This document shows, piece after piece, positions 1-64,000 of a stretch of 64,000 nt of DNA. The DNA comes from an uncultured Bacteroidota bacterium (lineage in GTDB: Bacteria > Bacteroidota > Bacteroidia > Bacteroidales > P3), in contig CACYKY010000007.1 in NCBI GenBank assembly GCA_902775135.1, positions 56,751 to 120,750 on the forward strand. Direction: 5' to 3'. The position numbers and the translations under genes are program-made. Within the stretch, counting starts at the first letter, position 1, and every line of letters begins with the position of its first letter. The notes beneath the pieces are model-generated. The model did no database searches and was not told the origin of the DNA. It saw only the letters and a program-made list of their open reading frames with translations.

Positions 1-1
1 G

Positions 2-460
2 GGTGAGCCCACAGAGGTGATGTACCAGATGATAGAGGTGGTCAACGCCATCCTCCCCATGGACCGCCCCCGCTACCTGATGGGTGTCGGCACACCGCAG
101 AACCTGCTGGAAGCCATCGAACGGGGCGTGGACATGTTCGACTGTGTGATGCCCACACGCAACGGCCGCAACGGCCTGCTGTTCACCGCCGAAGGCACCA
201 TCAACATCAAGAACAAGAAGTGGGAGTCGTGCTTCGAGCCCATAGACCTCACCTCCACCGCCGAAGCCGACCGCGTATACACCCTCGCCTACCTCCACCA
301 CCTCATCCGCGCCGAAGAGATCCTGGGACTCCAGGTGTGCTCCATCCACAACCTGAGGTTCTACCTCTGGCTTGTCGGCGAGGCAAGGAAGCACATCCTC
401 GCAGGCGACTACTCCAGCTGGAAGGGCCGCATGGTGCAACAGCTCGGTCGCAGATTGTAA
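2..460 (+). CDS. tgt: tRNA-guanine(34) transglycosylase (queuine tRNA-ribosyltransferase), C-terminal ~150 aa; 5' end lies left of the window
   Basis: Frame open from window edge to TAA 458-460. DRPRYLMGVGTPQNLLEAIERGVDMFDCVMPTRNGRNG and CSIHNLRFYLWL are hallmark Tgt segments. Confidence 0.9.
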   Translation, partial: GEPTEVMYQMIEVVNAILPMDRPRYLMGVGTPQNLLEAIERGVDMFDCVMPTRNGRNGLLFTAEGTINIKNKKWESCFEPIDLTSTAEADRVYTLAYLHHLIRAEEILGLQVCSIHNLRFYLWLVGEARKHILAGDYSSWKGRMVQQLGRRL

Positions 461-474
461 AAACGAAAACCCAT

Positions 475-510
475 ACGGCTGTCAAACAATCATTTGGCAG
501 CCGTTTCTTC
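475..510 (+). terminator. putative intrinsic terminator after tgt
   Basis: 7-bp stem ACGGCTG (475-481) / CAGCCGT (498-504) followed by TTCTTC, 15 nt after the tgt stop. Confidence 0.4.
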
Positions 511-618
511 AACCATCAATTCAAGCCTGTTTCTTTCGGCCGAAACGCCGTTTTCGTCATGTTGAATACTTGTTGATATTTTACATGACAAAGAGGATAC
601 CTATTGATAAAAAATATG

Positions 619-626
619 TAATTTTG
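619..626 (+). promoter_or_regulatory. Bacteroidota -7 promoter box (TAnnTTTG)
   Basis: TAATTTTG lies 24 nt upstream of ATG 650. Confidence 0.45.
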
Positions 627-649
627 TAGGCTGAAACAAACGATGACAA

Positions 650-1819
650 ATGTTCGACTTTTCACATTTTCTACCTGACACACAATCTATTGTGTTTGCC
701 GCTTTGCTGATGCTGGCCATGATTTTCTGCTGCCTCTACTACGGCCTGTTCCATTTCCGCATCGGCCGGTGGCACCGCAAAGCTAAACCCACCGAGGGTA
801 CGGGCAACCTCTCGAAGGACGCCCTGCCTCCCGTGAGCGTGGTGCTGACAGCACACAACGACGTAACCTGGCTGAAAGAGAACCTGGTGTACCTCCTGGA
901 GCAGGACTATCCTGACTTCGAGGTGGTGGTGGTCGACTACCTGAGTCAGGACGACACCCCCTTCGTGCTCAAGCTGCTGAAGGACTACTACCCCCACCTC
1001 AAGATTGTGCCCTTCAAGGAGGACGTGAACCTCTTCCAAGGCAAGAAGTACCCCCTCTCCATCGGCATCAAGAGCGCCAAAAACGACATCCTCCTGCTGG
1101 CCGACCCCGACTGCACGCCGAAGAACATGCAATGGCTTCGCGGCATGGTGAAGGGATACATGAAGTCGGATACCCAAATTGTGCTGGGATTCTGCGGGTT
1201 GAACCGCACGAAAACCCTGCTCGGAGCGCTGCAGCAATACGACAACCTGTCCTACAGCTCGCACTATCTCGGATGCGCCCTGCTGGGTCACCCCTACACC
1301 GGCACCGGCCGCAACCTCAGCTACCGCCGCAGCTTCTTCTTCAAACGCGGCGCCTTCATCAGCCACTACAGCGTGGCCGGCGGATCGGACGACCTCTTCA
1401 TCTACCAGAACGCCACACGCTCCAATACCGCCATCAGCATCAGCAGCGACGCCTGCCTCAGCACCGAACCCAAGAAGCACTTCGGCGAATGGCACAAGCT
1501 GCGCCTCTCACGCGTGTCGACCCGCAACTGGCACAGCGTGGGCGGCCGCATGATGGAAGACCTGCTGCCCATCAGCACCCTGCTCTTCTACACGATGGCG
1601 GCTTTACTGGCCATCGGAGGCGGCGTGCCCTGGGGCGCGGTGCTGATCGCCGTAGTGTTGAAATGGGCCTGGCAGATAGTGGCCTTCGCCCAGCTCTGCA
1701 AACGGTTTGAGGGCGGTTTGGTATACCTCGCGGCACCACTTTTTGAAATTTATTTTATCATTGCAAATACTATTTTGGTCTTAACGCCGTTAGATAATAA
1801 CAGAAAATTCAGCAAATAG
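650..1819 (+). CDS. family 2 glycosyltransferase, membrane-bound
   Basis: 389-aa ORF. N-terminal TM helix, then VSVVLTAHNDVTWLKENLVYLLEQDYPDFEVVVVDYLSQDDT (GT2 Rossmann/DxD region). C-terminal TM helices. Confidence 0.8.
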   Translation: MFDFSHFLPDTQSIVFAALLMLAMIFCCLYYGLFHFRIGRWHRKAKPTEGTGNLSKDALPPVSVVLTAHNDVTWLKENLVYLLEQDYPDFEVVVVDYLSQDDTPFVLKLLKDYYPHLKIVPFKEDVNLFQGKKYPLSIGIKSAKNDILLLADPDCTPKNMQWLRGMVKGYMKSDTQIVLGFCGLNRTKTLLGALQQYDNLSYSSHYLGCALLGHPYTGTGRNLSYRRSFFFKRGAFISHYSVAGGSDDLFIYQNATRSNTAISISSDACLSTEPKKHFGEWHKLRLSRVSTRNWHSVGGRMMEDLLPISTLLFYTMAALLAIGGGVPWGAVLIAVVLKWAWQIVAFAQLCKRFEGGLVYLAAPLFEIYFIIANTILVLTPLDNNRKFSK

Positions 1820-1862
1820 GTCTCCACCGAGAACCTTTTGCCCACAGAAAACGACGCCGAAC

Positions 1863-2471
1863 ATGGAGCCAAAGACAGAGAAATCGGAACGCATACAGCT
1901 TGACTATCAGCTGGTTTGCGACGCCCGAGACCGAGGGAGCCACAAGGCCTTTGCCGCCCTGATGGCCTCCTATCGCGAGCCGCTATACCTGCTGCTGCTC
2001 CGTATGACCCACAACACCACGACGGCGGCGGACCTCACCATGGAGACCTTCAGCAAGGCTTTCCTGCAGCTGAACCGCTACGCCCCCACGGGGTCGTTCA
2101 GCTCATGGCTCTTCTCCATAGGCGTCAACACCTATATCGACTACCTTCGCAAACGCCGCCCCGACACCGTCTCGCTGGGCAGCATCACCCGCACCAGCGA
2201 CGGCGACTTCATCGAATACCAGATTCCCTCCGGCCAACCCAATCCGGAAGAAGACCTCATACGCCGCCAGCGCGACGCGGCGCTGAAAGAGGTGGTGGCG
2301 GAACTCAAGGAACCCTATCGACGTATCATAGAGATGCGCTACTACGAGGACCTCAGCTACGAGGAAATCGCCGAGCGCCTCAAACTGCCCCTGGGCACCG
2401 TCAAGGTGCGCCTGATGAGGGCCAAAACGCTGCTCGCCAGCATAGTGAAAGAAAGGGGCGACGTGATATGA
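1863..2471 (+). CDS. RNA polymerase ECF-type sigma-70 factor
   Basis: 202 aa. Region 2 (FSSWLFSIGVNTYIDYLRKRR) and region 4 HTH (YYEDLSYEEIAERLKLPLGTVKVRLMRAK). Confidence 0.9.
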   Translation: MEPKTEKSERIQLDYQLVCDARDRGSHKAFAALMASYREPLYLLLLRMTHNTTTAADLTMETFSKAFLQLNRYAPTGSFSSWLFSIGVNTYIDYLRKRRPDTVSLGSITRTSDGDFIEYQIPSGQPNPEEDLIRRQRDAALKEVVAELKEPYRRIIEMRYYEDLSYEEIAERLKLPLGTVKVRLMRAKTLLASIVKERGDVI

Positions 2472-3352
2472 AACGGATGTGCATGGTGCTGGCCTTGATC
2501 ATGGCCACAACGGCCGCTCTGGCCGACGACGACGGCGTTCCGAGGCCCGGGCCTACGGGCCTCTCTGTCTTTGCCAACGCCGGCGCCATATGGGCCAGCG
2601 ACGTCAACGCCAATTTCTACTCCGGCCGTCCGGAAAACGCCAACACCATCAACCGCGTGCTCCACAGCAACAGCTACGGCACACAAATATGGAACGACCT
2701 CCGCAACGACGGCCTCATCTCCTCGGCCATCGGCAGCTACAGCGAGCTGCAGGTCATCGAATACCCTGAGATGTACTACCGCACCTCCTACAACATCGGC
2801 TTGGGCATCCGCTACGACTACGCCAGCGGCTTCGGATGGCTGCTGCGCTTCGACATGTGGAGGCTCGAAGCCATCGGTGCCTTCAACCTCAGCAGCAACA
2901 ACGGCACAGGCATCCTCAGCGGCAACCACCAGTACATACGCTGCGGCATGCTCGGCAAGGAAGACCGTATCAGCATCGACCTGGCACTCACGCGCACCGT
3001 CGACCTCGGCTCCGGCCTCTGCCTCGAGGTGGACCTCGGCGCCAGCCTCAACAACACCAAGGTGAAGGACAACCTGATGGAGATCGACGGCAGGACCTAT
3101 TCCATCCTCGACATCTGGAACGGCAGCACACCTGACGTCGGCGCCGGCAGCTACGACTACGTCAACCAGGGCGGCATAGGCTTCGGTGTCTTCATGAGCG
3201 GCTACCTCGGCTATCGCATTACGGGCGTGGGAGCCATCAAGGCGGGCTACACCTGCCACCACAGCCAAGCCAAGCTGCCCAACTACGACGGATGGGGATG
3301 GACCCACTGTCTGAACGTTAGATTTGAAATCAATAATTTTAGTTTTTTATAA
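2468..3352 (+). CDS. hypothetical secreted protein, probable outer-membrane beta-barrel
   Basis: ATG 2468 overlaps the sigma stop (ATGA). Signal peptide MKRMCMVLALIMATTAALA, alternating aromatic/Gly-rich strands, C-terminal aromatic residues (NVRFEINNFSFL). The track ORF 1916-3352 is an upstream extension in the same frame that overlaps the sigma gene. Confidence 0.7.
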   Translation: MKRMCMVLALIMATTAALADDDGVPRPGPTGLSVFANAGAIWASDVNANFYSGRPENANTINRVLHSNSYGTQIWNDLRNDGLISSAIGSYSELQVIEYPEMYYRTSYNIGLGIRYDYASGFGWLLRFDMWRLEAIGAFNLSSNNGTGILSGNHQYIRCGMLGKEDRISIDLALTRTVDLGSGLCLEVDLGASLNNTKVKDNLMEIDGRTYSILDIWNGSTPDVGAGSYDYVNQGGIGFGVFMSGYLGYRITGVGAIKAGYTCHHSQAKLPNYDGWGWTHCLNVRFEINNFSFL

Positions 3353-3892
3353 ATGATAACATTTACAACATTAGCAGAAAGCGACCATTCGCACTTTGCA
3401 CAAAGCCTGTTTGAAGAGGCGTTTCCCGAACAGGAACGCCCGCCCTTCTCTAGTCTCCGGCATAGAGATGCCGGCAAATTCCATTTCCTCGTGGCCGAAA
3501 ACGGCGACGAACCGGTGGGCATCCTGACCTACTGGACTTTCGAAGACCTTGTCTACATCGAGCACTTCGCCATCGACGAAGAGCTGCGCAACCAGGGATT
3601 GGGGAAAGCGGCTTTCCTCAACTTCCTCTCGCAGCAGCAGGATCAGGTGGTGCTCGAGGTGGAAACCCCGGTGAGCGAAGAGGCCGAGCACCGCATAGAG
3701 TTCTATGCCAGCATGGGCCTGTTCAGCAATCCGCAACCCTACATGCAGCCCCCCTACCGCAAAGGCGGCAAAGAGGTGCCGATGATCATCATGTCGAAAT
3801 ACGAGTTGGACGACGACGAATTTTGCGAAATTCGCGACCTTTTATACCGCGAAGTGTACGGCGTCAACGGAAAATCGGGAAACGAAGATTGA
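3353..3892 (+). CDS. GNAT family N-acetyltransferase
   Basis: 179 aa. IEHFAIDEELRNQGLGKAAF matches the acetyl-CoA binding motif (Q/RxxGxG/A). ATG directly follows the upstream TAA. Confidence 0.8.
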   Translation: MITFTTLAESDHSHFAQSLFEEAFPEQERPPFSSLRHRDAGKFHFLVAENGDEPVGILTYWTFEDLVYIEHFAIDEELRNQGLGKAAFLNFLSQQQDQVVLEVETPVSEEAEHRIEFYASMGLFSNPQPYMQPPYRKGGKEVPMIIMSKYELDDDEFCEIRDLLYREVYGVNGKSGNED

Positions 3893-3986
3893 TTTTTTTT
3901 GCGATACAAAATATTGATTGATTGATAAATATTTTTTGAAACGAAAAATATTTGAAAAAAAATTTGGTCAGTATTAAAAAAGTTAG

Positions 3987-3994
3987 TACTTTTG
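3987..3994 (+). promoter_or_regulatory. Bacteroidota -7 promoter box for tRNA-Arg
   Basis: TACTTTTG lies 41 nt upstream of the tRNA 5' end. Confidence 0.5.
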
Positions 3995-4034
3995 CACTCG
4001 CTTTCAGGGAAAGAAAAGCCCGAAAACAGCAGAT

Positions 4035-4111
4035 GGCTCCTTAGCTCAACTGAATAGAGCATCTGACTACGGATCAGAAGGTTGCAGGTTTGAATCCTGC
4101 AGGAGTCACCA
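4035..4111 (+). tRNA. tRNA-Arg (anticodon ACG), encoded CCA
   Basis: Manual cloverleaf. Acceptor GGCTCCT/AGGAGTC (one G-T), D arm GCTC/GAGC, anticodon stem TCTGA/TCAGA with loop CTACGGA, T arm GCAGG-TTTGAAT-CCTGC, discriminator A, CCA. Confidence 0.95.
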
Positions 4112-4113
4112 CG

Positions 4114-4143
4114 AAGGAGAACGGAAACGTTCTCCTTTTTTTT
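4114..4143 (+). terminator. rho-independent terminator after tRNA-Arg
   Basis: Stem GGAGAACG / CGTTCTCC with GAAA loop, followed by T8. Confidence 0.85.
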
Positions 4144-4247
4144 GTTTCCTCCCGACGGGATGATATTCCTCCCCACAGAAAAAAAAGGCATGAAGGTCGG
4201 AGGGGTGCAGGTTGAAAAAATATTCTTTGTATGTCAAAAAAAAGATG

Positions 4248-4255
4248 TATCTTTG
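4248..4255 (+). promoter_or_regulatory. Bacteroidota -7 promoter box
   Basis: TATCTTTG lies 28 nt upstream of ATG 4283. Confidence 0.55.
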
Positions 4256-4282
4256 CACCTGTATTCGAAAACGAAACTGAGG

Positions 4283-7200
4283 ATGTCCACCACAAGCATA
4301 GTACGCGGATTGTTGTTGGCAATGATGCTGGTTGTCAACCTCTTCGGCTATGCCCGCAACGAGCGCGACACACTCGGTACGGGCACGATGGTGCTTTTTA
4401 CGGAGAACCTGGGGCAATGGGATTCGCGGGTGAACTACGCCGTGCAGCTGCATAGTGCGGCGCTGTTCCTGGAATCCGACGGCATCACGGTGGCGCTGCG
4501 TGAGCAGACAGGACATCCCGGAAACGGAGCGTGGAAACAAGGGGGTGTGCGTTGCCACGCCTACAAGATGCACTTCTTCGGGGCATCGCCCTCCTTCCCC
4601 TCAGGCCTTGACCGCAGGGAGGAATACTCGAACTACTACCTGGGCGACGACCCGAGCCGTTGGCGTTCGGGGGTGGGCAGCTACACGTCGGTGCGCTACG
4701 ACGGACTCTACCCCGGAGTGGCGCTGGAGGTGTACGGAGGTAAGAGCGCATTGAAATACAACTTCATAGTGGATGCCGGAGCCGACGCATCGGCCATAGG
4801 GATGGTGTACGAGGGTGTGGACGGCATCAGCGTGAGCAGCGAGGGAAACCTCGTTGTGCAGACAAGCGTGAGGGATGTGGTGGAACTGAAGCCCTACGTG
4901 TATCAGCGCATCAAGAATACCGAACAACGCGTGGAAAGCCGATGGAGGATGAAGAAGATGAAGGGGAACACAGATGGCGACGGCGAGCGGTGGAAAGTGT
5001 GGATAGAGGTGGGTGAATACGACCACAGCCGCGAGCTGGTGATCGACCCGGTGCTGATCTTCTCCACCTATACGGGCTCGACGGCCGACAACTGGGGCAC
5101 CACCGCCGCCTACGACTCGGAGAAGAACGTCTACACGGCGGGCCTGGTGTTCAGCATGGGGTATCCCACATCTACGGGGGCCTACCAGGACATGATAGGC
5201 GGCAGCGTGGACGTGGGAATCTTCAAGTTCGACTCCCTCGGCCAGCAACGTCTCTACGCCACCTACCTGGGCGGCAACTCGGTAGACATGCCGCACAGCC
5301 TCTTTGTGAACACCTTCGACGAGCTGATAGTGCTCGGGACAACGGGCTCGACGAACTTCCCCACGACCGTGGGAGCCTACCAGACGCAGCACAACGGGGG
5401 AACACAGATCGACTACGAGTCGAGCATCATACGCTATGCCGCCGGCAGCGACCTCTTCGTGAGCCGCCTGAAGTCCGACGGCACCCAGCTGCAGGCCTCG
5501 ACCTACATCGGCGGCAGCGGCAACGACGGATTGAACTTCCACAACCGATTCAACCAGAACATAAATGTGCTCATGATGGGCAACGACTCGCTCTACTACA
5601 ACTATGGCGACGGAGCCCGCGGAGAACTCATCACGGACAACCTGAACAACATCTATGTGGGCAGCACCACCATGAGCCTCAACTTCCCCACCACGAGTGG
5701 CTGTGTACAGCCGGCGGCACCGATGGGACAGAACGGCGTGGTCTTCAAGCTCGACCACAACCTGAAGACGCTCCTTTGGAGCACCTACCTGGGCGGCAGC
5801 GGCGACGACGCGGTGTACTCCATCGACGTCGACTCGAACTACAACCTCCTGGTTTGCGGAGGGACGAACAGCACCAACTTCCCTACCACCGAGGGTGCCT
5901 GGCAGGAGAACTACGGCGGCGGCTCGGCCGACGGATTCGTGTGCAAGATATCGTACAACGGCGACCGCCTGATGGCGTCGACCTTCGTGGGCATGAGCGA
6001 CTACGACCAGCTCTACTTCGTGCGCGCCGGCAAGCGCAACGAGGTGTTCCTCTTCGGCCAGACAAAACCCATGGGCAACGGGGCCTTCATCTACAACGCA
6101 GGATACAGCGTGTACAACAGCGGCATGCTGCTGATGCGCATGCTGCCCGACCTGAGCGGGAGGGTGTGGAGCACCACCTTCGGCTCCCCCGGACGCATCA
6201 ACCTCTCGCCCACAGCCTTTGCGGCAGACATCTGCAACAGGGTGTACCTTGCGGGATGGGGACGCGACTTCGTGGGCTATTCGGGAATTCCCTGGTACAC
6301 GATGGGCACCACGGGTATGGAGACGACAGCGGATGCCTGGATGGACACCACCGACGGACAGGATTTCTATCTGATGAGCATCGATGCCGACGCCAACCAG
6401 CTGGAGTATGCCACCTTCTTCGGCGAGACCCACAGCTCGACTCAGTCGCGCGGCGGCGGAGACCATGTGGACGGCGGCACCTCGAGGTTCGACCGCCTGG
6501 CGACACTCTACCAGTCGGTGTGCGGATCGTGCGGCGGCACGCAGGGATTCCCCACCACAGCAGGCGCCTGGAGCAGCAGCAACCAGGCGGACAACTGCAA
6601 CAACGCCTTGTTCCGTTTCAACGTAACCAACGATTTCCCGGTGGCAGAGTTTGTCCCGCCGACGGCGGGATGCGCGCCCTACACGGTGAACTTCCACAAT
6701 ACCGGTCGCGGTACGGCCTACCGCTGGAACTTCGGCGACGGCAGCACCTCGACAGAGAAGAACCCCACACACACCTACAGCCAGGGAGGCCTCTACACGG
6801 TCACCCTGATAGCGACCATGCCGGGCGGATGCGCCGAAGCCGACACACAACGGCACACGGTGCACGTGATAGGCGACGGCGGCTACAGCTTCGCACCCCT
6901 CATCGCCTGTGCGGGCGCACGCATACAGATAGGCATGCAACCCCAGATTGGCGCCACCTACCAGTGGCTCAACAACAACGTCAGCGACCCGACGGTGGCG
7001 AACCCATGGGTGAACGAGACGGGGGTGTACCTGCTGCGGGTGTCGGCACCGGGATGCAGCGAGATGGACACCTTCGAGGTGCTCAACTATTCGCTGATAG
7101 ACCGTTGCACGGCAGGATTGATCTCATGCCATGATTCCGCCGACGGCAGCATCACGCTGGAGCTGGGACAAGGGATAGAGGCCGACTCCATCAGCATCGC

Positions 7201-8065
7201 CATCAGCCCCTTCGCCACAGGCTCGTACAGCGGGCGCAACTACATCGTGGGCGGATTGGCGGCAGGGAGATACCATGTGACGGTGGAAGGCTACGGGTGC
7301 ACCTACGAGCAGGACGTCACGTTGAACAATCCAGCCACACCCAACTATACCAAGGAGATGTCGGACGTGCTGTGCAACGACAGCTGCACAGGATGGTACC
7401 GCATTGTGTACCAGGATGGCGGGCAGGCGAAGGACACGCTGTTTGAGGGCCTCTGCACCGGGACCTACGTCGCCGAACTCTCCTCCGACGGATGTCCGTT
7501 GCGAGACACCACCGTCATACGGCGTAGCCACCAGCTCGACGGATTCCACGCTTGGGCCGACCGCTCGAGCATATACATAGGGCAGACGGTCACCCTCTAT
7601 TCCACCGAGATAGAAGGTGCCACCTACCGCTGGAGCCCCGCGACAGACCTGGAGACCCCCACCGCCGCCAGCACCCAGGCCACCCCCATGGACACGTTGG
7701 TGTGCTACACGGTGGAGGTGACGGGGAGCGACGGCTGCAAGGCTTCGGACACGGTGTGCCTCCGCAGCACCATGCTGGTATGCGGCGAACCCGACTACCA
7801 CATACCCAACGCCTTCACCCCCAACAACGATGGCATCAACGACGAGGTGGACTTCGGTAGCCCCATCCTGTCGGAAATCCATGTGGCCATCTTCAACCGC
7901 TGGGGCCAATGTGTGTATGAGAGCGACGACCCGACCAACTGCCGGTGGAACGGCATCTACAAAGACAACGCCTGCCTGCCGGGCGTATACACCTACACCT
8001 GTCGTATCCGCTGCCACAACGGCGTGGAAACCGAGCTGAAAGGCGACATCACCCTTATACTGTGA
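4283..8065 (+). CDS. large secreted beta-propeller-repeat / PKD-domain protein with T9SS type B (gliding-motility-associated) C-terminal sorting domain
   Basis: Start chosen at MSTTSIVRGLLLAMMLVVNLFGYA (signal peptide). Repeated STYLGGSG..D..Y motifs (SBBP-type propeller repeats). PKD segment YTVNFHNTG..WNFGDGSTSTEKNPTHTYSQGGLYTVTL. C-terminus IPNAFTPNNDGINDEV...IFNRWGQCVY...WNG...PGVYTY...KGDITLIL is the type B CTD. Confidence 0.85.
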   Translation: MSTTSIVRGLLLAMMLVVNLFGYARNERDTLGTGTMVLFTENLGQWDSRVNYAVQLHSAALFLESDGITVALREQTGHPGNGAWKQGGVRCHAYKMHFFGASPSFPSGLDRREEYSNYYLGDDPSRWRSGVGSYTSVRYDGLYPGVALEVYGGKSALKYNFIVDAGADASAIGMVYEGVDGISVSSEGNLVVQTSVRDVVELKPYVYQRIKNTEQRVESRWRMKKMKGNTDGDGERWKVWIEVGEYDHSRELVIDPVLIFSTYTGSTADNWGTTAAYDSEKNVYTAGLVFSMGYPTSTGAYQDMIGGSVDVGIFKFDSLGQQRLYATYLGGNSVDMPHSLFVNTFDELIVLGTTGSTNFPTTVGAYQTQHNGGTQIDYESSIIRYAAGSDLFVSRLKSDGTQLQASTYIGGSGNDGLNFHNRFNQNINVLMMGNDSLYYNYGDGARGELITDNLNNIYVGSTTMSLNFPTTSGCVQPAAPMGQNGVVFKLDHNLKTLLWSTYLGGSGDDAVYSIDVDSNYNLLVCGGTNSTNFPTTEGAWQENYGGGSADGFVCKISYNGDRLMASTFVGMSDYDQLYFVRAGKRNEVFLFGQTKPMGNGAFIYNAGYSVYNSGMLLMRMLPDLSGRVWSTTFGSPGRINLSPTAFAADICNRVYLAGWGRDFVGYSGIPWYTMGTTGMETTADAWMDTTDGQDFYLMSIDADANQLEYATFFGETHSSTQSRGGGDHVDGGTSRFDRLATLYQSVCGSCGGTQGFPTTAGAWSSSNQADNCNNALFRFNVTNDFPVAEFVPPTAGCAPYTVNFHNTGRGTAYRWNFGDGSTSTEKNPTHTYSQGGLYTVTLIATMPGGCAEADTQRHTVHVIGDGGYSFAPLIACAGARIQIGMQPQIGATYQWLNNNVSDPTVANPWVNETGVYLLRVSAPGCSEMDTFEVLNYSLIDRCTAGLISCHDSADGSITLELGQGIEADSISIAISPFATGSYSGRNYIVGGLAAGRYHVTVEGYGCTYEQDVTLNNPATPNYTKEMSDVLCNDSCTGWYRIVYQDGGQAKDTLFEGLCTGTYVAELSSDGCPLRDTTVIRRSHQLDGFHAWADRSSIYIGQTVTLYSTEIEGATYRWSPATDLETPTAASTQATPMDTLVCYTVEVTGSDGCKASDTVCLRSTMLVCGEPDYHIPNAFTPNNDGINDEVDFGSPILSEIHVAIFNRWGQCVYESDDPTNCRWNGIYKDNACLPGVYTYTCRIRCHNGVETELKGDITLIL

Positions 8066-8073
8066 CTCTGGCT

Positions 8074-8862
8074 ATGAAGAAGGAGAAGAAAGACCAGTTC
8101 ATAGCCCTTTGTGCCGACGACCTCGACGAGGCCCGCCGGCTGCTGCCCTACGCCCAACGCCTCTCGGCGGCTTTCCACAAGGGCATCATCCTCTTCACCT
8201 GCAGCGCCGACGGCGACCAATGGGTGGACCTCGTGGAATGCCCGCATGTCGTGCTGCGGGGCGAATGGAGCGACGCCATAGAGGCGATGCCTGTGGCTTT
8301 CAATGTGGTGCTGGCCATTGTCGCCTGCAACCCCAAGGCCCCTCGCCATTCCCTTGCCCATCCACGACAGTTGCTGAAGAGTTTCCGCCAATCGAAGGTG
8401 GCCTATCTGGCCATCCCCTCCGCCGCCGGAGAGTGGCGTAGCGAACGAGTGGCACTCACCCTCGACCACCAACGCGAGAGCAAGGAGAAACTCCTCTGGG
8501 CCTCCTATATGGCTCGCTTCTGCAGCAGCGCCATCCATGTCTACCACATCCCCTACACCGACCCCGACTTCCGCAACAGGCTGAACAACAATATCCGTTA
8601 TCTCGACAAGATATTCTCGTCGCTCGCGCTCTCTTACGAGCTGCACCCCCTCCAGGGAGGCAGCCAGTTTGCCCACCCCGACCTCAAAGCCCTTGGAGAG
8701 GTGGAATGCGACCTGTTCATCTCGCTGGTGACCGACGTACGCGACCGCGATGTGCTCGACACCCTGCTGCCTCCCCCACCCTTGCGTCTGCTGCGTTCCT
8801 CGTCGGCCACACCCATCCTCTTCCTCAACCAGAGAGACGACCTCTACATCATGTGCGATTGA
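8074..8862 (+). CDS. hypothetical cytoplasmic protein (possibly tandem USP-like alpha/beta fold; function unknown)
   Basis: ATG 8074 (MKKEKKDQFIAL) lies 9 nt after the upstream stop. G+C-rich third positions. No motif I can assign firmly. Confidence 0.65.
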   Translation: MKKEKKDQFIALCADDLDEARRLLPYAQRLSAAFHKGIILFTCSADGDQWVDLVECPHVVLRGEWSDAIEAMPVAFNVVLAIVACNPKAPRHSLAHPRQLLKSFRQSKVAYLAIPSAAGEWRSERVALTLDHQRESKEKLLWASYMARFCSSAIHVYHIPYTDPDFRNRLNNNIRYLDKIFSSLALSYELHPLQGGSQFAHPDLKALGEVECDLFISLVTDVRDRDVLDTLLPPPPLRLLRSSSATPILFLNQRDDLYIMCD

Positions 8863-8893
8863 AAAATAATCGCCATTATTCGGATTTTTTTCG

Positions 8894-8901
8894 TATATTT
8901 G
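8894..8901 (+). promoter_or_regulatory. Bacteroidota -7 promoter box
   Basis: TATATTTG lies 67 nt upstream of ATG 8968. Confidence 0.5.
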
Positions 8902-8967
8902 CATTGACTATATATTAACACGCATATTATAATTTATTGAATACGAATAATAAAAACTTGAAATAGC

Positions 8968-10278
8968 ATGAAAAAAAGTACACTTTTTATCGCGATTCTG
9001 CTCGTATGTGGGGCATTCTCCTCTTGCCTCCGCAGCGACGACCTTGAAATGCTGCGCCACCCCATCAGCGTTACGGGCAGCGTAAGCCCGCAATACGGAG
9101 TCCCTGTGGCCAACGGAGAACTGAACATCAACGACCTGCTGGCGAGACTCAGCTCCGATTACCAAGGTCTCATCACCAACGACGAGGAGATTACGGTAGA
9201 ATACACCGCCAATCTGAGCGATACCATCTTCGCCTTCAGCCAGATCCCCAACCTGGCTCCCGCACCCGCGGCCCGTCCCGGCACCAAGGATGGTACGATG
9301 TGGTTCTCGAAGGACACCATTATCATCGACACCATCGACATCGACTTCTTCAACGATGTCTCCGACCTCGGCGGACAAATCAACATGGAGCACATCTGGC
9401 TCAGCATCGCCGTGCGTGCCTATGGCGAATGCCCCGAAAGCGTCCGTCCCTATGTGCGCGCCACCTTCGACAACCTCATCATCAGCTATGAGGACCACGA
9501 GGGCACGCTGAAGTCCTATTCCGGCCTCAGCGTCGAGCCGATCCAGATCACCGACATCACCGAAGGCTTCAACCACGACTTCGAGCAACTCGACGTGGCT
9601 TCCATTGCCAACGATATGCCCCGTCGCATCTTCACCCAGTACCGCATGCGCTTCAATGTCAGCTCCGAATTCATCACCAACAACATCAGCAACTTGAACT
9701 TCGGCGCTATCCTCGACAGCGTCCGTATGTCGCGCCTCATCTACGCTGCCGACCTCACGGTGAACATGCCCTTCAGCGTCCAATTCAACGGCCTCACCTA
9801 TTCGTTCAATATCGACCTTGGCGACGGCCTCTCCTCTGTCAACCTCGACTCCATCATGCACTCCATGGCCGAAGGCGTCGACGTCAACGTCGATACCGCC
9901 CGCTTCCGCATGGTCCTCGACAACGGCATCCCCATGGCTTTCACCCTCAGCGCCACCATGCAGGACGCCAATGGGCAAGACCTCTTCGACATATTCCGAA
10001 ACAAGGACATCGCCTCCGCCAATGTCGTCCCCTCCTCCAGCGACCCCAACCGCTTCCAAGCCTCCACCAGCGTCCAGAGCTCCATCGACGCCATTCTCCA
10101 TCAGAATGAAATCGCCAAATTCTATCAGGCTCGCACCATGAAGATCACCCTCAAAACCGACACCAACGGCAAGCACGTCACCATCAAACGCGACGACTTC
10201 CTCCGCATCAAGGCCTTCCTCATGATACGCCCCACTGTGGATGTCAACATCTCGATCACCGACAATGGCATTCTTTAA
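8968..10278 (+). CDS. hypothetical lipoprotein
   Basis: 436 aa. Lipobox MKKSTLFIAILLVCGAFSSC. Confidence 0.8.
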   Translation: MKKSTLFIAILLVCGAFSSCLRSDDLEMLRHPISVTGSVSPQYGVPVANGELNINDLLARLSSDYQGLITNDEEITVEYTANLSDTIFAFSQIPNLAPAPAARPGTKDGTMWFSKDTIIIDTIDIDFFNDVSDLGGQINMEHIWLSIAVRAYGECPESVRPYVRATFDNLIISYEDHEGTLKSYSGLSVEPIQITDITEGFNHDFEQLDVASIANDMPRRIFTQYRMRFNVSSEFITNNISNLNFGAILDSVRMSRLIYAADLTVNMPFSVQFNGLTYSFNIDLGDGLSSVNLDSIMHSMAEGVDVNVDTARFRMVLDNGIPMAFTLSATMQDANGQDLFDIFRNKDIASANVVPSSSDPNRFQASTSVQSSIDAILHQNEIAKFYQARTMKITLKTDTNGKHVTIKRDDFLRIKAFLMIRPTVDVNISITDNGIL

Positions 10279-10306
10279 TTCATTAACGTAAAAGGAGGAA
10301 CACACC

Positions 10307-11776
10307 ATGAGAAAGAACATTTTCCTGATAGCCCTTACCGTCCTGATGGCTGCTCCCGCCGCCCAAGCTCAGTTCGACGAAACCAACAACCTCTTCTACC
10401 ATACCCTGCGCACCCCGCAATCCAATATCTACAACCCCGCTTTCTTCCCCACCAACAACACCTTCTACATCATGCTCCCGGGCGTCGACGTCCAATTCGG
10501 CAGCCCCCTCTCCATGAACAACATCATCTACTACGACCGTCCGTCCAACCGCACCGTCATCGACCTCAACCGTATCCTCTCATCCCTTGAGGAAGAAAAC
10601 GATTTCCGCCTCGGTGCCGATGTCAACCTCGTCGGTTTCGGTTTCAACGTGAAAAACACATACATCAACTTCAACACCCGCTTGGTCAACCACATCGGCG
10701 TAGGTCTCCCCATCTCCACCATCAACGCCCTCCTCGAGGGTAACGTCGGCGACGACAACAATCCCCGTCCCGTGGTAGAAATCGTCAATGGCGACATCCT
10801 CAACGCCACCTCCTACCTCGAGACCTCCATCGGCGTCGCACAGCGCTTCGAGCCCATCAACCTCACCGTCGGTCTCCGCGCCAAAGTCCTCTATGGTATC
10901 GCCAACGTACAGACCGACAACACCAAGATTGTCCTCAACACCGACCCCGCCCTCGACTCCGTCTCCGCCTCCATCTACTACCAGATCCAGTCGGCAACCT
11001 TCGCCCCCTACGACACCACCCAGAAGAAATTCCTCTTCAATGTCGGCGACCTCTTCAACATCGGTCAGGCCAACACCGGCTTCTCCTTCGACATCGGTGC
11101 CCGCTACGACTTCGGCCCCTTCACCTTCTCCCTCGCCATCAACGACCTCTCCGCCGGTATCCACTGGAAGAACAACGTCACCACCTGGACCCCCTCCAAC
11201 GGCCAGGGTGTCATCACCTTCAACGGTCTCAGCGTCAACTCCATGCTCGACAACGGTTCCTTCAATATCGACTCCCTTACCGCCTACCTCCAGAACCAGC
11301 TCAACGGTATGACCCCCCATCGTGTCGCTGACGGCGACTACTGGTTCTCCATCCCCACCAAGTTCAACCTCGGCGCCAGCTACAGCTTCGCCAAGATCTT
11401 CCGCGCGGGATTCCTCTTCCACGGTCAGCTCGACCGCGGCCTCTTCTGCAAGTCGAACTCCCTGAGCTTCGGCACTCCGGCCCCCAACACCTTCCGCTGG
11501 AACACCACGCTCTCCATCGGTGCCAACCTCTTCAACTGGGTCGAGGTCATCGCTGCCAACTCCTTCGTCAACGACGGCTCCTCCTTCGACGTCCTCAATC
11601 CCGGCGTCGGCATCGTCCTCACTCCCGGCACCGTCTTCCAGGTCTACCTCATGGCCGACTACCTCAGCTCCTTCTACCTCACCGACTCCAAAGCCCTCAA
11701 CCTCAAATTCGGCCTCAACCTCCTCTTCGGCAAAGGCTCCCGATCCATCATCGAAGAAACTGCCGCCCGGTTTTAG
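10307..11776 (+). CDS. hypothetical outer-membrane beta-barrel protein (N-terminus loosely PorP/SprF-like)
   Basis: 489 aa. Signal peptide ending AQAQ, then FDETNNLFYHTLRTPQSNIYNPAFFP. Alternating beta-strand pattern, Gly/aromatic rich. Confidence 0.75.
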   Translation: MRKNIFLIALTVLMAAPAAQAQFDETNNLFYHTLRTPQSNIYNPAFFPTNNTFYIMLPGVDVQFGSPLSMNNIIYYDRPSNRTVIDLNRILSSLEEENDFRLGADVNLVGFGFNVKNTYINFNTRLVNHIGVGLPISTINALLEGNVGDDNNPRPVVEIVNGDILNATSYLETSIGVAQRFEPINLTVGLRAKVLYGIANVQTDNTKIVLNTDPALDSVSASIYYQIQSATFAPYDTTQKKFLFNVGDLFNIGQANTGFSFDIGARYDFGPFTFSLAINDLSAGIHWKNNVTTWTPSNGQGVITFNGLSVNSMLDNGSFNIDSLTAYLQNQLNGMTPHRVADGDYWFSIPTKFNLGASYSFAKIFRAGFLFHGQLDRGLFCKSNSLSFGTPAPNTFRWNTTLSIGANLFNWVEVIAANSFVNDGSSFDVLNPGVGIVLTPGTVFQVYLMADYLSSFYLTDSKALNLKFGLNLLFGKGSRSIIEETAARF

Positions 11777-11825
11777 TGAATTGTGAATAGTGATTAGTGA
11801 TTAGTGATTAGTGAATAGTGATTAG
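11774..11825. repeat. heptamer tandem array TAGTGAT/TAGTGAA (~7.4 units)
   Basis: Read directly. The first unit contains the TAG stop of the 10307-11776 gene. Confidence 0.95.
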
Positions 11826-11840
11826 ACGGGATAGAGGCAG

Positions 11841-11890
11841 ATTTCAATTTTCAATTTTCAATTTTCAACTTTCAACTTTCAATTTTCAAC
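11841..11890. repeat. heptamer tandem array TTTCAAT/TTTCAAC (7 units)
   Basis: Read directly. Preceded by GAGGCAGA (11834-11841). Ends 18 nt before the der ATG. Confidence 0.95.
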
Positions 11891-11908
11891 ACTCACCCCC
11901 CACAAGAA

Positions 11909-13213
11909 ATGAACATCATCGCCATTGTCGGACGCCCCAACGTCGGTAAGTCCACCCTCTTCAACCGTCTCACCGAGAGTCGCGACGCCATTGTCGACCC
12001 CACCTCCGGTGTTACGCGCGACCGCCAGTATGGCCACTCCGACTGGAACGGCAAGCACTTCTCTGTCATCGACACCGGTGGCTATGTCATGGGCGGCGAC
12101 GACGAGTTCGAGGCCGAAATCCGCAAGCAGGTCTCCTTGGCCATCGACGAAGCCGACGCCATCCTCTTCCTTGTCGACGCCCGCGAAGGTCTCACCCCCA
12201 TGGATGAGGATGTGGCCGAGATGCTCCGCCGCCAACCCAAGCCCGTTGTCCTTGCCGTCAACAAGGTCGACAACGCCGCCCAGATGGACGCCCTCGCCGA
12301 GTTCTACGCCCTCGGCCTCGGCGACCCCTACCCCATTGCAGGTATCACCGGCTCCGGCACCGGCGACCTCCTCGACGCCCTGGTGAAGGATTTCGACGAA
12401 GGCAACGACGACCCCACCGACGGCCTCCCCCGCATCGCCGTCGTCGGCCGCCCCAATGTGGGCAAGTCATCCTTCATCAACATGATCACCGGCGAACATC
12501 GCTCCGTGGTCACCCCCATCGCCGGCACCACCCGCGACGCCGTCTACTCGCACTACAACCTCTTCGGCTTCGACTTCAACTTCGTCGACACCGCCGGCCT
12601 CCGGCGCAAAGCCAAGGTCTCCGAGGACCTCGAGTTCTACTCCGTCATGCGCTCCGTCCGCGCCATCGAGGCCGCCGATGTCTGCATCCTCATGCTCGAC
12701 GCCTCCCAAGGACTCGAGCAGCAGGACCTCAACATCTTCTCCCTCATCCGGCGCAACAACAAGGGTGTCGTCATCGTCGTCAACAAGTGGGACCTCGTCC
12801 AGAAAGAGACCAACACCCACCGCGACTACGAAAACCTCATCCGCGAGCGCATCGCCCCCTTCGACGATGTGCCCATCATCTTCACCTCCGTCATCAACAA
12901 GCAGCGCATCTTCAAGGTCCTCGAAACCGCACGTGCCGTCTACGAGGCCCGCTCGCGCCGCATCTCCACAGCCGAACTCAACGACACCCTCCTGCCCATC
13001 GTCAAAGAGCAGAACCCGCCGCCCTCGGTCAAAGGCAAATGGGTTAAAATCAAATATATCACCCAACTCCCAACACCCTATCCCCAGTTCGTCTTCTTCT
13101 GCAACCTCCCGCAGTATGTCCGCGACCCCTACAAGCGTTTCGTCGAAAACCGCATGCGCGAACTCTGGGACTTCCACGGTGTTCCCATCACCATCTACTT
13201 CCGTGCAAAATAG
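11909..13213 (+). CDS. der: ribosome-biogenesis GTPase Der (EngA), double G domain
   Basis: Two P-loops (GRPNVGKSTLFN, GRPNVGKSSFIN) and a KH-like C-terminus. Confidence 0.95.
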   Translation: MNIIAIVGRPNVGKSTLFNRLTESRDAIVDPTSGVTRDRQYGHSDWNGKHFSVIDTGGYVMGGDDEFEAEIRKQVSLAIDEADAILFLVDAREGLTPMDEDVAEMLRRQPKPVVLAVNKVDNAAQMDALAEFYALGLGDPYPIAGITGSGTGDLLDALVKDFDEGNDDPTDGLPRIAVVGRPNVGKSSFINMITGEHRSVVTPIAGTTRDAVYSHYNLFGFDFNFVDTAGLRRKAKVSEDLEFYSVMRSVRAIEAADVCILMLDASQGLEQQDLNIFSLIRRNNKGVVIVVNKWDLVQKETNTHRDYENLIRERIAPFDDVPIIFTSVINKQRIFKVLETARAVYEARSRRISTAELNDTLLPIVKEQNPPPSVKGKWVKIKYITQLPTPYPQFVFFCNLPQYVRDPYKRFVENRMRELWDFHGVPITIYFRAK

Positions 13214-13263
13214 TTTAAGTTATTAGTTTTAGTTTTTAGCATTCTCTTAAATCTTAACTCATA

Positions 13264-13305
13264 TTTCAATTTTCAATTCTAAATTTTCAATTCTCAATTA
13301 AATTT
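13264..13305. repeat. heptamer tandem array TTTCAAT-type (6 degenerate units)
   Basis: Read directly. Preceded by a TAGTTT-type low-complexity run at 13211-13240. Confidence 0.85.
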
Positions 13306-13360
13306 TGGCACGCAATTTGCAGTAACAAAAATTGAAAAACAATAAAAAAAACAATAAAAC

Positions 13361-13675
13361 ATGAAAGTAACAGAAGAAAACTTCAACGAGATGATTGCCT
13401 CCGGCAAACCCGTTATGGTCGATTTTGGTGCCACCTGGTGTGGCCCCTGCAAAGCCCTTGCTCCCCGCATCGAAGAGCTTGAGAAAGAGTACGAAGGCCG
13501 CGTCATGATTGGCACCGCCGATGTCGACGAATGCTCCGACCTCGCCGCCAAGTTCCGTATCCGCAACGTCCCCACCGTCCTCTTCTTCAAAGCCGGAAGC
13601 GACGCCCCCGTCGACAAATCCGTCGGTCTCGTCGCCAAGGAAACCCTCGCCGAGAAACTCAACGCGCTGCTCTAA
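13361..13675 (+). CDS. trxA: thioredoxin
   Basis: 104 aa with the WCGPC active site. Confidence 0.95.
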   Translation: MKVTEENFNEMIASGKPVMVDFGATWCGPCKALAPRIEELEKEYEGRVMIGTADVDECSDLAAKFRIRNVPTVLFFKAGSDAPVDKSVGLVAKETLAEKLNALL

Positions 13676-13679
13676 TATT

Positions 13680-14651
13680 TTGAGGTTAGATCAATCCCAT
13701 ATCGATCGCTACAAAACGCTGGACTTTTATGCCCGTCAGGTGGTGGAAGGATTCATCACCGGAAGGCATAAAAGTCCTTTTCACGGCTTCTCCGTCGAGT
13801 TCTCCGACTACCGCCAGTACAATCCTGGCGAGTCCATCCGCAACATCGACTACCGCCTCTACGGACGCACCGACCGACTCTACGTCAAGCAGTTCGAGGA
13901 GGAGACCAACCTCCGCTGCCAGATCTTCATCGACAAAACCGAATCCATGCTTTTCCCCCTTGAGGGACAGGGGGATATCGATCATCCCAACAAACTCACT
14001 TTCGCCGTCTACGCCGCCGCCGTGCTCATCGAGCTTCTCCACCGCCAGCGCGACGCCTTCGGCCTCACATTGCTTGGACGCGATGTCCCAACATCCGAGA
14101 TACACACTCCCGAATCCGACATCTTCTTCACACCCTGCCGTTCCAACAGCGTCCACCAACACCACCTCCTCGGCCTCCTCGACAGCCTTATCCAGCCAGT
14201 AGAAATGAGCGCCGTCCGTCAGGACCCACCTTTGTCGCTCGCGCGAGCCCTCCATCTCACCGCCGAGCAGCTCCACCGCCGCTCCCTCGTCGTCATCTTC
14301 ACCGACGCCTTCGTGCGCCCCGACGAGCAGGAGCCCCTCCTCGACGCCCTCCGCCACCTGCGCCACAACAAGCACGAGGTCATCCTTTTCCACACCTACG
14401 ACCTCGCCCGCGAAGTCAATCTCCATTTCGACGCCCGTCCCCATCTATTCATCGACCTCGAAAGCCGGCGCCAGCTGCGCCTGCAACCCAACGAAGTTGC
14501 CGATGCCTACCGCCGCCAGATGGAGCATCTCTTCTCTACGCTCCGCCAGCGTGCGATGCAATATCGCATCGACTATGTCCCCGTGGACATTGCCCAGGGC
14601 TTCCACCAGGTGCTCCTCCCCTTCCTTCTCAAACGCAGCAAAAACCACTAA
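13680..14651 (+). CDS. DUF58 domain protein (vWA-like, MoxR-associated family)
   Basis: GRHKSPFHGFSVEFSDYRQYNPGESIRNIDYRLYGRTDRLYVKQFEEE is the DUF58 core. There is no in-frame ATG near the 5' end. TTG 13680 chosen (ATT 13677 is an alternative), so the start is uncertain. Confidence 0.75.
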   Translation: MRLDQSHIDRYKTLDFYARQVVEGFITGRHKSPFHGFSVEFSDYRQYNPGESIRNIDYRLYGRTDRLYVKQFEEETNLRCQIFIDKTESMLFPLEGQGDIDHPNKLTFAVYAAAVLIELLHRQRDAFGLTLLGRDVPTSEIHTPESDIFFTPCRSNSVHQHHLLGLLDSLIQPVEMSAVRQDPPLSLARALHLTAEQLHRRSLVVIFTDAFVRPDEQEPLLDALRHLRHNKHEVILFHTYDLAREVNLHFDARPHLFIDLESRRQLRLQPNEVADAYRRQMEHLFSTLRQRAMQYRIDYVPVDIAQGFHQVLLPFLLKRSKNH

Positions 14652-14730
14652 AAAGGGCGCGTTTGGGTGCAAAGGATGGGTGGTGGAAAAGTTTTTTTGG
14701 AAGACAAGGGTGTAATTGAAGATTTTTTTG

Positions 14731-14738
14731 TATATTTG
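14731..14738 (+). promoter_or_regulatory. Bacteroidota -7 promoter box
   Basis: TATATTTG lies 88 nt upstream of ATG 14826. Confidence 0.45.
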
Positions 14739-14825
14739 CATTTTGTATTTCCCACTGTTGGCCGACGCGAACCATGGGCAAACATGCGGCATATCAATGA
14801 ATCAACAAAAAAAATATATAAATTT

Positions 14826-16178
14826 ATGAAACAATATATCGAAGAAAACAAAGATCGTTTTTTGGAGGAGCTTTTCAGCTTGATCCGTATTCCGAGTATC
14901 AGCAGCGAACAGGAGCACAAACCCGACATGGTGCGCTGCGCCGAGCGCTGGAAGGAGCTGCTGCTTGCGGCAGGAGCCGATAAAGCCGAGGTGATGCCCA
15001 CCGAGGGCAACCCCGTGGTGTACGGCGAGAAGACCATAGATCCCTCGAAGCCCACGGTGCTTGTCTACGGCCACTACGATGTGATGCCCGTGGCGCCGCT
15101 CGAACTCTGGCGCACCGAGCCCTTCGAGCCTGTGGTGAAAGACGGGAAAATCTGGGCACGCGGCGCCGACGACGACAAGGGTCAGAGTTTCATGCACGCC
15201 AAAGCCTTCGAATATATGGTGAAGACGGGGACCCTTCCCTGCAATGTGAAGTTCATGCTCGAGGGCGAGGAGGAAATCGGCAGCGGAAGCCTCTACGGAT
15301 TCTGCGAGAAGAACAAGGAGCTGCTGAAAGCCGACATCATCCTGGTGAGCGACACGTCGATGATTGCCCCCGATGTGCCCAGCATCACCAGTGGCCTGCG
15401 CGGCTTGTGCTACTGGGAGGTGGAGGTGACAGGTGCCAACCACGACCTTCACAGCGGCATCTTCGGCGGCGCGGTAGCCAATCCCATCAATGTACTGTGC
15501 AAGATGATTGCCGACCTCCACGACGAGAACGGCCACATCACCATCCCCGGATTCTACGACGATGTGCTGGTGCTGAGCAACGAGGAGCGTGCGCTGATGG
15601 CGCAGGCCCCCTTCGACGAGGAGGCCTACAAGCGCGAGCTGGGCGTCAAGGCCCTCAAGGGTGAGAAAGGCTACAGCACCAAGGAACGCACCGGCATCCG
15701 TCCCTGCCTGGATGTGTGCGGCATCTGGGGCGGCCACACCGGCGAGGGCACGAAGACCGTGCTCCCCAGCAAGGCCTACGCCAAGATCAGCACCCGCCTG
15801 GTGGCAAATCAGGACTACGAGAAAATCAGCAAACTGTTCCAGGAGTATTTCGAGAGTGTGGCACCCGACTATGTCACCGTGAAGGTGACCCCATGTCATG
15901 GTGGCGCCGCCTATGTGGCCCCGCTGGAGCTGAAGGCCTACAAGGCTGCCGAGAAAGCAATGACCGAGACCTTCGGCAAACGTCCCATCCCCACCCGCAG
16001 CGGCGGCAGCATCCCCATCGTGGCAGGTTTCGAGAAGATTCTCGGCCTGAAGAGCATCCTGATGGGCTTCGGATTGGCCAGCGACGACATCCACGCCCCC
16101 AACGAGAACTATCCCCTACAGCAGTTCCTCAAGGGCATTGAGACCATTCCGCTGTTCTACAAATATTTCAGCTGCTAA
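14826..16178 (+). CDS. M20 family dipeptidase
   Basis: Start at MKQYIEENKDRFLEELFSLIRIPSIS. LVYGHYDVMPV, GRGADDDKG and MLEGEEEIGS are metal-binding motifs. Confidence 0.85.
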   Translation: MKQYIEENKDRFLEELFSLIRIPSISSEQEHKPDMVRCAERWKELLLAAGADKAEVMPTEGNPVVYGEKTIDPSKPTVLVYGHYDVMPVAPLELWRTEPFEPVVKDGKIWARGADDDKGQSFMHAKAFEYMVKTGTLPCNVKFMLEGEEEIGSGSLYGFCEKNKELLKADIILVSDTSMIAPDVPSITSGLRGLCYWEVEVTGANHDLHSGIFGGAVANPINVLCKMIADLHDENGHITIPGFYDDVLVLSNEERALMAQAPFDEEAYKRELGVKALKGEKGYSTKERTGIRPCLDVCGIWGGHTGEGTKTVLPSKAYAKISTRLVANQDYEKISKLFQEYFESVAPDYVTVKVTPCHGGAAYVAPLELKAYKAAEKAMTETFGKRPIPTRSGGSIPIVAGFEKILGLKSILMGFGLASDDIHAPNENYPLQQFLKGIETIPLFYKYFSC

Positions 16179-16186
16179 ACGAAGGG

Positions 16187-16744
16187 ATGGATACATCGTT
16201 GACAGACAAGGCTGTGATATTCGCCACAAAGGCGCACTCGGGCACTCCTCGCAAAGGAACGCAGATGCCCTACATCACCCATCCCATGGAGGCGATGGCC
16301 ATCGTGGCGACGATGACTGACCGGCAGGAACTGCTGGCGGCGGCGGCGCTGCACGACGTGGTGGAGGACACCCCCGTCACGCTCGAAGAGCTGCGCCATG
16401 AGTTCGGCGACGAGGTGGCAGAATGGGTCTTCTACGAGACATCGCCGAGCGAAGAGGAGACGACGTGGTACGAGCGCAAGCAGGCCAATATTGACCGTCT
16501 GGCGGCAGCTCCGCTGGAGGCGAAGATGGTGGCCATAGGTGACAAACTGAGCAACCTGCGCGCCATTGTACGCGACTACCGCCGTCTGGGCGATGCGCTG
16601 TGGTGCCGTTTCAACGCCCCGCAGGGCGGCAAAGATGTGGCCTGGTACTACCGAGGCCTGGGAGAAGCGCTGAAAGACCTCGCCGGCACACAGCCCTACG
16701 AAGAGTATATGAGTTTGGTGGACAGATTGAGTTTTTGTCAATAA
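16187..16744 (+). CDS. HD-domain phosphohydrolase (RelA/SpoT-hydrolase-like)
   Basis: 185 aa. YITHPMEAM....AAALHDVVEDT HD motif. Confidence 0.8.
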   Translation: MDTSLTDKAVIFATKAHSGTPRKGTQMPYITHPMEAMAIVATMTDRQELLAAAALHDVVEDTPVTLEELRHEFGDEVAEWVFYETSPSEEETTWYERKQANIDRLAAAPLEAKMVAIGDKLSNLRAIVRDYRRLGDALWCRFNAPQGGKDVAWYYRGLGEALKDLAGTQPYEEYMSLVDRLSFCQ

Positions 16745-16750
16745 AATGCA

Positions 16751-16781
16751 TTAGGGGCATTAAAGCCCTTAATGCCCCTAA
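16751..16781 (+). terminator. perfect 13-bp inverted repeat (TTAGGGGCATTAA / TTAATGCCCCTAA), possible terminator
   Basis: Arms 16751-16763 and 16769-16781, 5-nt loop, 7 nt after the HD gene stop. No U tract. Confidence 0.4.
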
Positions 16782-16806
16782 AGCCCATCCATAAAGCAAA
16801 ACAAAC

Positions 16807-16834
16807 GGTAAACCATAAACAGTAAACAGTAAAC
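16807..16834. repeat. heptamer tandem array NGTAAAC (4 units)
   Basis: Read directly. Ends 4 nt before ATG 16839. Confidence 0.85.
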
Positions 16835-16838
16835 CGAT

Positions 16839-19151
16839 ATGTACGAGATTATCAGCAAGCGGCTGCTCAACAGCCACGAGATTTACAGGATGGAAATCCA
16901 CGCCCCGTGGATATCGCTCAGCGGCAAGCCCGGCCAGTTCGTCATCGTGATACCTCACGAGAACGGTGAGCGCATACCGCTGACCATCAGCGATATCGTC
17001 TATCAGCGCCAATCGGTGGTGATAGTGTTCCAGGTGGTGGGCGAAACCACGCGCCAGCTGGCACAGATGAACGAGGGCGACGACCTCTATACCATCGTGG
17101 GACCCCTGGGGCGGCCCAGCGAACTGATAGAGAAATTCGAGAAGGGTGAGTTGAAACGGCTGCTCTTTGTGGCTGGCGGCGTGGGCATTGCTCCCGTGTT
17201 CCCGCAGGTGAAATGGGCCTTCCGCAACGGCATCCCCACCGACGTCATCATCGGTGCCCGCTCCAAAGACCTGCTCTTCTACGAGGACGAGCTGCGGGCC
17301 GTGTGCCACAACCTCCACATCATGACCGATGACGGCACCTATGGCCAGCAAGGCTTAGTGACCGCCAAGGTGGACGAACTGTGCACCAAGGGGGTGGAAT
17401 ACTCCCACTGTGTAGCCATCGGTCCCCTGCCGATGATGAAGTTCGTCAGCCTCACGACGAAGAAATACAATCTGCCCACCATCGTGAGCCTCAACTGCAT
17501 GATGGTCGACGGCACCGGCATGTGCGGCGCCTGCCGCGTGAGGGTTGGCGACGAGGTGAAATTCTGCTGTGTCGACGGACCCGAATTCGACGGCCATCTG
17601 GTGGATTTCGACGAGGCGGCACGTAAATTGAAAACTCCCGATGCCCGCCGCTACCGCATAGCCACCTCCGAGAGCGGCCACCAGTGCAACCTGGCACCCG
17701 CTGTGGACGCCGCCATATCTCTAACCGAAAAAACCGAAGAAAACCGAATTCGGCTTAATTCGGATGATTCGGTTAGCAATAAAAAAACGGTTAGACAGAA
17801 ACCTGCCGAGCAGGACCCCAAGGTGAGGGCAAAGAACTTCGACGAGGTCTCCTTCGGCCTCACCGAGCAGCAGGCCCTCGTCGAGGCCAACCGCTGCCTG
17901 CAATGTAAGAAACCGCGTTGTGTGGAAGCATGCCCCGTGGGAATCAACATCCCGCTATTCATTCAGAACATCAAGGAAGAAAACTTCAACCAGGCCTATG
18001 TCACCATCTCCCACGACTCAGCGCTGCCCGCCGTATGCGGACGCGTCTGCCCGCAGGAGACCCAATGCGAGGGTTCTTGCATCATGGGCATCAAGGCTGA
18101 ACCCATTGCCATCGGAGCCCTCGAGCGTTTCGTGGCCGACAACCATCGCGCGCAATCCAAACCCCAGAGCCAGTGTTACCCCGCGGGCCGCAAGGTGGCA
18201 GTCATCGGCAGTGGTCCCAGCGGATTGACCTGTGCCGGCGACTTGGCCAAACACGGCTTCCAGGTCACCGTCTTCGAGGCGCTGCACCACGCCGGCGGCG
18301 TACTCGTCTACGGCATACCGGAATTCCGCCTGCCCAAGCAGCGCGTCGTGGAACCCGAGATTGAGAACCTCCGCCGTCTGGGTGTCGAGATACGCACCAA
18401 CGTCATCATTGGCAAGAGCATCACCATCGACCAGCTCATGAACGACATGGAATACGACGCCGTCTATATTGCCTCCGGCGCAGGACTGCCCAAGTTCATG
18501 GGCATCCCCGGCGAGACGCTCATCGGCGTCATCTCGGCCAACGAGCTGCTCACCCGCACCAACCTCATGCACGGCTACGACGAGCAGTACGACACCCCCA
18601 TCTATCTAGGCCGCAAGGTCATCGTCGTCGGTGGCGGCAATGTGGCAATGGACGCTGCACGTACCGCGTTGCGACTGGGCAGCGAGGTGACTGTCGTCTA
18701 CCGTCGCGGAGAGGTTGATATGCCCGCCCGCCGCGAGGAGGTGCACCACGCCATGGAGGAGGGCGTGCAGTTCCTCTTCCAGACCGCCCCGCTCGAGATT
18801 CTCGGCACCCCGGACGGATACGTCCGGGCCCTCCGCTGCGTGAAGATGGAGATGGGCGCCCCCGATGAGAAAGGCCGCCGCAAGTTCAGCCCCATCGAGG
18901 GCAGCGAGTGCGATGTGGAGGCCGACACTATCGTCGCCGCCCTCGGCACCAGTCCCAACCCCCTCATCCGCACCTCTACCCCGGGACTCGACTGCGAAGT
19001 GTGGGGCGGCATCAAGGCCGACGAGAACGGTCAGACCTCCCGCAAGTACATCTTCGCCGGCGGCGATGCCGTCAGCGGCGCCGCCACCGTCATCCTTGCC
19101 ATGGGAGCCGGCCGCAAAGCCGCCAAAGCCATCATGGAGGTGCTGGGATAA
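16839..19151 (+). CDS. fused NfnA/NfnB-like oxidoreductase (FAD/NAD(P) ferredoxin-reductase-type module fused to a glutamate-synthase-small-chain-like NADPH oxidoreductase)
   Basis: 770 aa. N-terminal half has the PyrK/sulfide-dehydrogenase-like fold with a C-terminal Cys cluster (CGACRV..C). C-terminal half has CLQCKKPRCVEACP, a second Cys cluster and two GxGxxG sites (VAVIGSGPSG, VVGGGNVAMD). Confidence 0.85.
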   Translation: MYEIISKRLLNSHEIYRMEIHAPWISLSGKPGQFVIVIPHENGERIPLTISDIVYQRQSVVIVFQVVGETTRQLAQMNEGDDLYTIVGPLGRPSELIEKFEKGELKRLLFVAGGVGIAPVFPQVKWAFRNGIPTDVIIGARSKDLLFYEDELRAVCHNLHIMTDDGTYGQQGLVTAKVDELCTKGVEYSHCVAIGPLPMMKFVSLTTKKYNLPTIVSLNCMMVDGTGMCGACRVRVGDEVKFCCVDGPEFDGHLVDFDEAARKLKTPDARRYRIATSESGHQCNLAPAVDAAISLTEKTEENRIRLNSDDSVSNKKTVRQKPAEQDPKVRAKNFDEVSFGLTEQQALVEANRCLQCKKPRCVEACPVGINIPLFIQNIKEENFNQAYVTISHDSALPAVCGRVCPQETQCEGSCIMGIKAEPIAIGALERFVADNHRAQSKPQSQCYPAGRKVAVIGSGPSGLTCAGDLAKHGFQVTVFEALHHAGGVLVYGIPEFRLPKQRVVEPEIENLRRLGVEIRTNVIIGKSITIDQLMNDMEYDAVYIASGAGLPKFMGIPGETLIGVISANELLTRTNLMHGYDEQYDTPIYLGRKVIVVGGGNVAMDAARTALRLGSEVTVVYRRGEVDMPARREEVHHAMEEGVQFLFQTAPLEILGTPDGYVRALRCVKMEMGAPDEKGRRKFSPIEGSECDVEADTIVAALGTSPNPLIRTSTPGLDCEVWGGIKADENGQTSRKYIFAGGDAVSGAATVILAMGAGRKAAKAIMEVLG

Positions 19152-20110
19152 TGAAGATTTCCCACCCTTTTCTGCGCCTCTTTTCCCTGGCATTTGCGGC
19201 GGCAGCCGGATGGCTTGTCGTTTGGAGTTTCCCCTTAATAATGAAAACGGAGGATATCGCCTCCAAAATCATCGCCATGGTGGTTATTGTGGGCTTGTTT
19301 GGCTTCTTTGCCCTCTACTTGCTTGCATGGGCATTCTTCTACGACCGTATGGAGAACCGAGAACGGCAGCGCAAAGCGGATTCTGAACGCAAAGAACGTC
19401 GCAAACCGGCCAAGGAGAAACTGGCCGAAGCCAAGAAAGAACAACGCTCAGAGCGAAACGCCAACTATATTCTGGGAGCCGTTGCTGTCGCAACTGCCAT
19501 CTATTTTCTGACAAAAAATGAATGGCTTATGGCGGGACTCATGGCCGTCGTAGCAGTATACCTGTTCTACAAGGCCGTTCGCAACATCGAACCCGCCAAA
19601 ATAAAGCAGAAAAGGGAAGAAGCCACACGCAGGCAGGAAGTGGAAAACCTGATGGAAACCGCAAAGGACGACGGCGCCGTGGTCATCGTCGAGAACGTGG
19701 ACAGCCTAACCGCCATCGAAGATGCAATAGAAACCTTCGGCGACGAATACCTTGGACGCAAGAACGGACGCAACACCGTACGACTGTGGCAACTGGAGCG
19801 CGAGAAATATGCCCTCACCTTCCCTCTCGGCTACCAGCCCGAAGCACCGTTCTCGCTGATGTGGGAACTGGATGGATGGGGCCTGCAACCCCGGGGGTGG
19901 TTCCCTTCACACAGAATGAAGACACAAGGCGAATGGACCATGCTGACAGTGGCAGAGAGTGGCGCTACCCATGCGGTAACCGACAACGGATGCTGCTACG
20001 AGGATGAATGCAATTTCCACCTGCGAATCTGTCCGAAGTTGCACCTTGCCTATCAACCACGCCCCAACATCATGAACGACTCCCCCAAAAAACTCGAAGA
20101 CTTCACCTAA
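19151..20110 (+). CDS. hypothetical membrane protein
   Basis: ATG overlaps the upstream TAA (TAATG). Predicted TM helices (AMVVIVGLFGFFALYLLAWAFF, ILGAVAVATAIYF, LMAGLMAVVAVYLF) and a KE-rich loop. An alternative internal start is possible. Confidence 0.6.
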   Translation: MKISHPFLRLFSLAFAAAAGWLVVWSFPLIMKTEDIASKIIAMVVIVGLFGFFALYLLAWAFFYDRMENRERQRKADSERKERRKPAKEKLAEAKKEQRSERNANYILGAVAVATAIYFLTKNEWLMAGLMAVVAVYLFYKAVRNIEPAKIKQKREEATRRQEVENLMETAKDDGAVVIVENVDSLTAIEDAIETFGDEYLGRKNGRNTVRLWQLEREKYALTFPLGYQPEAPFSLMWELDGWGLQPRGWFPSHRMKTQGEWTMLTVAESGATHAVTDNGCCYEDECNFHLRICPKLHLAYQPRPNIMNDSPKKLEDFT

Positions 20111-20132
20111 AAAACAAAACCTATGAGGCAGA

Positions 20133-20167
20133 TTTCAATTTTTAATTTTCAATTTTCAATTTTCAAT
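20133..20167. repeat. heptamer tandem array TTTCAAT (5 units)
   Basis: Preceded by GAGGCAGA (20125-20132). The last unit supplies the A and T of ATG 20166. Confidence 0.95.
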
Positions 20168-20525
20168 GGAGAGATTCAGTATCGACACCGCACCGCAATA
20201 TAATCGTCACTATGACGAGGACTCCTTCTGGAAGAAGCTGAAACATCTGGCTTCCAACGTAGGTTCCAAGGTGCTCTACCCTGCCCTGCAGCTCTATTAC
20301 CTACTGCAGGCAAAGAATGTGCCCGTGAAAGCCAAAACCCTCATCGTCGGCGCTTTGGGCTATCTCATCCTTCCCGTCGATATGGTGCCCGATTTCATTC
20401 CGGCACTCGGCTTCACCGATGACCTCTCCGCCCTCATGGTCGCCTTGAGAACCCTCAACAAATATCTCACCCCCGAAATCAACCAGAAAGCCAAAGAACA
20501 AACCAACAATATCCTCAAACAATGA
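20166..20525 (+). CDS. DUF1232 (YkvA-like) membrane protein
   Basis: 119 aa. LGYLILPVDMVPDFIPALGFTDDL is the DUF1232 core. Confidence 0.8.
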   Translation: MERFSIDTAPQYNRHYDEDSFWKKLKHLASNVGSKVLYPALQLYYLLQAKNVPVKAKTLIVGALGYLILPVDMVPDFIPALGFTDDLSALMVALRTLNKYLTPEINQKAKEQTNNILKQ

Positions 20526-21223
20526 AGAAAATCCTCATCCTCATAGCCTTCCTGCCACTCATAGGCCTGGCGCAAAGCCCCCTGCTCGACTCCACCCAGA
20601 TGCCCAACGCCGTCTTCTTCCTGCCCCCGCCACCCGACACTGCCAGCGCCGCTTTCCAATACGACCGCGCCCAATACCGTTGGGGTATGGAGCAACGCAA
20701 CAACCCTGTGCGGCTGGCCATTGCCGTCAACGACGCCATCTGGAGCATCGACAACATCTGCAAGATCTATAGCGTAGTCCTCGGCATCGAGATCTCGGCG
20801 CAGAATACCCCCGCCATCTACCGCATGCTCACCCTCGGCCTCCTCACCACCGACCAGGCCGGCAAGCTGCCCAAGAACCACTACATGCGCACCCGCCCCT
20901 ATGTCTTCTTCAACGAACCCACCATCTACCCCAACGACGAAGCCTGGCTCCGCACCAACGGGTCCTACCCTTCCGGCCACACCATCCTCGGCTGGAGTGC
21001 CGCCCTGCTCCTCACCGAGTTGGCACCCGACATGGCCGACACCATCCTTGCCCGTGGCTATATCTACGGGCAGAGCCGCGTCATTGCAGGCTACCATTGG
21101 CAGAGCGATGTCGACGCCGCCCGACTGGTGGCCAGTGCCGCTGTGGCTCGCCTCCATGCCGACAAGCGTTTCCTCAAGCTCATGAAGAAAGCCCGCAGAG
21201 AATACAAGAGATTGACCAAATGA
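20522..21223 (+). CDS. class A non-specific acid phosphatase (PAP2 superfamily)
   Basis: Signal peptide. Motifs KNHYMRTRPY, PSGH and SRVIAGYHWQSDV. ATGA overlap with the upstream gene. Confidence 0.85.
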   Translation: MKKILILIAFLPLIGLAQSPLLDSTQMPNAVFFLPPPPDTASAAFQYDRAQYRWGMEQRNNPVRLAIAVNDAIWSIDNICKIYSVVLGIEISAQNTPAIYRMLTLGLLTTDQAGKLPKNHYMRTRPYVFFNEPTIYPNDEAWLRTNGSYPSGHTILGWSAALLLTELAPDMADTILARGYIYGQSRVIAGYHWQSDVDAARLVASAAVARLHADKRFLKLMKKARREYKRLTK

Positions 21224-21786
21224 TAACTAGCCGGAAAGAATATAGACAATACGTCAAAGCCGACGTGTCAGCTTACGGGTTGGAGCATGTGAGTTTTTAC
21301 AACTGGCTGCGTATTGACCAGCTGCGCTTCCAACTGAGGCTGCGGCGACTAGAGTACCTTGCCAACTGCCACCCCTGGCGCATAGTCTCGCGGGCAGTAT
21401 TGGAAGTGACGAACCACAGGTTGGCTCTCAAATTGGGAATCACCATCCCCAAGAACGTCTTCGGCCCGGGGCTCTGCCTCGTGCACCGTGGCACCGTGGT
21501 CGTCAGTCCTCTGGCCAAGGTGGGCGCCAACTGCCGCATCCACCCCTCATCCTCCATCGGCGACTACAACGGCGCCCCCACCCTGGGCAACAACGTCTAT
21601 ATCGGCCCTGGAGCCAAACTCTTTGGCCCCATTGTCATCGGCAACAACGTAGCCATAGGCGCCAATGCCGTTGTCAACAATTCTTTTCCCGACAACTGCA
21701 CCATCGGCGGCATCCCCGCCCACATCCTCTCCCGCAAAGGGGCTGTCGAACAAGGTGTATTTCCCAACACAACAACAAATGGCTGA
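21220..21786 (+). CDS. serine O-acetyltransferase-like hexapeptide-repeat acyltransferase
   Basis: Start at MITSRKEYRQYV (ATGA overlap). Left-handed beta-helix repeats (IGDYNGAPTLGNNVYIGPGAKLFGPIVIGNNVAIGANAVV). Confidence 0.75.
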   Translation: MITSRKEYRQYVKADVSAYGLEHVSFYNWLRIDQLRFQLRLRRLEYLANCHPWRIVSRAVLEVTNHRLALKLGITIPKNVFGPGLCLVHRGTVVVSPLAKVGANCRIHPSSSIGDYNGAPTLGNNVYIGPGAKLFGPIVIGNNVAIGANAVVNNSFPDNCTIGGIPAHILSRKGAVEQGVFPNTTTNG

Positions 21787-23602
21787 CGCACTCCTCACCA
21801 TAGAAAATCTCACCAAGAGCTTCGGCGACAAGATGCTCTTCGAAGACATCTCTTTCGGTATCAACGCCGGACAGAAGTCCGCACTCATCGCCCGCAACGG
21901 ATACGGCAAATCGACCTTGCTCAACATCATCATCACAGCCACCGGCCAGCCCGGTTACAACACCCTCCAGGATTCCGGCAAAATCACCTTCCGCAGCGAC
22001 CTCCGTCTCGCCTACCTCCCGCAAAGCCCCGAAGCCTATCCCAAACAGCTGGTGCGCGACTTCGTCTACAATATCCAGCGCCCCGAAACCGAAGATCCCT
22101 GGACATTCGAACAGCGCATCGAGGAGATTCTCAGCCGCATGCGCGTCGACACCCTCCTCGACCGACAGATGGAAACCCTCAGCGGTGGCGAGCAGAAGAA
22201 GGTGGCATTGTGCAAATTGCTCATGGACGACTGCAACCTGCTCATCCTTGATGAACCCACCAACCATCTGGACATAGACATGATCGAGTGGCTCGAGGAG
22301 TTCCTTTCGCGCCAGCGGCTCGCCCTCCTCATGGTCACCCACGACCGCTACTTCCTCGACAACGTCTGCGACAACATCTATGAGCTCGACAACTCGCGTC
22401 TCTATCACTATAAAGGCCACTATGACTATTATCTGGAGAAAAAGGCAGAGCGCGAGGCCAACGAGCGTGCCGAGGTCGAGAAAGCCCGCAGCCTCTACCG
22501 CACCGAGCTGGAGTGGATGCGACGCATGCCGCAGGCTCGCGGCACCAAGGCGCAGGCCCGCATCGACGCTTTCTATGAACTCGAGGCCAAAGCCCACACC
22601 CGTTTCGACGACTCCCGTCCCCAGCTCACCGTCAAAACCGAGCGTATCGGAGGCAAGATTCTGGAACTATACAACATCTGCTACCGCGACCTCATCGACG
22701 ACTACAGCTACGTCTTCAAGCGTGGCGAAAAGATAGGCATCGTCGGACCTAACGGCGTGGGCAAAAGTACCTTCCTGAACCTCATTACAGAAAAACTCAA
22801 ACCCACTTCGGGACGCGTGGTGGTGGGTCAGACCATCCAGTTCGGCTACTACACCCAGGCGGGCATGAAGGCCCCCGACGACCGCCGTGTCATCGACCTC
22901 GTGAAAGATATCGCCGAAGAGATAGAGCTCGACAACGGCAAGAGTATGTCTGCCCACCAGTTCCTGACCTACTTCGGATTCGACGGCACCACGCAGTACA
23001 ACTACTTCGGTAACCTCAGCGGCGGCGAGCGACGGCGACTCTATCTGCTGCAGGTCCTCATGGCCAACCCCAACTTCCTCATCCTCGACGAGCCCACCAA
23101 CGACCTCGATATCTACACCCTCCAGATCCTGGAGCAGTTCCTACAATCCTATAAAGGCTGCCTCGTTATCGTCTCCCACGACCGCTCCTTCATGGACCAC
23201 ATCGTCGACCATCTCCTGGTCTTCGAGGGCGACGGACAGATCCGCGACTACCACAGCAACTACACCGACTACCGCCAGGAGCGCCAGCGTCGCGACCGCG
23301 AAAAGAAAAAAGAGAGGGAGTCGCCGAGTGGCAAAGTGGCTGAGTCGCCGAGTGGCAAAGTGGCCAAGTCACTCAGCAACAAACGCAAAGCCACCTACAA
23401 GGAACAAAAAGAATACGAGGCCCTCACCGCCGAAATCGACACCCTCGCCGCCGAGCGTGCCGACCTCGAACGCCAGCTCTCCGACGGTTCCCTCTCCGAC
23501 CCCGACGCCCTCACCCTTGCCTCCACTCGCATCGGCGAAATCATCGCCCTCCTCGACGAGAAAGAACTCCGCTGGCTCGAACTCGACGAAATCGTCAATT
23601 GA
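21779..23602 (+). CDS. ABC-F family ATPase (two ABC domains, C-terminal coiled coil)
   Basis: Start at MADALLTIENLTKSFG. Two Walker A sites (ARNGYGKST, GPNGVGKST) and two LSGGE signatures. Confidence 0.9.
   Translation: MADALLTIENLTKSFGDKMLFEDISFGINAGQKSALIARNGYGKSTLLNIIITATGQPGYNTLQDSGKITFRSDLRLAYLPQSPEAYPKQLVRDFVYNIQRPETEDPWTFEQRIEEILSRMRVDTLLDRQMETLSGGEQKKVALCKLLMDDCNLLILDEPTNHLDIDMIEWLEEFLSRQRLALLMVTHDRYFLDNVCDNIYELDNSRLYHYKGHYDYYLEKKAEREANERAEVEKARSLYRTELEWMRRMPQARGTKAQARIDAFYELEAKAHTRFDDSRPQLTVKTERIGGKILELYNICYRDLIDDYSYVFKRGEKIGIVGPNGVGKSTFLNLITEKLKPTSGRVVVGQTIQFGYYTQAGMKAPDDRRVIDLVKDIAEEIELDNGKSMSAHQFLTYFGFDGTTQYNYFGNLSGGERRRLYLLQVLMANPNFLILDEPTNDLDIYTLQILEQFLQSYKGCLVIVSHDRSFMDHIVDHLLVFEGDGQIRDYHSNYTDYRQERQRRDREKKKERESPSGKVAESPSGKVAKSLSNKRKATYKEQKEYEALTAEIDTLAAERADLERQLSDGSLSDPDALTLASTRIGEIIALLDEKELRWLELDEIVN
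23318..23365 (+). repeat. in-frame 24-bp tandem duplication inside the ABC-F gene
   Basis: GAGTCGCCGAGTGGCAAAGTGGCT / ...GCC encodes ESPSGKVA twice. Confidence 0.9.
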
Positions 23603-23616
23603 AAATTGAAATCTTA

Positions 23617-24957
23617 CTAGAAGTTGTATTTCACCAGGAGACAAAATCTGTGGCCCAGGACCTGCCGGAGGTTGTCGTCGTTATGCACCATGCCGTCCGA
23701 GGGGTCGAGGTTGCCATAGGCGACGCCGGTGAGTTCGTATTCGAGACCGATATTGAAAGCCTTGGTATTGTAGCTGACGGAGGGGGCAAGGCGGTAGATA
23801 CTATTGATATTGTTGACGCCTTTTTTCATATATAGTTCCGGGACGATACCCATGATGGAATAGTCCTTGTCGGCAAGGCCAAGATTCTTCTGATAGCCGA
23901 GGAAAAGATTGACGCGCCACTGGTCGCCATAGGAGAGGTTGAGATAGGAGACGAGGGATTGCATGGGGACATAGGCCCGATTGCCGCCGGCATTGGCGGC
24001 CCACGCGTAGCCGCTGAGCATGTTGAGGTGGCCAAGGTTCTGCGCCAGCGTGCTGCGGAATTTGAGCATGAAAGGTATGCTGAGGGGTGAATACTGGAAA
24101 TAGACGGTAGGGGAAAAGGAGTGGCAACGGCCCTTGTCCAGACGGTTGTAGAGGGTGGCGCCAGAGAAGTAGTCGACGACAGGGATTTCGCGACGGATGA
24201 GCAGGTTGGTGTAGTCGATGCCCAACTGGGCATAGAGCTCAGGCGAACGGTAGTGAAGACCGAAGAAAAGCTCCGGCACGAGAGAGCGGTGGGCATAGGA
24301 GGCACTTTCGCCGTCGGGGCCGGGCGACGTGAATTGATACTGCCACAGGGCGGCGGCGCAGAAACCGAAGCCGTCGGGACTGTAGGTGTAGCGCACCTGG
24401 GGCGTGCGGCTGTGGGGGCGGAAGGGGGCTCCGGCAGCCATGCCGAGCACGTTGGGCATGATGCTGCCGCTGAGGGGATGCCAGTCCTGGCCGAGGAGGA
24501 GCTCGTGCTGGCCAAAGGAGTTCTTGCGTCGGAGAGTGACATAAGCCAGGCGCAGGCGCAGCACGGTGTTGCTGGTGCCGAAGCCCGCGAAGTCGCCCTC
24601 CACCTTGCCACTGAGGTCGAAGCCCATGAAGTGGGCACCCTCGAGGGCGAGGCCGAAACGGGTGCTGAGAGCCAGGAAGTGGGCCTCGGGGACGGCATTG
24701 CGGTCGAAGCGCTCGTCGGCGGCATTGTGAGTCTGGACCTCGGCCTCGGTCATATTCCAATCCTCGTCGTAGGGGATCATGAGATACTCGCCTCCGCAGA
24801 CGGTCATCATGCGGCGGGAGTCGACATTGAGGTAGTTGCGGACAAAGCCGTAGGGTTTGATACTTACTTTCACGGCCTTGCGCACGATGGCGGTGTCTTG
24901 TGCCGATGCTGCACAGGAGGCAAGAAGGACAGTTGCAAGTAGTAGAATCTTCTTCAT
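23617..24957 (-). CDS. outer-membrane porin-like beta-barrel protein
   Basis: 446 aa. Signal peptide MKKILLLATVLLASCAASAQ, beta-strand periodicity, C-terminal ...LLVKYNF. Confidence 0.7.
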   Translation of the reverse strand: MKKILLLATVLLASCAASAQDTAIVRKAVKVSIKPYGFVRNYLNVDSRRMMTVCGGEYLMIPYDEDWNMTEAEVQTHNAADERFDRNAVPEAHFLALSTRFGLALEGAHFMGFDLSGKVEGDFAGFGTSNTVLRLRLAYVTLRRKNSFGQHELLLGQDWHPLSGSIMPNVLGMAAGAPFRPHSRTPQVRYTYSPDGFGFCAAALWQYQFTSPGPDGESASYAHRSLVPELFFGLHYRSPELYAQLGIDYTNLLIRREIPVVDYFSGATLYNRLDKGRCHSFSPTVYFQYSPLSIPFMLKFRSTLAQNLGHLNMLSGYAWAANAGGNRAYVPMQSLVSYLNLSYGDQWRVNLFLGYQKNLGLADKDYSIMGIVPELYMKKGVNNINSIYRLAPSVSYNTKAFNIGLEYELTGVAYGNLDPSDGMVHNDDNLRQVLGHRFCLLVKYNF

Positions 24958-24970
24958 AGTGATATAGGGG

Positions 24971-27196
24971 TTATTTTATAACAATTTCATCGGTAAAAAT
25001 CCACGCCTTCTGACCGGCAGCGCGGTGCCAAGAGGGTATCTCGGGCAGCGGCTCAGCGACGACACGGACATAGCGAGTGGTGTACGGTTTGGAGAACCGA
25101 CATTCAAATCCATAGATATGAGGTGTAGCCAAAACCTCCGGATTCTTAGGCCAATCCTCACTTTCCCTACTCCAGTTAATACCATCGCTGGAGACATGGA
25201 CGGCGATTTTCTGTGGCCGGAAAATCCACGACAGGGGATAGAAATAGAAGTCGATGCTGACGCTGTTGATTTCGGTCGGATTACCGAGGTCGATGACGGC
25301 ATCGAGAGTGTCGCCCCAGAAGCCGAGCCAGTCGTGGCGGTAGTCAAGGATGCCACCTTGGCCGTCTGTGAGGTTGGTTGTGTTATAGGGCGCGGTGGCG
25401 GCTTTGCGGAGAATGACATTCCTGTGACGAGCTTTATTCTCTCCGAAGCGCTTGTGGATGTTATCGATCCAACGTGAGATACATGTCTCGGGAGTAACGC
25501 CCATCTCCATCATCCGCAGGATGCCCAGTTCGTATGTACTCATACCCATTATTTCCAAGCGGTCAATGACATTCCGTTCCAGCCAGTTCGGGTCTGTGGA
25601 CAGGCTATCAAGATTGAAGTAGCCACAGAGGTCGCGGCTGACAGCGAGTTCGTTTCGTGCATACTCTAACGCAGTGGCGAAAAGCCAGACAGCGGTATCG
25701 GGTGCTTCAAAACAGCCGACTTGATGCTCAGGCGCATGCTTCCACGCCAGGTCCATCAGGCTGTCATACTGGTGGAAACGTTCAACAGAGAGGTATCCTT
25801 CGGCAGCATCGATGGGGTATCCATAGATATCAAGGCGTTGGCCGCTCTGGATGAGCGCCGAGGTCATGGTGTCGATAATCTCCTTGATAAAAGGGCCTGC
25901 TCCTTTGTAGTAGCCATGATAGAAATCAGCCATGATGGAGTCGATGTCGGCGTCGGGATTCCAAAGGAGCTTGGCAATCATATAGCAGCGGATATCCATC
26001 CAGGAGGTGATGTTGTTGGCACCGCTAGCCTGTTCAAACATCATGCGCACGCCATTGTCGCGGAAATACTGCAGGTTGGGCTGCAGCACATGGAGGTTCG
26101 GGAAGGGGTCCCAAAAGTTGCGGAACTGGACGACATAGTCCCAGACAAAAAGATTGTCTGTCAAACGGCTCCAGTCTTCCATATCCTTGCGGAACGAGGG
26201 GTCCGTCTGGTAGATGGGGGCTTGGCGGCCCGCTTCGATGGGGCAGAGCATGATGAGGACGTTGTCTTCGGGCCTGATGTCGCTGGTCGGGGCTTTTCGG
26301 GTGTACTGATATGCCAGTGTGGCGATAGTCTTGTCGGGGAAGCGTTGCGCCACACGGTTGACGAACCAGAGCAGAGTGCCACTCTGTCCGCCGTAAACGG
26401 AATCCATCCGCTTGCAGTTGTCGCATTCGCAGGCGTTATAGTTGTCGTTGGGCGAGACCGACCATATCTGCTTTTGCGGAGCGGACTCAATCGTGTCCGA
26501 CAGACGCTCACACACCATTTCCAACACCTCGGGGTTGGAGAGGCACAGCTGCCCGTCATGAGAGCGGCGTCCATTGTTCAAAGAGAACCACTCGGGATGA
26601 TCGTTGAAATAACGGCCAGGCGGCAACAATCGCTGAAATGTGTGTACAAACATCCCCCATTCGCGATTGCGGTCAGCCTGCGTGTGCAGGTGGTGCCAGT
26701 CGGCATAGAGCCGGCTGTGGTTGGGATAATAATAGGATACTTCGCGATAGGCGAAAGCGGGATTGCTGACCTCATGGCATACGGGTACTTTGAGGCCGTA
26801 GATGTCGGGAATTGCCATCGACGATGGCGTATAAAGGCGATAGCCAATCTTCTCCAGCCAGGCATAGACCGCATATAGGGTCCCCTTCTCCCCCGCCCCA
26901 TACAGGCAGAGGTTGCGTCCGTCGCCACAGATGAGATAGCCGTCATCCCGAAGGCTGTCGACATATGTGGCAAAATGCTTGCGAAGATACTTGGTGTCGC
27001 CTATATAGACGGTGCCTTCCTTCTGGGCCATGGTGTCGGTGTTCAGCTCTCCTTTGTAGAGGAACTCTCGCAACTGTTCGGCAGCATAGTGCTCGACAGC
27101 GGTAGCGTTTTTGTCAACAACGACATGATGCACTTTGGACTGTGCCGAAGCCGACACAGTCCAAAGCATCATCAATATGATTGGAACTATTCTCAA
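24971..27196 (-). CDS. DUF4838 glycoside-hydrolase-like protein with C-terminal F5/8 type C (discoidin) domain
   Basis: The track ORF extends into the upstream gene. TTG at 27196 gives a good signal peptide (MRIVPIILMMLWTVSASAQS) and overlaps the upstream TGA (TTGA). ATG 27172 is an alternative start. Confidence 0.7.
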   Translation of the reverse strand: MRIVPIILMMLWTVSASAQSKVHHVVVDKNATAVEHYAAEQLREFLYKGELNTDTMAQKEGTVYIGDTKYLRKHFATYVDSLRDDGYLICGDGRNLCLYGAGEKGTLYAVYAWLEKIGYRLYTPSSMAIPDIYGLKVPVCHEVSNPAFAYREVSYYYPNHSRLYADWHHLHTQADRNREWGMFVHTFQRLLPPGRYFNDHPEWFSLNNGRRSHDGQLCLSNPEVLEMVCERLSDTIESAPQKQIWSVSPNDNYNACECDNCKRMDSVYGGQSGTLLWFVNRVAQRFPDKTIATLAYQYTRKAPTSDIRPEDNVLIMLCPIEAGRQAPIYQTDPSFRKDMEDWSRLTDNLFVWDYVVQFRNFWDPFPNLHVLQPNLQYFRDNGVRMMFEQASGANNITSWMDIRCYMIAKLLWNPDADIDSIMADFYHGYYKGAGPFIKEIIDTMTSALIQSGQRLDIYGYPIDAAEGYLSVERFHQYDSLMDLAWKHAPEHQVGCFEAPDTAVWLFATALEYARNELAVSRDLCGYFNLDSLSTDPNWLERNVIDRLEIMGMSTYELGILRMMEMGVTPETCISRWIDNIHKRFGENKARHRNVILRKAATAPYNTTNLTDGQGGILDYRHDWLGFWGDTLDAVIDLGNPTEINSVSIDFYFYPLSWIFRPQKIAVHVSSDGINWSRESEDWPKNPEVLATPHIYGFECRFSKPYTTRYVRVVAEPLPEIPSWHRAAGQKAWIFTDEIVIK

Positions 27197-28386
27197 GCTA
27201 ACAAAACCAACAGCTGAGCGGTGAAAATACGGAGGAACATGGTGAGGGGGTAAACGGTGGCATAGCCCACATTGGGCAGTTTGCAGCCGTCGGGGGCCAT
27301 GTTGTTGGCAAAGGCCAGGGTCGGCGGGTCGGTGTGGCTGCCACCGATGAAGCCCATGAGGGTATAGTAGTTCATCTTCAGCACCAATCGACCGAAAAGG
27401 CCCACCACCATGGGAGGCACCATGGTGATGATGATGCCGTAGAGGACCCACATGTAGCCGCCAGCCTGTATGGTGGCCAGGAAGCTGCCTCCAGCACTCA
27501 GTCCCACTCCTGCCAGGAAGAGGGCTATGCCCACTTCACGAAGCATCCACACACCATGGCTCTCTGTGAATTCGGTGGAGATCCACCCTTTCTTCACACT
27601 CAGCCAAGTGCCGATGAGGCTCACCACCAGCGGGCCGCCGGCCAGACCCAGTTTGACGGGGGCTGACATGCCGACGGGGATGGGAATGGAGCCCACAATG
27701 ATGCCGATGGCAATGATGACAAAGATGGGGACAAGGTTCACTTTGTGGCGCTGCGATGCCGGAGTGGCTTTCTTTTCAGCCGCTGCCATCGTTGTATCGT
27801 CGGTAACGGGCTCTTTTTTCATGTCGATGCGGCACAGCGGACGCAACAAAAGACAGCACACTATCATACCCACCACAGCCAACGGATAGGCCACAGCATA
27901 GCCTGCAGCCAACTGGTCGGCAGCGTCAGCTATCCCCAGGTCGCGCACGGTCTGTTGGGCGGCCGAGAGACCAGGGGTATTGGTGACGGCACCGGTATAG
28001 ACTCCCGCCATATCGGTGAGGCTCTGGTCGGCCACCTTGGCAATGATATAGGTGATCAGTACACCAAGGGCCACGTTGACAAGGGCCATGCCGTTCATGG
28101 CCAGGCCTCCTTTTTTGAAACTCTTGAAGAATCCCGGACCCACCTGCAGGCCTACGGCTGTGACAAAGAGTATCAGACCGAATTCTTTGATAATATGGAG
28201 CATCTCGCCGTTGCACTGCACTCCGAGGGCACTGATAAGGATGCCCACAAAGAGCACCCATGTGATACCCAGCGTCACTCCCTTGATTTTGAACTTGCCC
28301 AACAGCAAGCCAGCAAAGATAGATACGGAGAGCATCAGCACCGTTGTGCCGACTCCTCCATTAGTCAGTAAGTTAGTAAACCACAT
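27193..28386 (-). CDS. YidE/YbjL (AAE family) putative transporter, short form without central RCK_C domains
   Basis: 397 aa. N-terminal repeat (GVTLGITWVLFVGILISALG...LFVTAVGLQVGPGFF) and C-terminal repeat (REVGIALFLAGVGLSAGGSF) joined by a ~25-aa linker. Confidence 0.75.
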   Translation of the reverse strand: MWFTNLLTNGGVGTTVLMLSVSIFAGLLLGKFKIKGVTLGITWVLFVGILISALGVQCNGEMLHIIKEFGLILFVTAVGLQVGPGFFKSFKKGGLAMNGMALVNVALGVLITYIIAKVADQSLTDMAGVYTGAVTNTPGLSAAQQTVRDLGIADAADQLAAGYAVAYPLAVVGMIVCCLLLRPLCRIDMKKEPVTDDTTMAAAEKKATPASQRHKVNLVPIFVIIAIGIIVGSIPIPVGMSAPVKLGLAGGPLVVSLIGTWLSVKKGWISTEFTESHGVWMLREVGIALFLAGVGLSAGGSFLATIQAGGYMWVLYGIIITMVPPMVVGLFGRLVLKMNYYTLMGFIGGSHTDPPTLAFANNMAPDGCKLPNVGYATVYPLTMFLRIFTAQLLVLLA

Positions 28387-28387
28387 A

Positions 28388-28425
28388 GTTGAAATTGAAA
28401 ATTGAAAATTGAGAATTGAAAATTG
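28388..28425. repeat. heptamer tandem array AATTGAA-type (5 units) directly upstream of the YidE-like start
   Basis: Read directly. On the minus (coding) strand it reads TTCAATT. Confidence 0.9.
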
Positions 28426-28466
28426 TTTCTTTAACTAATTTATAAGATGAAAATTCTTTAAAACAT

Positions 28467-28541
28467 AATTGAAAATTGAAAATTGAACTGCGCATTGCTG
28501 CGTCAGCCAATTTTCAATTTTCAATTTTTAATTTTCAATTC
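28467..28541. repeat. inverted pair of heptamer arrays (AATTGAA x3, then TTTCAAT x4) that can fold into a long A/T hairpin
   Basis: 28467-28487 is complementary to ~28509-28529, with a loop of ~21 nt (CTGCGCATTGCTGCGTCAGCC). Lies immediately downstream of the argF stop on the minus strand. Confidence 0.8.
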
Positions 28542-28544
28542 TGC

Positions 28545-29546
28545 TTAGTCGCCCAAAGTGGCAACCATGACGGCCTTGATGGTGTGCATGCGGTTCTCAG
28601 CCTCGTCGAAGACAATGCTGTTCTCGCTCTCGAAGACCTCCTCGGTGACCTCGATGCCGTTCAGGCCGAATTTCTCGTTCACGTCGCGGCCGGCTTTGGT
28701 CTCCAGGTTGTGGTAGGCGGGCAGGCAGTGCATGAATTTGCACTTGGGGTTGCCGGTCTTCTTCATCAGGGCAGCGTTGACCTGATAGGGCATCAGCATC
28801 TTGATGCGCTCTTTCCACACGCTGTCGGGTTCGCCCATCGACACCCAAATGTCGGTGTAGATGAAGTCGAGACCCTTCACGCCCTTCTCCACGTCGTCGG
28901 TGACGGTGAGCTTGGCGCCGGTCTCTTTGGCAATCTCCTGGCACTTCTTGACGAGATCTTTGGCAGGTTGCAGTTTCTTGGGGGCGATGATGCGGATGTC
29001 CATACCCATCTTCACGCCGCCGACCATCAGGCTGTTACCCATGTTGTAGCGGGCATCGCCGATATAGGCGAACTTCACCTGGTTGAGGGGCTTGTCGGTG
29101 TGTTCCTGGATGGTCAGGAAGTCGGCCAGAATCTGGGTGGGGTGAGCCTCAGCGGTAAGACCGTTCCACACGGGGACGCCAGCGTATTTGGCCAGCTCTT
29201 CGACGGTGGCCTGGTCGAAACCACGATACTCGATGCCATCGAACATGCGACCCAGCACGCGGGCGGTGTCCTTCATGCTCTCCTTGATGCCGATCTGGCT
29301 GCCGGTGGGACCGAGATAGGTCACGTGGGCACCCTGGTCGTGGGCACCAACCTCAAAGGCGCAGCGGGTGCGGGTCGAGGTCTTCTCGAAAATCAGGGCA
29401 ATGTTCTTACCCTTCAGACGGGGTTGCTCGCAGCCGGCATATTTGGCGCGCTTCAGGTCGCGGGCCAGGTCAAGCAGATAGTTAAGCTCCTTCGGCGAAA
29501 AGTCGAGGATTTTCAAAAAGTTGCGGTTTCTTAAATTGTAAGCCAT
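28545..29546 (-). CDS. argF: ornithine carbamoyltransferase (canonical type)
   Basis: 333 aa. Motifs [17 protein letters not shown] and FMHCLPAYH. Confidence 0.92.
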
Positions 29547-29548
29547 GG

Positions 29549-29581
29549 TAATTATTGTTTAATTGTTTAATTGTTTGATTG
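29549..29581. repeat. octamer tandem array GTTTAATT (about 4 units)
   Basis: Read directly. Abuts the argF start codon. Confidence 0.85.
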
Positions 29582-29636
29582 CTTTTTTATTTCTAAGCTA
29601 TTATAGGCAATATATGATTCCCTAGGATGTCCTAGG

Positions 29637-30572
29637 CTATCTGACTATGCGGGTGCCACAGTTGGGGTTGTCCAACTGGCCGGCCTCTGTGATGATGCAC
29701 TCCTTGCCGCCATGCTCGACGAACATGATGGCGGCGCGCACCTTCGGTGCCATGCTGCCTTCTGCAAACTGGCCCTCTTCGAGGTACTTCTTGGCTTGGG
29801 CAATGGTGATGGTGTCCAGTGCCTGCTCGTTCTCCTTGCGGAAGTTGATGTAGACTTTGGGCACATCGGTGAGGATGTAGAACTCGTCGGCCCCAATTTC
29901 GACAGCGCAGAGGGCGCTGGCAAGGTCCTTGTCGATAACAGCCTCGACACCGCGCACATAGTCGCTCTCCTCCACCACGGGAATACCGCCACCACCAACG
30001 GTGACAACGATATTGCCGGCAGTGGCCAGTTGTTTCACAATCTTGATATTGTTGATGCGCACCGGCTTCGGCGATGCAACAACCTTACGCCATCCGTTAC
30101 CCTTGGGGTCTTCCTTGTATTTGGCGCCGGTCTCCTTGGCGAACTCCTCGGCCTGCTCCTTGGTGTAGTAGGGACCCACCGGCTTGGTGGGGTTCTGGAA
30201 CATGGGATCGAGCTTGTTGACAGCCACCTGGGTGACGAGGGTCACCACGTCGCGCTGGATATCATTGCGAGCCATCACATTGCGCAGCCCCATTTCTATC
30301 AGATAGGCGATGGAGCCCTGAGTCTCGGCCACACAAAAATCCATGGGCATTGCCTCAACACCCGCCAACTTGCCGGCCTCGTGCTGCAACATCACATTGC
30401 CAACCTGGGGACCATTGCCGTGACCAATCACCACATTGTAATTGCGTTTAAGCAGAGCGCACAGACTTTCACATGTATTCTCAACATTCTCTATCTGCTC
30501 CCTATAGGTGCCTTTCTGTCCACTCCTTAGGAGGGCATTTCCTCCAAAAGCGACAACCGCTAATTTTCTCAT
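29637..30572 (-). CDS. arcC: carbamate kinase
   Basis: Start at MRKLAVVAFGGNALL. HGNGPQVG motif. The track ORF has a 15-codon upstream extension. Confidence 0.92.
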   Translation of the reverse strand: MRKLAVVAFGGNALLRSGQKGTYREQIENVENTCESLCALLKRNYNVVIGHGNGPQVGNVMLQHEAGKLAGVEAMPMDFCVAETQGSIAYLIEMGLRNVMARNDIQRDVVTLVTQVAVNKLDPMFQNPTKPVGPYYTKEQAEEFAKETGAKYKEDPKGNGWRKVVASPKPVRINNIKIVKQLATAGNIVVTVGGGGIPVVEESDYVRGVEAVIDKDLASALCAVEIGADEFYILTDVPKVYINFRKENEQALDTITIAQAKKYLEEGQFAEGSMAPKVRAAIMFVEHGGKECIITEAGQLDNPNCGTRIVR

Positions 30573-30633
30573 TCTTATTCTAAGTTCTTTGTATTCAACA
30601 ATATGATTACTTCCCACTCAAAATGGGGAAATG

Positions 30634-30641
30634 CAAATGTA
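30634..30641 (-). promoter_or_regulatory. Bacteroidota -7 promoter box for arcC-argF
   Basis: The minus strand reads TACATTTG, 62 nt upstream of ATG 30572. Confidence 0.45.
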
Positions 30642-30695
30642 CGAAAAAAAAACAACATGACAAAAAAAACGTCATTTTCAATGCATTATTTAAAA

Positions 30696-31580
30696 TCAAA
30701 GCCTCTCGAGGAATGTCCTGATAAGGGTCAGGAACCGTGTGTAGTTCCCCAATCCACATCCTTCGCATGTGTCTGTGGGACTGTGGTATCCGCCATAAGG
30801 GCCGCCTAGCGTGTAGATAAAAATGGCCGGACAGAGCTGGCTGAGGTAGTAGTGGTCGCTGTTGGCGGCATTGTCGCGACGTCCAATCTTGGCAGCATAG
30901 CCCCGTTCTTCGTTGATGCGCTGCAGCATGTCGACATAAGGTGCTGTCTCTCGGGCATTGGCATTGACTACCATCAACCCCTCGTCGCCACCACAGAAAA
31001 GGTCGATGTTTATCAACAGCTTGACCTTGTTCATCTTGATTAATGGCATATCTGCAAAGTATCCGCTTCCAATCAGTCCCGACTCTTCGCCTCCGAAGAA
31101 AAGGAACACATACGTGTAGTGCCGTCCTTCCTGCTGCGCTGTCATGCGTGCCAAATCGAGGACAGCCGCTGTGCCGCTCGCATTGTCGTGCGCCCCGAAG
31201 AAGATGGTGTCGCCATGCATGCCCAGGTGCTCGTAGTGGGCCGTGAAGACAATCATGGAATCCGTCTCGCCGGGGATGTATCCGCAGACGTTCTGTGAAC
31301 GGTAGCCCGCCTTGACGATGGGCGGCCGCGTGGTGGTGTTCGGAAAACGGAAATACTGGTAATAGTCTTTGGTCAACGGACGGACACCGAGGCGCTTGAG
31401 CTCGGTGCGCAAATAGTTGGCGGCGATGGAGTCTCCCCTATTCTGCATTCCCCGACCATACATTTCGGGCGAGGTCAGGTCGCGAATGATGCGACGGGCA
31501 TAGGCGCTGTCCTGAGCATGCAGGGTGGACAGCGAAAGTAAGAGACCTACGAGGGTCAGAATCCGGGCAAATCGAGCCAT
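30696..31580 (-). CDS. M28 family metallopeptidase (aminopeptidase-like)
   Basis: Start at MARFARILTLVGLLLSLSTLHAQ (signal peptide). FTAHYEHLG, GAHDNASGTAAVLDLAR and FFGGEESGLIGS are zinc-ligand motifs. Confidence 0.8.
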   Translation of the reverse strand: MARFARILTLVGLLLSLSTLHAQDSAYARRIIRDLTSPEMYGRGMQNRGDSIAANYLRTELKRLGVRPLTKDYYQYFRFPNTTTRPPIVKAGYRSQNVCGYIPGETDSMIVFTAHYEHLGMHGDTIFFGAHDNASGTAAVLDLARMTAQQEGRHYTYVFLFFGGEESGLIGSGYFADMPLIKMNKVKLLINIDLFCGGDEGLMVVNANARETAPYVDMLQRINEERGYAAKIGRRDNAANSDHYYLSQLCPAIFIYTLGGPYGGYHSPTDTCEGCGLGNYTRFLTLIRTFLERL

Positions 31581-32974
31581 AAGGTGGGGAGCATTAAGAT
31601 GAAACCAATAACAATGAGGGCGAGGATGAATTTCCACACCCATTTCAGCCACGTGCCGTAGGGGATGCGGGCCATTCCGAGGACACCTATCAGCACACCG
31701 CTGGTGGGTGTCAGCATGTTGGTGAATCCGTCGCCGAACTGGAAGGCCAGCACCGTGGTCTGGCGCGACACATCGATGAGGTCGGCAAACTGGGCCATGA
31801 TGGGCATGGTGAGGGCGGCTTTGGCCGACCCGCTGGGCATCACCACATTGAGCAATGTCTGAAACACATACATGGCTCCCAGCGAGGCCACCTCTCCCAT
31901 CTGCGCCAGCGACCGTGTCAATCCGTAGAGAATGGTGTCTATGACCCGCCCGTCTTTCAATATGAAGATGATGCCGCTGGCCAATCCCACCACCAGCGCT
32001 GCCGACAGGATGTCTTTGCAGCCAGCAAGGAAGAGTTTGGCGATATCGTCGGCTCCCTGACGGTCGAGTATTCCCGCCACGATGCCCATGGCCAGGAATA
32101 GCGCCGATATTTCTGCTATATACCAGCCGAACTTCAGCACACCTACCACAAGTGCCACTATGGTGAACAGGAACAGCAGAAGGATGAGCTTCTGGCGAAT
32201 GCTGAGACGGCTCTCTTCCGACGTCTGCATGCGCGAGCGCCAGTAGTCATCCAGTTTGTATACAGGACTGCTCTCCGGCTTGTTTTTCACTCGCCGTGCA
32301 TACCACAGCACAAAGGCTATGCCGATGAGGGTCAGCACCACCCAGCAGACGAGACGATACTCCAACCCCGAAAACAACGGCAGGTCGGCTATCCCCTGGG
32401 CAATACCTATGGTGAAAGGATTGAGCATGGCTCCCGCAAACCCCACATGGGCAGCCACATAGCACATGCACACTCCCACAATGGAGTCGTACCCCATCTG
32501 TATGGCCAGCGGGATGAATACCACCACAAAGGCTATGGTCTCTTCGCTCATCCCAAAGACGGCACCAAAGAGGCTGAAGAGCAACATCACCATCGTAATG
32601 ATGATATTCTCCACACCCAGCTTGCGAACCACCTTGTATCGGCTCAACCGCCTGACACCGCGAAGGAACGCCATTACACCCACATCGATGGCGTGACTGT
32701 TGTTCAGTATCCAGAACGCTCCGCCTACCATCAGGATGAACACGATGATGTCGGCCTTGTCGACAAAGCCATTGAAGAGGGCGGAAAACACCTGCCACGT
32801 CTGCGGCGAACGCTCAATGTAGTGGAACGAATTGTTCACCACCACTTCGCGCGTAGTACCGTCCACACTGATGCTCTCGCGCAAAAACTCGCCCGCAGGC
32901 ACTATCCATGTGAGTATCGCGGCAAAGACAATCAGTCCAAAGACAATAGTGAATGTATGCGGTATCCGTTTCAC
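31556..32974 (-). CDS. YfcC / DcuC-fold (ArcD-like) putative basic amino acid antiporter
   Basis: 472 aa, polytopic. The N-terminus MKRIPHTFTIVFGLIVFAAILTWIVPAGEF is typical of the YfcC family. Confidence 0.75.
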   Translation of the reverse strand: MKRIPHTFTIVFGLIVFAAILTWIVPAGEFLRESISVDGTTREVVVNNSFHYIERSPQTWQVFSALFNGFVDKADIIVFILMVGGAFWILNNSHAIDVGVMAFLRGVRRLSRYKVVRKLGVENIIITMVMLLFSLFGAVFGMSEETIAFVVVFIPLAIQMGYDSIVGVCMCYVAAHVGFAGAMLNPFTIGIAQGIADLPLFSGLEYRLVCWVVLTLIGIAFVLWYARRVKNKPESSPVYKLDDYWRSRMQTSEESRLSIRQKLILLLFLFTIVALVVGVLKFGWYIAEISALFLAMGIVAGILDRQGADDIAKLFLAGCKDILSAALVVGLASGIIFILKDGRVIDTILYGLTRSLAQMGEVASLGAMYVFQTLLNVVMPSGSAKAALTMPIMAQFADLIDVSRQTTVLAFQFGDGFTNMLTPTSGVLIGVLGMARIPYGTWLKWVWKFILALIVIGFILMLPTLWLDLPGF

Positions 32975-32998
32975 TTCTCAGTTCCCAATTATGGATTC

Positions 32999-33490
32999 TC
33001 AATTTCTCAAACTGGCCAAATAGCTGTTTCTATATCGCGGGTCAGCACTAACCTCTTCTCCAAACCATTCAGGAGCCACAAACGCTTCGGCAGCTTCGGG
33101 CGAGGGAAACTCCACCTCGACCAGGCGCAGGCCTTCGTGGACACCGTGGAAGATGTCGAGTTCGGCTATTTGGGTGGTGTATAGTCCGTCGGCCTCGCTG
33201 CGTCGCAGGTCGATGCGATAGCGCGTCTTGCACACAAGGTGTCCCTCGCACTTCGCTCGCAACAGATGATACCCCTCGTCCGATAATGCAAACTCTTCTT
33301 CGCGGTTCACTATGGCCGTAGTGGCCCCATCGCGCATCTTCTCCTTAACCGTGAGGATATAGTCATCGCCCATCCTGCGGACACGCAGGGTGGGCGATGT
33401 GCAAAGGTATCCTTGTTCTATCTCTACATGAGGATAGCTCTCCAAATCATTTGGAAGCGAGCGAACAAGGTATTTCCTCTCTATCTCCAT
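32999..33490 (-). CDS. CYTH-domain protein (triphosphate tunnel metalloenzyme)
   Basis: 163 aa. N-terminal EIERKYLV (ExExK) motif. Confidence 0.8.
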   Translation of the reverse strand: MEIERKYLVRSLPNDLESYPHVEIEQGYLCTSPTLRVRRMGDDYILTVKEKMRDGATTAIVNREEEFALSDEGYHLLRAKCEGHLVCKTRYRIDLRRSEADGLYTTQIAELDIFHGVHEGLRLVEVEFPSPEAAEAFVAPEWFGEEVSADPRYRNSYLASLRN

Positions 33491-34437
33491 CAGAGGGTTT
33501 TCAAATAGTCGGTGACATTCTTCTCGATACGGGCGGCCACATCGGGGCAGTCGTCTGCCTTCTGGAATTTCTCTCCGGTAATATGCTCATAGAGTTCAAT
33601 GTAGCGGTCGCTGATGCTGTTCACTATCTCCTCGGTCATCTCGGGAACCTTCTGTCCCTCTTTGCCCTGGAACCCGTTGTCCATCAGCCACTCGCGAACA
33701 AATTCCTTGCTCAGCTGGCGCTGGTGCTCGCCCTTCTTCAGGCGCTCCTCGTAGCCGTCGGCATAGAAATAGCGGCTGCTGTCGGGGGTGTGGATCTCGT
33801 CGATGAGGTAGATTTTGCCGTCACGCTTGCCAAACTCATATTTGGTGTCAACCAGGATGAGGCCCTTCTCTGCGGCTATCTTGGTGCCACGCTCGAAGAG
33901 CTGCAGGGCGTAGCGTTCCAACTGGTCGTAGTCCTCCTTGCTGACCAATCCCGTGCGGATAATCTCTTCGCGGCTGATGTTCTCGTCGTGACCCTCGTCG
34001 GCTTTGGTGGTGGGGGTGACTATGGGCGTGGGGAACTTCTGGTTCTCTACCATCCCCTCGGGCAGCTGTACTCCACAGAGCGTGCGTGCACCGGCCTTGT
34101 ATTCGCGCCAAGCGCTGCCGGCCAGATAGCCTCGGACTATCATCTCCACTCGGAAACCTTCACACTTCAGGCCCACGGTGACCATCGGGTCGGGCGTTGC
34201 CAGCTTCCAGTTGGGCAGGATGTCGGCAGTGGCATCCAGAAATTTCGCGGCAATCTGGTTCAGCACCTGTCCTTTATAGGGAATACCCTTGGGCAGCACC
34301 ACGTCGAAGGCCGAAATACGGTCGCTCACAACCATGGCCATATACTTGTCGTCGATGTTGTACACATCGCGCACCTTGCCCACATACAGACTTTTCTGTT
34401 TGGGAAAACTAAAGTTGGTTCTTACTACTGCTTTCAT
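33490..34437 (-). CDS. purC: phosphoribosylaminoimidazole-succinocarboxamide (SAICAR) synthase
   Basis: Start at ATG 34437 (MKAVVRTNF). The track start 34461 is a TTG inside the heptamer array. YVGKVRDVY and VSDRISAFD motifs. Confidence 0.92.
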
Positions 34438-34451
34438 ATTTTGAAACTTTT

Positions 34452-34535
34452 CAATTTTCAATTTTCAATTTTCAATTCTCAATTTTCAATTTTCAATTCT
34501 CAATTCTCAATTCTCAATTCTCAATTTTCATTGCG
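34452..34535. repeat. heptamer tandem array CAATTTT/CAATTCT (about 11 units)
   Basis: Read directly. Fills the rsmD-purC spacer and contains the last 5 codons plus the stop of rsmD. Confidence 0.95.
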
Positions 34536-35059
34536 AAAAAACTGAAGTTCACCTTGCCGTAGTTCCTGTGTTGCCAAAAACGCGGATGCTCCTCAAAGCT
34601 GTATTCCCTCGGATGTTCAAGTATAAAAATCCCATCCTCGCTGAGCACCTCGCGTTCGAAGACCAAGTCCGGCAATGTCGACAGCCCGTCCAGCGAGTAG
34701 GGCGGATCGGCAAACACTATGTCAAATTTCCTGTTGGCTCTCTTCAGCAGGTCGAACACATCGGCCCGCACCACATGCAGATTGCTCAGGTCCAGCCGTC
34801 GGGCCTCGCTCTTGATGTACTCGGTGCAGGCATTGTTGATGTCTATTGCCGTCACCTCCTTGGCGCCACGCGATACAAACTCAATGGCGACAGCCCCCGT
34901 ACCCGAAAACAGATCCATCACCGAGCACTCCTCATAGTCCACATAGTTGTTCAGGATATTGAAGAGGCTCTCGCGCGCCATATCGGTGGTGGGCCGCACG
35001 GGGAGGTTGGCTGGCGGATTCAGACGCCGCCCTTTCAGTGTTCCAGCTATAATACGCAT
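34514..35059 (-). CDS. rsmD: 16S rRNA (guanine966-N2)-methyltransferase
   Basis: 181 aa. MRIIAGTLKGRRL, DLFSGTGAVAIEFVSRG and FADPPY motifs. Confidence 0.9.
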   Translation of the reverse strand: MRIIAGTLKGRRLNPPANLPVRPTTDMARESLFNILNNYVDYEECSVMDLFSGTGAVAIEFVSRGAKEVTAIDINNACTEYIKSEARRLDLSNLHVVRADVFDLLKRANRKFDIVFADPPYSLDGLSTLPDLVFEREVLSEDGIFILEHPREYSFEEHPRFWQHRNYGKVNFSFFAMKIEN

Positions 35060-35069
35060 TTTTTGACTA

Positions 35070-35107
35070 AACTACTGCCTACTTAACTACTGCCTACTTA
35101 ACTACTG
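35070..35107. repeat. 15-bp tandem repeat AACTACTGCCTACTT (2.5 units)
   Basis: Read directly. Fills the spacer between the DUF3822 stop and the rsmD start. Its complement (AGGCAGTAGTTAAGT) resembles the array at 57371-57405. Confidence 0.9.
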
Positions 35108-35923
35108 TTACAATATCAAAGCGTTACGATAGGTGTGCAATGTCTTGAAGGCCGGGTTTCCAAAACCCGTATGCGTGCCCGTATAGAGCGTAGCCTGCGG
35201 GAAATAGGGCCGCAGCAACGCAAAGCGTTCCCTGCCCACCTCGCCGCACATCAGCAATTCCGTCCCGCTGTTCTCCAGTCCGAAACTCTTCAGCACCTCC
35301 ACCGTATGGAACTGCGCCTCGCTCTCTGAGGCGTATCTCACAGTATTGCCATAGATATAGCGTCCGTCGCGGAATGCCGCGAAATCAATCGCACCATCGC
35401 GCCAATGCGTCAGTAGCAGCGGATGCTCCTGGCTGCGTCGCTCCAGTCCAAGCGATGCCAGCTTCACATGCTGGTTCATCACCGCCAATCCCGGCAACGC
35501 CACCTTGAACCCCATCGCAATTGCTTCGTTGTAGGCGTACACGGCCGTGGCCCCCAGCGCCTTGCATGGTGTGGCCATAAGGTCTGTGCCTTTGCCTCCC
35601 ACAAGCTTCAGGTACTCTCGATGGGCCGTCGGCGTATACAGGTCGTCGGGCACCCACACGCTCTCCTCACTCAGCACCACCAGCTCCATCTTCGCATACC
35701 CCAGCGGACGCACCCCCACCTCAGAGAAGAAAGCCTTCACATTGGCCATCTGGGCCGTCATGGTGGACGCATGCTCTCCTTCGGCTTCACCGTAGGTCAG
35801 CAGCACTCCCGAGGAGGTCACTTCCGAAAAAGAAAATCCATTTGGCCGAAGGCAAATGGATAATCTTTTTTCGCTGGAAGGGGTCTCTCTCTCGGTTTCT
35901 ATGAGACTCTTGCAGCGATACAT
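35108..35923 (-). CDS. DUF3822 family protein
   Basis: 271 aa. LSICLRPNGFSFSEV N-terminal motif and the conserved Bacteroidota position upstream of rsmD. Confidence 0.7.
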   Translation of the reverse strand: MYRCKSLIETERETPSSEKRLSICLRPNGFSFSEVTSSGVLLTYGEAEGEHASTMTAQMANVKAFFSEVGVRPLGYAKMELVVLSEESVWVPDDLYTPTAHREYLKLVGGKGTDLMATPCKALGATAVYAYNEAIAMGFKVALPGLAVMNQHVKLASLGLERRSQEHPLLLTHWRDGAIDFAAFRDGRYIYGNTVRYASESEAQFHTVEVLKSFGLENSGTELLMCGEVGRERFALLRPYFPQATLYTGTHTGFGNPAFKTLHTYRNALIL

Positions 35924-35932
35924 ATCTTTTCT

Positions 35933-36634
35933 TTATTCAAAGTTACCATCGGTGACGGCCTGGGTCATATCGCCAACCTTCCAGCCGGCATAGCGGTCCT
36001 TCACTTCGTGAATCTCGGCAATCTTGTTCACAACAAGCTGCTCGTCCAGATCCTTCAGCAGCACCTCCATGTCCACCTTGCACTCGAACACGGGCACCAT
36101 GAAGCCGCTCTTCTCCAGCATGCCGGCGGCAAGCTGGAACTCGTTCTTCTCGCCCTTGGGATAGGGAACATAGCGCAGATTGCGGATCTCCTCGTCGGTC
36201 AGCTGGCGCGTCTTGCCGCTCACAGCGTCCACAATGGGGAGCTTCTTGTCCTCGCGCAGCTTGGCAATGGGATTCACCAGAACTTCCACACGGGTAATCC
36301 AGCCGTTCTTCACAGCCTCGTTCTCGGGGACCTCGTTGATATCCACGTCGGCGGGAATCATGGCGCGATTGATCTGCTTGCTCACAACCTTCATGCTGTC
36401 CTCGGTCATCAGACGTGTGATCAGGGTGTCGAAACTGCCACAGTAGGCACCGTATGTCAGCTTGTAGGCCTCTTCCAAGGTACGGATGCTCTTCAGCTTC
36501 TCCGCGCAGGCGTTGCGACGCTTGGTGTACTCGTCGTCGAAGCGCATCGGCTTCTGGATGCTGTTGTAAACCAGATAGGCCAGGCCCACAATGGCCACAG
36601 CCAGCACAATTTGAATGATAGTTTTAACTTTCAT
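35933..36634 (-). CDS. hypothetical membrane-anchored protein
   Basis: Start at MKVKTIIQIVLAVAIVGLAYLVY (single N-terminal TM). The track ORF has a 21-codon extension. Confidence 0.7.
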   Translation of the reverse strand: MKVKTIIQIVLAVAIVGLAYLVYNSIQKPMRFDDEYTKRRNACAEKLKSIRTLEEAYKLTYGAYCGSFDTLITRLMTEDSMKVVSKQINRAMIPADVDINEVPENEAVKNGWITRVEVLVNPIAKLREDKKLPIVDAVSGKTRQLTDEEIRNLRYVPYPKGEKNEFQLAAGMLEKSGFMVPVFECKVDMEVLLKDLDEQLVVNKIAEIHEVKDRYAGWKVGDMTQAVTDGNFE

Positions 36635-36674
36635 ATTGATAATTCCTTTTTTGTTTACACTATAAAATCGGGTG

Positions 36675-36682
36675 CAAAGATA
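36675..36682 (-). promoter_or_regulatory. Bacteroidota -7 promoter box
   Basis: The minus strand reads TATCTTTG, 41 nt upstream of ATG 36634. Confidence 0.55.
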
Positions 36683-36864
36683 CGAATAAAATGGCAAATA
36701 ACACGCATAAAATTTTCATTATTTTTTCTCTCACACCTCCAACCTCGCGCAAACCAATATCAATCAACCATTTGTCACAAAACCATTTTTTTTCATTCCA
36801 CCACCTCTTTCATTACCTATTCTCCAATCACCGACCACTAATCACTCATTTCAATATTTAATTC

Positions 36865-37341
36865 TCAATCGCCAGCCGCCAATCTTTCGACTTTTGTCCA
36901 GTAGACGGTTTCGCTGATACCCCAAAGAGATCCTTTCAGGGCGAGGCGGCCGTCGGCGGTGAACCATACGACGAGCTTGGCGCGGATGCCGCGCTGGGGG
37001 TCGTAGATTTTTGTATCGTCCCAGCGTTGCTTCTCGGCGTTGTATTTCAGGCCCGAGAAGAGGACGATACGGTCGGCAGGGGTGTTGCGCAGGCTTTTGT
37101 CGGGGTTCTTGGCATCGAGAATTTTGTTTCCCTTGGCGTCGCGGTCGTGCTCGAGCCAGGAGACCTGAGCACGGTAGGTGCCGTTGGTGAGTTTGACGAT
37201 GCGGGCGCGAAAGCGGTCGTTGCCCTGCATTCCGGCATACGTGCCGACAATGTTGTCGGCACGTCCGTTGAGTGTGTTCTGCGCCATAGCAGGGAGACTG
37301 ATTCCCAGCAGTAGGGCGACAAGCCAAAATAGATGTTTCAT
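36865..37341 (-). CDS. DUF2147 domain protein (secreted)
   Basis: 158 aa. Signal peptide, GTY..Q.....R..IVK..NGTY.AQV.WL and IYDPQRG motifs. Confidence 0.75.
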   Translation of the reverse strand: MKHLFWLVALLLGISLPAMAQNTLNGRADNIVGTYAGMQGNDRFRARIVKLTNGTYRAQVSWLEHDRDAKGNKILDAKNPDKSLRNTPADRIVLFSGLKYNAEKQRWDDTKIYDPQRGIRAKLVVWFTADGRLALKGSLWGISETVYWTKVERLAAGD

Positions 37342-37343
37342 CG

Positions 37344-37381
37344 GGATCAGGCCATATTATTCGTGGATCAGGCCATATTAT
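37344..37381. repeat. 17-bp direct duplication GGATCAGGCCATATTAT (period 21)
   Basis: Copies at 37344-37360 and 37365-37381. The second copy contains the last four codons and the stop of the YebC gene. Confidence 0.9.
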
Positions 37382-38078
37382 GGAATACGTTGACCACGTC
37401 GTCGTCGTTTTCGAGACGCTCGATGAGGCCGTTGACGTCCTCCTGCTCTTCGGGGCTGAGTTCGCGGAGGGTCAGGGGGATGCGCTCGAACTTGAAGGAC
37501 TTGATCTCAAGCCCCTTGTCCTCGAGGAATTTGGAGATGGGGCCATAGTTGGCGAAGTCGGCATAGATGAGTATCTCGTCCTCGTCGCGGAAGACCTCGT
37601 CGATGTCGCAGTCGATGAGTTCGAGTTCGAGCTCGTCCATGTCGATGCCGTCCTGCCAGGCGACGACGAAGGAGCACTTGCGCTCGAAGAGGAAGTCGTT
37701 CATGCCCATGGTGCCGAGTTCGCCCTTACCGCGGACGAAGGCCGCGCGGAGGTTGGCGACGGTGCGTGTGGGGTTGTCGGTGGCGGTCTCCACGACCACG
37801 GCTACGCCGTGGGGGCCTTTGCCGTCGTAGACCACCTCTTTGTAGGCCGACTTGTCCTTCTCGGTGGCGCGCTTGATGGCGCGTTCGACGTTTTCCTTGG
37901 GCATGGACTCGCTCTTGGCGGTCTGCATGAGCAGGCGGAGGCGGAGGTTGGAAGAGGGGTCGGGGCCGCCGGCGATGACGGCGAGCTCGATTTCCTTGCC
38001 GATTTTGGTAAAGGTGCGGGCCATGTGGCCCCAACGTTTCAGTTTTCTTGCTTTGCGATATTCAAATGCGCGACCCAT
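37368..38078 (-). CDS. yebC: YebC/PmpR family DNA-binding transcriptional regulator
   Basis: 236 aa. N-terminus MGRAFEYRKARKLKRW. Confidence 0.9.
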   Translation of the reverse strand: MGRAFEYRKARKLKRWGHMARTFTKIGKEIELAVIAGGPDPSSNLRLRLLMQTAKSESMPKENVERAIKRATEKDKSAYKEVVYDGKGPHGVAVVVETATDNPTRTVANLRAAFVRGKGELGTMGMNDFLFERKCSFVVAWQDGIDMDELELELIDCDIDEVFRDEDEILIYADFANYGPISKFLEDKGLEIKSFKFERIPLTLRELSPEEQEDVNGLIERLENDDDVVNVFHNMA

Positions 38079-38081
38079 AGT

Positions 38082-38117
38082 AAATTGAAAATTTAAAATT
38101 GAAAATTGAAAATTAAA
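38082..38117. repeat. heptamer tandem array AATTGAA/AATTTAA (5 units)
   Basis: Read directly. Fills the spacer between the SulP stop and the YebC start. Confidence 0.9.
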
Positions 38118-38123
38118 GTGTCA

Positions 38124-39821
38124 TTATGCTTTTCCCACTTTCGATTTGAGGTATTCGGTGCATTCCTCGAAGGTCTTGAAGGTGTGGTCTTCGGGGACGA
38201 GGTCGGGGATGAGGTTCATCTTGGTAAGCATATACATTGGCTGGGGCTGGATGATGGTCATAAGCACCTGGGCGCCACGGGCCTGGATGTCCTTAATGGC
38301 CTCCTCCATGGCGTAGAGTCCACTCTGGTCCATGAAGGAGACAAGACGCATGCGGATGATGACGATTTTGGCATCGGCAGGCACGGTGGACATCACCTCC
38401 TTGAACTTGTTGATGGTGCCGAAGAAGATGGGGCCGTTGAGACGCTGGACGTAGATTTTGTGGGCGACGGTGTCGGGCATGCCGTGTTCGTCGTCCCAGG
38501 GGCTTTCCTTGTCGAAGTTGGTGAGTTCCTGGCTGCTGTAGCCGCCTTCCACGAGGTCGGAGGCGCGCTTCATGAAGAGCACGCAGGCGATGACCATGCC
38601 GATGCCGACAGCGGTGAGGAGGTCGACGAAGACGGTGACCAGGAATACCACGATGAGCACCACGGCGTCGGCACGCGGAATCTTGGGCAGGTCCTTGAAG
38701 CCTTTGAAGTCGATGATGCCCCAACCCACGGTGAGGAGGATACCGGCGAGGACCGACAGCGGCACATACTGCACCACGGAACCGAGACCCAGCATGATGG
38801 CCAGGAGGAAGATGGCGTGCACCATGCCGGAGAACTGGGTGCGGCCGCCGCTCTTGACATTGACCACGGTGCGCATGGTGGCGCCGGCACCGGGAAGTCC
38901 GCAGAAGAGACCGGCAACGGCATTGCCTATACCCTGCCCTATCAGCTCGCGGTTGGAGTTGTGCTTGGTCTTGGTGATATTGTCGGCCACCACAGAGGTG
39001 AGCAGCGTGTCGATAGAGCCCAGGCCGGCCAGTGTGAGGCCGGGGATGATGGCGGCCATGAGCACGGCGCTCCAGTTGAGACCTGCCAGGGAAATCTGAC
39101 CGTGGAGGAAGAAGGGTTTGGGCAGACCGGAGGGGATGGCGCCGATGGTGGCCACGCCCTCCATATTGATGAACAGCGAAACGACGGTCATCACGATGAG
39201 GGCCACTAGTGTGGAGGGCACCTTCTTGGTAATCAGCGGGAAGAGGTAGATGATGGCGACGGTGCCCAAACCGAGGAGGAGGGCTGTGATGGAGGTGTGG
39301 GAGAAAGCCTGGGGCAGGCCGGCGAGTTGCTCGACCATGGAGCCGCTACCGTTCTGACCCACCATGGGATAGAGCTGCTGGAGGATGATGATGACACCGA
39401 TGCCGCTCATGAAGCCGCTGAGCACAGGGTAAGGGATATAGCGCACATACTTGCCGATCTTGATGACACCGAAAAGAATCTGGAAGAGACCGCAGAAAAT
39501 GGCTGCCAACGCCATGGAGACAAGCACCTCGGAGATGCTGCCGCCCGAGGAGGCCCAAGCGCCGGAGACGAGGGTGGCGGTGATGACGGTCATGGGGCCT
39601 GTAGGGCCGCTGATCTGGCTGTGGGTGCCACCGAAGAGGGCGGCGAAGAACCCGAGGAGCATGGCGCCTGTGAGGCCGACGTAGGCACCCATGGAAGCAG
39701 CGTCGGGGGAGGCTACGCCGCTGAAAGCCTGTATGCCGAAGGCAAGCGCCAAAGGCAATGCGACGATGCCCGCGGTCACGCCGCCGAACAGGTCGCCTTT
39801 GATGTTGCTGAAGAGGTTCAT
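38124..39821 (-). CDS. SulP family anion transporter with C-terminal STAS domain
   Basis: 565 aa. GDLFGGVTAGIVALPLALAFG N-terminus, polytopic core, STAS-like tail (IVIIRMRLVSFMDQSGLYAMEEAIKDIQARG). Confidence 0.88.
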   Translation of the reverse strand: MNLFSNIKGDLFGGVTAGIVALPLALAFGIQAFSGVASPDAASMGAYVGLTGAMLLGFFAALFGGTHSQISGPTGPMTVITATLVSGAWASSGGSISEVLVSMALAAIFCGLFQILFGVIKIGKYVRYIPYPVLSGFMSGIGVIIILQQLYPMVGQNGSGSMVEQLAGLPQAFSHTSITALLLGLGTVAIIYLFPLITKKVPSTLVALIVMTVVSLFINMEGVATIGAIPSGLPKPFFLHGQISLAGLNWSAVLMAAIIPGLTLAGLGSIDTLLTSVVADNITKTKHNSNRELIGQGIGNAVAGLFCGLPGAGATMRTVVNVKSGGRTQFSGMVHAIFLLAIMLGLGSVVQYVPLSVLAGILLTVGWGIIDFKGFKDLPKIPRADAVVLIVVFLVTVFVDLLTAVGIGMVIACVLFMKRASDLVEGGYSSQELTNFDKESPWDDEHGMPDTVAHKIYVQRLNGPIFFGTINKFKEVMSTVPADAKIVIIRMRLVSFMDQSGLYAMEEAIKDIQARGAQVLMTIIQPQPMYMLTKMNLIPDLVPEDHTFKTFEECTEYLKSKVGKA

Positions 39822-39827
39822 TTGCTT

Positions 39828-39950
39828 ATTGTTTGAATTGTGTGATTGTTTGACTGTGTGATTGTTTGATTGCGTGATTGTGTGATTGTTTGATTGCGTG
39901 ATTGTTTGACTGTGTGATTGTTTGATTGTGTGATTGTTTGACTGTGTGAG
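39828..39950. repeat. imperfect ~16-bp tandem array TGTGATTGTTTGAYTG (about 7 units)
   Basis: Read directly. Occupies the whole spacer between the PAP2 stop (39959) and the SulP start (39821). Confidence 0.9.
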
Positions 39951-39958
39951 TTATACTT

Positions 39959-40594
39959 TTAATCGAGGGTCCAGTAGACGAGTGATACGGAGAGGATGCC
40001 CAAACCTGCGCCGGCCAGCACGTCGCCGGCCCAATGGCGGTTGTTGTAGATGCGCATCAGACCCACGAGCGTGGCAACGGCATAGCCCGCAACGGCTATC
40101 CAAGGATACTCCTTGCCGAATTCGCGACGCAGAATCTCCGCGCCCACAAAGGCCGTGAAGGTGTGCCCGCTGGGGAAGCTGTTATGGGTCGAGTTGTCGG
40201 GCCGTTCCTTGGCGAATCCGTATTTGAAAGCGTTGAGCCATCCGGCACCCAGCAGGTAGCTGCCCCCTTCGAGGAGCAACAGGTGCTTGAAATCATGACG
40301 CCCCTTCAGGCCGCAGAGGTTCAGCACGGCAGGGGTGATGGCCGGCAGATATTGCAGTTGGTCGTCGAAGGTCAGTTTGGGAGGGTTGTGATACATCACC
40401 TCGTCCCTGAGGCTGACGGCCCAGCTGTTGACATCGGGCTGAAATGCCGCCAGCAACCCCGTCCCGATGAGCCCCACGGAGACCGATGTCATGGTGACAT
40501 TCTCGCAAAGCGAAGCGTGGAAGCCGGTCGTATCCCATTGGGCACGGAGGCCCAAGGGCAGAATCATCAACACTATGACCAGGAGTCTCTTCAT
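39959..40594 (-). CDS. PAP2 family membrane phosphatase
   Basis: Start at MKRLLVIVLMILPLGLRAQ (ATGA overlap with comB). KERPDN, PSGH and RIYNNRHWAGDV motifs. The track ORF extension overlaps comB. Confidence 0.8.
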   Translation of the reverse strand: MKRLLVIVLMILPLGLRAQWDTTGFHASLCENVTMTSVSVGLIGTGLLAAFQPDVNSWAVSLRDEVMYHNPPKLTFDDQLQYLPAITPAVLNLCGLKGRHDFKHLLLLEGGSYLLGAGWLNAFKYGFAKERPDNSTHNSFPSGHTFTAFVGAEILRREFGKEYPWIAVAGYAVATLVGLMRIYNNRHWAGDVLAGAGLGILSVSLVYWTLD

Positions 40595-41286
40595 AGCGTG
40601 AGGCGTCCGTTTTTCAGCACGGGAACCACCGGGCAGGTGTCTGTTTTGAAAGCAAAGCGCACATCCTCCTCGGCGCCGAGACCGTAGAGACGATGGACGT
40701 GGGTGGCGTTGGCGCAATAGGCGAAGGGATCCGCTTTGGCCTGCTGCCAAAGGGCAAGGGCCATGTTGGCGGCATCGCCATGGGGCGTAGCCTTGCAGCG
40801 TTCGATGATGGCGCCTGCCACCAGGGTGTCCTCGATGCAAAAGTCGTTTTTCCATCCGCTGCAGAGCAGCACCACATCGCGGCAATCGCGTTGGAGCCGC
40901 TGGCATAGGGCCGTGAGGTTGGCGAAGCAACCCACCAGGGTCACCGCCGCGTCGGAGGCAAGGACGATGGTCACCGTGCCGTTGGTGGTGCTATAGGCCA
41001 GACGGACACCTTTCATGTCGTTGCGTAGATACTCGGTCGGCGAATTGCCATATTCGGCGTTGCCCACTTTGCTGCCATTACGCTCGGCGGCCAGCAGATA
41101 GCCCATCTGGCGGTAGCTCTGCATGTTGTCCAAACTATCCAGCGGCACCACGATACTGCAACCTGCCTGGAAGGCGGCGCAGACGGCGGTGGTGGCACGG
41201 AGGAGGTCTATGGCCACAGAGATATGATTCTCGGTGATGGTGCGATAGGGATAAAGGGCCGGGGAGAGCGATACTTCGATGTTCAT
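40591..41286 (-). CDS. comB: 2-phosphosulfolactate phosphatase family protein
   Basis: 231 aa. AIDLLRATT, GNSPTEY, TTNGT and FCIEDTLVAGAII motifs. Confidence 0.8.
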   Translation of the reverse strand: MNIEVSLSPALYPYRTITENHISVAIDLLRATTAVCAAFQAGCSIVVPLDSLDNMQSYRQMGYLLAAERNGSKVGNAEYGNSPTEYLRNDMKGVRLAYSTTNGTVTIVLASDAAVTLVGCFANLTALCQRLQRDCRDVVLLCSGWKNDFCIEDTLVAGAIIERCKATPHGDAANMALALWQQAKADPFAYCANATHVHRLYGLGAEEDVRFAFKTDTCPVVPVLKNGRLTL

Positions 41287-41299
41287 AGTCGGGGGGGGG

Positions 41300-42061
41300 T
41301 CAGTCTGTCAGTTCGGTCTGTTTCATCTCAACCGTTCCGTCGGGATGAATCTGAAGATTGAAATACTCGGGATGGGATGGGATGTAGCGCTCGGTGCGAT
41401 GCGCGCGGGCGCGCTTGCCGGAGGGCAGGTCCTTGAGGACATACTTGTTGAGCGTCTCCACGAGACGGCAGCGCTGGGCGGTCTCCAGGTCGCATCCGTA
41501 TTTCTCGGCAAAGGCTTGGTCCTCCTGGAGGGGCTTGGGGTTGCCCTTGAAATCGGTGGAGAGGATTTTGCGTGCTTTCACGGAGACATGGAGCAGTTCC
41601 TTGTTGCTCATTGTGGAGCGCAGCACATACTCCGCTTCAACGGTCCAGCTGTTGGTGGTGTTGCTCCAGTCGTGTAGGGTGATGAAGAGGACGGCGTCGA
41701 TACCGAGCTGGGTATAGTAGTCGGAGAGGTCGTCGTTGCGCAGCTGCTTTCCGGAGCGCCATTCGGTGGCGGCGATCTGGGCGGAGGCCAAGGGACCGGG
41801 GACATAGTAGCCGTTGAAGACCAAGGGGTCGGAGGCGGTAAGGAAGAGTTGCTTGGAGGCGATGTTGAGCGAGATGTTGAGTAGCGAGTCCTCCGTGGTG
41901 CGCAGCGCGTGGCGCTTGGAGAGATCGTTGAGCGGCGCCACATAGATCACCGACGGCCGCTCGGTGTAGATCTCGCTATAGTGCTCGAGTTTTTTTTCGC
42001 TCTTGCATGACACCATGAGCATCACGGCCACCATCATCAGTATTGCGTTTCCGGTCTTCAT
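41300..42061 (-). CDS. DUF799 (GNA1162-like) lipoprotein
   Basis: Start at MKTGNAILMMVAVMLMVSC (lipobox). VIYVAPLND...GYYVPGP core. Confidence 0.65.
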   Translation of the reverse strand: MKTGNAILMMVAVMLMVSCKSEKKLEHYSEIYTERPSVIYVAPLNDLSKRHALRTTEDSLLNISLNIASKQLFLTASDPLVFNGYYVPGPLASAQIAATEWRSGKQLRNDDLSDYYTQLGIDAVLFITLHDWSNTTNSWTVEAEYVLRSTMSNKELLHVSVKARKILSTDFKGNPKPLQEDQAFAEKYGCDLETAQRCRLVETLNKYVLKDLPSGKRARAHRTERYIPSHPEYFNLQIHPDGTVEMKQTELTD

Positions 42062-42065
42062 GGCG

Positions 42066-42929
42066 TTAACTGTTTTTGTTTTTCTTTTCGGCCTCGCGGG
42101 CGGCTTTCTGCGCCTCGCGTTCCTTGCGGCGCTGTTCGGCGCGCTCTTTGTTTTGCTTCTCACGCTCCTTGCGTTCGAGTTTGCGGGCCTGCTCCTTGTC
42201 CTTCTTGGCCTGCTCACGTTCCAGCTTCTCTTGCTTGCGTGCATCCTTGACAGCCTGCTTGGCGGCGGCTATCGAGTCGGCCACAAACTGCTTGCGTGCC
42301 GCTTCGGCGGCCTGCTGTTGAGCCAGCAGCTCGCGTTTCTCGTTGGCGGAGAGTTCCACCGGGTAGACCACCGAGTCGATGGGGGTTTGCTGAGAAATCC
42401 ACAAAGAATCGGTGCTGTCGATGACCGGTGCCACATAGGGCAGGGGCTGCAGGGCGCTAACGGAATCGTAGGCCCAACTAGCGAGCTGGGCGAGGTTGGC
42501 GGTGTCGCGTGCCGACGCCAGGGTATCCGCCAGAAACTCGGGCATGAGGCGCTGCTTGATGCGCTGCACCAAGCCCCTACTCTCGGGGAAAGCCTTCATT
42601 TCGGCATTGAGCATACGGCAGGCGGTCCCCGTGTGGCCCATGAGGGCGAGGGTGATACCATACTCGGCATACATGCCGGGATGAAGGGTATCGGCTTTGA
42701 CGGCGGCATTGATGCTCTCGGCATAGACGGTAGCCAGCGAGTGCAATCCGCCATAGGTGGGATAGGTCTGATAGGCCAGCACCTCGGCCCTCGGCACACC
42801 CACATATTTGCCCGAACAGGCGGTCAACAAAACGAAGAACAGAGGACCGAGAACGAGAAAGCGACCGATGGGTGCCATCGGCGTCTTCCGTCCCCGCTGC
42901 TGATACTGTATTGATTCCTTGTTCCTCAT
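42066..42929 (-). CDS. DUF4810-like lipoprotein with ~100-aa Lys/Glu-rich C-terminal tail
   Basis: Lipobox LLTAC. HPGMYAEYGITLALMGHTGTACRMLNAEMKAFPESRG core. Tail KQEKLEREQAKKDKEQARKLERKEREKQNKERAEQRRKEREAQ. Confidence 0.65.
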   Translation of the reverse strand: MRNKESIQYQQRGRKTPMAPIGRFLVLGPLFFVLLTACSGKYVGVPRAEVLAYQTYPTYGGLHSLATVYAESINAAVKADTLHPGMYAEYGITLALMGHTGTACRMLNAEMKAFPESRGLVQRIKQRLMPEFLADTLASARDTANLAQLASWAYDSVSALQPLPYVAPVIDSTDSLWISQQTPIDSVVYPVELSANEKRELLAQQQAAEAARKQFVADSIAAAKQAVKDARKQEKLEREQAKKDKEQARKLERKEREKQNKERAEQRRKEREAQKAAREAEKKNKNS

Positions 42930-42954
42930 CTTTTCATTGTTCGTTTCAAAAAAT

Positions 42955-43364
42955 AGCCAGGGCCTGTAAGCCGGGTTCTGTAACCCCTTGCGGGTCTTCT
43001 ATCATCAATCTGGGGCCGCCGTCGCCGACGGTCTCTATCGACCTACCCTCCGACAACAGCCTTTTGGCTATCGGGCGAGCCGGCCCGAGGTTGTCGGTTT
43101 ATTTGGTCTTTCAGCCCATGAGGCTTGCCATCGTGCCCGTCACCGGGACACGTCGTGGGCTCTTACCCCGCGTTTTCACCCTTGCTTTATGCAAGGAGTT
43201 GTCCCTGCATAATCGGCGGTTTGTTTTCTGTGGCGCTTGCTGTCACCCCTGGGGAACCCCATAGAGCCCGATGAGGGGTGCCTTCCCGTTAGGAAGCATG
43301 GTGGCTCGCGCTGCCCGGACTTTCCTCTCGGCGGCGGATGCCGAGCGATAGAACAGCCCTTGCT
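42955..43364 (-). ncRNA. rnpB: RNase P RNA, bacterial type A
   Basis: The minus strand contains GAGGAAAGTCCGGGC (P4 5' strand), GGGTGAAAACGCGGGGTAAGAGCCCAC and ACAGAACCCGGCTTA (P4 3' strand). A P1 pairing joins the 5' AGCAAGGGCTGT and 3' ACAGGCCCTGGCT segments. Ends are +/- a few nt. Confidence 0.93.
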
Positions 43365-43374
43365 ATTTTGGGTG

Positions 43375-43382
43375 CAAAGATA
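43375..43382 (-). promoter_or_regulatory. Bacteroidota -7 promoter box for rnpB
   Basis: The minus strand reads TATCTTTG, ~10 nt upstream of the inferred rnpB 5' end. Confidence 0.6.
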
Positions 43383-43480
43383 CGCATAATTTTTGGATTA
43401 CACGCGCACTAATATATAAAATAATGCCGACGGCAAGCCGTCGGCAATGATTATGTGGCACTTAGGCGGAATCCTGGACC

Positions 43481-44323
43481 TTAGCGGATGATGGTCACCG
43501 TGCCTTTTTCTTGATGGGCGCGGCCGTCGCTGTCGCGGAATTTCGCCACCCACACATAGGCGCCTTGGGGCATAGCGGAGCCGTCGTAGGTGCCGTCCCA
43601 TTCAAAGGCCGGGTCGTTGCTCTGGAAGAGCTGGCGGCCACCACGGTTGAAGATGACGATGCGGAAATCGGACACCGCCGACGAGAACTGCAGCTTGAAG
43701 GTGCGGTTCTCGTCCACGTCGCCGTTGGGGACAATGACGTTGGGAGCCCACATCAGGTTGTCCTCATGCACTATCGTTGCCGAGGGATCCTTGCTCTTGT
43801 CGGCGGGGGTGGCTGTTGTGGCAGCCGGATGGCTGACGGGATGAGGAGTGCCAGCAGCATTGGCGTTCACAGGGCTGCCAACCAAAGGCTTGACAGGGGT
43901 TACGGCCGTATGTCCCACCTGCCTGGCATCCACGGTTTTGGACTCGGATTGCTGTTGTGGCGAGGGCTCTACCGAAGCCGTTCTTTCGGTCGAGGAGGCT
44001 ACGGCCGGAGCTTTTTCCTGACGGGTTGCGGGAGCCGAAGGCTGCACATCCATAGGCCGCCTGTCGGCAGTCTCAGCGGCCACAACGGCTTGGTTGTCGG
44101 CCGTCGCTGTGGTGGCTGTCGGCTGAAGCATGGCCACAGTCGCAGGCGACACCTCGGCATCGGCCTCCTTCGTCGGCAGGGCCATCCACACCACTGCTGC
44201 CACCACCAGGCAGGCGGCAGCCACACCGCCGGCCATCCTGGCCATACGGCGCACACGCAGACGGTGTTCTATCTTCTCGAAAAGCCCGTTGTCGGGCTGC
44301 ACTTCATAGTTCTTCAGGTCCAT
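43481..44323 (-). CDS. membrane protein with short cytoplasmic N-terminus, one TM helix, low-complexity linker and T9SS type B C-terminal domain (sigma-coupled)
   Basis: Start at MDLKNYEV, 3 nt after the sigma stop. TM helix GGVAAACLVVAAVVWMAL. C-terminus VPNGDVDENRTF...IFNRGGRQLF...WDGTYDG..MPQGAYVW...KGTVTIIR. Confidence 0.75.
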   Translation of the reverse strand: MDLKNYEVQPDNGLFEKIEHRLRVRRMARMAGGVAAACLVVAAVVWMALPTKEADAEVSPATVAMLQPTATTATADNQAVVAAETADRRPMDVQPSAPATRQEKAPAVASSTERTASVEPSPQQQSESKTVDARQVGHTAVTPVKPLVGSPVNANAAGTPHPVSHPAATTATPADKSKDPSATIVHEDNLMWAPNVIVPNGDVDENRTFKLQFSSAVSDFRIVIFNRGGRQLFQSNDPAFEWDGTYDGSAMPQGAYVWVAKFRDSDGRAHQEKGTVTIIR

Positions 44324-44325
44324 AT

Positions 44326-44850
44326 CTATCGTTCTATTTCGTTCTTCAATATTTCCTGCAGTTGCTTGCAGGCACGGGTAAACAGCACCCTCACATTCTT
44401 CTCGCTGGTCTTCAGTTTCTGCGCCACATTCTCGGGAGTCACCCCTTCCACCTCCAGCAGGTTGAACACCGCCCGTTGCCGTTCGGGCAATGCCTGCAGG
44501 GCTCTCACCACCTCCTCTGTGGTGAAGGGGTCGGCGGGCGGCGCCACAGGCTCGACCTTCACCGTGTCGAGAGGCAGCATCTCTTGGTGCTTCCTGATGT
44601 AGTTCAAGCACTCGTTGACCATCAGCCGGTGCACCCAGGCCATCAGCTTTTCGGGCTCACGCAGACGCCCGAGGTGCTCGAACACCTTGATATAGCCTTC
44701 CTGCATCAGGTCCTGTGCTGTCTCGCGGTTGCGACAGTAGCGCATGCACACACCCATCGCCATCGGGGCTGTGGTCTCATAGAGGCGCCGCATCGCATCG
44801 CGGTCGCGTTTCCGACAGTCCTTGACTAGTTGTGTGTACTTTTCTTCCAT
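44326..44850 (-). CDS. RNA polymerase ECF-type sigma-70 factor
   Basis: 174 aa. Region 2 (LMAWVHRLMVNECLNYIRK) and region 4 (LLEVEGVTPENVAQKLKTSEKNVRVLFTRA). Confidence 0.88.
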   Translation of the reverse strand: MEEKYTQLVKDCRKRDRDAMRRLYETTAPMAMGVCMRYCRNRETAQDLMQEGYIKVFEHLGRLREPEKLMAWVHRLMVNECLNYIRKHQEMLPLDTVKVEPVAPPADPFTTEEVVRALQALPERQRAVFNLLEVEGVTPENVAQKLKTSEKNVRVLFTRACKQLQEILKNEIER

Positions 44851-44900
44851 TTGACTTTATAGACACATCTGCTCCCGAAAAATTTCTTCGTTAACATTAT

Positions 44901-45593
44901 TTAACACTTTTGGGAACTCTCGCAACTATCTAAAGTATCGATTATCAACCTTTTGTCAACAACATGGAATTTCACCTCATATCCACCAAAGAGCATCGCA
45001 TAGCGCCGTTCGGGGTCCTCCTGGTAGTGCGGTCGTGGGTCCAACGACAGCGACTGGCGCAAGGCCACCGCCAAATCGGGAGGCAGGCTTGCCAGCAGGC
45101 TTTGCGGGTCGTCCACCTCCAGCGCCGTCTCGGGGGCGGCAGGGGCAAATCCGCTGCGGGCCTCGGGGTGGCTGTCGGCATAGGCCAGATAGGGTTTGAT
45201 GTCATAGATGGGCGTTCCGCTCACCAGGTCGGCGCCTTCCACCACCAGCGCCGGTCCTTTCTGCGCGTCGACAGTCACCTCCATCAGCCGCACCGACGAG
45301 AGGCCCACGGCGTTGGGCCTGTAGGGGCTGCGCGTAGCGAAGACCCCTACCCTTTTGTTGCCTCCCAGGCGCGGCGGACGCACCGTGGGGCTCCATTCCT
45401 GACGACCGTTGAGGTGGAACCCCCACAGCAGCCACACATAGTCGAAACCCTCCAATCCGCGCAGGGCCTCTGCCACCCTGTATTCGGGCTCGAACACCAC
45501 CCGCGCACGGCATTCGGCAAGTCCCGCTTGTCGCGGAACACCGAATTTCGTCTCGTAAGGCCCTTCGATGTGTGCAATCTGTTTTAATTGCAT
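44901..45593 (-). CDS. trmO: tRNA (N6-threonylcarbamoyladenosine37-N6)-methyltransferase TrmO (YaeB family)
   Basis: Start at MQLKQIAHIEGPYETKFGVPRQ. GVFATRSPYRPN and PIYDIKPY motifs. The track ORF carries a long spurious extension. Confidence 0.85.
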   Translation of the reverse strand: MQLKQIAHIEGPYETKFGVPRQAGLAECRARVVFEPEYRVAEALRGLEGFDYVWLLWGFHLNGRQEWSPTVRPPRLGGNKRVGVFATRSPYRPNAVGLSSVRLMEVTVDAQKGPALVVEGADLVSGTPIYDIKPYLAYADSHPEARSGFAPAAPETALEVDDPQSLLASLPPDLAVALRQSLSLDPRPHYQEDPERRYAMLFGGYEVKFHVVDKRLIIDTLDSCESSQKC

Positions 45594-45627
45594 AAGCCCC
45601 CCCCCATCTACAATATGGTTGTCATTA

Positions 45628-46650
45628 TTATTGGGGTCGGTTGCGCCAGAACTCCATGAAATCCTCTTTGTTGCGGACCAGCAGGTTGGGGGTGTCGAGG
45701 CCGTAGGGGCAATGCTCCACACAGTGGTTGCAATGGAGGCAGCCGTCGATTTTCTCCATCTCGTGGAGCCACTCCTCGGTGAGGTAGACGCTGTGGGGAG
45801 CGCGACGGAGGAAGAGCGACATGCGGTTGCAGTCCTGAATCTGTATGCCTGCGGGACAGGGCTGGCAGTAGCCGCATCCGCGGCAGAAGTCGCCGCTGAG
45901 CTCCTTGCGGTCTTTCTCGATGACGGCGCGCATCTCGTCGGTGAGGGCCGGCGGATTGTCCTGGTAGGAGAGCCACTCGTCGAGTTCCGACTCCTTCTGA
46001 ATGCCCCAGATGGGTGCCACATGGGGGTACTGAGCCAGGAAAGCGTAGGCAACGGCGCTGTGGGTGATGAGGCCGCCGCTGAGGCCCTTCATGGCAATGA
46101 AGCCCATACCGGCCTTGCGTGTGCGCTCCACGATGTCCAGGTCGGCCTCCGAGGCCAGGTAGGAGAAGGGGTACTGCAGTGTCTCGTAGAGGCCGCTCTC
46201 GATGGCTTCAATGGCCACGCGCTGGCGGTGGTTGGTGATGCCGATGTGGCGCACCTTCCCCTGCCTTACAGCCTCCTGCATGGCTTCGTAGAGTCCGCTG
46301 CCGTCGCCGGGCTTGGGGCAGAACGACGGGTTGTGGAACTGGTAGAGGTCCACATAGTCGGTGCGCAGCAGCGACAGGCTGGTGGCCAGGTCCTTCCAGA
46401 ATCCTTCGGCGGTGGTGGCACCGGTCTTGGTGCTGATGATCACCTCGCCGCGACGGCCTTCGAGGGCTTCGCCGAGCTTGGCTTCGCTATCGGTATAGAA
46501 GCGGGCGGTGTCGAAATAGTACATGCCGCCGTCGAGGGCGCGACGGATGAGGCGCACGGCGTCGGCGTCGCTGATGCGTTGTATGGGCAGGGCCCCGAAA
46601 CCGTTGCGGGGCACCACAAGGCCGCTCCGGCCAAGGGTAATTTTCTCCAT
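45628..46650 (-). CDS. aldo/keto reductase with C-terminal 4Fe-4S ferredoxin-type domain
   Basis: 340 aa. AKR N-terminus (GFGALPIQR, YFDTARFYTDSE) and Cys clusters CRGCGYCQPCP and CLHCNHCVEHCP. Confidence 0.85.
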   Translation of the reverse strand: MEKITLGRSGLVVPRNGFGALPIQRISDADAVRLIRRALDGGMYYFDTARFYTDSEAKLGEALEGRRGEVIISTKTGATTAEGFWKDLATSLSLLRTDYVDLYQFHNPSFCPKPGDGSGLYEAMQEAVRQGKVRHIGITNHRQRVAIEAIESGLYETLQYPFSYLASEADLDIVERTRKAGMGFIAMKGLSGGLITHSAVAYAFLAQYPHVAPIWGIQKESELDEWLSYQDNPPALTDEMRAVIEKDRKELSGDFCRGCGYCQPCPAGIQIQDCNRMSLFLRRAPHSVYLTEEWLHEMEKIDGCLHCNHCVEHCPYGLDTPNLLVRNKEDFMEFWRNRPQ

Positions 46651-46730
46651 GTGGGTTGCGTTTTAAAATCTATATGTTTCGATAACTCTTTTTCCCGTTT
46701 TTTATTGTGTCGCCGAACCGAAAAAGTGAT

Positions 46731-46769
46731 ATGAAAAGAACCGGCGGCACATTGCTGTGTCGCCGGTTC
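46731..46769 (-). terminator. intrinsic terminator after the BspA-like gene
   Basis: 9-bp stem GAACCGGCG (46738-46746) / CGCCGGTTC (46761-46769). On the minus strand it is followed by CTTTTCAT. Confidence 0.5.
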
Positions 46770-46792
46770 CACTTATGAAAGATTACATGTTC

Positions 46793-49700
46793 TTATCGGA
46801 TGACAACCACCTTGCGGGTGACGAGGTTGGCCACCTTGACCATGTAGGAGCCGGAGACAGGCACGTCAAAGCGGACGGGCTGTGTGGCGTCGGACTTGGT
46901 GGCAAGGACACGACCGTTGACATCGAAGAGGGTCACGTCGAGACCGTAGGACTCGCTGACGACAATCTGACCGTTCTCCACGACGACCTCGACGTTGGTG
47001 ACAACGACGGGATCGAGTTCAGGATTGTAGTGGTCGAAGTTGCCGGGGAGCGGGTTGGAGAAGAAGTCGGGGGTCTCGTCGGCCTCGGAGCAGGGGCGCC
47101 AAGGTTTCATGAGAGCCACGAGGGTGATGTTGGCCTGGCCGGTGTAGTTGAAGGGGTTGGCACGGGAGATGGTGTCGTTGCCGTCCCACCAGCCCATGAA
47201 GGCCCAGCCGGCCTGCGGCAGACGGAGCTCGACGGAGGCGTTGGTGCCGAGGGCGACGTTGGCGGTGCGCTCGATGGTGCCGTTGACGTTGACACCGAAC
47301 TGGAGGGCGCCTTCTTCAGCACCGTTCTCGATGGTGACGTTGACGGTGTAGTGGGTAGGCACGGGCTCGAAGTAGGCGGTCAGGTCGGGATTGACACCGA
47401 GAATGTCGATGAACTCGAAGGAGCGGTCGGCACGGGTGTCGCCATCGCTCCAGCGGACGAAGCGGTAGAGCTGCGGGTTGTTGCTGACGGCGTGGATCTC
47501 GGCCACCTCGCCATAGTAGTAGCGGTCGGTGGCGTTGTGCACGTCGGGCGTGGTGGAGAGGTTGGTGTAGGCGGTACCCATGGTCTCGTCGTTGGAGGCG
47601 ACGGTGACGCGGGCGGTGCGGTCCATCAGGGTGCGCTCGTCCTCATAGGTGATGGAGACGTTGTCGACAGCGGCTGCGGGGGCCACGATGTCGTTGTCAT
47701 CGTCGACGGTCCAGAAGAAGGACAGGCGGTACCAGCCGGGTTCGTTGATGCGGACGATGCGCTCCTTGTACTGCCAATCATCGATAGTGGGATCGAAGCC
47801 ATAGAGGCTGTCGGCCACGAGGATGAGACCCGGGGTTTGGGGATTGAGGTCGATGTAGTTGCCGTCCTCCTTGAAGAGGCCTACGCTGAGGTAGTCGTCG
47901 CTCTCGCCGGCGACCATGTAGTTGAAGCGGATGCGATAGTAGCCTTCGTCGAACTTGAGTTCGGTGTAGATGGAGGCGTCGGAAGCGGCGTCATAGGTGT
48001 TGTGGACACCGTTGTCGTTGGAGACATAGAGGCCCTTGCCGTTGCGGCCGTAGAAGGAGGCGTCGCCGATGACCCACTGGTTGGCACCGGTGGTGGGGCT
48101 AAACCAGCTGGCGTTGTCCTCGGGGTTGTTGAAGTTGAAGTATTCGGCCACCACCTCGGAGGCGCTGGGCGAGCGGCCCCAGATGGGCGAGATGGTCATG
48201 TCGTCGTTGGTGAGGGTGATGGTGCGGGGGTTGTCGGTGTTGCCGTCGCTCCAGGACTGGAAGATGTTGTTGGCGCCGGGAGTGGCAGCGATGGTGTAGG
48301 TGTAGGCCAGGGAGTTGCAGGTGGGGGCGTTGGTGATGGCCACCATACCGCCGGGACGCTGCATCACGATGAGCTGGGGCATGTTGCCACCCTGGATGTG
48401 GGTGAAGCCAGCCCAAGTCATGTTCTCCACGTAGTTGGCGCAGGGCACCGAGACGGTGACCTCGTCCTTGCTCACCGACTGGAAGGCGGCGTCATTGACG
48501 TTGGCGGGGATGCCGAGGAGGTCGATGTGGCGCAGGTTGTCCAGACGATAGAAGGCGTTTTCGCCGATGGTGGTGACGCTGGCGGGGATGGTGATGTTGT
48601 TGATCAGCGTGTCGAAGAAGAAGGCGAAGGGCTTCACCTCAACGGTGCCGTCGGGGATGACGAGCTCGGTGAGGATGGTGCCGTTGACCGAGAGGTTGCG
48701 TGAACGCGACATAGGCTGGGCGTTGGCGTTGGCGAAGCTGATGTTCATCCAGTCGGCGATGTTGCCGTTGAAGCTGGTGAGGACGATATTGTTGGAGTTC
48801 TTGAAGCAGTCGGTGCCGAAGGAGGCGTTGCCGGCGTTGAGGGTCACGAAGTGGAGGCCGGTCATACCGGCGAAGGCCTGAGCGCCCACGGTGGTCACCG
48901 AGGCGGGAACCTCGAGGTTGTAGATGCTGCTGCAGCCGTTGAAGGCATAGCTGCCGATGGTGGTGACACCGGCGGGGAACTCAACACCCGTCAGCGAGGA
49001 GCAACCCTGGAAGAGGCCCTCGGGGATGGTGGTGAGACCTGCGGGCAGGATCACGGAGGTCAGCGCGGAGCAGTTGTGGAAGGCATAGGTACCGAGGTTG
49101 GTGATGCCGTCGTGCAGGGTGACCGAGGTGAGGGCGGAGCAGCCGTCGAAGGCATAGTTGCCGATGGAGGTGACACCTGCGGGGATGGTGATGTCGGTGA
49201 GGCTGGTGCAGTTGCGGAAGGCAGCGTTGGCGATAGCGGTGACCGACGAGGGGATGGTGACGGTGGTGATGCGGTTGCGATAGGCCTCGATGACACCGGT
49301 GACGGTGGTGCGGAGCACGTCGTCGTCATAGGTCAGGTAGTCCTGCATGTCGGGGTTCTCGGCCACGAAGAAGCAGGCGGTGACGGTGGTGTCGGAAGTG
49401 ATGGTGATGGTGAGGCTGGGGTTGATGCTGAGGATCGAGGTGCCCGACATCCAAGCCACGAAGGTGTAGTTGGGGTTGGTACCGGCGTGGGCGTAGAGGG
49501 TGACGGTCTCGCCGTCGGCGTATTCGCCAGCCACGTTGGCGGGCTCAACATGGATGTTGGGGTCGTTGGCGGGGTTGGTGTTGACGGTCAGCAGGTGGTT
49601 GGCGTTCTGGTGGAAGACGGCCTGCACGGTGACATCGGAGGAGATGTTCTCGATGCGGCAGGTGGTGTTGGTGTTGTCCACGCCGTTGACGACCCACTTC

Positions 49701-51601
49701 TGGAAGCGCCAGCCGGGGACCTCGTCGTAGTTGATGACGACGGTGCTACCCTCGGCGATGCCGGTGGTGGTGCCGGGGATGACGGAGAGCTGGTCGGAGC
49801 GGATGGAGCCGTTGCCGGTGACGGAGGTGGTGACGCTGTAGTAGTGGGTCAGGGCTTCCATCTGGGCGGTGAGCTCGGTGTTGGCGTTGATGGTGAAGGT
49901 GTAGGGGTTCTGGGTGGAGACCTCGGTGTTGGTACCGGCGATGGTCCAACGGAGGAAGGTGTAGGCGTTGTTGTCATAGGAGGCCTCGACGGTCACGGAC
50001 TCGCCGTTCTGGTAGTTGCCGGCACCGGTGAGGGTGACAACGGCATTGGCGGGGTTCTTGTAGAGCGCCACGGAGTAGACGGGCGTGTAGACGGGCTCGA
50101 GGGTGATGTCGGCGGTCAGGGTGCCGGTGTAGGGGTTGACGTTGGCGTTGGGATCCTCGACGCCGTTGACTGTCCAGTGCGAGAAGACGTAGTTGGCGCG
50201 GTTGTTGGCGGTGACGGTGAAGGTGGTGCCTTCGTCGTAGCGGCCGTTGACGGGCTGGCTGCTGGCGCTGGTGAGGGTGGCGTTGGTGAGTGTGATGGTG
50301 TGGGTAGCCACGAAGTTGGCCACGATATTAGAATAGTTACGCGAGATACTATTAATAGTATAGGGGTTAGTGGTGGAGGAGAAGTCGCCAGTCCAGTTGA
50401 CGAAGCGGTATTCGCTGTTGGCGACGGCGTTCAGCTCGGGGCTGGAGCCAGCGTCGTAGGTGCCGGCGTTGTTGGCGCCGGTGATATTGACGATACCTGC
50501 TGCGGCGGGATTGGCGCTAGCGGCGATGGTGTAGGGCTCGTGGTGGAACTTGGCCGTAAGGGTACGGTTGCGAAGCACGCTGGAGATGGTGTAGCTGGTG
50601 GAGGTGGTGAGTTGATTATCGCTCTCGTCGTACCATCCGTCGAATACCCAGTTGGTAGCAGCGGCGGTGTTGTAGGTAAAGGCGTTGCCCACCTGAATGG
50701 AGGTGGAGGGGTTGGGGGTCTTGGTGCTGGCGGCCTCCGAGGGGTCGTAGACAGCCGACATGGTGTAGGAGTCGCTGGCGTTGGCGAAGTTAGCGGTGTA
50801 GGTGCGGTCACCTGCGCCGTCGGGCAGAGTGAAAGTGTAGGCAGCATCCGTGCTGACAAGTTCGTCATTGTAGAACCAACCAGCGAAGCTATACTCGTTG
50901 CTGGCGGGAGTAGCCGTCAGGGTAACTTGCGTACGCTCGCGAATAGTCAGCGAGGAGGTGCTGGTATTATGCTCGTAATCCTCAATCTGGACAGTACCAC
51001 GAGCGGGGTTGTTGGAAGCCACCGAGATGGTACGGTCTTGAGGAATATAACGGAAAATTGCAGAATAGGTAAGGTCGGACTGGATATTGGCGACAGTAAG
51101 CGAAGGTGTGTATGCTACAGTAACACCACCTAACTCCCAACGTTCAAATGTATAAGGCGAAGAATAGGTTGCAGTCAATTCTGGATTAGTTCCTTCTGTT
51201 ACCAAACCAGTACCAATAACAGAACAAATCGTATCAGCACCCGCAGGCTCAATAGTTGCAGAAAGATTGTAACGAACAACATCTCTTACAAAATATGCGA
51301 TTAACTCATAATCGCGAGTAATGGTGAACGAAATGCTTTCATCGGTAAAAATGGAACCTTCATCATCTTCCCAATTGGAGAAATGATAACCACTAGCAGG
51401 AAGAGCGGTGAGTGTTACTGTCGATCCACTGGCATACGAACCCTCGCCTGTAACAACACCACCAGAACCATCATCGGGATCAAGATATACGGTAACGCTG
51501 TAAGACTGCGCACTTACTGTGGAAAACGCGCAAAATATGAGCGAATAAAGTCCAAATTTGACGAAGGAGACAAATCTGCTCTTCATATTATTGTTTTTCA
51601 T
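46793..51601 (-). CDS. giant surface protein: Listeria-Bacteroides (InlB B-type) repeats + BspA-type leucine-rich repeats + T9SS type A C-terminal sorting domain
   Basis: 1602 aa. Signal peptide. About a dozen ~75-aa repeats with the G(Y/W).F..W signature. LRR_5 block (IPSSVTAIANAAFRNCTSLTDITIPAGVTSIGNYAFDGCSALTSV...). C-terminal LDVTLFDVNGRVLATK...SGSYMVKV...KVVVIR. Confidence 0.88.
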   Translation of the reverse strand: MKNNNMKSRFVSFVKFGLYSLIFCAFSTVSAQSYSVTVYLDPDDGSGGVVTGEGSYASGSTVTLTALPASGYHFSNWEDDEGSIFTDESISFTITRDYELIAYFVRDVVRYNLSATIEPAGADTICSVIGTGLVTEGTNPELTATYSSPYTFERWELGGVTVAYTPSLTVANIQSDLTYSAIFRYIPQDRTISVASNNPARGTVQIEDYEHNTSTSSLTIRERTQVTLTATPASNEYSFAGWFYNDELVSTDAAYTFTLPDGAGDRTYTANFANASDSYTMSAVYDPSEAASTKTPNPSTSIQVGNAFTYNTAAATNWVFDGWYDESDNQLTTSTSYTISSVLRNRTLTAKFHHEPYTIAASANPAAAGIVNITGANNAGTYDAGSSPELNAVANSEYRFVNWTGDFSSTTNPYTINSISRNYSNIVANFVATHTITLTNATLTSASSQPVNGRYDEGTTFTVTANNRANYVFSHWTVNGVEDPNANVNPYTGTLTADITLEPVYTPVYSVALYKNPANAVVTLTGAGNYQNGESVTVEASYDNNAYTFLRWTIAGTNTEVSTQNPYTFTINANTELTAQMEALTHYYSVTTSVTGNGSIRSDQLSVIPGTTTGIAEGSTVVINYDEVPGWRFQKWVVNGVDNTNTTCRIENISSDVTVQAVFHQNANHLLTVNTNPANDPNIHVEPANVAGEYADGETVTLYAHAGTNPNYTFVAWMSGTSILSINPSLTITITSDTTVTACFFVAENPDMQDYLTYDDDVLRTTVTGVIEAYRNRITTVTIPSSVTAIANAAFRNCTSLTDITIPAGVTSIGNYAFDGCSALTSVTLHDGITNLGTYAFHNCSALTSVILPAGLTTIPEGLFQGCSSLTGVEFPAGVTTIGSYAFNGCSSIYNLEVPASVTTVGAQAFAGMTGLHFVTLNAGNASFGTDCFKNSNNIVLTSFNGNIADWMNISFANANAQPMSRSRNLSVNGTILTELVIPDGTVEVKPFAFFFDTLINNITIPASVTTIGENAFYRLDNLRHIDLLGIPANVNDAAFQSVSKDEVTVSVPCANYVENMTWAGFTHIQGGNMPQLIVMQRPGGMVAITNAPTCNSLAYTYTIAATPGANNIFQSWSDGNTDNPRTITLTNDDMTISPIWGRSPSASEVVAEYFNFNNPEDNASWFSPTTGANQWVIGDASFYGRNGKGLYVSNDNGVHNTYDAASDASIYTELKFDEGYYRIRFNYMVAGESDDYLSVGLFKEDGNYIDLNPQTPGLILVADSLYGFDPTIDDWQYKERIVRINEPGWYRLSFFWTVDDDNDIVAPAAAVDNVSITYEDERTLMDRTARVTVASNDETMGTAYTNLSTTPDVHNATDRYYYGEVAEIHAVSNNPQLYRFVRWSDGDTRADRSFEFIDILGVNPDLTAYFEPVPTHYTVNVTIENGAEEGALQFGVNVNGTIERTANVALGTNASVELRLPQAGWAFMGWWDGNDTISRANPFNYTGQANITLVALMKPWRPCSEADETPDFFSNPLPGNFDHYNPELDPVVVTNVEVVVENGQIVVSESYGLDVTLFDVNGRVLATKSDATQPVRFDVPVSGSYMVKVANLVTRKVVVIR

Positions 51602-51629
51602 AACTATTTATTTTAAGTTATTAATACAT

Positions 51630-53303
51630 TTATCTATTTTTCACAAGACGCACAGAGCAACCATTTCCACGGGATTTTCCTGTTGAAGCGGCGACAGTAG
51701 AACTTGTAAAATGTAAACTATTGGCTTGCATACCAGTCTTATGCGTCGCGGACCAATAGAATCCTAAATCATTAACATCGTTTGTGGAAGTACCATTACG
51801 GTGACCAGCAGCAGGCAGGAAAATAGCACCAGCCATTTCCATCTTATCCCAGTCTTCAAGAGAATAGGTATTTGTTGAGTAGCCTGAAGCAATGCCTGGA
51901 GTGAAAGTGAGACCCGCAGGCAAAGTCCATGACTCCGGCAAAAGAATCAAACCCTTGTATGCGCCATTGATTGTAGCCAAAGCATACTTGCTAGCTGCAT
52001 TTGTGCGACCCGTCAGCAGATAATTCCATTCGTCATCTGTAAGCGTACGCCAAGAAGATAAACCGGAAACGGCAGAACCATAGTATATATCGGCTCCATT
52101 ATAAACACCCCAATCTGAATTGGCATAAGTACCAAGCAGGTCGGCGTCGTTACTGCCACCCGGCTTAAATGTACCAGTCGTTGCATAAGGCTCATAGGCA
52201 GCACCACCACCGCTATTCCAACCGCTCGTTCCCCATCCGAAAAGGTCAATCCAACCTTGATAATATGGGCCAATTCTATTATTACTGATTTCACCTGCAA
52301 CGGCATACTGTGTATTTGCAAATCTAAAACGGCCTGTCATTTCTCCAGAACCAACGTCTTCATATCTTGTATATTGAAGGTTACCAGCAGAGAACCTTAC
52401 TTGAAGTCCCGCGGAAACCTGAAAATAACTTTTGCTGGATCCGTTTGCATAAAATGGAGACTGTCGTTCTGTTCCAAGAGTATAAACATATCCTTTATAC
52501 ATAGTTACAGGAGCCTGTGTCTTACGCTGTACTTGAGCGCCTCCATTATAGGTCCATTCCAAATATAGGGTTGTGGTTACACTGTTGCCTTCAATGGGGA
52601 TGGCCACATACCAATAATCGCTCTCACCTGCATGACGACGAGTCATATACAAGAAATCACCGTTGATGACTCCGCCACCGCCTTGCGCCACACCATTCAT
52701 ATAATTGCCGCTTGGTTCAGTGCTGAGAGTTCTATTCGAGACATTGATGGTACCGGCCGCGGGAATAGCATTTCCATCAAATCCAACCTTGATATAGTCG
52801 TAATTAGCGCCGGCGCCCTTCGTATCGATGCGGAGGATGGCGCAGGCAGGCTGAAGAGAAATGACATAATTGCCATTATTCTCAGCGACTCCGCCCAAAA
52901 TAGCCTTGCATGAAGCAGGATTATCCAGATTATCATTCATATTGAAACGATAGGTGCCGGCGGCAGAATCGTAAGTGCCAACCTCACCGTCAACATAGGT
53001 CACGAGGAAGCGCTCTGCAGTAATAGCCCTATCGCTAGTGGCGTACCATTCTCCTTCACTTTTGGTCATAGAGAACGGATAACCATTGATATAAACGACA
53101 TCACCTTCATCATAGATGAGGTTGGAGGCGGACTCAGAAAACTGCAGATGTACCTTCTGGCCGTTCTCATCGAGGAACTGGGGTGCTTCTATTCTGAAGC
53201 GTTTGGACGAACCAACGGAAGCGTTGCCTTCCTCCTGCCTCTCGCACGAGACGACAAAAAGGCAGGCGAGAGAAGCTAATAAAGCAATACAGATTTTTTT
53301 CAT
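51630..53303 (-). CDS. lipoprotein with C-terminal FISUMP (Fibrobacter succinogenes major paralogous / DUF1566-like) domain
   Basis: Lipobox LACLFVVSC. C-terminus WRTLTDDEWNYLL, GAIFLPAAGHRNG, GFYWSAT, GCSVRLVKN. Confidence 0.8.
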   Translation of the reverse strand: MKKICIALLASLACLFVVSCERQEEGNASVGSSKRFRIEAPQFLDENGQKVHLQFSESASNLIYDEGDVVYINGYPFSMTKSEGEWYATSDRAITAERFLVTYVDGEVGTYDSAAGTYRFNMNDNLDNPASCKAILGGVAENNGNYVISLQPACAILRIDTKGAGANYDYIKVGFDGNAIPAAGTINVSNRTLSTEPSGNYMNGVAQGGGGVINGDFLYMTRRHAGESDYWYVAIPIEGNSVTTTLYLEWTYNGGAQVQRKTQAPVTMYKGYVYTLGTERQSPFYANGSSKSYFQVSAGLQVRFSAGNLQYTRYEDVGSGEMTGRFRFANTQYAVAGEISNNRIGPYYQGWIDLFGWGTSGWNSGGGAAYEPYATTGTFKPGGSNDADLLGTYANSDWGVYNGADIYYGSAVSGLSSWRTLTDDEWNYLLTGRTNAASKYALATINGAYKGLILLPESWTLPAGLTFTPGIASGYSTNTYSLEDWDKMEMAGAIFLPAAGHRNGTSTNDVNDLGFYWSATHKTGMQANSLHFTSSTVAASTGKSRGNGCSVRLVKNR

Positions 53304-53344
53304 AGTATAAATTCTCCTTTCTTTTTCGCTATTAGACCATGAGA

Positions 53345-53623
53345 TTAGAACCAGCCACCGTTAGAATACTGCCATCCGCTGCTGCCGCCGTCACCGGAGT
53401 GATCTTCGTTGCCAGTCATGCCGCCGGCGACAATGCCGCCTCTTCCGATGTCCGTCTGGCCAATAACCATGTGCTGACCCAAATCGTTATTGATGAATTC
53501 ATCGATTTTTTGATGGGTATTAATCACATAGTTGCCCTCGGACCCAGCGAAGCCGCGTTCAGTTCGGAACTCCACCACGGTGAGGGTGGGAGTTTCGTAG
53601 GTTAGTTTGTTTTGTTTTTTCAT
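53345..53623 (-). CDS. small Gly-rich protein without signal peptide (92 aa), first gene of the FISUMP/BspA operon
   Basis: ORF MKKQNKLTYETPTLTVVEFRTERGFAGS...GGIVAGGMTGNEDHSGDGGSSGWQYSNGGWF. A TATCTTTG box lies ~90 nt upstream. Coding status not proven. Confidence 0.55.
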   Translation of the reverse strand: MKKQNKLTYETPTLTVVEFRTERGFAGSEGNYVINTHQKIDEFINNDLGQHMVIGQTDIGRGGIVAGGMTGNEDHSGDGGSSGWQYSNGGWF

Positions 53624-53714
53624 ATCTTTATAAAACGTTTTATATTCCTAACAAATTCATTATCATATACCTATAGCGCAAACCACCCTTTTTGGGGGTA
53701 TACACTACACAATG

Positions 53715-53722
53715 CAAAGATA
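53715..53722 (-). promoter_or_regulatory. Bacteroidota -7 promoter box
   Basis: The minus strand reads TATCTTTG, upstream of ATG 53623. Confidence 0.55.
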
Positions 53723-53769
53723 CGAAGAAATACCGACTTGGCAAATATTTTTTTCAACAGCTGTTGAAT

Positions 53770-54348
53770 TTAACGCTTTTTAAGAGGGGAGTTGGGGGAG
53801 AGACGGTGTGCCTGGCGTACGCGGGTCATTTCTTCTTTGATACCGCCATTGGCAAGAAAATCAGACTTAAGTCGTTCTATCAATCTAAAAAGCAGATAAT
53901 CTGCCTGATGTATCAATATGATGGCAATGTTGGCAATGGTCTCGTCAGAGCGCTGTTCAGCGGCCTGTATATAGTAAGCCGGCTCATTATGAGTAGAGCA
54001 TATTTTGCGAGTCTGTTCCCAGCGTGGATCGCCTTCCGTCCACTGTTGCAACCCCCTCACACGCAAATAGTCTTCATAATCGACAAGCAATTCCTGCAAA
54101 CTTGCTTTAGCCACGTTGGTGAGCTTTATCTCCGTCTCCTTTGAGGTGGCGCTGGCGGCGGAGCCCTCGGCTATATTTTGTTTTCCACTTCGCGCTGCTT
54201 GTACCATCTGGTCGACGGTACGGTCGCCTTTAGAGAGATACGTGTTAGCGAAATAGAAGGTGAGATCGTATATGCACTCAGCTTTCTTGTAAGCCACAAG
54301 ACCCTTATAGTTGCCACGCTGGGGAAGGAATTCGTTGTTGGGGGTCAT
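53770..54348 (-). CDS. four-helix-bundle protein (23S rRNA intervening-sequence-protein-like) with suffix domain
   Basis: 192 aa. AARSGKQNIAEGSA and SLQELLVDYEDYLR are typical of the family. Confidence 0.7.
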   Translation of the reverse strand: MTPNNEFLPQRGNYKGLVAYKKAECIYDLTFYFANTYLSKGDRTVDQMVQAARSGKQNIAEGSAASATSKETEIKLTNVAKASLQELLVDYEDYLRVRGLQQWTEGDPRWEQTRKICSTHNEPAYYIQAAEQRSDETIANIAIILIHQADYLLFRLIERLKSDFLANGGIKEEMTRVRQAHRLSPNSPLKKR

Positions 54349-54401
54349 AATTGTTTTTTTTGGAAAAACGAGGCGTCGGTGGTTTTATTGCACAAAGTGA
54401 G

Positions 54402-54422
54402 TTTTTTTTTTGAAAAAAAAAA
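54402..54422. repeat. T10-G-A10 homopolymer palindrome
   Basis: Read directly (T 54402-54411, G 54412, A 54413-54422). Confidence 0.95.
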
Positions 54423-54423
54423 T

Positions 54424-54513
54424 TTAGGGGCCTTAGGGGCTTTAAGGGCCTTAAGGGCCTTAAGGGCCTTAAGGGCTTTAAGGCCTTTAGGGGCATTAAG
54501 GCCTTTAGGGGCG
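54424..54513. repeat. nonamer tandem array TTARGGGCY (10 units)
   Basis: Read directly. The last units contain the stop and final codons of the 52-aa Cys-rich ORF. Confidence 0.95.
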
Positions 54514-54663
54514 GCTTTTGTGGCAGTTTTGGGGATTGTGGGGGCAGTTGTGGCAGCCGCAGGAACAGCCTCCCCCACCCTTTCCTTTCGTTAGTCGGAT
54601 GATCCGGCGGACGACGAAGAAAAGGGTGACGGCAAGGATGAGGATGACCAAGATGAACTGCAT
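54505..54663 (-). CDS. FeoB-associated Cys-rich membrane protein (52 aa; below ORF-track cutoff)
   Basis: Manual translation MQFILVILILAVTLFFVVRRIIRLTKGKGGGGCSCGCHNCPHNPQNCHKSRP. One TM helix plus a CxCxC..C tail, downstream of feoB as is typical for this family. Confidence 0.75.
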   Translation of the reverse strand: MQFILVILILAVTLFFVVRRIIRLTKGKGGGGCSCGCHNCPHNPQNCHKSRP

Positions 54664-54759
54664 TATTAATTAGTTAATAAGTTAATTAGTTTGCTCCAGC
54701 CCTCTGCGCATCCCCCAGCTAACGTCGCAGGCCGTGTCTCCCTTGGAGCCAGGCAGAAT

Positions 54760-54794
54760 AGTTTATAGTTAATAGTTATGAGTTATGAGTTAAT
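54760..54794. repeat. heptamer tandem array AGTTATG/AGTTAAT (5 units) followed by a T run
   Basis: Read directly. Preceded by AGGCAGA (54751-54757). Lies just downstream of the feoB stop. A related TTAATTAG-type run sits at 54664-54691. Confidence 0.9.
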
Positions 54795-54800
54795 TTTTTT

Positions 54801-57275
54801 TTAGAGGAGCAGGGTGCCCAGTTGGAAGAAGAGTGTGGAGACGATCCAGGCGAGGCCTATGGTGTAGGCCATCGTGAAGAGGGCCCATTTCCAGCGGCCA
54901 CTCTCGTTGCGGATGGCGATGACGGTGGAGAGACAGGGCATGTAGAGGAGTATGAAGAGCAGCATGGAGGCTGCCGAGAGGGGCGTCATGGAGCCCCGGA
55001 TGAGGCGGGAGATGCGGAGGGAGTCGTCGTCCTCCTCGGCGGGGGAAACAGAGGTTTCGGAGATTTCGGAGGGCTCCATTTCGGCGGAGGTGCTGTAGAG
55101 GACACCCATGGTGCTGGCGACGACCTCTTTGGCGCCTACGCCGGCGAGGAGGGAGACGGACTGGCGCCAGTCGAAGCCACAGGGACGCATGGCGGGCTCG
55201 ATGGTCTTGCCGATCTTGGCCATATAGGAGTTCTCGGCCTGGAGGTGGGGATCCTCGTTATAGGGGAAATAGGAGAGCGCCCAGACGAGGATGGAGGCAC
55301 CGAGGATGATGGTGCCCATCTTCTTGAGGTACTCCTTGCCCTTCTCCCAGGTGTGGCGGAGGACGGCCTTCGCCGTAGGCATGCGGTAGGGCGGCAGCTC
55401 CATGACGAAGGGCAGGCTCTCGCCCTTGACGACGAAGCGGCTGAAGAGCTTGGCCAAGAGGACGGCCATCACGAGGCCGAAGAGGTAGAGGCCCATGAGC
55501 ACATAGGCCGCATACTGCGAGAAGAAGGCGGAGACGAGGATGACATAGACGGGGATGCGTGCGGAGCACGACATCATGGGGATGACGAGCATGGTGAGCA
55601 GACGGCTGCGGCGGTCCTCGATGGTGCGTGTGGCCATGATGGCGGGGACGTTGCACCCAAAGCCCATGATCATGGGGATGAAGCTCTTGCCGTGAAGGCC
55701 CATGCGATGCATGAGCTTGTCCATGATGAAGGCCGCGCGGGCCATGTAGCCGGAGTCCTCCATGAAGGAGATGAAGAGATAGAGGATGAGGATGTTGGGG
55801 AGGAAGACGATGACGGAGCCGACGCCGCCGATGATGCCGTCGGCGAGGAGGGAGCGCAGGGGACCGTCGTCCATATTGGCGGTGACGGTTTCGCCCAGCC
55901 ATCCGAAGAGGGCCTCGATCCAATCCATGGGATACTGGCCGAGGGCGAAGGTGCACCAGAAGGTGACGAACATGAAGACGAGGAAGACGGGATAGCCCAG
56001 CCAGCGGTGGGTGACGATGGCGTCGATGCGGTCGGTCAGCGCATGGAGGGTGCTCTTCTCGTTCTTGACATAGCACTCGGCGAGGGCACCGCGGACGAAG
56101 GCATACTTGGCATCGGTGATGGCGGACTCGATGTCCTGGTGGACGTGGGTGTCGCCGCCGTGCTCGAGGCGGATGTGCTCGGCGTCGTCGACGGTGTGGG
56201 TGTTGCTTTTCTGGTACTCTTCGGCAATCTGGTCGCGCATCTTGAGGACGCTGCCGTCGGGGTCGCGCTCGGCGACATACTGCTCGAGCTGACGGTCGTT
56301 CTCGAGGAGCTTGATGGCGAGGAAGCGGGTGGAGAGGTCGTCGGAGAAGCCGTGCTCGTAGAGGTGGGTGCGGAGCTGCTTGATGCAGGGCTCGAGGACG
56401 GGGCCGTGATTGACGTGGATGTGGCGGAAGGCTGAGGGCCGAGGGCTGGAGTCGCCTTTCACCTGACTCTCGAAGACCTCGATGATGGTGTCGAAGAGAT
56501 GGTCGATGCCGTCGCCGGAGCGGCCGGTGGTGGGCACGATGGGCATACCGAGGAGCGTGGAGAGCTGGCCGATATCGAGCCGGTCGCCGCTCTTCTTAAG
56601 TTCGTCGTACATATTGAGCGCCATCACCATGGTGATGTCCATGTCGATGAGCTGCGTGGTGAGGTAGAGGTTGCGCTGGAGGTTGGAGCTGTCGACAACA
56701 TTGAGGATGATGTCGGGGTTCTTCTCGAGGATATGGCGACGGACATAGAGCTCTTCGGGGGAATAGGCGGAGAGGGAGTAGGTGCCGGGGAGGTCGACGA
56801 GGTTGAAGGTGTAGCCCTTGTGGGTGAAGGTGCCTACCTTCTCGTCGACGGTGACGCCGCTGTAGTTGCCCACACGCTCGTGGGCGTGGGCGGCGATGTT
56901 GAAGATGCTGGTCTTGCCGCAGTTGGGGTTGCCGACGAGGGCCACGTTGATGGTCTTGGAGCGCTCGGCGGCGATGTGCTGCATGGGGGTGACGTCGGGA
57001 TTGTCGAGGGGGCGGTAGTCGTCGTGGTGGGCGATTTCTCGCTGAGCCTCCTGCTCGGTGACGATCTCCACCTTCATGGCGTCGCTGCGGCGAAGGGAGA
57101 CCTCGAAGTTGAGGACACGGTATTTTATGGGGTCTTTCAGAGGGGCGTTGAGGATGGCCTCGACGGCGACACCCTTGATGAAACCCATCTCGATGATGCG
57201 CTTACGGAAAGCCCCGTGGCCCGAAACACGCACCACGACGCCACGTTCTCCTGTTTGTAAATCAGATAGTAGCAT
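54801..57275 (-). CDS. feoB: ferrous iron transporter, FeoA-FeoB fusion
   Basis: 824 aa. N-terminal FeoA SH3-like domain (LSDLQTGERGVVVRV), G domain (GNPNCGKTSIFN), polytopic C-terminal permease. Confidence 0.93.
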   Translation of the reverse strand: MLLSDLQTGERGVVVRVSGHGAFRKRIIEMGFIKGVAVEAILNAPLKDPIKYRVLNFEVSLRRSDAMKVEIVTEQEAQREIAHHDDYRPLDNPDVTPMQHIAAERSKTINVALVGNPNCGKTSIFNIAAHAHERVGNYSGVTVDEKVGTFTHKGYTFNLVDLPGTYSLSAYSPEELYVRRHILEKNPDIILNVVDSSNLQRNLYLTTQLIDMDITMVMALNMYDELKKSGDRLDIGQLSTLLGMPIVPTTGRSGDGIDHLFDTIIEVFESQVKGDSSPRPSAFRHIHVNHGPVLEPCIKQLRTHLYEHGFSDDLSTRFLAIKLLENDRQLEQYVAERDPDGSVLKMRDQIAEEYQKSNTHTVDDAEHIRLEHGGDTHVHQDIESAITDAKYAFVRGALAECYVKNEKSTLHALTDRIDAIVTHRWLGYPVFLVFMFVTFWCTFALGQYPMDWIEALFGWLGETVTANMDDGPLRSLLADGIIGGVGSVIVFLPNILILYLFISFMEDSGYMARAAFIMDKLMHRMGLHGKSFIPMIMGFGCNVPAIMATRTIEDRRSRLLTMLVIPMMSCSARIPVYVILVSAFFSQYAAYVLMGLYLFGLVMAVLLAKLFSRFVVKGESLPFVMELPPYRMPTAKAVLRHTWEKGKEYLKKMGTIILGASILVWALSYFPYNEDPHLQAENSYMAKIGKTIEPAMRPCGFDWRQSVSLLAGVGAKEVVASTMGVLYSTSAEMEPSEISETSVSPAEEDDDSLRISRLIRGSMTPLSAASMLLFILLYMPCLSTVIAIRNESGRWKWALFTMAYTIGLAWIVSTLFFQLGTLLL

Positions 57276-57301
57276 GAGTATACGATATATTTTAGTTGGT
57301 G

Positions 57302-57309
57302 CAAAGATA
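57302..57309 (-). promoter_or_regulatory. Bacteroidota -7 promoter box for feoAB
   Basis: The minus strand reads TATCTTTG, 27 nt upstream of ATG 57275. Confidence 0.6.
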
Positions 57310-57310
57310 A

Positions 57311-57337
57311 TAAAAAAAGGTGACCCCTGGGGTCACC
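57311..57337 (-). terminator. intrinsic terminator facing the AT-rich cassette
   Basis: Stem GGTGACC / GGTCACC (57319-57337). On the minus strand it is followed by T7 (57312-57318). No obvious minus-strand gene upstream of it. Confidence 0.55.
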
Positions 57338-57430
57338 ATTATTGGTGATTTGTGGTTTTGTTCTTATTTTTAGTAGTTAAGGAGACAGTAGTTAAAGTAG
57401 TTAAGCCAAATGTGCTGTTCTTGTTTTTTG

Positions 57431-57460
57431 GGGTTCTTCCTACAAATGCGTAGGTGATAC
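57431..57460 (+). repeat. direct repeat copy 1 (GGGTTCTTCCTACAAATGCGTAGGTGATAC)
   Basis: Perfect 30/30 match to 59300-59329. Weaker similarity extends ~20 nt leftward (CAAA.GTGCT..CTGTTTT). Confidence 0.95.
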
Positions 57461-57482
57461 ACAATAGGTAACTTCTATTAAT

Positions 57483-57502
57483 TGCCCGTAGGGCATTTCT
57501 TT
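57483..57502 (+). terminator. mini-hairpin + U tract (TGCCC-GTA-GGGCA TTTCTTT)
   Basis: Read directly. Sequence-related to 57534-57554. Confidence 0.4.
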
Positions 57503-57533
57503 CAATAGCAAATATCTAATTATCAACAATTAT

Positions 57534-57554
57534 ACCCCATAGGGGTTTTCTTTT
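57534..57554 (+). terminator. mini-hairpin + U tract (ACCCC-ATA-GGGGT TTTCTTTT)
   Basis: Read directly. Confidence 0.4.
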
Positions 57555-57697
57555 AAACGTATTTTCCGGTGAGTCCGACTACACTTCTGACAATCAGCGA
57601 AATGTCTATACTCTTTCAGCACTCCCTTCCGATACTCTCACGTTAACGATAAATTAGTCCTCTGCCACATTTTTTTTGCAGATTTAAATATTATTTG

Positions 57698-57705
57698 TAT
57701 TTTTG
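57698..57705 (+). promoter_or_regulatory. Bacteroidota -7 promoter box
   Basis: TATTTTTG lies 62 nt upstream of ATG 57767. Confidence 0.5.
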
Positions 57706-57766
57706 CACCTTGTAAAAACATTATATATTACATTGTCCATTCTTGAATGGAAATTAAAAAAAAAAA

Positions 57767-58909
57767 ATGTATATCAATTCTCTATTATTTATTCTCCTTA
57801 TCCCAACATCACCAACAATCGGTACAACTGAAGTTTGCCAACAATTCACACAAGATTCGTGTATACAAAAAAAAATAATACTACAGAAAGACTCATCAAC
57901 CTTCACTATTGTCGGAAAACAACAAGAGACCATACGGTATGATGACGGTGCAATAACCCAAATAAAACAAAACACAAAGGAGACCGCAAAAAACACTAAA
58001 AAGGGAGGATATGAAATTTTAACAGTTGTTGTTTCTGCTTTGGCATTGATTGTCGCCCTTATCACTTTGTACTTCTCACGAAAAACATTTAAATCACAAA
58101 AAATAACTCAACAAAACACAACTCCTATTTTCACCAAAGACAAGCAATTTGATGTACTATCTTCCATCGCAAAATCACTTCTGGACAATCTATTGGAAGC
58201 AGGGGCCACTAAACTAAAAATTCAAAATAGCACACACAATAGCATTCCATCGGAACTACTTTATCTAAATAAGCATATAGATTCCAGCGAATTGCATTTG
58301 GAACTATTTTATGATAACAAAGAAGAATTAGATATTAACCTTGAATCCAACATTCATATTACACAATTGTTAGTTCCTTCAAATTTCTCAAGAATGAGTA
58401 ATTTGAAAAACTGTATAGACTCCTACAATAACAGATGCAATATCTTTTCCAAACAAATTCAAGAGAAAGCAATTGATATTGAAGATATAAAAAAAGAATA
58501 CGACTATTATATTCTTCGTAATATAATAGAATTATTAGCTTTGACTGCCGAGGTGGCAGAACATATATATCCTAATAAGAAGAATGATATTAAAACACAA
58601 ATAATACAATACGTATATTTTAGAATGGTGTGGTATATCGAAAACGTAACTGGTCATCAAGTTGGTGACAAAACAAATTTCGACAAGGAGAAAAAAGAAA
58701 TGACTAAAGATATAAATGGTATCAACACAATATTTAACGGCTTTGATAATATGTGGACAAGATTACTCGGTAATTATAGATTCGCTTATGCTTTGCCTAT
58801 GTTTGAGAATTTAAAAATCGAAGATTTTATTGATTTTGTAAAGATAGATATAGCAGGAAAATATAGAAATAGTAATGCTCCATTCCTTAAATATAAGACT
58901 AATAAGTGA
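57767..58909 (+). CDS. orphan hypothetical protein, 380 aa, one central TM helix, very low G+C
   Basis: Only long ORF in the AT-rich cassette. TM helix ILTVVVSALALIVALITLYF. Lys/Asn/Ile-rich helical C-terminal ~265 aa. No motif I recognise. Confidence 0.7.
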   Translation: MYINSLLFILLIPTSPTIGTTEVCQQFTQDSCIQKKIILQKDSSTFTIVGKQQETIRYDDGAITQIKQNTKETAKNTKKGGYEILTVVVSALALIVALITLYFSRKTFKSQKITQQNTTPIFTKDKQFDVLSSIAKSLLDNLLEAGATKLKIQNSTHNSIPSELLYLNKHIDSSELHLELFYDNKEELDINLESNIHITQLLVPSNFSRMSNLKNCIDSYNNRCNIFSKQIQEKAIDIEDIKKEYDYYILRNIIELLALTAEVAEHIYPNKKNDIKTQIIQYVYFRMVWYIENVTGHQVGDKTNFDKEKKEMTKDINGINTIFNGFDNMWTRLLGNYRFAYALPMFENLKIEDFIDFVKIDIAGKYRNSNAPFLKYKTNK

Positions 58910-58956
58910 CTGAAAGAGAATAAGACGCCGCATCCTACTAAGAGAACAACCTCTCT

Positions 58957-59256
58957 ATGAAGATATATAAGGAATATCCCGCAACACACTCCATGGACAC
59001 TGATTGATACATAATCGATTCTGATGGGAATGCAGCCATCAAGCAGTACAGCGACAACGAACACTGGGGTTATTCTTCCAATGCAGTCAAAAACCATCTG
59101 CGGGTGGCTATTTGTGCATACTTAATGTTGGCATGGGCAAAAATCACTACAGCATCACCGAGGCTCGCTGGCCATCAGGGGTTTGGACTCTTCGTTGGCA
59201 GGATATTTCCGAGGTTCTTTTTCCATGCTTTTATAACGGCATCTTCTCGGAAATAA
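58957..59256 (+). pseudogene. remnant of an IS4-family DDE transposase C-terminus (in-frame TGA at 59005)
   Basis: Translation KIYKEY...AIKQYSDNEHWGYSSNAVKNHLRVAICAYLMLAWAK aligns by eye with the conserved IS4 tail LYKERWQ.E.FFKWIKQHL.IK.FYGTSENAVKTQIWIAI.VYLLVAI. Confidence 0.55.
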
Positions 59257-59299
59257 TATGCCTCTTTCTCCTAATTATTTCAAAGAGTGCTCTGTTTTA

Positions 59300-59329
59300 G
59301 GGTTCTTCCTACAAATGCGTAGGTGATAC
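59300..59329 (+). repeat. direct repeat copy 2 (GGGTTCTTCCTACAAATGCGTAGGTGATAC)
   Basis: Perfect match to 57431-57460, 1869 bp downstream of copy 1. Confidence 0.95.
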
Positions 59330-59589
59330 GTCCCTACACGACTCCACTTATCCATTTAGCGGATGAACCAAATTTTGGGGATTAAACTAATTATCGGATA
59401 AACATACTCCGTCAACAGCCATCATCTTCCCTTTCGGATTGCTAACTATTAGTCATGGGTTTTTGATCCTTTTCATTCCCATACCTCTCATTCCGATTGT
59501 GGCAAACGAGGAAAGGACGGTCATGCATAACCGCCCCACCCTTGACTAAAAAAGGATATAAATGATTTCTTACCACATTATTTCGACTG

Positions 59590-59597
59590 CAAAGATA
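59590..59597 (-). promoter_or_regulatory. Bacteroidota -7 promoter box, pointing toward repeat copy 2
   Basis: The minus strand reads TATCTTTG. No convincing ORF downstream of it. Confidence 0.4.
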
Positions 59598-59658
59598 CGA
59601 AAAAAATCCCAACTCCCAATGAAAAAAAACTTCTTTTGCCCATATCCCAAAAAATGTG

Positions 59659-59666
59659 TATCTTTG
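59659..59666 (+). promoter_or_regulatory. Bacteroidota -7 promoter box, divergent from 59590 box
   Basis: TATCTTTG lies 68 nt upstream of ATG 59734. Confidence 0.5.
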
Positions 59667-59733
59667 CACTTTATTTAGATGTACACATGCGCATACGAAA
59701 CATTATATATAACACGCTGATACTGAGGAGGAA

Positions 59734-59988
59734 ATGCCCCCCCCACTACCACGCTGTAATAGTGTAAGTTACAAAGATTCTCACCATTTCTTAACCCTCC
59801 CGTCCCTGCTCCTCGCGGCCTCTTCCCGTGTCGGCAGGGTTTCGTTGTTTCTCCTCGTCGCCCTCGCCCTGGCCTCCTGTGCCAAGGAGCCTGCAGCCTC
59901 CCCATCCTCCCAGTCTTCCTCTCCTGAAGAACCCCTCTCCCCACATCCCACATGGACCGACGACAGCACCAACAACTTCTGGAGCTAA
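59734..59988 (+). CDS. possible small Pro/Ser-rich lipoprotein (84 aa) with a C8 tract right after the ATG
   Basis: Lipobox LVALALASC. G+C-rich third positions. The N-region is unusually long (38 aa), so the start or coding status is uncertain. Confidence 0.4.
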   Translation: MPPPLPRCNSVSYKDSHHFLTLPSLLLAASSRVGRVSLFLLVALALASCAKEPAASPSSQSSSPEEPLSPHPTWTDDSTNNFWS

Positions 59989-60010
59989 CCCTCATAAAAC
60001 CATCCGTACC

Positions 60011-60181
60011 ATGTGCCTCTTCCGTCGACGTAAACAAGACCGCATCGCCCGCGACATAGCCGCCAGCCACGATATGCTGCCCGACTACCGCGCCGCCCGC
60101 CGCCAAGGCCTCTCCCCCCTCGAAGCCCTCGCCGAATGGGACCTCCTCGATGCCGAAGCCCTGAAAAAACTGCAGGGATAA
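60011..60181 (+). CDS. small hypothetical protein (56 aa)
   Basis: ATG 60011 lies within track ORF 59828-60181. Strong G+C third-position bias consistent with host coding. Confidence 0.45.
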   Translation: MCLFRRRKQDRIARDIAASHDMLPDYRAARRQGLSPLEALAEWDLLDAEALKKLQG

Positions 60182-60225
60182 CGGAGGAAGAGACGGGGTG
60201 TTACTATAAAATACTACAATAAACG

Positions 60226-61263
60226 ATGCCACTCAACAAAGACCAGATACTACGCTACCGCATCCTGAACGCTTGTTTCAAGGACACCTCGCGCCTTTAT
60301 GACATTAACGACCTTGTAGAATGTTGCCAGCGTGAGATGATGGAGACATACGAGAAAGGGGTAAGCAAGAGGTCGGTTCACAACGATATCCAAAAACTAC
60401 AATACCAGCCATACAACGTGGAGTTCGACGAAGTGTTGAGAAAACAGCACTATTACCGCTATGCCGACACTTCGTTCAATCTCGCCGTTGTCGAAGATCT
60501 TTCACCGCGCGAGCGCACAGCCCTTCACGATACGGTGGAATTCCTTCGCCCCATCTGTGATGACCCCGACAACGCTTCGCCATTAATGCAATGGATGTTC
60601 ATGAGCTTGCAGCGCCTCGAAGCCGGCGAACCCCTTGCCGAGAAATCACCCTGTGTGTCGTTCGAGAACAATAACTTGCTTGCCGGAATGGGTAACTTTA
60701 ACCTCCTTCTAAGTTGTGTTATGGAGCACAAGCCGGTAACCCTCCGCTACCGCTCGTTCCGCAGCAAGGAGGCCAAGAACATCAATGTCCACCCCTATTA
60801 CCTGAAGCAGTACAATGGGCGCTGGTACCTCCTGGCCACACCCGAAGCCCACAGCAATATAGCACCTTACGCCCTCGACCGCATATTGACCGTCAGCCTT
60901 TGGAACACGGAATTCCGTCCCTCTGACGTTGATTTCGATGCCCTATTTGCCGACACGATAGGCATAACCATCAACCCCGACTCCAAAGCAGAGCAGATTG
61001 TGCTGCGTATTGCGGCCAAACGATACCCCTATGTGGAAACAAAACCCTTCAGCGAGAAGCAGAAGATCGTAGAAAAAAACGACCAAACAGTCACCATATC
61101 TTTTCCTATGCGTGTGAATGTGGAGCTGATTTCCGAGCTCCTTTCATTCGGATGCGACATAGAGGTGTTGGAGCCTCTTACATTGAGGAATGAGATAGCC
61201 CGACAGGTGGAGGCTGCACGCAACCTTTATTCGCGAGTGCAAAAAGATGGCACTCCGAAGTAG
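60226..61263 (+). CDS. WYL-domain transcriptional regulator (N-terminal wHTH, BrxR/CapW-like architecture)
   Basis: 345 aa. N-terminal HTH region (ILRYRILNACF...RSVHNDIQKL). Central YLKQYNGRWYLLA is the WYL signature strand. Confidence 0.8.
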   Translation: MPLNKDQILRYRILNACFKDTSRLYDINDLVECCQREMMETYEKGVSKRSVHNDIQKLQYQPYNVEFDEVLRKQHYYRYADTSFNLAVVEDLSPRERTALHDTVEFLRPICDDPDNASPLMQWMFMSLQRLEAGEPLAEKSPCVSFENNNLLAGMGNFNLLLSCVMEHKPVTLRYRSFRSKEAKNINVHPYYLKQYNGRWYLLATPEAHSNIAPYALDRILTVSLWNTEFRPSDVDFDALFADTIGITINPDSKAEQIVLRIAAKRYPYVETKPFSEKQKIVEKNDQTVTISFPMRVNVELISELLSFGCDIEVLEPLTLRNEIARQVEAARNLYSRVQKDGTPK

Positions 61264-61271
61264 TATTTTTG
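61264..61271 (+). promoter_or_regulatory. Bacteroidota -7 promoter box for hsdR
   Basis: TATTTTTG lies immediately after the WYL gene stop, 33 nt upstream of ATG 61304. Confidence 0.5.
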
Positions 61272-61303
61272 CAGCCGAAATCAAACCAAAAAAAAGAAAA
61301 ACA

Positions 61304-64000
61304 ATGGTACAAACCGAAGCACAACTGGAACAGCAGTTCCTTGAGAGATTGCAAGAATTGAAGTACACCTATCGTCCCGACATCCGCGACCTCGACTCGC
61401 TCGAGTGCAATTTCCGCGAGAAGTTTGAACGACTCAATTTCGTCACCCTTTCCGACGACGAATTCCGCAAGTTGCTTGATGAAAACATCACCTCCGACGT
61501 CTTCACGGCATCCAAGCACCTGCGCGAGAAACAGACCTTCACCCGCAACGACGGCACCACCTTCGACTACTCGCTCGTCAACCTGCGCGACTGGTGCAAG
61601 AATGAATACGAGGTGGTCAACCAGCTCACCATCAATACTGCCAATAGCCACCAGCGCTACGACGTCATCATCCTCGTCAACGGTCTCCCCTTGGTACAGA
61701 TAGAGCTCAAGCGGCACAGCGTGTCGCCACTCAAGGCTGTGGAGCAGATTGTTGCCTACAAGCAGGAGCGCGGCAACGGCTATCTCACCTCCCTGATGTG
61801 CTTCATGCAGCTCTTCATCGTTAGCAACGGCACCAGCGACACCATGTACTTCGCCAACAACAACGACGAGCACTTCCATTTCGACGCCACCAACTGCTAC
61901 CTGCCCGTCTACCACGCTGCCGACGAGCAGAACCACATCGTTGCCGGCCTCTACAATTTCTCCGACCTGATGCTCACCAAGGTGGCCCTCGGCGAACTCA
62001 TCAGCCGCTATATGGTGCTGGTGGAGACAGAACGCAAAATCCTTGTGATGCGTCCCTATCAGATCTACGCCGTCAAGAGCATCGTCAACCGCGTGCACGA
62101 GAACAGCGGCAACGGCTTCATCTGGCACACCACCGGCAGCGGCAAGACGCTCACCAGTTTCAAGGCTTCCACGTTGCTGAAAGACAACAAGGACATCGAG
62201 AAGTGCGTCTTTGTGGTCGACCGCAAAGACCTCGACAAGCAGACGCGCGAGGAGTTCAACAAGTTTCAGGAGGGTTGTGTGGAGCGCAATGCCAACACAG
62301 GAGCCCTTGTTGCACGTCTCGAAAGCGACGACTATGCCGACAAGGTCATCGTCACCACCATCCAGAAGCTAGGCAAAGCCCTCGACACCAGCAACAAGAA
62401 CAAATACTACCAGCGCCTTGAACGCATCAAGGACAAACGCATCGTCTTCATCTTCGACGAGTGCCACCGCTCACAGTTCGGCGACAACCACAAAGCCATC
62501 CGCGCTTTCTTCCCCCACGCGCAGCTCTTCGGGTTCACGGGAACACCCATCTTCGAAGAGAACAGCCACTATGTGCGTGTCGACGGTCAACAGGCGCAGT
62601 ACATCACCACCAAGGATGTCTTCCAGGAGGCGTTGCACGAATACACCATCACGCACGCCATCCGCGACAACAACGTCCTTGGCTTCAAGGTGGAATACTA
62701 CGACAATAAACCCTCCTCCAATAAGGCCACAGCCAAACCGCTGACCAAAAACCAGATTGTCAACCATATCCTCGACAACCACGACAAGCTCACCGCCCAC
62801 CGTCGCTTCAACGCGCTGTTGGCCACACCCTCCATCCCCGATGCCATCCGCTATTGCGAACTCTTCAACGAGGAGCAGCAGCGCAGGAAGGAGTCCGACC
62901 CCGACTATGAGCCGCTCAACATCACAGCCGTCTTCACGCCGCCCATGCGTAGCAGCAGCGACGAAGACCTGCCCCAGGAGGAAGCCGACAACCAGAAGCA
63001 CCCCGACGAGAACAACAAAGCGCTGAAAACCATTATCGACCGCTACAACCAGCAGTTCGGCACCAATTTCTCCGTCGACCTCTTCGACGAGTACTATGCC
63101 GACATACAGCAGCGCATCAAGGACCAGAAATACCCCAACAAGGACTATCCGCACGCCAAGAAGCTGGACATCGTCATTGTGGTCGACATGATGCTCACGG
63201 GCTTCGACAGCAAGTTCCTCAACACCCTCTATGTCGACAAAGACCTCAAGTGGCACGGGTTGATACAGGCCTTCAGCCGCACCAACCGCATCCTCGACGG
63301 CACCAAACCCTACGGCAACATCATCTGTTATCGCGACCTGCGGAGTGCGTTGGACGACGCAATGGTGCGTTTCAGCGGATACGACCCCGAGAAGAGCAAG
63401 GAATACTGGCTGGTGGAACCTGCCGAAAAGGTGGTGGAGAAATACCAAAAGGCCATCTCCAATCTGAAGACGGTGATGAACGGTATGGGCCTCGAATGCC
63501 GACCGGACGAGGTAGTCAACATCCCGCAGGGCGAGAACACCAATAATTTCATCGAGGCCTTCAAGGAAGTGCAACGCCTCTCGCTCAAGTTGGATCAGTA
63601 TGTCGAACTTCCCGAGGAGTTGAAGGACACCATCGAAGGGGCGATGACAGACGACACCTTGCAGTCGTTCCGCACCGCATACCTAGACCTTGCCCGACGC
63701 GGGCGTCCCACCGATACCGGCGCCAGAGGCCCGCGCACTCCCGAAGGTGACGAACCCGATTTCGAGCTCTCGCTCTTCAGCTCGGCATTGGTCGACTACG
63801 ACTATATTATGCACCTGCTGGCGCGCTACACCAGCACCCATCACGAGAAGGTGCGAATCACCAAGGAGCAGCTGCTCGAAATCCTTGCTGGTAGCGTGAA
63901 CCTGATGAACGAGCGCGAGCTCCTCGAAGCCTTCATCAAGGAGGAGATACACCAAGGCAGCGGCCTCACCGAAGACGAAATCCGTCAGCGCTACCAAGCC
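61304..64000 (+). CDS. hsdR: type I restriction endonuclease R subunit (EcoR124-like), 3' end beyond the window
   Basis: Manual translation shows 899 codons with no stop to the window edge, so it is absent from the ORF track. N-terminal nuclease region (YDVIILVNGLPLVQIELK). Helicase motif I GFIWHTTGSGKT, motif II FIFDECHRSQ, FGFTGTP, motif VI QAFSRTNR. Confidence 0.9.
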   Translation, partial: MVQTEAQLEQQFLERLQELKYTYRPDIRDLDSLECNFREKFERLNFVTLSDDEFRKLLDENITSDVFTASKHLREKQTFTRNDGTTFDYSLVNLRDWCKNEYEVVNQLTINTANSHQRYDVIILVNGLPLVQIELKRHSVSPLKAVEQIVAYKQERGNGYLTSLMCFMQLFIVSNGTSDTMYFANNNDEHFHFDATNCYLPVYHAADEQNHIVAGLYNFSDLMLTKVALGELISRYMVLVETERKILVMRPYQIYAVKSIVNRVHENSGNGFIWHTTGSGKTLTSFKASTLLKDNKDIEKCVFVVDRKDLDKQTREEFNKFQEGCVERNANTGALVARLESDDYADKVIVTTIQKLGKALDTSNKNKYYQRLERIKDKRIVFIFDECHRSQFGDNHKAIRAFFPHAQLFGFTGTPIFEENSHYVRVDGQQAQYITTKDVFQEALHEYTITHAIRDNNVLGFKVEYYDNKPSSNKATAKPLTKNQIVNHILDNHDKLTAHRRFNALLATPSIPDAIRYCELFNEEQQRRKESDPDYEPLNITAVFTPPMRSSSDEDLPQEEADNQKHPDENNKALKTIIDRYNQQFGTNFSVDLFDEYYADIQQRIKDQKYPNKDYPHAKKLDIVIVVDMMLTGFDSKFLNTLYVDKDLKWHGLIQAFSRTNRILDGTKPYGNIICYRDLRSALDDAMVRFSGYDPEKSKEYWLVEPAEKVVEKYQKAISNLKTVMNGMGLECRPDEVVNIPQGENTNNFIEAFKEVQRLSLKLDQYVELPEELKDTIEGAMTDDTLQSFRTAYLDLARRGRPTDTGARGPRTPEGDEPDFELSLFSSALVDYDYIMHLLARYTSTHHEKVRITKEQLLEILAGSVNLMNERELLEAFIKEEIHQGSGLTEDEIRQRYQA

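Follow-up and report, generated by a model that had tools for sequence, protein, structure and literature searches.

In this rumen Bacteroidales genome, many of the short gaps between genes that we infer to be co-transcribed are packed with hypervariable tandem repeats of 7-9 bases, and these intergenic arrays are a real and striking feature of the genome. We ran Tandem Repeats Finder (TRF) on the window, i.e., the whole stretch of 64,000 nt under analysis, and found that arrays (score >=40 for coverage counts) occupy 15.1% of the 5,361 intergenic nucleotides vs 0.67% of the 58,639 coding ones. The comparison with shuffled sequence advised by the initial annotation revealed a clear enrichment: 18 intergenic arrays, where 200 shuffles that preserved dinucleotides gave 1.8 +/- 1.2 (maximum 6), and 11 period-7 arrays between genes against 0.04 per shuffle. 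Intergenic periods are 7 (11 arrays), 8 (three), and 9, 12, 13, 15, and 18 (one each); the period is a multiple of three in nine of the ten coding arrays. A single unit, TTTCAAT (complement ATTGAAA), is behind 9 of the approximately 20 arrays in the window, 5 of them T-rich and 4 A-rich when read on the absolute plus strand. TRF recovered every array in the initial annotation, with positions that agree exactly or differ by a few bases, but the statement there that arrays systematically fill entire spacers is too strong, because 12 of the 34 spacers of at least 20 nt are array-rich (>=30% array), with coverage of 31-89%. Two arrays are marginal: ATTGAAA at 23597-23611 (2.1 copies, no strand assigned), in a 14-nt gap between convergent genes and including the TGA stop of ABC-F, and AGTAGTTAA at 57387-57404 (2 copies, no strand assigned), in the FeoB promoter spacer.

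The arrays change rapidly. They are present in independent rumen metagenome assemblies, as the initial annotation had suggested verifying, with copy-number polymorphism between strains: strains 96.6-99.99% identical differ by whole-unit indels. The description of the arrays as slippage-prone thus holds, since copy number differs by whole units even between strains 97-98% identical. Across strains, the DUF5723-der spacer measures 97, 132, 139, or 153 nt and the der-trxA spacer 132, 140, or 147 nt, whereas the promoter-bearing DUF58-M20 spacer is constant at 174-176 nt. A relative at 86% identity (L006) has other units (CTCTTAA, AGAAGTGAAA). In five relatives whose Der is 86-94% identical, no spacer separates DUF5723 from der, which adjoin or overlap, and arrays are few and mostly made of 11-mers. 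Orthologous spacers in relatives hold seeds in single copy or measure just 28 nt, and in 19 kb of relatives' spacers TTTTCAA ranks 22nd and TTTCAAT 40th among 7-mers. Elsewhere, the TTTCAAT unit forms 191 arrays in 117 other loci. A few other Bacteroidales MAGs share unit families with this genome: L021 has TAGTGAT, L038 and L055 have the CAAACAAT 8-mer, and a Tidjanibacter MAG has the TTAAGGGCC 9-mer.

The location of the arrays relative to promoters is uneven. The strict -7 box TAnnTTTG is found in 0 of 12 array spacers vs 12 of 22 others (Fisher p=0.0018), and one and the same extended promoter word recurs in array-free spacers. Since none of the 12 carries this Bacteroidota box, most array-rich spacers are probably intra-operon junctions, where co-transcription is deduced solely from missing consensus promoters or terminators. 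A sigma-54-like promoter is present in one array spacer at least (der-trxA). A search for terminator-like sites in array spacers returned none except at 9-mers.

Downstream of stop codons, the units carry stop triplets, and five arrays provide the stop codon of the upstream gene. Directly 3' of DUF5723, the TAGTGAW array (7.4 copies, 11774-11825, plus strand) has the TAG stop of the gene as its first unit, is C-free, and presents stop triplets in all three frames; its length differs by -35, +7, or +21 nt in other strains. The C-free TAGTTTW/TAGTTTAAGTTAT array (13211-13239, plus) begins with the TAG stop of der and is kept in L006. On the minus strand, TAACTCA/TAACTAT (sense, 5.4 copies, 54757-54794) lies just 3' of the FeoB stop, and the 15-mer CAGTAGTTAAGTAGG (2.8 copies, 35066-35107) fills the DUF3822-RsmD spacer. 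ATTGARA (sense, 11.9 copies, 34448-34530, minus) fills the RsmD-purC spacer, gives RsmD its TGA stop, and ends 10 nt 5' of the purC ATG.

Arrays next to start codons have A/U-rich sense strands predicted to be unstructured (three complete spacers have MFEs between 0.0 and -0.6 kcal/mol). The array TTTCAAT/TTTCAAC (6.9 copies, 11842-11889, plus; 6-8 units in other strains) is directly preceded by GAGGCAGA, ends 19 nt before the der ATG, and has a G-free sense strand with neither start nor stop triplets. TTTCAAT x5 at 20133-20167 (plus) also has GAGGCAGA directly 5', its final unit overlaps the DUF1232 ATG, and the complete 55-nt spacer has a predicted MFE of -0.6. AAACAGT (4.6 copies, 16803-16834, plus) ends 4 nt 5' of the gltD-like ATG, and AAAAACAATAAA (2.1 copies, 13335-13359, plus) adjoins the trxA ATG. 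On the minus strand (units given as sense), TTTCAAT/TTCTCAA (4.9 copies, 28392-28425) ends 5 nt 5' of the Asp-Al_Ex (YidE-like) ATG; TTTCAAT (4.7 copies, 38082-38114; MFE -0.3) fills the SulP-yebC spacer, a site of 45 nt here vs 78 nt in strains L131/L132; the G-free 8-mer TAATTAAC (3.9 copies, 54662-54691) adjoins the FeoB_assoc ATG; and the G-free 8-mer CAATTAAA/CAATCAAA (3.5 copies, 29554-29581) lies in the argB-like (AA_kinase)/OTCase spacer. The 8-mer CACACAAT/CAAACAAT (sense, 15 copies, 39828-39949, minus; 31% C and 4% G) fills the 137-nt PAP2-SulP spacer, which has a predicted MFE of 0.0; the array is 32 nt, i.e., four units, shorter in L131/L132, and the spacer is 28 nt in the relative L215.

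A number of observations indicate that these arrays are polarised at the level of the mRNA. First, G makes up 5.6% of the 30 nt 5' of start codons in array spacers vs 16.6% in others. Second, all eight pre-start arrays lack ATG/GTG/TTG on the sense strand, whereas the antisense would hold 2-7 in five of them; among arrays near a start with such triplets on one strand only, 7 of 8 use the start-free strand as sense. Third, 7 of the 9 TTTCAAT arrays track gene direction and not the absolute strand. The claim that the T-rich version is the sense strand in 5 of 6 TTTCAAT arrays preceding starts is correct against the called genes. The purC array is the exception: it breaks the rule, since here alone the sense strand is the A-rich one that contains TTG. 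The trxA case needs qualification: this array (TTTCAAT/TTCTCAA, 5 copies, 13264-13299, plus; der-trxA spacer) is T-rich on the sense strand but lies 61 nt from the ATG, upstream of the sigma-54-like box (13306-13321). It is 7 or 15 nt shorter in strains and is replaced in L006 by CTCTTAA units plus one TTCTTAAC. Fourth, across many phyla (120 loci), the arrays preceding starts have T-rich sense strands by 38:20 (p=0.025, uncorrected; home-made gene calls with 81% sensitivity on the window), and those with an A-rich sense strand lie against stops or include them. Translation initiation in Bacteroidetes depends on how the mRNA folds and on the avoidance of AUGs (PMC6847099). The G-free, start-free, unstructured pre-start arrays fit Shine-Dalgarno-independent initiation in Bacteroidota, and the unstructured A/U-rich leaders of the initial annotation are in this sense borne out.

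Palindromic 9-mers and one inverted heptamer pair are instead predicted to form hairpins. The 9-mer TTAAAGCCC (3 copies, 16760-16786, plus), 3' of HD_4, has a predicted 13-14-bp hairpin (spacer z -5.9) and a terminator-like match at 16751-16781. The 9-mer GCCCTTAAG/GCCCCTAAA (10 copies, 54423-54512, minus; -9 nt in L137) includes the TAA stop of FeoB_assoc, and its predicted hairpins (z -6.0), with T10-C-A10 downstream, make it a likely intrinsic terminator. The proposed terminator role thus suits the palindromic 9-mers; for the TTTCAAT arrays it was rejected. What had been reported as one head-to-tail array at 28467-28541 does consist of repeats, but these are two opposite arrays (28467-28540, minus; units given as sense): (AATTGAAA)x4.7 at 28508-28540, 4 nt past the OTCase stop, a 20-nt GC-rich loop, and (TTCAATT)x3 at 28467-28487. 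A ca. 20-bp A/U hairpin is predicted (spacer MFE -43.9, z -9), and at this position L216, a relative, carries a ATTGAAAA...TTTTCAAT hairpin in single copy.

We lean towards the explanation that the arrays are simple-sequence repeats generated by slippage, tolerated in unconstrained junctions, and filtered by selection on the mRNA in a phylum without Shine-Dalgarno initiation. Judging from the polymorphism pattern, replication slippage would grow and shrink short direct repeats in A/T-rich spacer DNA, often from a local seed such as a stop-codon heptamer or a small ATTGAAAA/TTTTCAAT hairpin. Arrays would survive only where non-triplet insertions are harmless, which agrees with their distribution outside ORFs and -33/-7 promoter spacers; in practice, these sites would mostly be junctions of presumably co-transcribed genes and gene 3' ends. 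Selection on the mRNA would then decide which unit and strand persist, as composition and orientation suggest: by start codons, a G-free, ATG/GTG/TTG-free, unstructured sense strand would suit ribosomes that ignore Shine-Dalgarno sequences, and by stop codons, units with TAG/TGA/TAA at period 7 would present stops in all three frames. The folding 9-mers and inverted heptamer pair would be exceptions, the 9-mer array followed by T10 being probably a terminator. In-situ slippage alone does not account for one dominant unit or for the preference for period 7.

Slippage without any selection on unit or orientation, with polarity due to mutation bias or chance, is unlikely, even if fast turnover and polymorphism are in its favour, TTTCAAT is not special in viral scans, and in other genomes the arrays of units different from TTTCAAT that precede predicted starts have no clear asymmetry in G/C (39:30) or start triplets (30:23). 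It leaves unexplained the tracking of gene direction, the use of the start-free strand, the depletion of G before starts, and the cross-phylum bias. Rather improbable, too, is that the repeats are a cis-regulatory platform or rheostat, with multivalent mRNA sites for an RNA-binding protein (bS1, cold-shock, KH) or a single-strand-specific RNase, whose hypermutable copy number would adjust how the downstream cistron is translated or processed. The dominance of a single unit, the reappearance of unit families in a few other Bacteroidales MAGs, and the fixed orientation of arrays abutting starts speak for it, and there are precedents: the same kind of role was put forward for TAACTGA repeats (PMC4679880), and in Haemophilus influenzae hmw expression is set by a 7-nt repeat of the 5'-UTR (PMC12721329). 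Yet orthologous junctions are array-free in five to eight relatives and the sister species has different units, copy number wanders among almost identical strains and points to no optimum, equivalent positions are taken by at least ten unrelated units, the genes concerned are housekeeping genes with no relation to one another, and (TTTCAAT)4 gives 12 stretches in a viral collection vs 36 and 20 for composition-matched control heptamers.

That a founder or mobile element, GAGGCAGA plus (TTTCAAT)n, inserted like a MITE or REP and then spread between spacers is very unlikely. The shared flanks on which the initial annotation based a founder are present (GAGGCAGA at 11834 and 20125, AGGCAGA at 54751), GAGGCAGA occurs four times in the window, two of them directly abutting TTTCAAT arrays, and these two loci have 14 nt in common (GAGGCAGATTTCAA). 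One octamer at two loci supports a founder weakly at best: the seven remaining TTTCAAT arrays lack the flank, similarity does not extend beyond 8-9 nt, the case at 54751 is transcriptionally oriented the other way and adjoins another unit, and we saw no terminal inverted repeats or target duplications. Furthermore, L216 and L006 hold single-copy seeds at orthologous positions, a metagenome scan for GGCAGA+TTTCAATTTTCAAT yielded nothing beyond the orthologous locus in a different strain and two unrelated matches of 2 copies, and the flanks of ca. 130 arrays from other genomes have no consensus. At two loci, in opposite orientation, the relative L215 has the same ca. 92-nt palindrome built of 11-mer arrays, with a common 12-nt flank; given this dispersed element and the GAGGCAGA flank of two arrays, some copying of arrays between loci may occur. 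Highly doubtful is a role in Rho utilisation or insulation, in which G-free, C-containing, unstructured pre-start repeats would be rut-like sites through which the downstream cistron has its transcription coupled to translation: C exceeds G with nil predicted structure over 35-122 nt (e.g., 39828-39949), but most arrays are A/U-rich with only ca. 10-19% C, the genes they precede are housekeeping ones, among them der, which encodes a ribosome-assembly GTPase, and the arrays are missing in relatives. An assembly or consensus artefact, for which there is only the general tendency of short reads to mis-assemble repeats, is refuted: 15 or more contigs that differ in sample, study, and assembler contain the same arrays, whose variation is coherent and in whole units.

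The initial annotation knew of no matching repeat family, which is wrong: the arrays belong to an already described, still unexplained class, the bacterial heptanucleotide long simple-sequence repeats. Intergenic repeats of this class have been described (Mrazek 2007, cited in PMC4679880), and the heptamer excess and slippage hypothesis are published in PMC4679880 and PMC4692102. Cyanobacterial STRR, TAACTGA repeats, and GGGAATC repeats (PMC4692102) are examples, and (GATAGRA)n is a heptamer repeat of Chloroflexus (PMC6749651). The window arrays are the Bacteroidales counterpart of the cyanobacterial STRR and of further heptanucleotide families, and the sense unit at 54757-54794 differs at a single base from the TAACTGA unit known from the literature; the TTTCAAT unit appears to be undescribed in Bacteroidales. 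As a by-product of slippage under mRNA-level selection, spacers may have lengthened from 0-30 nt to 45-155 nt, and, more speculatively, the translation of neighbouring cistrons would then probably be uncoupled and could be tuned.

All tandem arrays located by the initial annotation were recovered, exactly or a few bases off, with Tandem Repeats Finder (TRF) and by direct reading. With the genes called on public contigs 100% identical to the window (L001, L130, and L136), 5,361 bases are intergenic and 58,639 coding, and arrays with a TRF score of at least 40 cover 15.1% of the former versus 0.67% of the latter. The proposed comparison with shuffled sequence, made at the scale of the window, revealed 18 arrays in the 34 spacers of at least 20 nt, against 1.8 ± 1.2 (maximum 6) in 200 dinucleotide-preserving shuffles, and the difference is particularly marked for period 7 (11 arrays observed, 0.04 in shuffles). 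Intergenic periods are 7 (11 of 19 arrays), 8 (three), and 9, 12, 13, 15, and 18 (one each), and the period of coding arrays is a multiple of three in nine out of ten cases. A 69-nt (23-codon) repeat of 2.4 copies at 49025-49191, in the gene of a 1,602-aa LRR_5/Flg_new protein, is an ordinary in-frame coding repeat. Several details of the first description had to be revised: 1) the stretch 28467-28541, taken for one array, consists of two in opposite orientation around a 20-nt GC-rich segment; 2) the arrays at 23597-23611 and 57387-57404 are present, but with only about two copies; 3) the array said to adjoin the trxA ATG is instead upstream of a sigma-54-like box; and 4) arrays do fill spacers, but they make up at least 30% of just 12 of the 34, where their coverage is 31-89%. 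We call these 12 spacers array-rich. An assembly artefact is contradicted by exact-protein look-ups of TrxA, YebC, and FeoB, which found the arrays on contigs from several studies of rumen metagenomes and several assemblers, and a metagenome scan added one further NCBI contig carrying them. An Rfam search of the whole window returned only a class A RNase P RNA (42951-43364, - strand, 229 bits) and a tRNA-Arg(ACG) (4035-4111, + strand), with no match in array spacers; these two RNAs occupy, and thereby explain, two long array-free spacers.

Contigs 96.6-99.99% identical to the window allowed the strain comparison suggested at the outset, and they retain the arrays with different copy numbers, a variation between strains as read from consensus assemblies. 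The DUF5723-der spacer is 97, 132, 139, or 153 nt long, the der-trxA spacer 132, 140, or 147 nt, and the SulP-yebC spacer 45 or 78 nt. Insertions and deletions correspond to whole units (±7, +21, and -35 nt, -32 nt or four units in the 8-mer array, -9 nt in the 9-mer array), +33 nt being the one exception, and the order of variant units inside arrays is also reshuffled. Unlike these, the DUF58-M20 spacer, which carries a promoter, is 174-176 nt long in every strain. Three other features were noted along the way. First, the 3' end of yebC, stop codon included, is duplicated in tandem over 21 nt (AATATGGCCTGATCC..., 37342-37367); the duplication is missing in strains L131, L132, and L134 and looks like a nascent repeat seeded by the stop-codon segment. 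Second, 37 nt found in two other assemblies are missing from the window around 57565. Third, a 35-nt direct repeat (57426-57460 and 59295-59329) flanks a 31%-GC gene of 380 aa (57767-58909) that neighbours WYL and type I restriction-modification genes, and the segment it brackets is probably an inserted island.

Between species, the arrays themselves are replaced. In a relative with ~86% nucleotide identity (contigs L006 and L008), the DUF5723-der spacer is 27 nt long and array-free, CTCTTAA units and one TTCTTAAC stand at the place of the window's TTTCAAT, and trxA is followed by an array of four AGAAGTGAAA, against 4 nt in the window. Five further relatives (Der 86-94% identical in amino acids) have DUF5723 and der abutting or overlapping (-4 to +3 nt), der-trxA spacers of 17-67 nt, and few arrays, mostly 11-mers in three copies. 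The dominant units thus differ by lineage: TTTCAAT in the window (nine arrays per 64 kb), CTCTTAA and AGAAGTGAAA in the sister species, and 11-mers in other relatives. The PAP2-SulP junction spans 137 nt, with an 8-mer array, in the window versus 28 nt in L215, a contig whose YebC is 92% identical. At the OTCase-Asp-Al_Ex junction of the public contig L216, a single-copy hairpin ATTGAAAA-N6-TTTTCAAT after the stop and one TTCTCAAT before the start coincide exactly in position with the window's three arrays. When all canonical 7-mers of the relatives' spacers (19 kb) are ranked, TTTTCAA is 22nd and TTTCAAT 40th. These sequence comparisons indicate that the arrays would have expanded in situ from local seeds, together with a species-level burst. 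A separate case concerns one hypothetical gene, the orthologue of window 8968-10278, which has a three-copy 11-mer array upstream in four of five relatives (L140 6916-6951; L141 6816-6854; L142 6769-6803; L143 6732-6762), at a conserved position and with a different unit sequence in every species; the fifth (L139 7104-7152) has a degenerate 22-nt repeat in its place.

The primary sigma factor of Bacteroidota uses the boxes -33 TTTG and -7 TAnnTTTG. Counting only the strict consensus in the direction of the downstream gene, we found the -7 box in 12 of 22 array-poor spacers and in none of the 12 array-rich ones (Fisher p=0.0018). It is mostly part of a longer word, TTTTTTCG-TAnnTTTG-CA, found nearly verbatim in 12 array-free spacers (e.g., 8886-8905, 14723-14742, 30634-30655, 36674-36693, and 57300-57320) and recovered again by the all-against-all comparison of spacers. 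The recurrence of this word provides a clean operon map of the window. Terminator-like sites were absent from array spacers, apart from the palindromic 9-mers. Since array spacers have neither -7 boxes nor such sites, most arrays are likely to lie at junctions between co-transcribed genes. The der-trxA array spacer also carries a perfect sigma-54-type -24/-12 box, TGGCACGCAATTTGCA (13306-13321, + strand), 40 nt upstream of the trxA ATG, which is the sole exact match in the window and is retained in L006 and, less perfectly, in the relatives L141-L143. Judging from the motif, the thioredoxin gene of this clade may depend on RpoN.

The arrays are polarised relative to the mRNA. All genes are on the + strand up to 23602 and all on the - strand from 23617 to 57275; TTTCAAT (complement ATTGAAA) has its T-rich version on the sense strand in seven of nine arrays, and the split by absolute + strand is 5:4. 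Four of these arrays end -2 to 19 nt from an ATG. On the sense strand, arrays near start codons mostly lack G, and G makes up 5.6% of the 30 nt before starts in array spacers versus 16.6% in other spacers. The sense strand of pre-start arrays is devoid of ATG, GTG, and TTG in eight out of eight cases, and the antisense strand would carry two to seven of these triplets in five. When pre-start and spacer-filling arrays with start triplets on one strand only are considered, the start-free strand is the sense one in seven of eight, the exception being the purC array. Spacers that consist entirely of TTTCAAT or CACACAAT are predicted to be unstructured, with minimum free energies (MFE) of -0.6 (55 nt), -0.3 (45 nt), and 0.0 kcal/mol (137 nt). 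Stop-adjacent arrays carry stop triplets, in all three frames for six of nine, and in five cases (DUF5723, der, ABC-F, RsmD, and FeoB_assoc) the array contains the upstream gene's own stop. Ribosomes of Bacteroidetes do not rely on Shine-Dalgarno pairing, mRNA structure tunes their initiation, and AUG is depleted near starts (PMC6847099, PMC7797042), with which the polarity of the arrays agrees. Some arrays are predicted to fold. The inverted heptamer pair (28467-28540) could form an A/U hairpin of ~20 bp (spacer MFE -43.9, z -9), and the palindromic 9-mers of the TTAAGGGCC family (16760-16786 and 54423-54512) could form hairpins too (spacer z -5.9 and -6.0). Behind the array at 54423-54512, where the feoB operon ends, comes T10-C-A10, which makes this hairpin-forming array a probable intrinsic terminator.

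In the genome collection, (TTTCAAT)4 occurs at 120 or more loci in many phyla. The matches listed include many Bacteroidales (among them Tidjanibacter, Odoribacter, Butyricimonas, and Parabacteroides), Saprospiraceae, Thermoanaerobaculia, Patescibacteria, cyanobacteria, and others; period 7 dominates in these loci, and 117 of them hold 191 arrays of the TTTCAAT family. Genes of these loci were called with a self-trained codon model that has 81% sensitivity and three false positives on the window. Across the 120 loci among the matches listed, arrays before predicted starts are T-rich in the sense strand 38:20 (p=0.025), arrays that are A-rich in the sense strand abut or contain stops (median of a few nt), and T-rich ones lie ~45 nt after stops. 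Non-TTTCAAT arrays of other genomes gave no clear polarity signal before starts; after stops they show G>C by 35:6, a measure with some circularity, as stop triplets within arrays themselves set the end of the ORF. The recurrence of TTTCAAT across phyla is not evidence for a special unit, since in the viral collection (TTTCAAT)4 was found in 12 stretches versus 36 and 20 for two composition-matched controls, and a universally special TTTCAAT was accordingly rejected. The window's other units occur in a few MAGs of Bacteroidales (TAGTGAT in L021, the CAAACAAT 8-mer in L038 and L055, and the 9-mer in one of Tidjanibacter; MAG, metagenome-assembled genome). A unit vocabulary common to Bacteroidales was also rejected, with few exact cases (L021, L038, L055, and L072) and one-mismatch counts near chance.

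TTTCAAT contains no stop triplet in any frame, as seen generally in contigs L011-L129 (e.g., L074, L114, L082, and L035), so that ORFs over-extend upstream through the arrays; this accounts for the apparent placement of 34 arrays inside genes. Some YebC homologues in public annotations are 38 residues longer at the N-terminus (274 versus 236 aa); for L216, the one such case checked, no stop interrupts the upstream stretch, but it is not an array. A different arrangement was observed in Thermoanaerobaculia MAGs of 61-68% GC, where a dozen species share a uniform intergenic element, (AATTGAAA)4 + GC-rich loop + (TTTCAATT)4 (contigs L019, L034, L035, L042, L071, L075, L083, L084, L102, L104, and L125). 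Its arms are conserved and its loops variable (25-35 nt, once ~250 nt with a small ORF), and it at times flanks one gene on both sides. It looks like a distinct palindromic element, possibly an undescribed one.

The initial annotation knew of no described family that matches the arrays. In fact, they belong to the heptanucleotide class of long simple-sequence repeats (LSSR): they exceed chance, have mostly period 7, are non-coding, vary by whole units, and use lineage-specific units. The literature search retrieved no paper that describes such arrays in rumen Bacteroidales or the TTTCAAT unit. The LSSR survey of Mrazek, Guo, and Shah (2007), as summarised in PMC4679880 and PMC4692102, describes head-to-tail repeats of 5-11-nt units, most commonly of period 7, almost all intergenic and sporadic in phylogenetic distribution, for which polymerase slippage was proposed. 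The window's arrays are alike in all these respects, including the proposed cause, and differ in host, the rich genomes named there being Burkholderia, cyanobacteria, actinobacteria, and Xanthomonas. The cyanobacterial STRR (short tandemly repeated repetitive sequences) of Calothrix and Anabaena, cited in PMC4692102, are likewise heptamers in tandem in non-coding DNA with several units per genome. The window belongs to another phylum and shows an explicit link with operon junctions and with start and stop codons. Its units also differ from those of STRR, such as CCCCAGT, TTGGTCA, and CAACAGT.

The closest functional analogy is with the TAACTGA repeats that MacGregor (2015, PMC4679880) described in marine Beggiatoaceae, some Cyanobacteria, and five Bacteroidetes. 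Both have one dominant heptamer with others mixed in, mostly forward orientation a few nt upstream of starts, Shine-Dalgarno-poor genomes, 7-nt indels between strains, and arrays missing at the same junctions in close relatives. The window's single near-match (TAACTCA/TAACTAT, 54757-54794, one mismatch) lies after a stop rather than before a start, and its arrays additionally occur after stops and as inverted pairs. The intergenic heptamers GGGAATC of Xanthomonas and GGGGAYT of Nostoc (~180 loci per genome; Rehm et al. 2015, PMC4692102) also vary strongly in length between close relatives and include some hairpin-capable inverted pairs; they are G-rich and form G-quadruplexes, whereas the window's arrays are rich in A/T, have a sense strand without G, and are predicted to be unstructured. 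(GATAGRA)n in Chloroflexus is a further published heptamer (PMC6749651). In Haemophilus influenzae, slippage alters the copy number of (ATCTTTC)n in the 5'-UTR of hmw1A and hmw2A, which sets expression (PMC12721329, PMC8262952). These repeats resemble the window's in having a 7-nt unit in a leader that is transcribed (in the window, presumably so) and a copy number altered by slippage; they differ in concerning single surface-adhesin loci, where the mechanism is defined and involves a hairpin and RNase III, whereas here the loci number in the dozens, lie at junctions of housekeeping operons, and are mostly structure-free. Finally, REP/BIME and MITE-like elements have the same intergenic or operon-junction location, and the inverted heptamer pair, the 9-mers, and an 11-mer palindrome of L215 are hairpin-capable like them; TTTCAAT arrays lack a conserved 20-40-nt palindromic unit, terminal inverted repeats, and constant flanks, and they vary by unit copy number, not by presence or absence of a whole element.

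The best-supported account is that slippage would generate long simple-sequence repeats, which would be tolerated in unconstrained junctions, and that selection at the level of the mRNA would then filter their unit and orientation. Enrichment, polymorphism, turnover, placement, composition, orientation, and the predicted lack of structure are shown by the sequence data, from which we infer slippage, co-transcription, and selection; this account leaves the preference for period 7 and the dominance of one unit unexplained. One rival is a founder element, hinted at in the initial annotation, which would be a small unit made of the octamer GAGGCAGA and a TTTCAAT array that spread between spacers. 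Of the octamer's four occurrences in the window, two lie directly against a TTTCAAT array, which is unlikely by chance. The likeness between the two flanks ends after 8-9 nt, the 8-nt flank is absent from seven of the nine TTTCAAT arrays, and the third flank case (54751) has the opposite transcriptional orientation. A metagenome scan for the junction GGCAGA+TTTCAATTTTCAAT returned the orthologous locus only, plus two unrelated two-copy matches, and the all-against-all comparison of array-masked spacers gave a single 14-nt match (GAGGCAGATTTCAA) besides the promoter word. When imperfect palindromes or terminal inverted repeats were sought, most TTTCAAT arrays turned out to be single direct arrays with MFE ~0, the only inverted pair being that at 28467-28540. 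A case in favour of dispersal comes from L215, where a ~92-nt palindrome, (TGTTCTTCGAT)4 + (ATCGAAGAACA)4, is present at 4203-4295 and 9683-9775 with a common 12-nt flank (TGTCAACACCGT) in opposite orientation. In this palindrome, tandem arrays make up a dispersed element, and some copying between loci is conceivable in this clade.

Phase-variable contingency loci of the hmw type do not fit, because the neighbours are housekeeping genes (der, trxA, purC, yebC, OTCase, SulP, and rsmD), the arrays are many, and no effect on expression is known; furthermore, the arrays are outside ORFs, in spacers without a -7 box. The A-rich strand of heptamer arrays reads TTGAAA-N17-GAAAAT, which is sigma-70-like, and promoter mimicry was rejected for this organism because its primary sigma factor uses other boxes and this strand is mostly antisense. 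Heptamer arrays lack the G+C-rich hairpin and U-run of intrinsic terminators, features found only in the 9-mer array at 54423-54512 and partly at 16751-16781. A CRISPR array is ruled out, as units of 7-16 nt are directly adjacent, without the unique spacers and 24-40-nt repeats of CRISPR.

If the arrays are merely tolerated products of slippage, they represent an ordinary though well-documented case of a known class. A more ambitious reading, which we regard as improbable, is that they form a lineage-wide cis-acting system in which a small vocabulary of units marks intercistronic junctions and provides a copy-number rheostat. Its members (UUUCAAU ahead of starts, either UAGUGAU or AUUGAAA behind stops, and palindromic 9-mers), common to several genera of Bacteroidales including Tidjanibacter, would then be multivalent sites of landing or processing, used by Shine-Dalgarno-blind ribosomes or an RNA-binding protein, and hypermutable copy number would act as a population-level rheostat on housekeeping operons. 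Such a reading would come with a unit-specific generating or copying mechanism, which would explain why one heptamer dominates each genome. In practical terms, the arrays can be used as VNTR-like strain markers for rumen Bacteroidales, and stop-free arrays are a source of gene-caller errors by upstream extension of ORFs. Why intergenic DNA fills with heptamers in some bacterial lineages and why one unit dominates each genome has been a standing question since the STRR reports of 1990 and the survey of 2007. In the lineage studied here, public rumen metagenomes already contain numerous near-identical strains as well as graded relatives, the arrays have a clear polarity toward starts and stops, array and promoter spacers are cleanly split, and initiation in the phylum depends on leader structure instead of Shine-Dalgarno pairing. 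Together, these assets make the question of mutation versus function directly testable.

Follow-up and report, generated by a model that had tools for sequence, protein, structure and literature searches.

An AT-rich stretch between feoAB and a type I restriction–modification (R-M) locus of an uncultured Bacteroidota bacterium (Bacteroidales; P3) carries an intact gene for a predicted 380-aa membrane protein, and the family to which this protein belongs is unannotated and repeatedly placed in type I R-M operons at the position of PrrC. The explanation that we favour, and that we consider reasonably likely as a whole, combines three elements: a region composed of mobile-element debris, an origin of the gene in exchange between phage and host, and an accessory role coupled to R-M. 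The window (that is, the whole stretch of DNA that was analysed) comprises 64,000 nt of contig CACYKY010000007.1 of assembly GCA_902775135.1.

Structure of the feoAB–WYL region

With high confidence for the structural part as a whole, we describe the intergenic region between feoAB and the WYL regulator gene as a graveyard of mobile-element fragments, with the following features.

57290-57364, minus strand: native feoAB upstream region, sharing 83–91% identity with the sequence that immediately precedes feoB in the related-species loci L033, L049 and L050
57302-57309, minus strand: TAnnTTTG promoter box of the feoAB upstream region (promoter-box search)
57319-57337, bidirectional: terminator-like hairpin, on both strands, within the feoAB upstream region
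57371-57405, plus strand: three CAGTAGTTAAG-like motif copies at the edge of the non-syntenic DNA (motif count)
57432-57466, plus strand: ISL3 left terminal inverted repeat with 6 nt of interior, a solo stub, repeat copy 1 (matches the left ends in L012 and L013)
57467-57564, plus strand: hairpin-rich insert splitting the ISL3 left end (comparison with six other assemblies)
57565-57673, no strand assigned: 109 nt between the ISL3 stub and the phage-like block, with no match in any fetched locus
57674-58990, plus strand: acquired block of promoter, 380-aa ORF and 81 nt of 3′ flank (blastn against L001)
57698-57705, plus strand: Bacteroidota-type −7 promoter box TATTTTTG (TAnnTTTG) of the ORF, 62 nt upstream of the ATG
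57767-58909, plus strand: gene for the predicted 380-aa single-pass membrane protein, an intact ORF
59065-59160, plus strand: stub of an IS4-family transposase C-terminus (similarity to WP_115098571.1)
59301-59369, plus strand: 69-nt internally deleted ISL3 remnant, left end fused to right end (match to the L012 right end)
59370-60225, plus strand: region upstream of WYL with boxes and small ORFs, no Pfam match
60226-61263, plus strand: WYL-WCX regulator gene (PF13280, 9.7e-15; PF25583, 2.7e-13; PADLOC WYL models)
61304-64000, plus strand: hsdR of a type I R-M system, cut by the end of the window (HSDR_N, SWI2_SNF2, T1R_D3-like and EcoR124_C domains)

As a preliminary description of this DNA had stated, the DNA between the repeats is AT-rich and foreign in composition: G+C in 300-nt windows is 27–36% across 57250-59050 compared with 61–64% in feoAB, and the ORF at 57767-58909 has a G+C content of 30.8% compared with 55.7% for the entire window. 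The hairpin that had been taken for an outward-facing terminator fencing a cassette is real, but it forms part of the conserved feoAB upstream DNA and is not a fence borne by the cassette. At the edge of the non-syntenic DNA, the CAGTAGTTAAG-like motif is over-represented (6 matches with at most one mismatch in the window versus 0.24 expected), the other three copies lying at 35067-35107.

Between the two copies of the ISL3 left end lie the hairpin-rich insert, the 109 nt without a match, the 1,317-nt gene block and the IS4 transposase stub. The insert contains two small terminator-like hairpins (57483-57495 and 57534-57546); in six other assemblies it runs 11 nt further and is followed by CAATAAAAGAAGCTGGC, at which the ISL3 interior resumes with CAATA duplicated, and the window lacks these 37 nt (that is, the continuation of the insert and the resumed ISL3 interior). 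This insert may be a MITE (miniature non-autonomous transposon), and a search for it as a dispersed repeat found it only in copies of the same feoAB–WYL locus. The decayed IS4-type transposase tail of the preliminary description is present as a short stub only, which resembles the conserved C-terminal region of these transposases (53% over 32 aa against residues 315-346 of the 392-aa Prevotella nigrescens IS4-family transposase WP_115098571.1, E 1.5e-4 against the whole window) but is not detected by Pfam or NCBIfam. Two weak tblastn matches of the stub in PLSDB both fall on genes annotated as IS4 family. The decayed IS4 remnant probably spans about 58991-59300, and no convincing pair of IS4 terminal inverted repeats was found to bracket either the stub or the gene block. 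Upstream of WYL, TAnnTTTG boxes are present at 59590-59597 (minus strand) and 59659-59666 (plus strand), together with small unannotated ORFs (59734-59988 and 60011-60181) that are without a Pfam match, and an Rfam scan of 57200-60300 returned a single match at chance level.

The direct repeat as insertion-sequence ends

The perfect 30-bp direct repeat reported in the preliminary description, GGGTTCTTCCTACAAATGCGTAGGTGATAC, is confirmed: it occurs exactly twice in the window, in direct orientation at 57431-57460 and 59300-59329, with none expected from 100 shuffles, and allowing one mismatch lengthens the match to 35 nt (57426-57460 and 59295-59329). The weaker similarity of about 20 nt noted to the left of each copy does not hold up, as it is at chance level (355/2000 and 157/2000 shuffles match the observed alignment score) and the left flanks have only TTTT(G/A)G, adjoining the repeat, in common. 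Given that three independent assemblies from other samples (L014, L015 and L023) span both copies with the same structure, the arrangement is not an assembly artefact.

Its matches elsewhere identify the repeat as the left terminal inverted repeat of an insertion sequence of the ISL3 family, of which the window retains two dead stubs. A search with a 22-mer from the repeat picked up elements in two Bacteroidales MAGs by their left ends, and the repeat agrees with the left end of an element in L012 at 29/29 nt and with that in L013 at 26/26 nt. The L012 element is a complete insertion sequence with a left end, a 402-aa ISL3 transposase (PF01610, DDE_Tnp_ISL3, 8.8e-74, together with HTH_Tnp_ISL3 and Zn_ribbon_ISL3) and a right end that matches, flanked on both sides by the 8-nt target duplication TTTCTTTT, such that the window repeat matches the terminal inverted repeat of a transposase-encoding element. 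In the window, the left inverted repeat of copy 2 (59301-59329) runs straight into 59330-59369, which corresponds to the last 40 nt of the element (that is, the transposase C-terminus and the right inverted repeat ...GGATGAACC), occurs once in the window and matches, at 38/40 nt (95%), L012 6211-6172, which covers the right end and the 3′-terminal part of the ISL3 transposase gene.

Thus, the window resembles ISL3 insertion sequences in a repeat of which 29 nt are the same as in the left inverted repeat GGTTCTTCC... and in the adjoining 40 nt that match the right end, but differs from them in having neither a transposase nor target duplications and in having one stub split by a small insert; the window ends are remnants, not a functional insertion sequence or a composite transposon. 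No ISL3 transposase lies between them (blastn with L012 found short end stubs only, and there is no such long ORF), and the L012 transposase had no tblastn match in 80 feoB loci of related species. As neither stub has an 8-nt target duplication (the flanks are TTTTTTGG to the left of copy 1, TGTTTTAG to the left of copy 2 and AAATTTTG to the right of the right end), the insertion history is not reconstructible.

The preliminary description had implied a different model, in which the repeats are attL/attR-like boundaries of a site-specific gene cassette and an empty site keeps one copy. Although a perfect direct repeat does enclose DNA of foreign composition and contains a small palindrome (CCTAC-N6-GTAGG), we find this model scarcely credible, given that the repeat is an insertion-sequence terminal inverted repeat at ISL3 ends in unrelated contigs, that copy 2 continues into an ISL3 right end, that every ORF between feoAB and hsdR is accounted for with none left as recombinase (no ORF there has a recombinase domain), and that the block shared with a phage (see below) ends well inside the repeats. 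The predicted empty site with a single repeat copy was found neither among same-species contigs nor among related feoB loci. Exact-protein look-ups with WYL and FeoB returned same-species contigs only (99.6–100% identical), all with both repeat copies, and a metagenome scan anchored on FeoB yielded 80 loci of related species (52–87% identity), and within 7 kb the gene, WYL and hsdR are absent from all of them. These 80 loci allow no empty-site inference because the whole region (gene, WYL and R-M) is missing from them and their upstream neighbours differ among themselves; nor is a single-copy empty site to be expected where the repeats are ISL3 ends rather than cassette boundaries. An att-flanked integration cassette was thus already contradicted by the missing recombinase ORF, the same-species contigs that carry both copies and the related loci without the whole region. 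The repeat itself is ordinary, and it serves as a warning that a perfect direct repeat flanking foreign DNA may consist of insertion-sequence termini rather than att sites.

Alternatively, 57432-59369 might be one non-autonomous ISL3 derivative that carries the gene as a passenger and that a full-length ISL3 copy can mobilise in trans. The interval does begin with a left inverted repeat at 57432 and close, 1,938 nt on, with a right inverted repeat that ends at 59369, the two being properly inverted relative to each other, and contigs from several metagenomes break within or near the interval (57485-57552 and 59211-59235) and outside it at 59835-59875, as would be consistent with repeated DNA. 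However, the unit was found at the feoAB–WYL locus only, it lacks an 8-nt target duplication (TTTTTTGG on the left versus AAATTTTG on the right) whereas the complete L012 element has a perfect one, and the second, internal left inverted repeat and the interrupted left end argue for decay, making this reading decidedly improbable.

A gene block shared with a phage

What was acquired between the two dead ISL3 stubs is smaller than the repeat-bounded interval, since 57674-58990 alone matches phage DNA. This block aligns with 9907-11224 of contig L001 at 89.1% identity over 1320 alignment columns (blastn; the same phage is found in L002-L005) and stops short of the repeats by 213 nt and 309 nt. 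L001 is a Bacteroidota siphovirus-like phage contig that encodes a major head protein, a head decoration protein and a portal, with a capsid protein related to the capsids of Cellulophaga, Riemerella and Porphyromonas phages. The phage copy is an AT-rich moron (that is, an added accessory gene) on the opposite strand beside the head genes, with the promoter TATCTTTG at the position of the window box TATTTTTG; the gene has a G+C content of 31–32% in both settings, in a host of 56% and a phage of 55%. The window protein and the phage copy are 86% identical at the amino acid level and 89% at the nucleotide level, and a dN/dS of 0.24 between them points to a real gene under purifying selection in both copies. 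Of the recently acquired single-gene module of the preliminary description, horizontal acquisition therefore stands (31% G+C within 56%, 89% identity to phage DNA) but the repeat-bounded cassette does not. We suggest that the gene moved between phage and host, that it may then have been fixed at the feoAB–WYL site by IS-mediated or illegitimate recombination, and that the flanking IS copies would have decayed later.

The phage copy also invites the reading that the gene is a superinfection-exclusion moron, primarily a phage accessory gene whose product, from the inner membrane, would block DNA entry or another early step of competing phages independently of R-M; the chromosomal copy would then be left over from phage DNA. 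P22 SieA, T4 Imm and lactococcal Sie2009 are phage-moron membrane proteins for superinfection exclusion, and the closest relative of the window gene is likewise an AT-rich, opposite-strand insert with its own promoter in a structural-gene region that encodes a membrane-anchored protein and, as in the host, is under purifying selection. The known Sie proteins are small and outward-facing, however, whereas the 380-aa protein is much larger and mostly cytoplasmic, with a conserved cytoplasmic domain that makes up ~70% of it and a short, variable ectodomain. The phage copy is also exceptional, as the family is absent from IMG/VR (2.9 million contigs, searched with the family profile) and from the 50,697 GenBank phage records, and most homologues among the contexts read are co-transcribed with hsdS in cellular operons, the family being otherwise cellular and R-M-linked. 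On this basis we consider superinfection exclusion unlikely. Further searches were negative for the protein in PLSDB, for the cassette DNA in GenBank phages and for the repeat 22-mer in IMG/VR.

A membrane protein outside known families

The intact 380-aa ORF with its own TAnnTTTG box was described correctly, as were the single TM helix and the large helical C-terminal region of its product. The N-terminus of the protein is weakly signal-like; after it come a variable ectodomain, a conserved NTKETAxNTKKGGYE motif and a TM helix (residues 84-102), followed by a juxtamembrane T..SQ..T..NTTP motif and a ~260-aa all-helical domain with IDSSELHLELFY that is predicted to be cytoplasmic. On the basis of one strong segment in the TM prediction, and of family members with a short N-terminus, whose N-tail is acidic or neutral and in which the TM helix is followed by a basic stretch (RRTLxSQRKTEKNT), we infer an N-out/C-in single-pass inner-membrane protein with the helical domain in the cytoplasm. 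An AlphaFold model of the C-terminal domain has a pLDDT of 84 and a pTM of 0.84, which, like the size of the family (see below), speaks for a real gene.

The HMM, Foldseek and PADLOC searches agree that the protein matches no known family, fold or defence model. The best matches of the 380-aa protein were not significant in Pfam (HN, 0.0084, below the Pfam cut-off), NCBIfam (0.015), PHROGs (0.0057) or a profile search against PDB sequences (0.012, a designed coiled coil). PADLOC-DB v2.0.0 gave no family at E ≤ 0.1, and the PrrC and AAA_13 profiles (PADLOC and Pfam) did not match. Foldseek searches of PDB and BFVD with the full-length and C-domain models gave nothing at E ≤ 0.001, the best matches (0.2–0.8) being generic helical proteins. 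In Pfam, 66 family members have no family in common, and nothing passes the threshold in ten longer distant members (490–665 aa) that were searched for a fused known domain. The protein bears no likeness in sequence or fold to any known defence protein, which counts against an R-M-coupled accessory role in defence.

Linkage to type I R-M operons

A profile search gave 211 family cluster representatives; the clusters that were checked (10/10) are metagenome-only, and the genomic context was read for ~10 of the ~211 family members. In five divergent lineages (P0003, P0004, P0007, P0008 and P0016), the gene lies 11–22 nt downstream of hsdS on the same strand, that is, within and co-oriented with a type I hsd operon, with hsdM upstream of hsdS in L025 and L114 and an N-terminal hsdR fragment downstream in L026. 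The proteins of these lineages are 32–44% identical to the window protein, and their contigs are of lower G+C and Bacteroidales-like. The five contexts may represent one conserved ancestral arrangement rather than independent events. P0005 resides in an hsdR-hsdM-hsdS island that also holds PDC-S11, and the distant member P0154 lies two genes from an SpbK-like TIR gene. P0009, by contrast, has a umuC-like fragment on one side, rhodanese/GNAT genes on the other and no R-M system in its visible neighbourhood, a context that counts against coupling to R-M.

The neighbourhood of a WYL regulator and hsdR given for the window is borne out and can be extended, as the identical contig L015 continues with hsdR-hsdS-prrC-hsdM, in which the 428-aa gene after hsdS matches the PADLOC PrrC model at 5.7e-96. 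The window gene itself is not part of this operon: it lies 1.3 kb upstream of WYL-hsdR-hsdS-prrC-hsdM under its own promoter, and the copy in L006 is likewise outside an hsd operon. PrrC already occupies the hsdS-adjacent slot of the window operon, a further observation that counts against coupling to R-M. Given the separate promoter and the IS debris between the gene and WYL, the place of the window gene beside the R-M system could be a coincidence.

BrxR and CapW are WYL-HTH repressors of defence systems (PMC12255303). The WYL and WCX gene of the window similarly heads a defence operon, although this is a type I R-M and PrrC operon rather than BREX or CBASS, and its N-terminal HTH, which the domain searches did not detect, is assumed by analogy with BrxR/CapW. 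Nothing links the WYL gene to the 380-aa gene, which has its own promoter.

A possible R-M-coupled accessory

The linked type I enzyme keeps PrrC silent, and an anti-restriction factor from a phage activates it (PMC2610378). The gene order hsdM-hsdS-prrC-hsdR of EcoprrI (the prr locus) is matched by the homologues of the 380-aa protein that immediately follow hsdS, which have hsdM on the upstream side and, in one contig, a piece of hsdR on the downstream side. PrrC, however, is a soluble ABC-ATPase with an anticodon nuclease, whereas the 380-aa protein is a predicted single-pass membrane protein that is helical and without a P-loop, and the two would share a functional class by gene position, not a homology family. 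PrrC, TgvAB of V. cholerae VPI-2 and DarTG2 of EPEC are earlier cases of defence genes that lie within type I R-M operons (PMC2610378, PMC11411939, PMC12255303). TgvAB and DarTG2, as unrelated genes inside hsd operons that are independent anti-phage systems, support inferring function from such embedding, but TgvAB is a type IV restriction pair and DarTG2 a toxin–antitoxin DNA ADP-ribosyltransferase, neither with likeness to the 380-aa protein in sequence or architecture.

Given that in lower-G+C Bacteroidales-like contigs the family is co-transcribed directly after hsdS in the prrC slot, we suggest that the 380-aa protein may be an R-M-coupled, membrane-anchored accessory anti-phage protein that would work alongside restriction and back it up as an effector or a sensor, through abortive infection or exclusion. 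Judged from this linkage, a defence accessory of some kind has about an even chance; a specific PrrC-like guard logic, which is drawn by analogy, is possible but doubtful. Under such a logic, the protein would be held latent at the inner membrane by the Hsd complex, in the PrrC slot after hsdS, and a phage that disables restriction would set off membrane-level abortive infection or exclusion. A Bacteroidota phage could have captured a copy that excludes rival phages or acts as a decoy against the host version. Only tentatively, then, do we propose that the protein founds an as yet undescribed class of membrane-anchored, R-M-coupled effectors or sensors that are Hsd-latent, are triggered when a phage disables restriction and include a copy captured by a phage. 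Of the defence effector suggested in the preliminary description, a defence-related role is plausible and is better supported by the hsdS-adjacent homologues, the R-M island and the SpbK-like TIR neighbour than by the window neighbourhood by itself, but the more specific abortive-infection or membrane-acting effector is conjectural for a protein that matches no known defence family.

Membrane association has been reported for type I enzymes, and the protein might instead be a modulator that anchors the type I enzyme to the inner membrane or regulates it there, with the phage copy as a decoy or anti-restriction factor. The tight co-transcription with hsdS, a helical cytoplasmic domain without a recognisable catalytic signature and phage carriage, which fits counter-defence use, agree with such a role. 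Nevertheless, the window and L006 copies lie outside the operon, and PrrC, TgvAB and DarTG2 are independent defence modules (PMC2610378, PMC11411939, PMC12255303); we hold a modulator to be very improbable.

The gene may also have no defence role and be a passenger, selfish or neutral (an envelope protein, for instance), that is found near R-M systems because mobile DNA piles up in variable islands. The homologue in a non-defence context (P0009), the IS debris around the window copy and the absence of a match to any known defence model would be explained in this way, but the close hsdS adjacency is kept across lineages that have only 32–44% protein identity to the window protein and the gene is under purifying selection, and we therefore regard a mere passenger as distinctly unlikely.

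In summary, we favour an R-M-coupled accessory role for the 380-aa protein. To our knowledge, little of the defence biology of rumen and gut Bacteroidales has been tested by experiment. Genes embedded in hsd operons have repeatedly turned out to be new defence systems (PrrC, TgvAB and DarTG2), and if the 380-aa protein also acts in defence, it would add a membrane-anchored type to this R-M-embedded set in rumen and gut Bacteroidales and would provide a concrete phage–host pair in which to study the capture of defence genes by phages.

Origin of the direct repeat

The preliminary description had singled out a perfect 30-nt direct repeat around AT-rich DNA, and both features were recovered: exactly two directly oriented copies of the 30-mer (GGGTTCTTCCTACAAATGCGTAGGTGATAC), extending to 35 nt if one mismatch is allowed, are present in the window and none in shuffled sequence, and G+C content falls to 27–36% across 57250–59050 (300-nt windows) versus 61–64% in feoAB to the left; the WYL and hsdR genes to the right have 50–56%. 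As contigs of the same species from three other samples (L014, L015 and L023) span both copies in the same arrangement, the structure is not an assembly artefact. The long ORF was also confirmed (380 aa, intact, with its TAnnTTTG box), whereas the weaker similarity described to the left of each copy is no better than chance.

Features of the locus (window coordinates)
54801–57275, minus strand: feoAB
57319–57337: terminator-like hairpin
57431–57460: repeat copy 1
57432–57466: ISL3 stub
57467–57564: hairpin-rich insert
57674–58990: block shared with a phage
57698–57705: TAnnTTTG box
57767–58909: ORF of the 380-aa protein
59300–59329: repeat copy 2
59301–59369: ISL3 remnant

With a 22-mer of the repeat as probe, a scan of bacterial and archaeal genomes, one for each species, gave matches in two Bacteroidales MAGs. 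In L012 (goat rumen), the repeat sequence lies at the outer left end of an insertion sequence (IS). This IS is complete: its left inverted repeat (GGTTCTTCCTACAAATGCGTAGGTGATAC...) is accompanied by a transposase of 402 aa with DDE_Tnp_ISL3 (8.8e-74), HTH_Tnp_ISL3 and Zn_ribbon_ISL3 domains, a right end (...CCATTTAGCGGATGAACC) and a perfect 8-nt target duplication (TTTCTTTT). In L013, this left end leads into the beginning of that transposase gene. The L012 element ends in 40 nt, comprising the transposase C-terminus and right inverted repeat, to which the 40 nt after copy 2 (59330–59369) show 95% identity; 59301–59369 is therefore a 69-nt, internally deleted ISL3 remnant. The stub at copy 1 comprises the ISL3 left inverted repeat and 6 nt of interior, after which the hairpin-rich insert begins.

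The rival reading of the interval as a cassette flanked by a pair of att sites is contradicted by the ISL3 end matches and by the lack, between feoAB and hsdR, of any unaccounted-for ORF that might encode a recombinase. As the window also contains no ISL3 transposase and no flank of its ISL3 stubs forms a target duplication, the 'perfect direct repeat' is one IS terminus in two dead copies. Less probably, the same termini delimit an ISL3 derivative carrying cargo. The distance from the left repeat copy to the acquired block is 213 nt, and from the block to the right copy 309 nt, the left gap being filled by the hairpin-rich insert and 109 nt of DNA of no assigned origin, and the right gap by an IS4 stub. 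The dead termini thus do not serve as the proposed cassette boundary. The IS4-type transposase tail does match IS4, although as a mere stub of about 32 codons, and the hairpin taken for a cassette fence is part of the conserved region upstream of feoAB (83–91% identical in related species). What had looked like a repeat-bounded 'cassette' is ordinary IS archaeology.

The hairpin-rich insert, about 109 nt long but 98 nt in the window, interrupts the left end of ISL3, has two small terminator-like stem-loops and imperfect GG..TTCTAT termini and, among the DNA fetched, was found at this locus only; as breaks in several metagenome contigs fall within it, the insert may be a MITE. Six further assemblies of the locus return to ISL3 interior past the insert (CAATAAAAGAAGCTGGC), with CAATA duplicated, and contain 37 nt (ATAGAACCCACCAATAAAAGAAGCTGGCTCGCCCCAC; L015 3303–3339) that the window lacks at 57564/57565. 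Given that these include 17 nt of ISL3 interior, their absence is a strain-level deletion polymorphism within IS debris.

Other intergenic features were observed. A CAGTAGTTAAG-like motif is present in three close copies at each of two sites, 57371–57405 (plus strand) and 35067–35107 (minus strand, 15-nt period), with six matches at no more than one mismatch against 0.24 expected, and could be a species-specific intergenic repeat or operator array. Between the ISL3 stub and WYL lie back-to-back TAnnTTTG promoter-like boxes (59590–59597, minus; 59659–59666, plus) and two small unannotated ORFs (59734–59988 and 60011–60181), neither with a Pfam match; one (84–100 aa) has a lipoprotein-like LALASC signal, and the other (56 aa) is directly upstream of WYL and a gene call in other assemblies. 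A 9-nt tandem repeat (TTAAGGGCC; 54424–54510, 9.8 copies, 83% matches) is flanked by a gene (53770–54348, minus) encoding a 23S-rRNA-IVP-like four-helix-bundle protein and by a small, FeoB-associated Cys-rich ORF (54505–54663, minus).

History of the locus

Compared with feoB loci of related species, the window shares the promoter and hairpin alone, up to about 57364; as sharing ends there, the DNA to the right of about 57365 is a species-specific island. In 80 such loci (52–87% protein identity), the 380-aa gene, WYL and hsdR are all missing within 7 kb, gene order upstream of feoB is not conserved even among the 80, and no empty-site allele was identified among them or the same-species contigs. 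In the closest related species (L033 561–3466; 87% identity in FeoB), the genes before feoAB are rho and one that looks threonine-aldolase-like by eye, the terminator hairpin of the latter corresponding to the hairpin at 57319–57337 of the window. In the window, the island has taken the place of these genes.

A 185-kb contig (ERZ28614113 scaffold_77) identical to the window shows the operon to the right to consist of genes for a WYL-WCX regulator, hsdR, hsdS, a 428-aa protein and hsdM. Given the match of the 428-aa AAA_13 protein (beyond the window end; L015 11317–12603) to the PADLOC PrrC model (5.7e-96), this operon, which starts in the window, is a WYL-headed type I restriction–modification (R-M) locus with an anticodon nuclease, in which PrrC occupies the slot after hsdS that in other lineages is taken by the family of the 380-aa protein.

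A gene block shared with a phage

The closest homologue of the 380-aa protein (P0002, 86% amino acid identity) is located in phage contigs L001–L005, which encode a major head protein, a head-decoration protein, an SPP1-type portal, a DnaB helicase and a 1,435-aa protein; the capsid protein is kin to those of Cellulophaga, Riemerella and Porphyromonas phages. Identity at the DNA level is 89.1% over the acquired block (93 nt preceding the ATG, with the promoter box, then the ORF and a further 81 nt) and stops abruptly at both ends. As the phage copy is an AT-rich insert (about 32% G+C within DNA of about 55% G+C) on the strand opposite to its neighbours, it is a moron. On the other side of the gene, L001 encodes an amidoligase (PF12224, phrog_2443) and a GATase-like protein (11553–13067), a pair that may relate to nucleotide or DNA modification.

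Divergence between the two gene copies (dS 0.26) is accompanied by a dN/dS of 0.24, so both have been kept functional, the gene being under purifying selection; by region, dN/dS rises from 0.12 (conserved motif and transmembrane, TM, segment) through 0.21 (C-domain) to 0.43 (N-terminal ectodomain). Although a stand-alone superinfection-exclusion moron would be a rival reading of the protein, searches of IMG/VR, GenBank phages and PLSDB found no member of the family, which makes the phage copy an exception.

The protein family and its genomic company

A word-indexed search of 5.8 billion proteins returned eight family members, and a profile search of 1.84 billion cluster representatives returned 211 at E ≤ 1e-3 (86 at E ≤ 1e-10); the ten clusters examined all consist of metagenome assemblies only, with no source name. 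No significant match was found in Pfam, NCBIfam, PADLOC, PHROG, PDB sequences or Foldseek. From N- to C-terminus, the alignment comprises a signal-like N-terminus and a variable low-complexity stretch, a conserved NTKETAxNTKKGGYE motif, a single strong TM helix (residues 84–102), an almost invariant juxtamembrane T..SQ..T..NTTP.FT motif, and a conserved IDSSELHLELFY segment followed by a long helical region. Members without the signal-like segment have an acidic or neutral N-terminal tail (MIE.FAK.L.LN.WDW) and a strongly basic stretch after the TM helix, so that, in both architectures, the predicted topology is N-out, C-in and the large domain cytoplasmic. This domain (residues about 118–380) includes the invariant residues D172, E175, H177 and E179. 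For the C-domain, AlphaFold2 gives a confident model, an all-helical bundle (pLDDT 84, pTM 0.84).

Genomic contexts of family members
P0003 (L025): hsdM, hsdS, gene; 11-nt gap
P0016 (L114): hsdM, hsdS, gene; 11-nt gap
P0004 (L030): hsdS, gene; 13-nt gap
P0008 (L031): hsdS, gene; 20-nt gap
P0007 (L026, L027, L029): hsdS, gene (22-nt gap), hsdR N-terminal fragment
P0005 (L006): about 5 kb downstream of hsdR-hsdM-hsdS, within an island
P0154 (L113 211–2511; distant member, 295 aa): followed by a 138-aa ORF and a TIR_2 protein
P0009 (L115): between a umuC-like fragment and rhodanese/GNAT genes
P0002 (L001–L005): phage

These contexts are the most informative finding: the family, which is unannotated, is, as far as gene order can tell, repeatedly co-transcribed with hsdS. 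Such proximity would also suit a rival role in which the protein tethers or modulates R-M. The window copy is served by a promoter of its own, and IS debris with small ORFs fills the roughly 1.3 kb between it and WYL. In L006 (1–9846), the genes upstream of P0005 are hsdR-hsdM-hsdS, a 150-aa ORF, a PDC-S11/DUF4268 gene (3e-114) and a 109-aa ORF, and this upstream island further holds an ADP-ribosylglycohydrolase, a NUDIX hydrolase, a VWA protein and a 359-aa protein without assigned function. The TIR_2 protein of L113 matches the PADLOC SpbK model (2.7e-53), and in P0154 with this SpbK-like TIR, the same superfamily of membrane proteins may have a defence partnership of another kind.

Family genes have 28–32% G+C everywhere and the R-M-embedded copies sit in DNA of 34–45% G+C; the family home thus appears to be lower-G+C Bacteroidales-like genomes, and phage and host, both at 55% G+C, carry imported copies.

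Proposed role

We infer that the gene block passed between phage and host, becoming fixed where a defence island has an IS-rich junction, and that the 380-aa protein may assist type I restriction as an accessory acting from the inner membrane. In function, PrrC offers the closest analogy: it is encoded in the same slot as the family, is silenced by its type I enzyme and is released by a phage anti-restriction factor (PMC2610378). TgvAB (PMC11411939) and DarTG2 (PMC12255303), each embedded in a type I operon, proved to be independent defence systems. Less probably, the gene is a passenger with no defence role; the case for a defence role is one of guilt by association across about ten genomic contexts. 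Taken with the phage-borne copy, the consistent and specific linkage to type I R-M suggests that the gene is an R-M-embedded accessory defence gene of an uncharacterised family.
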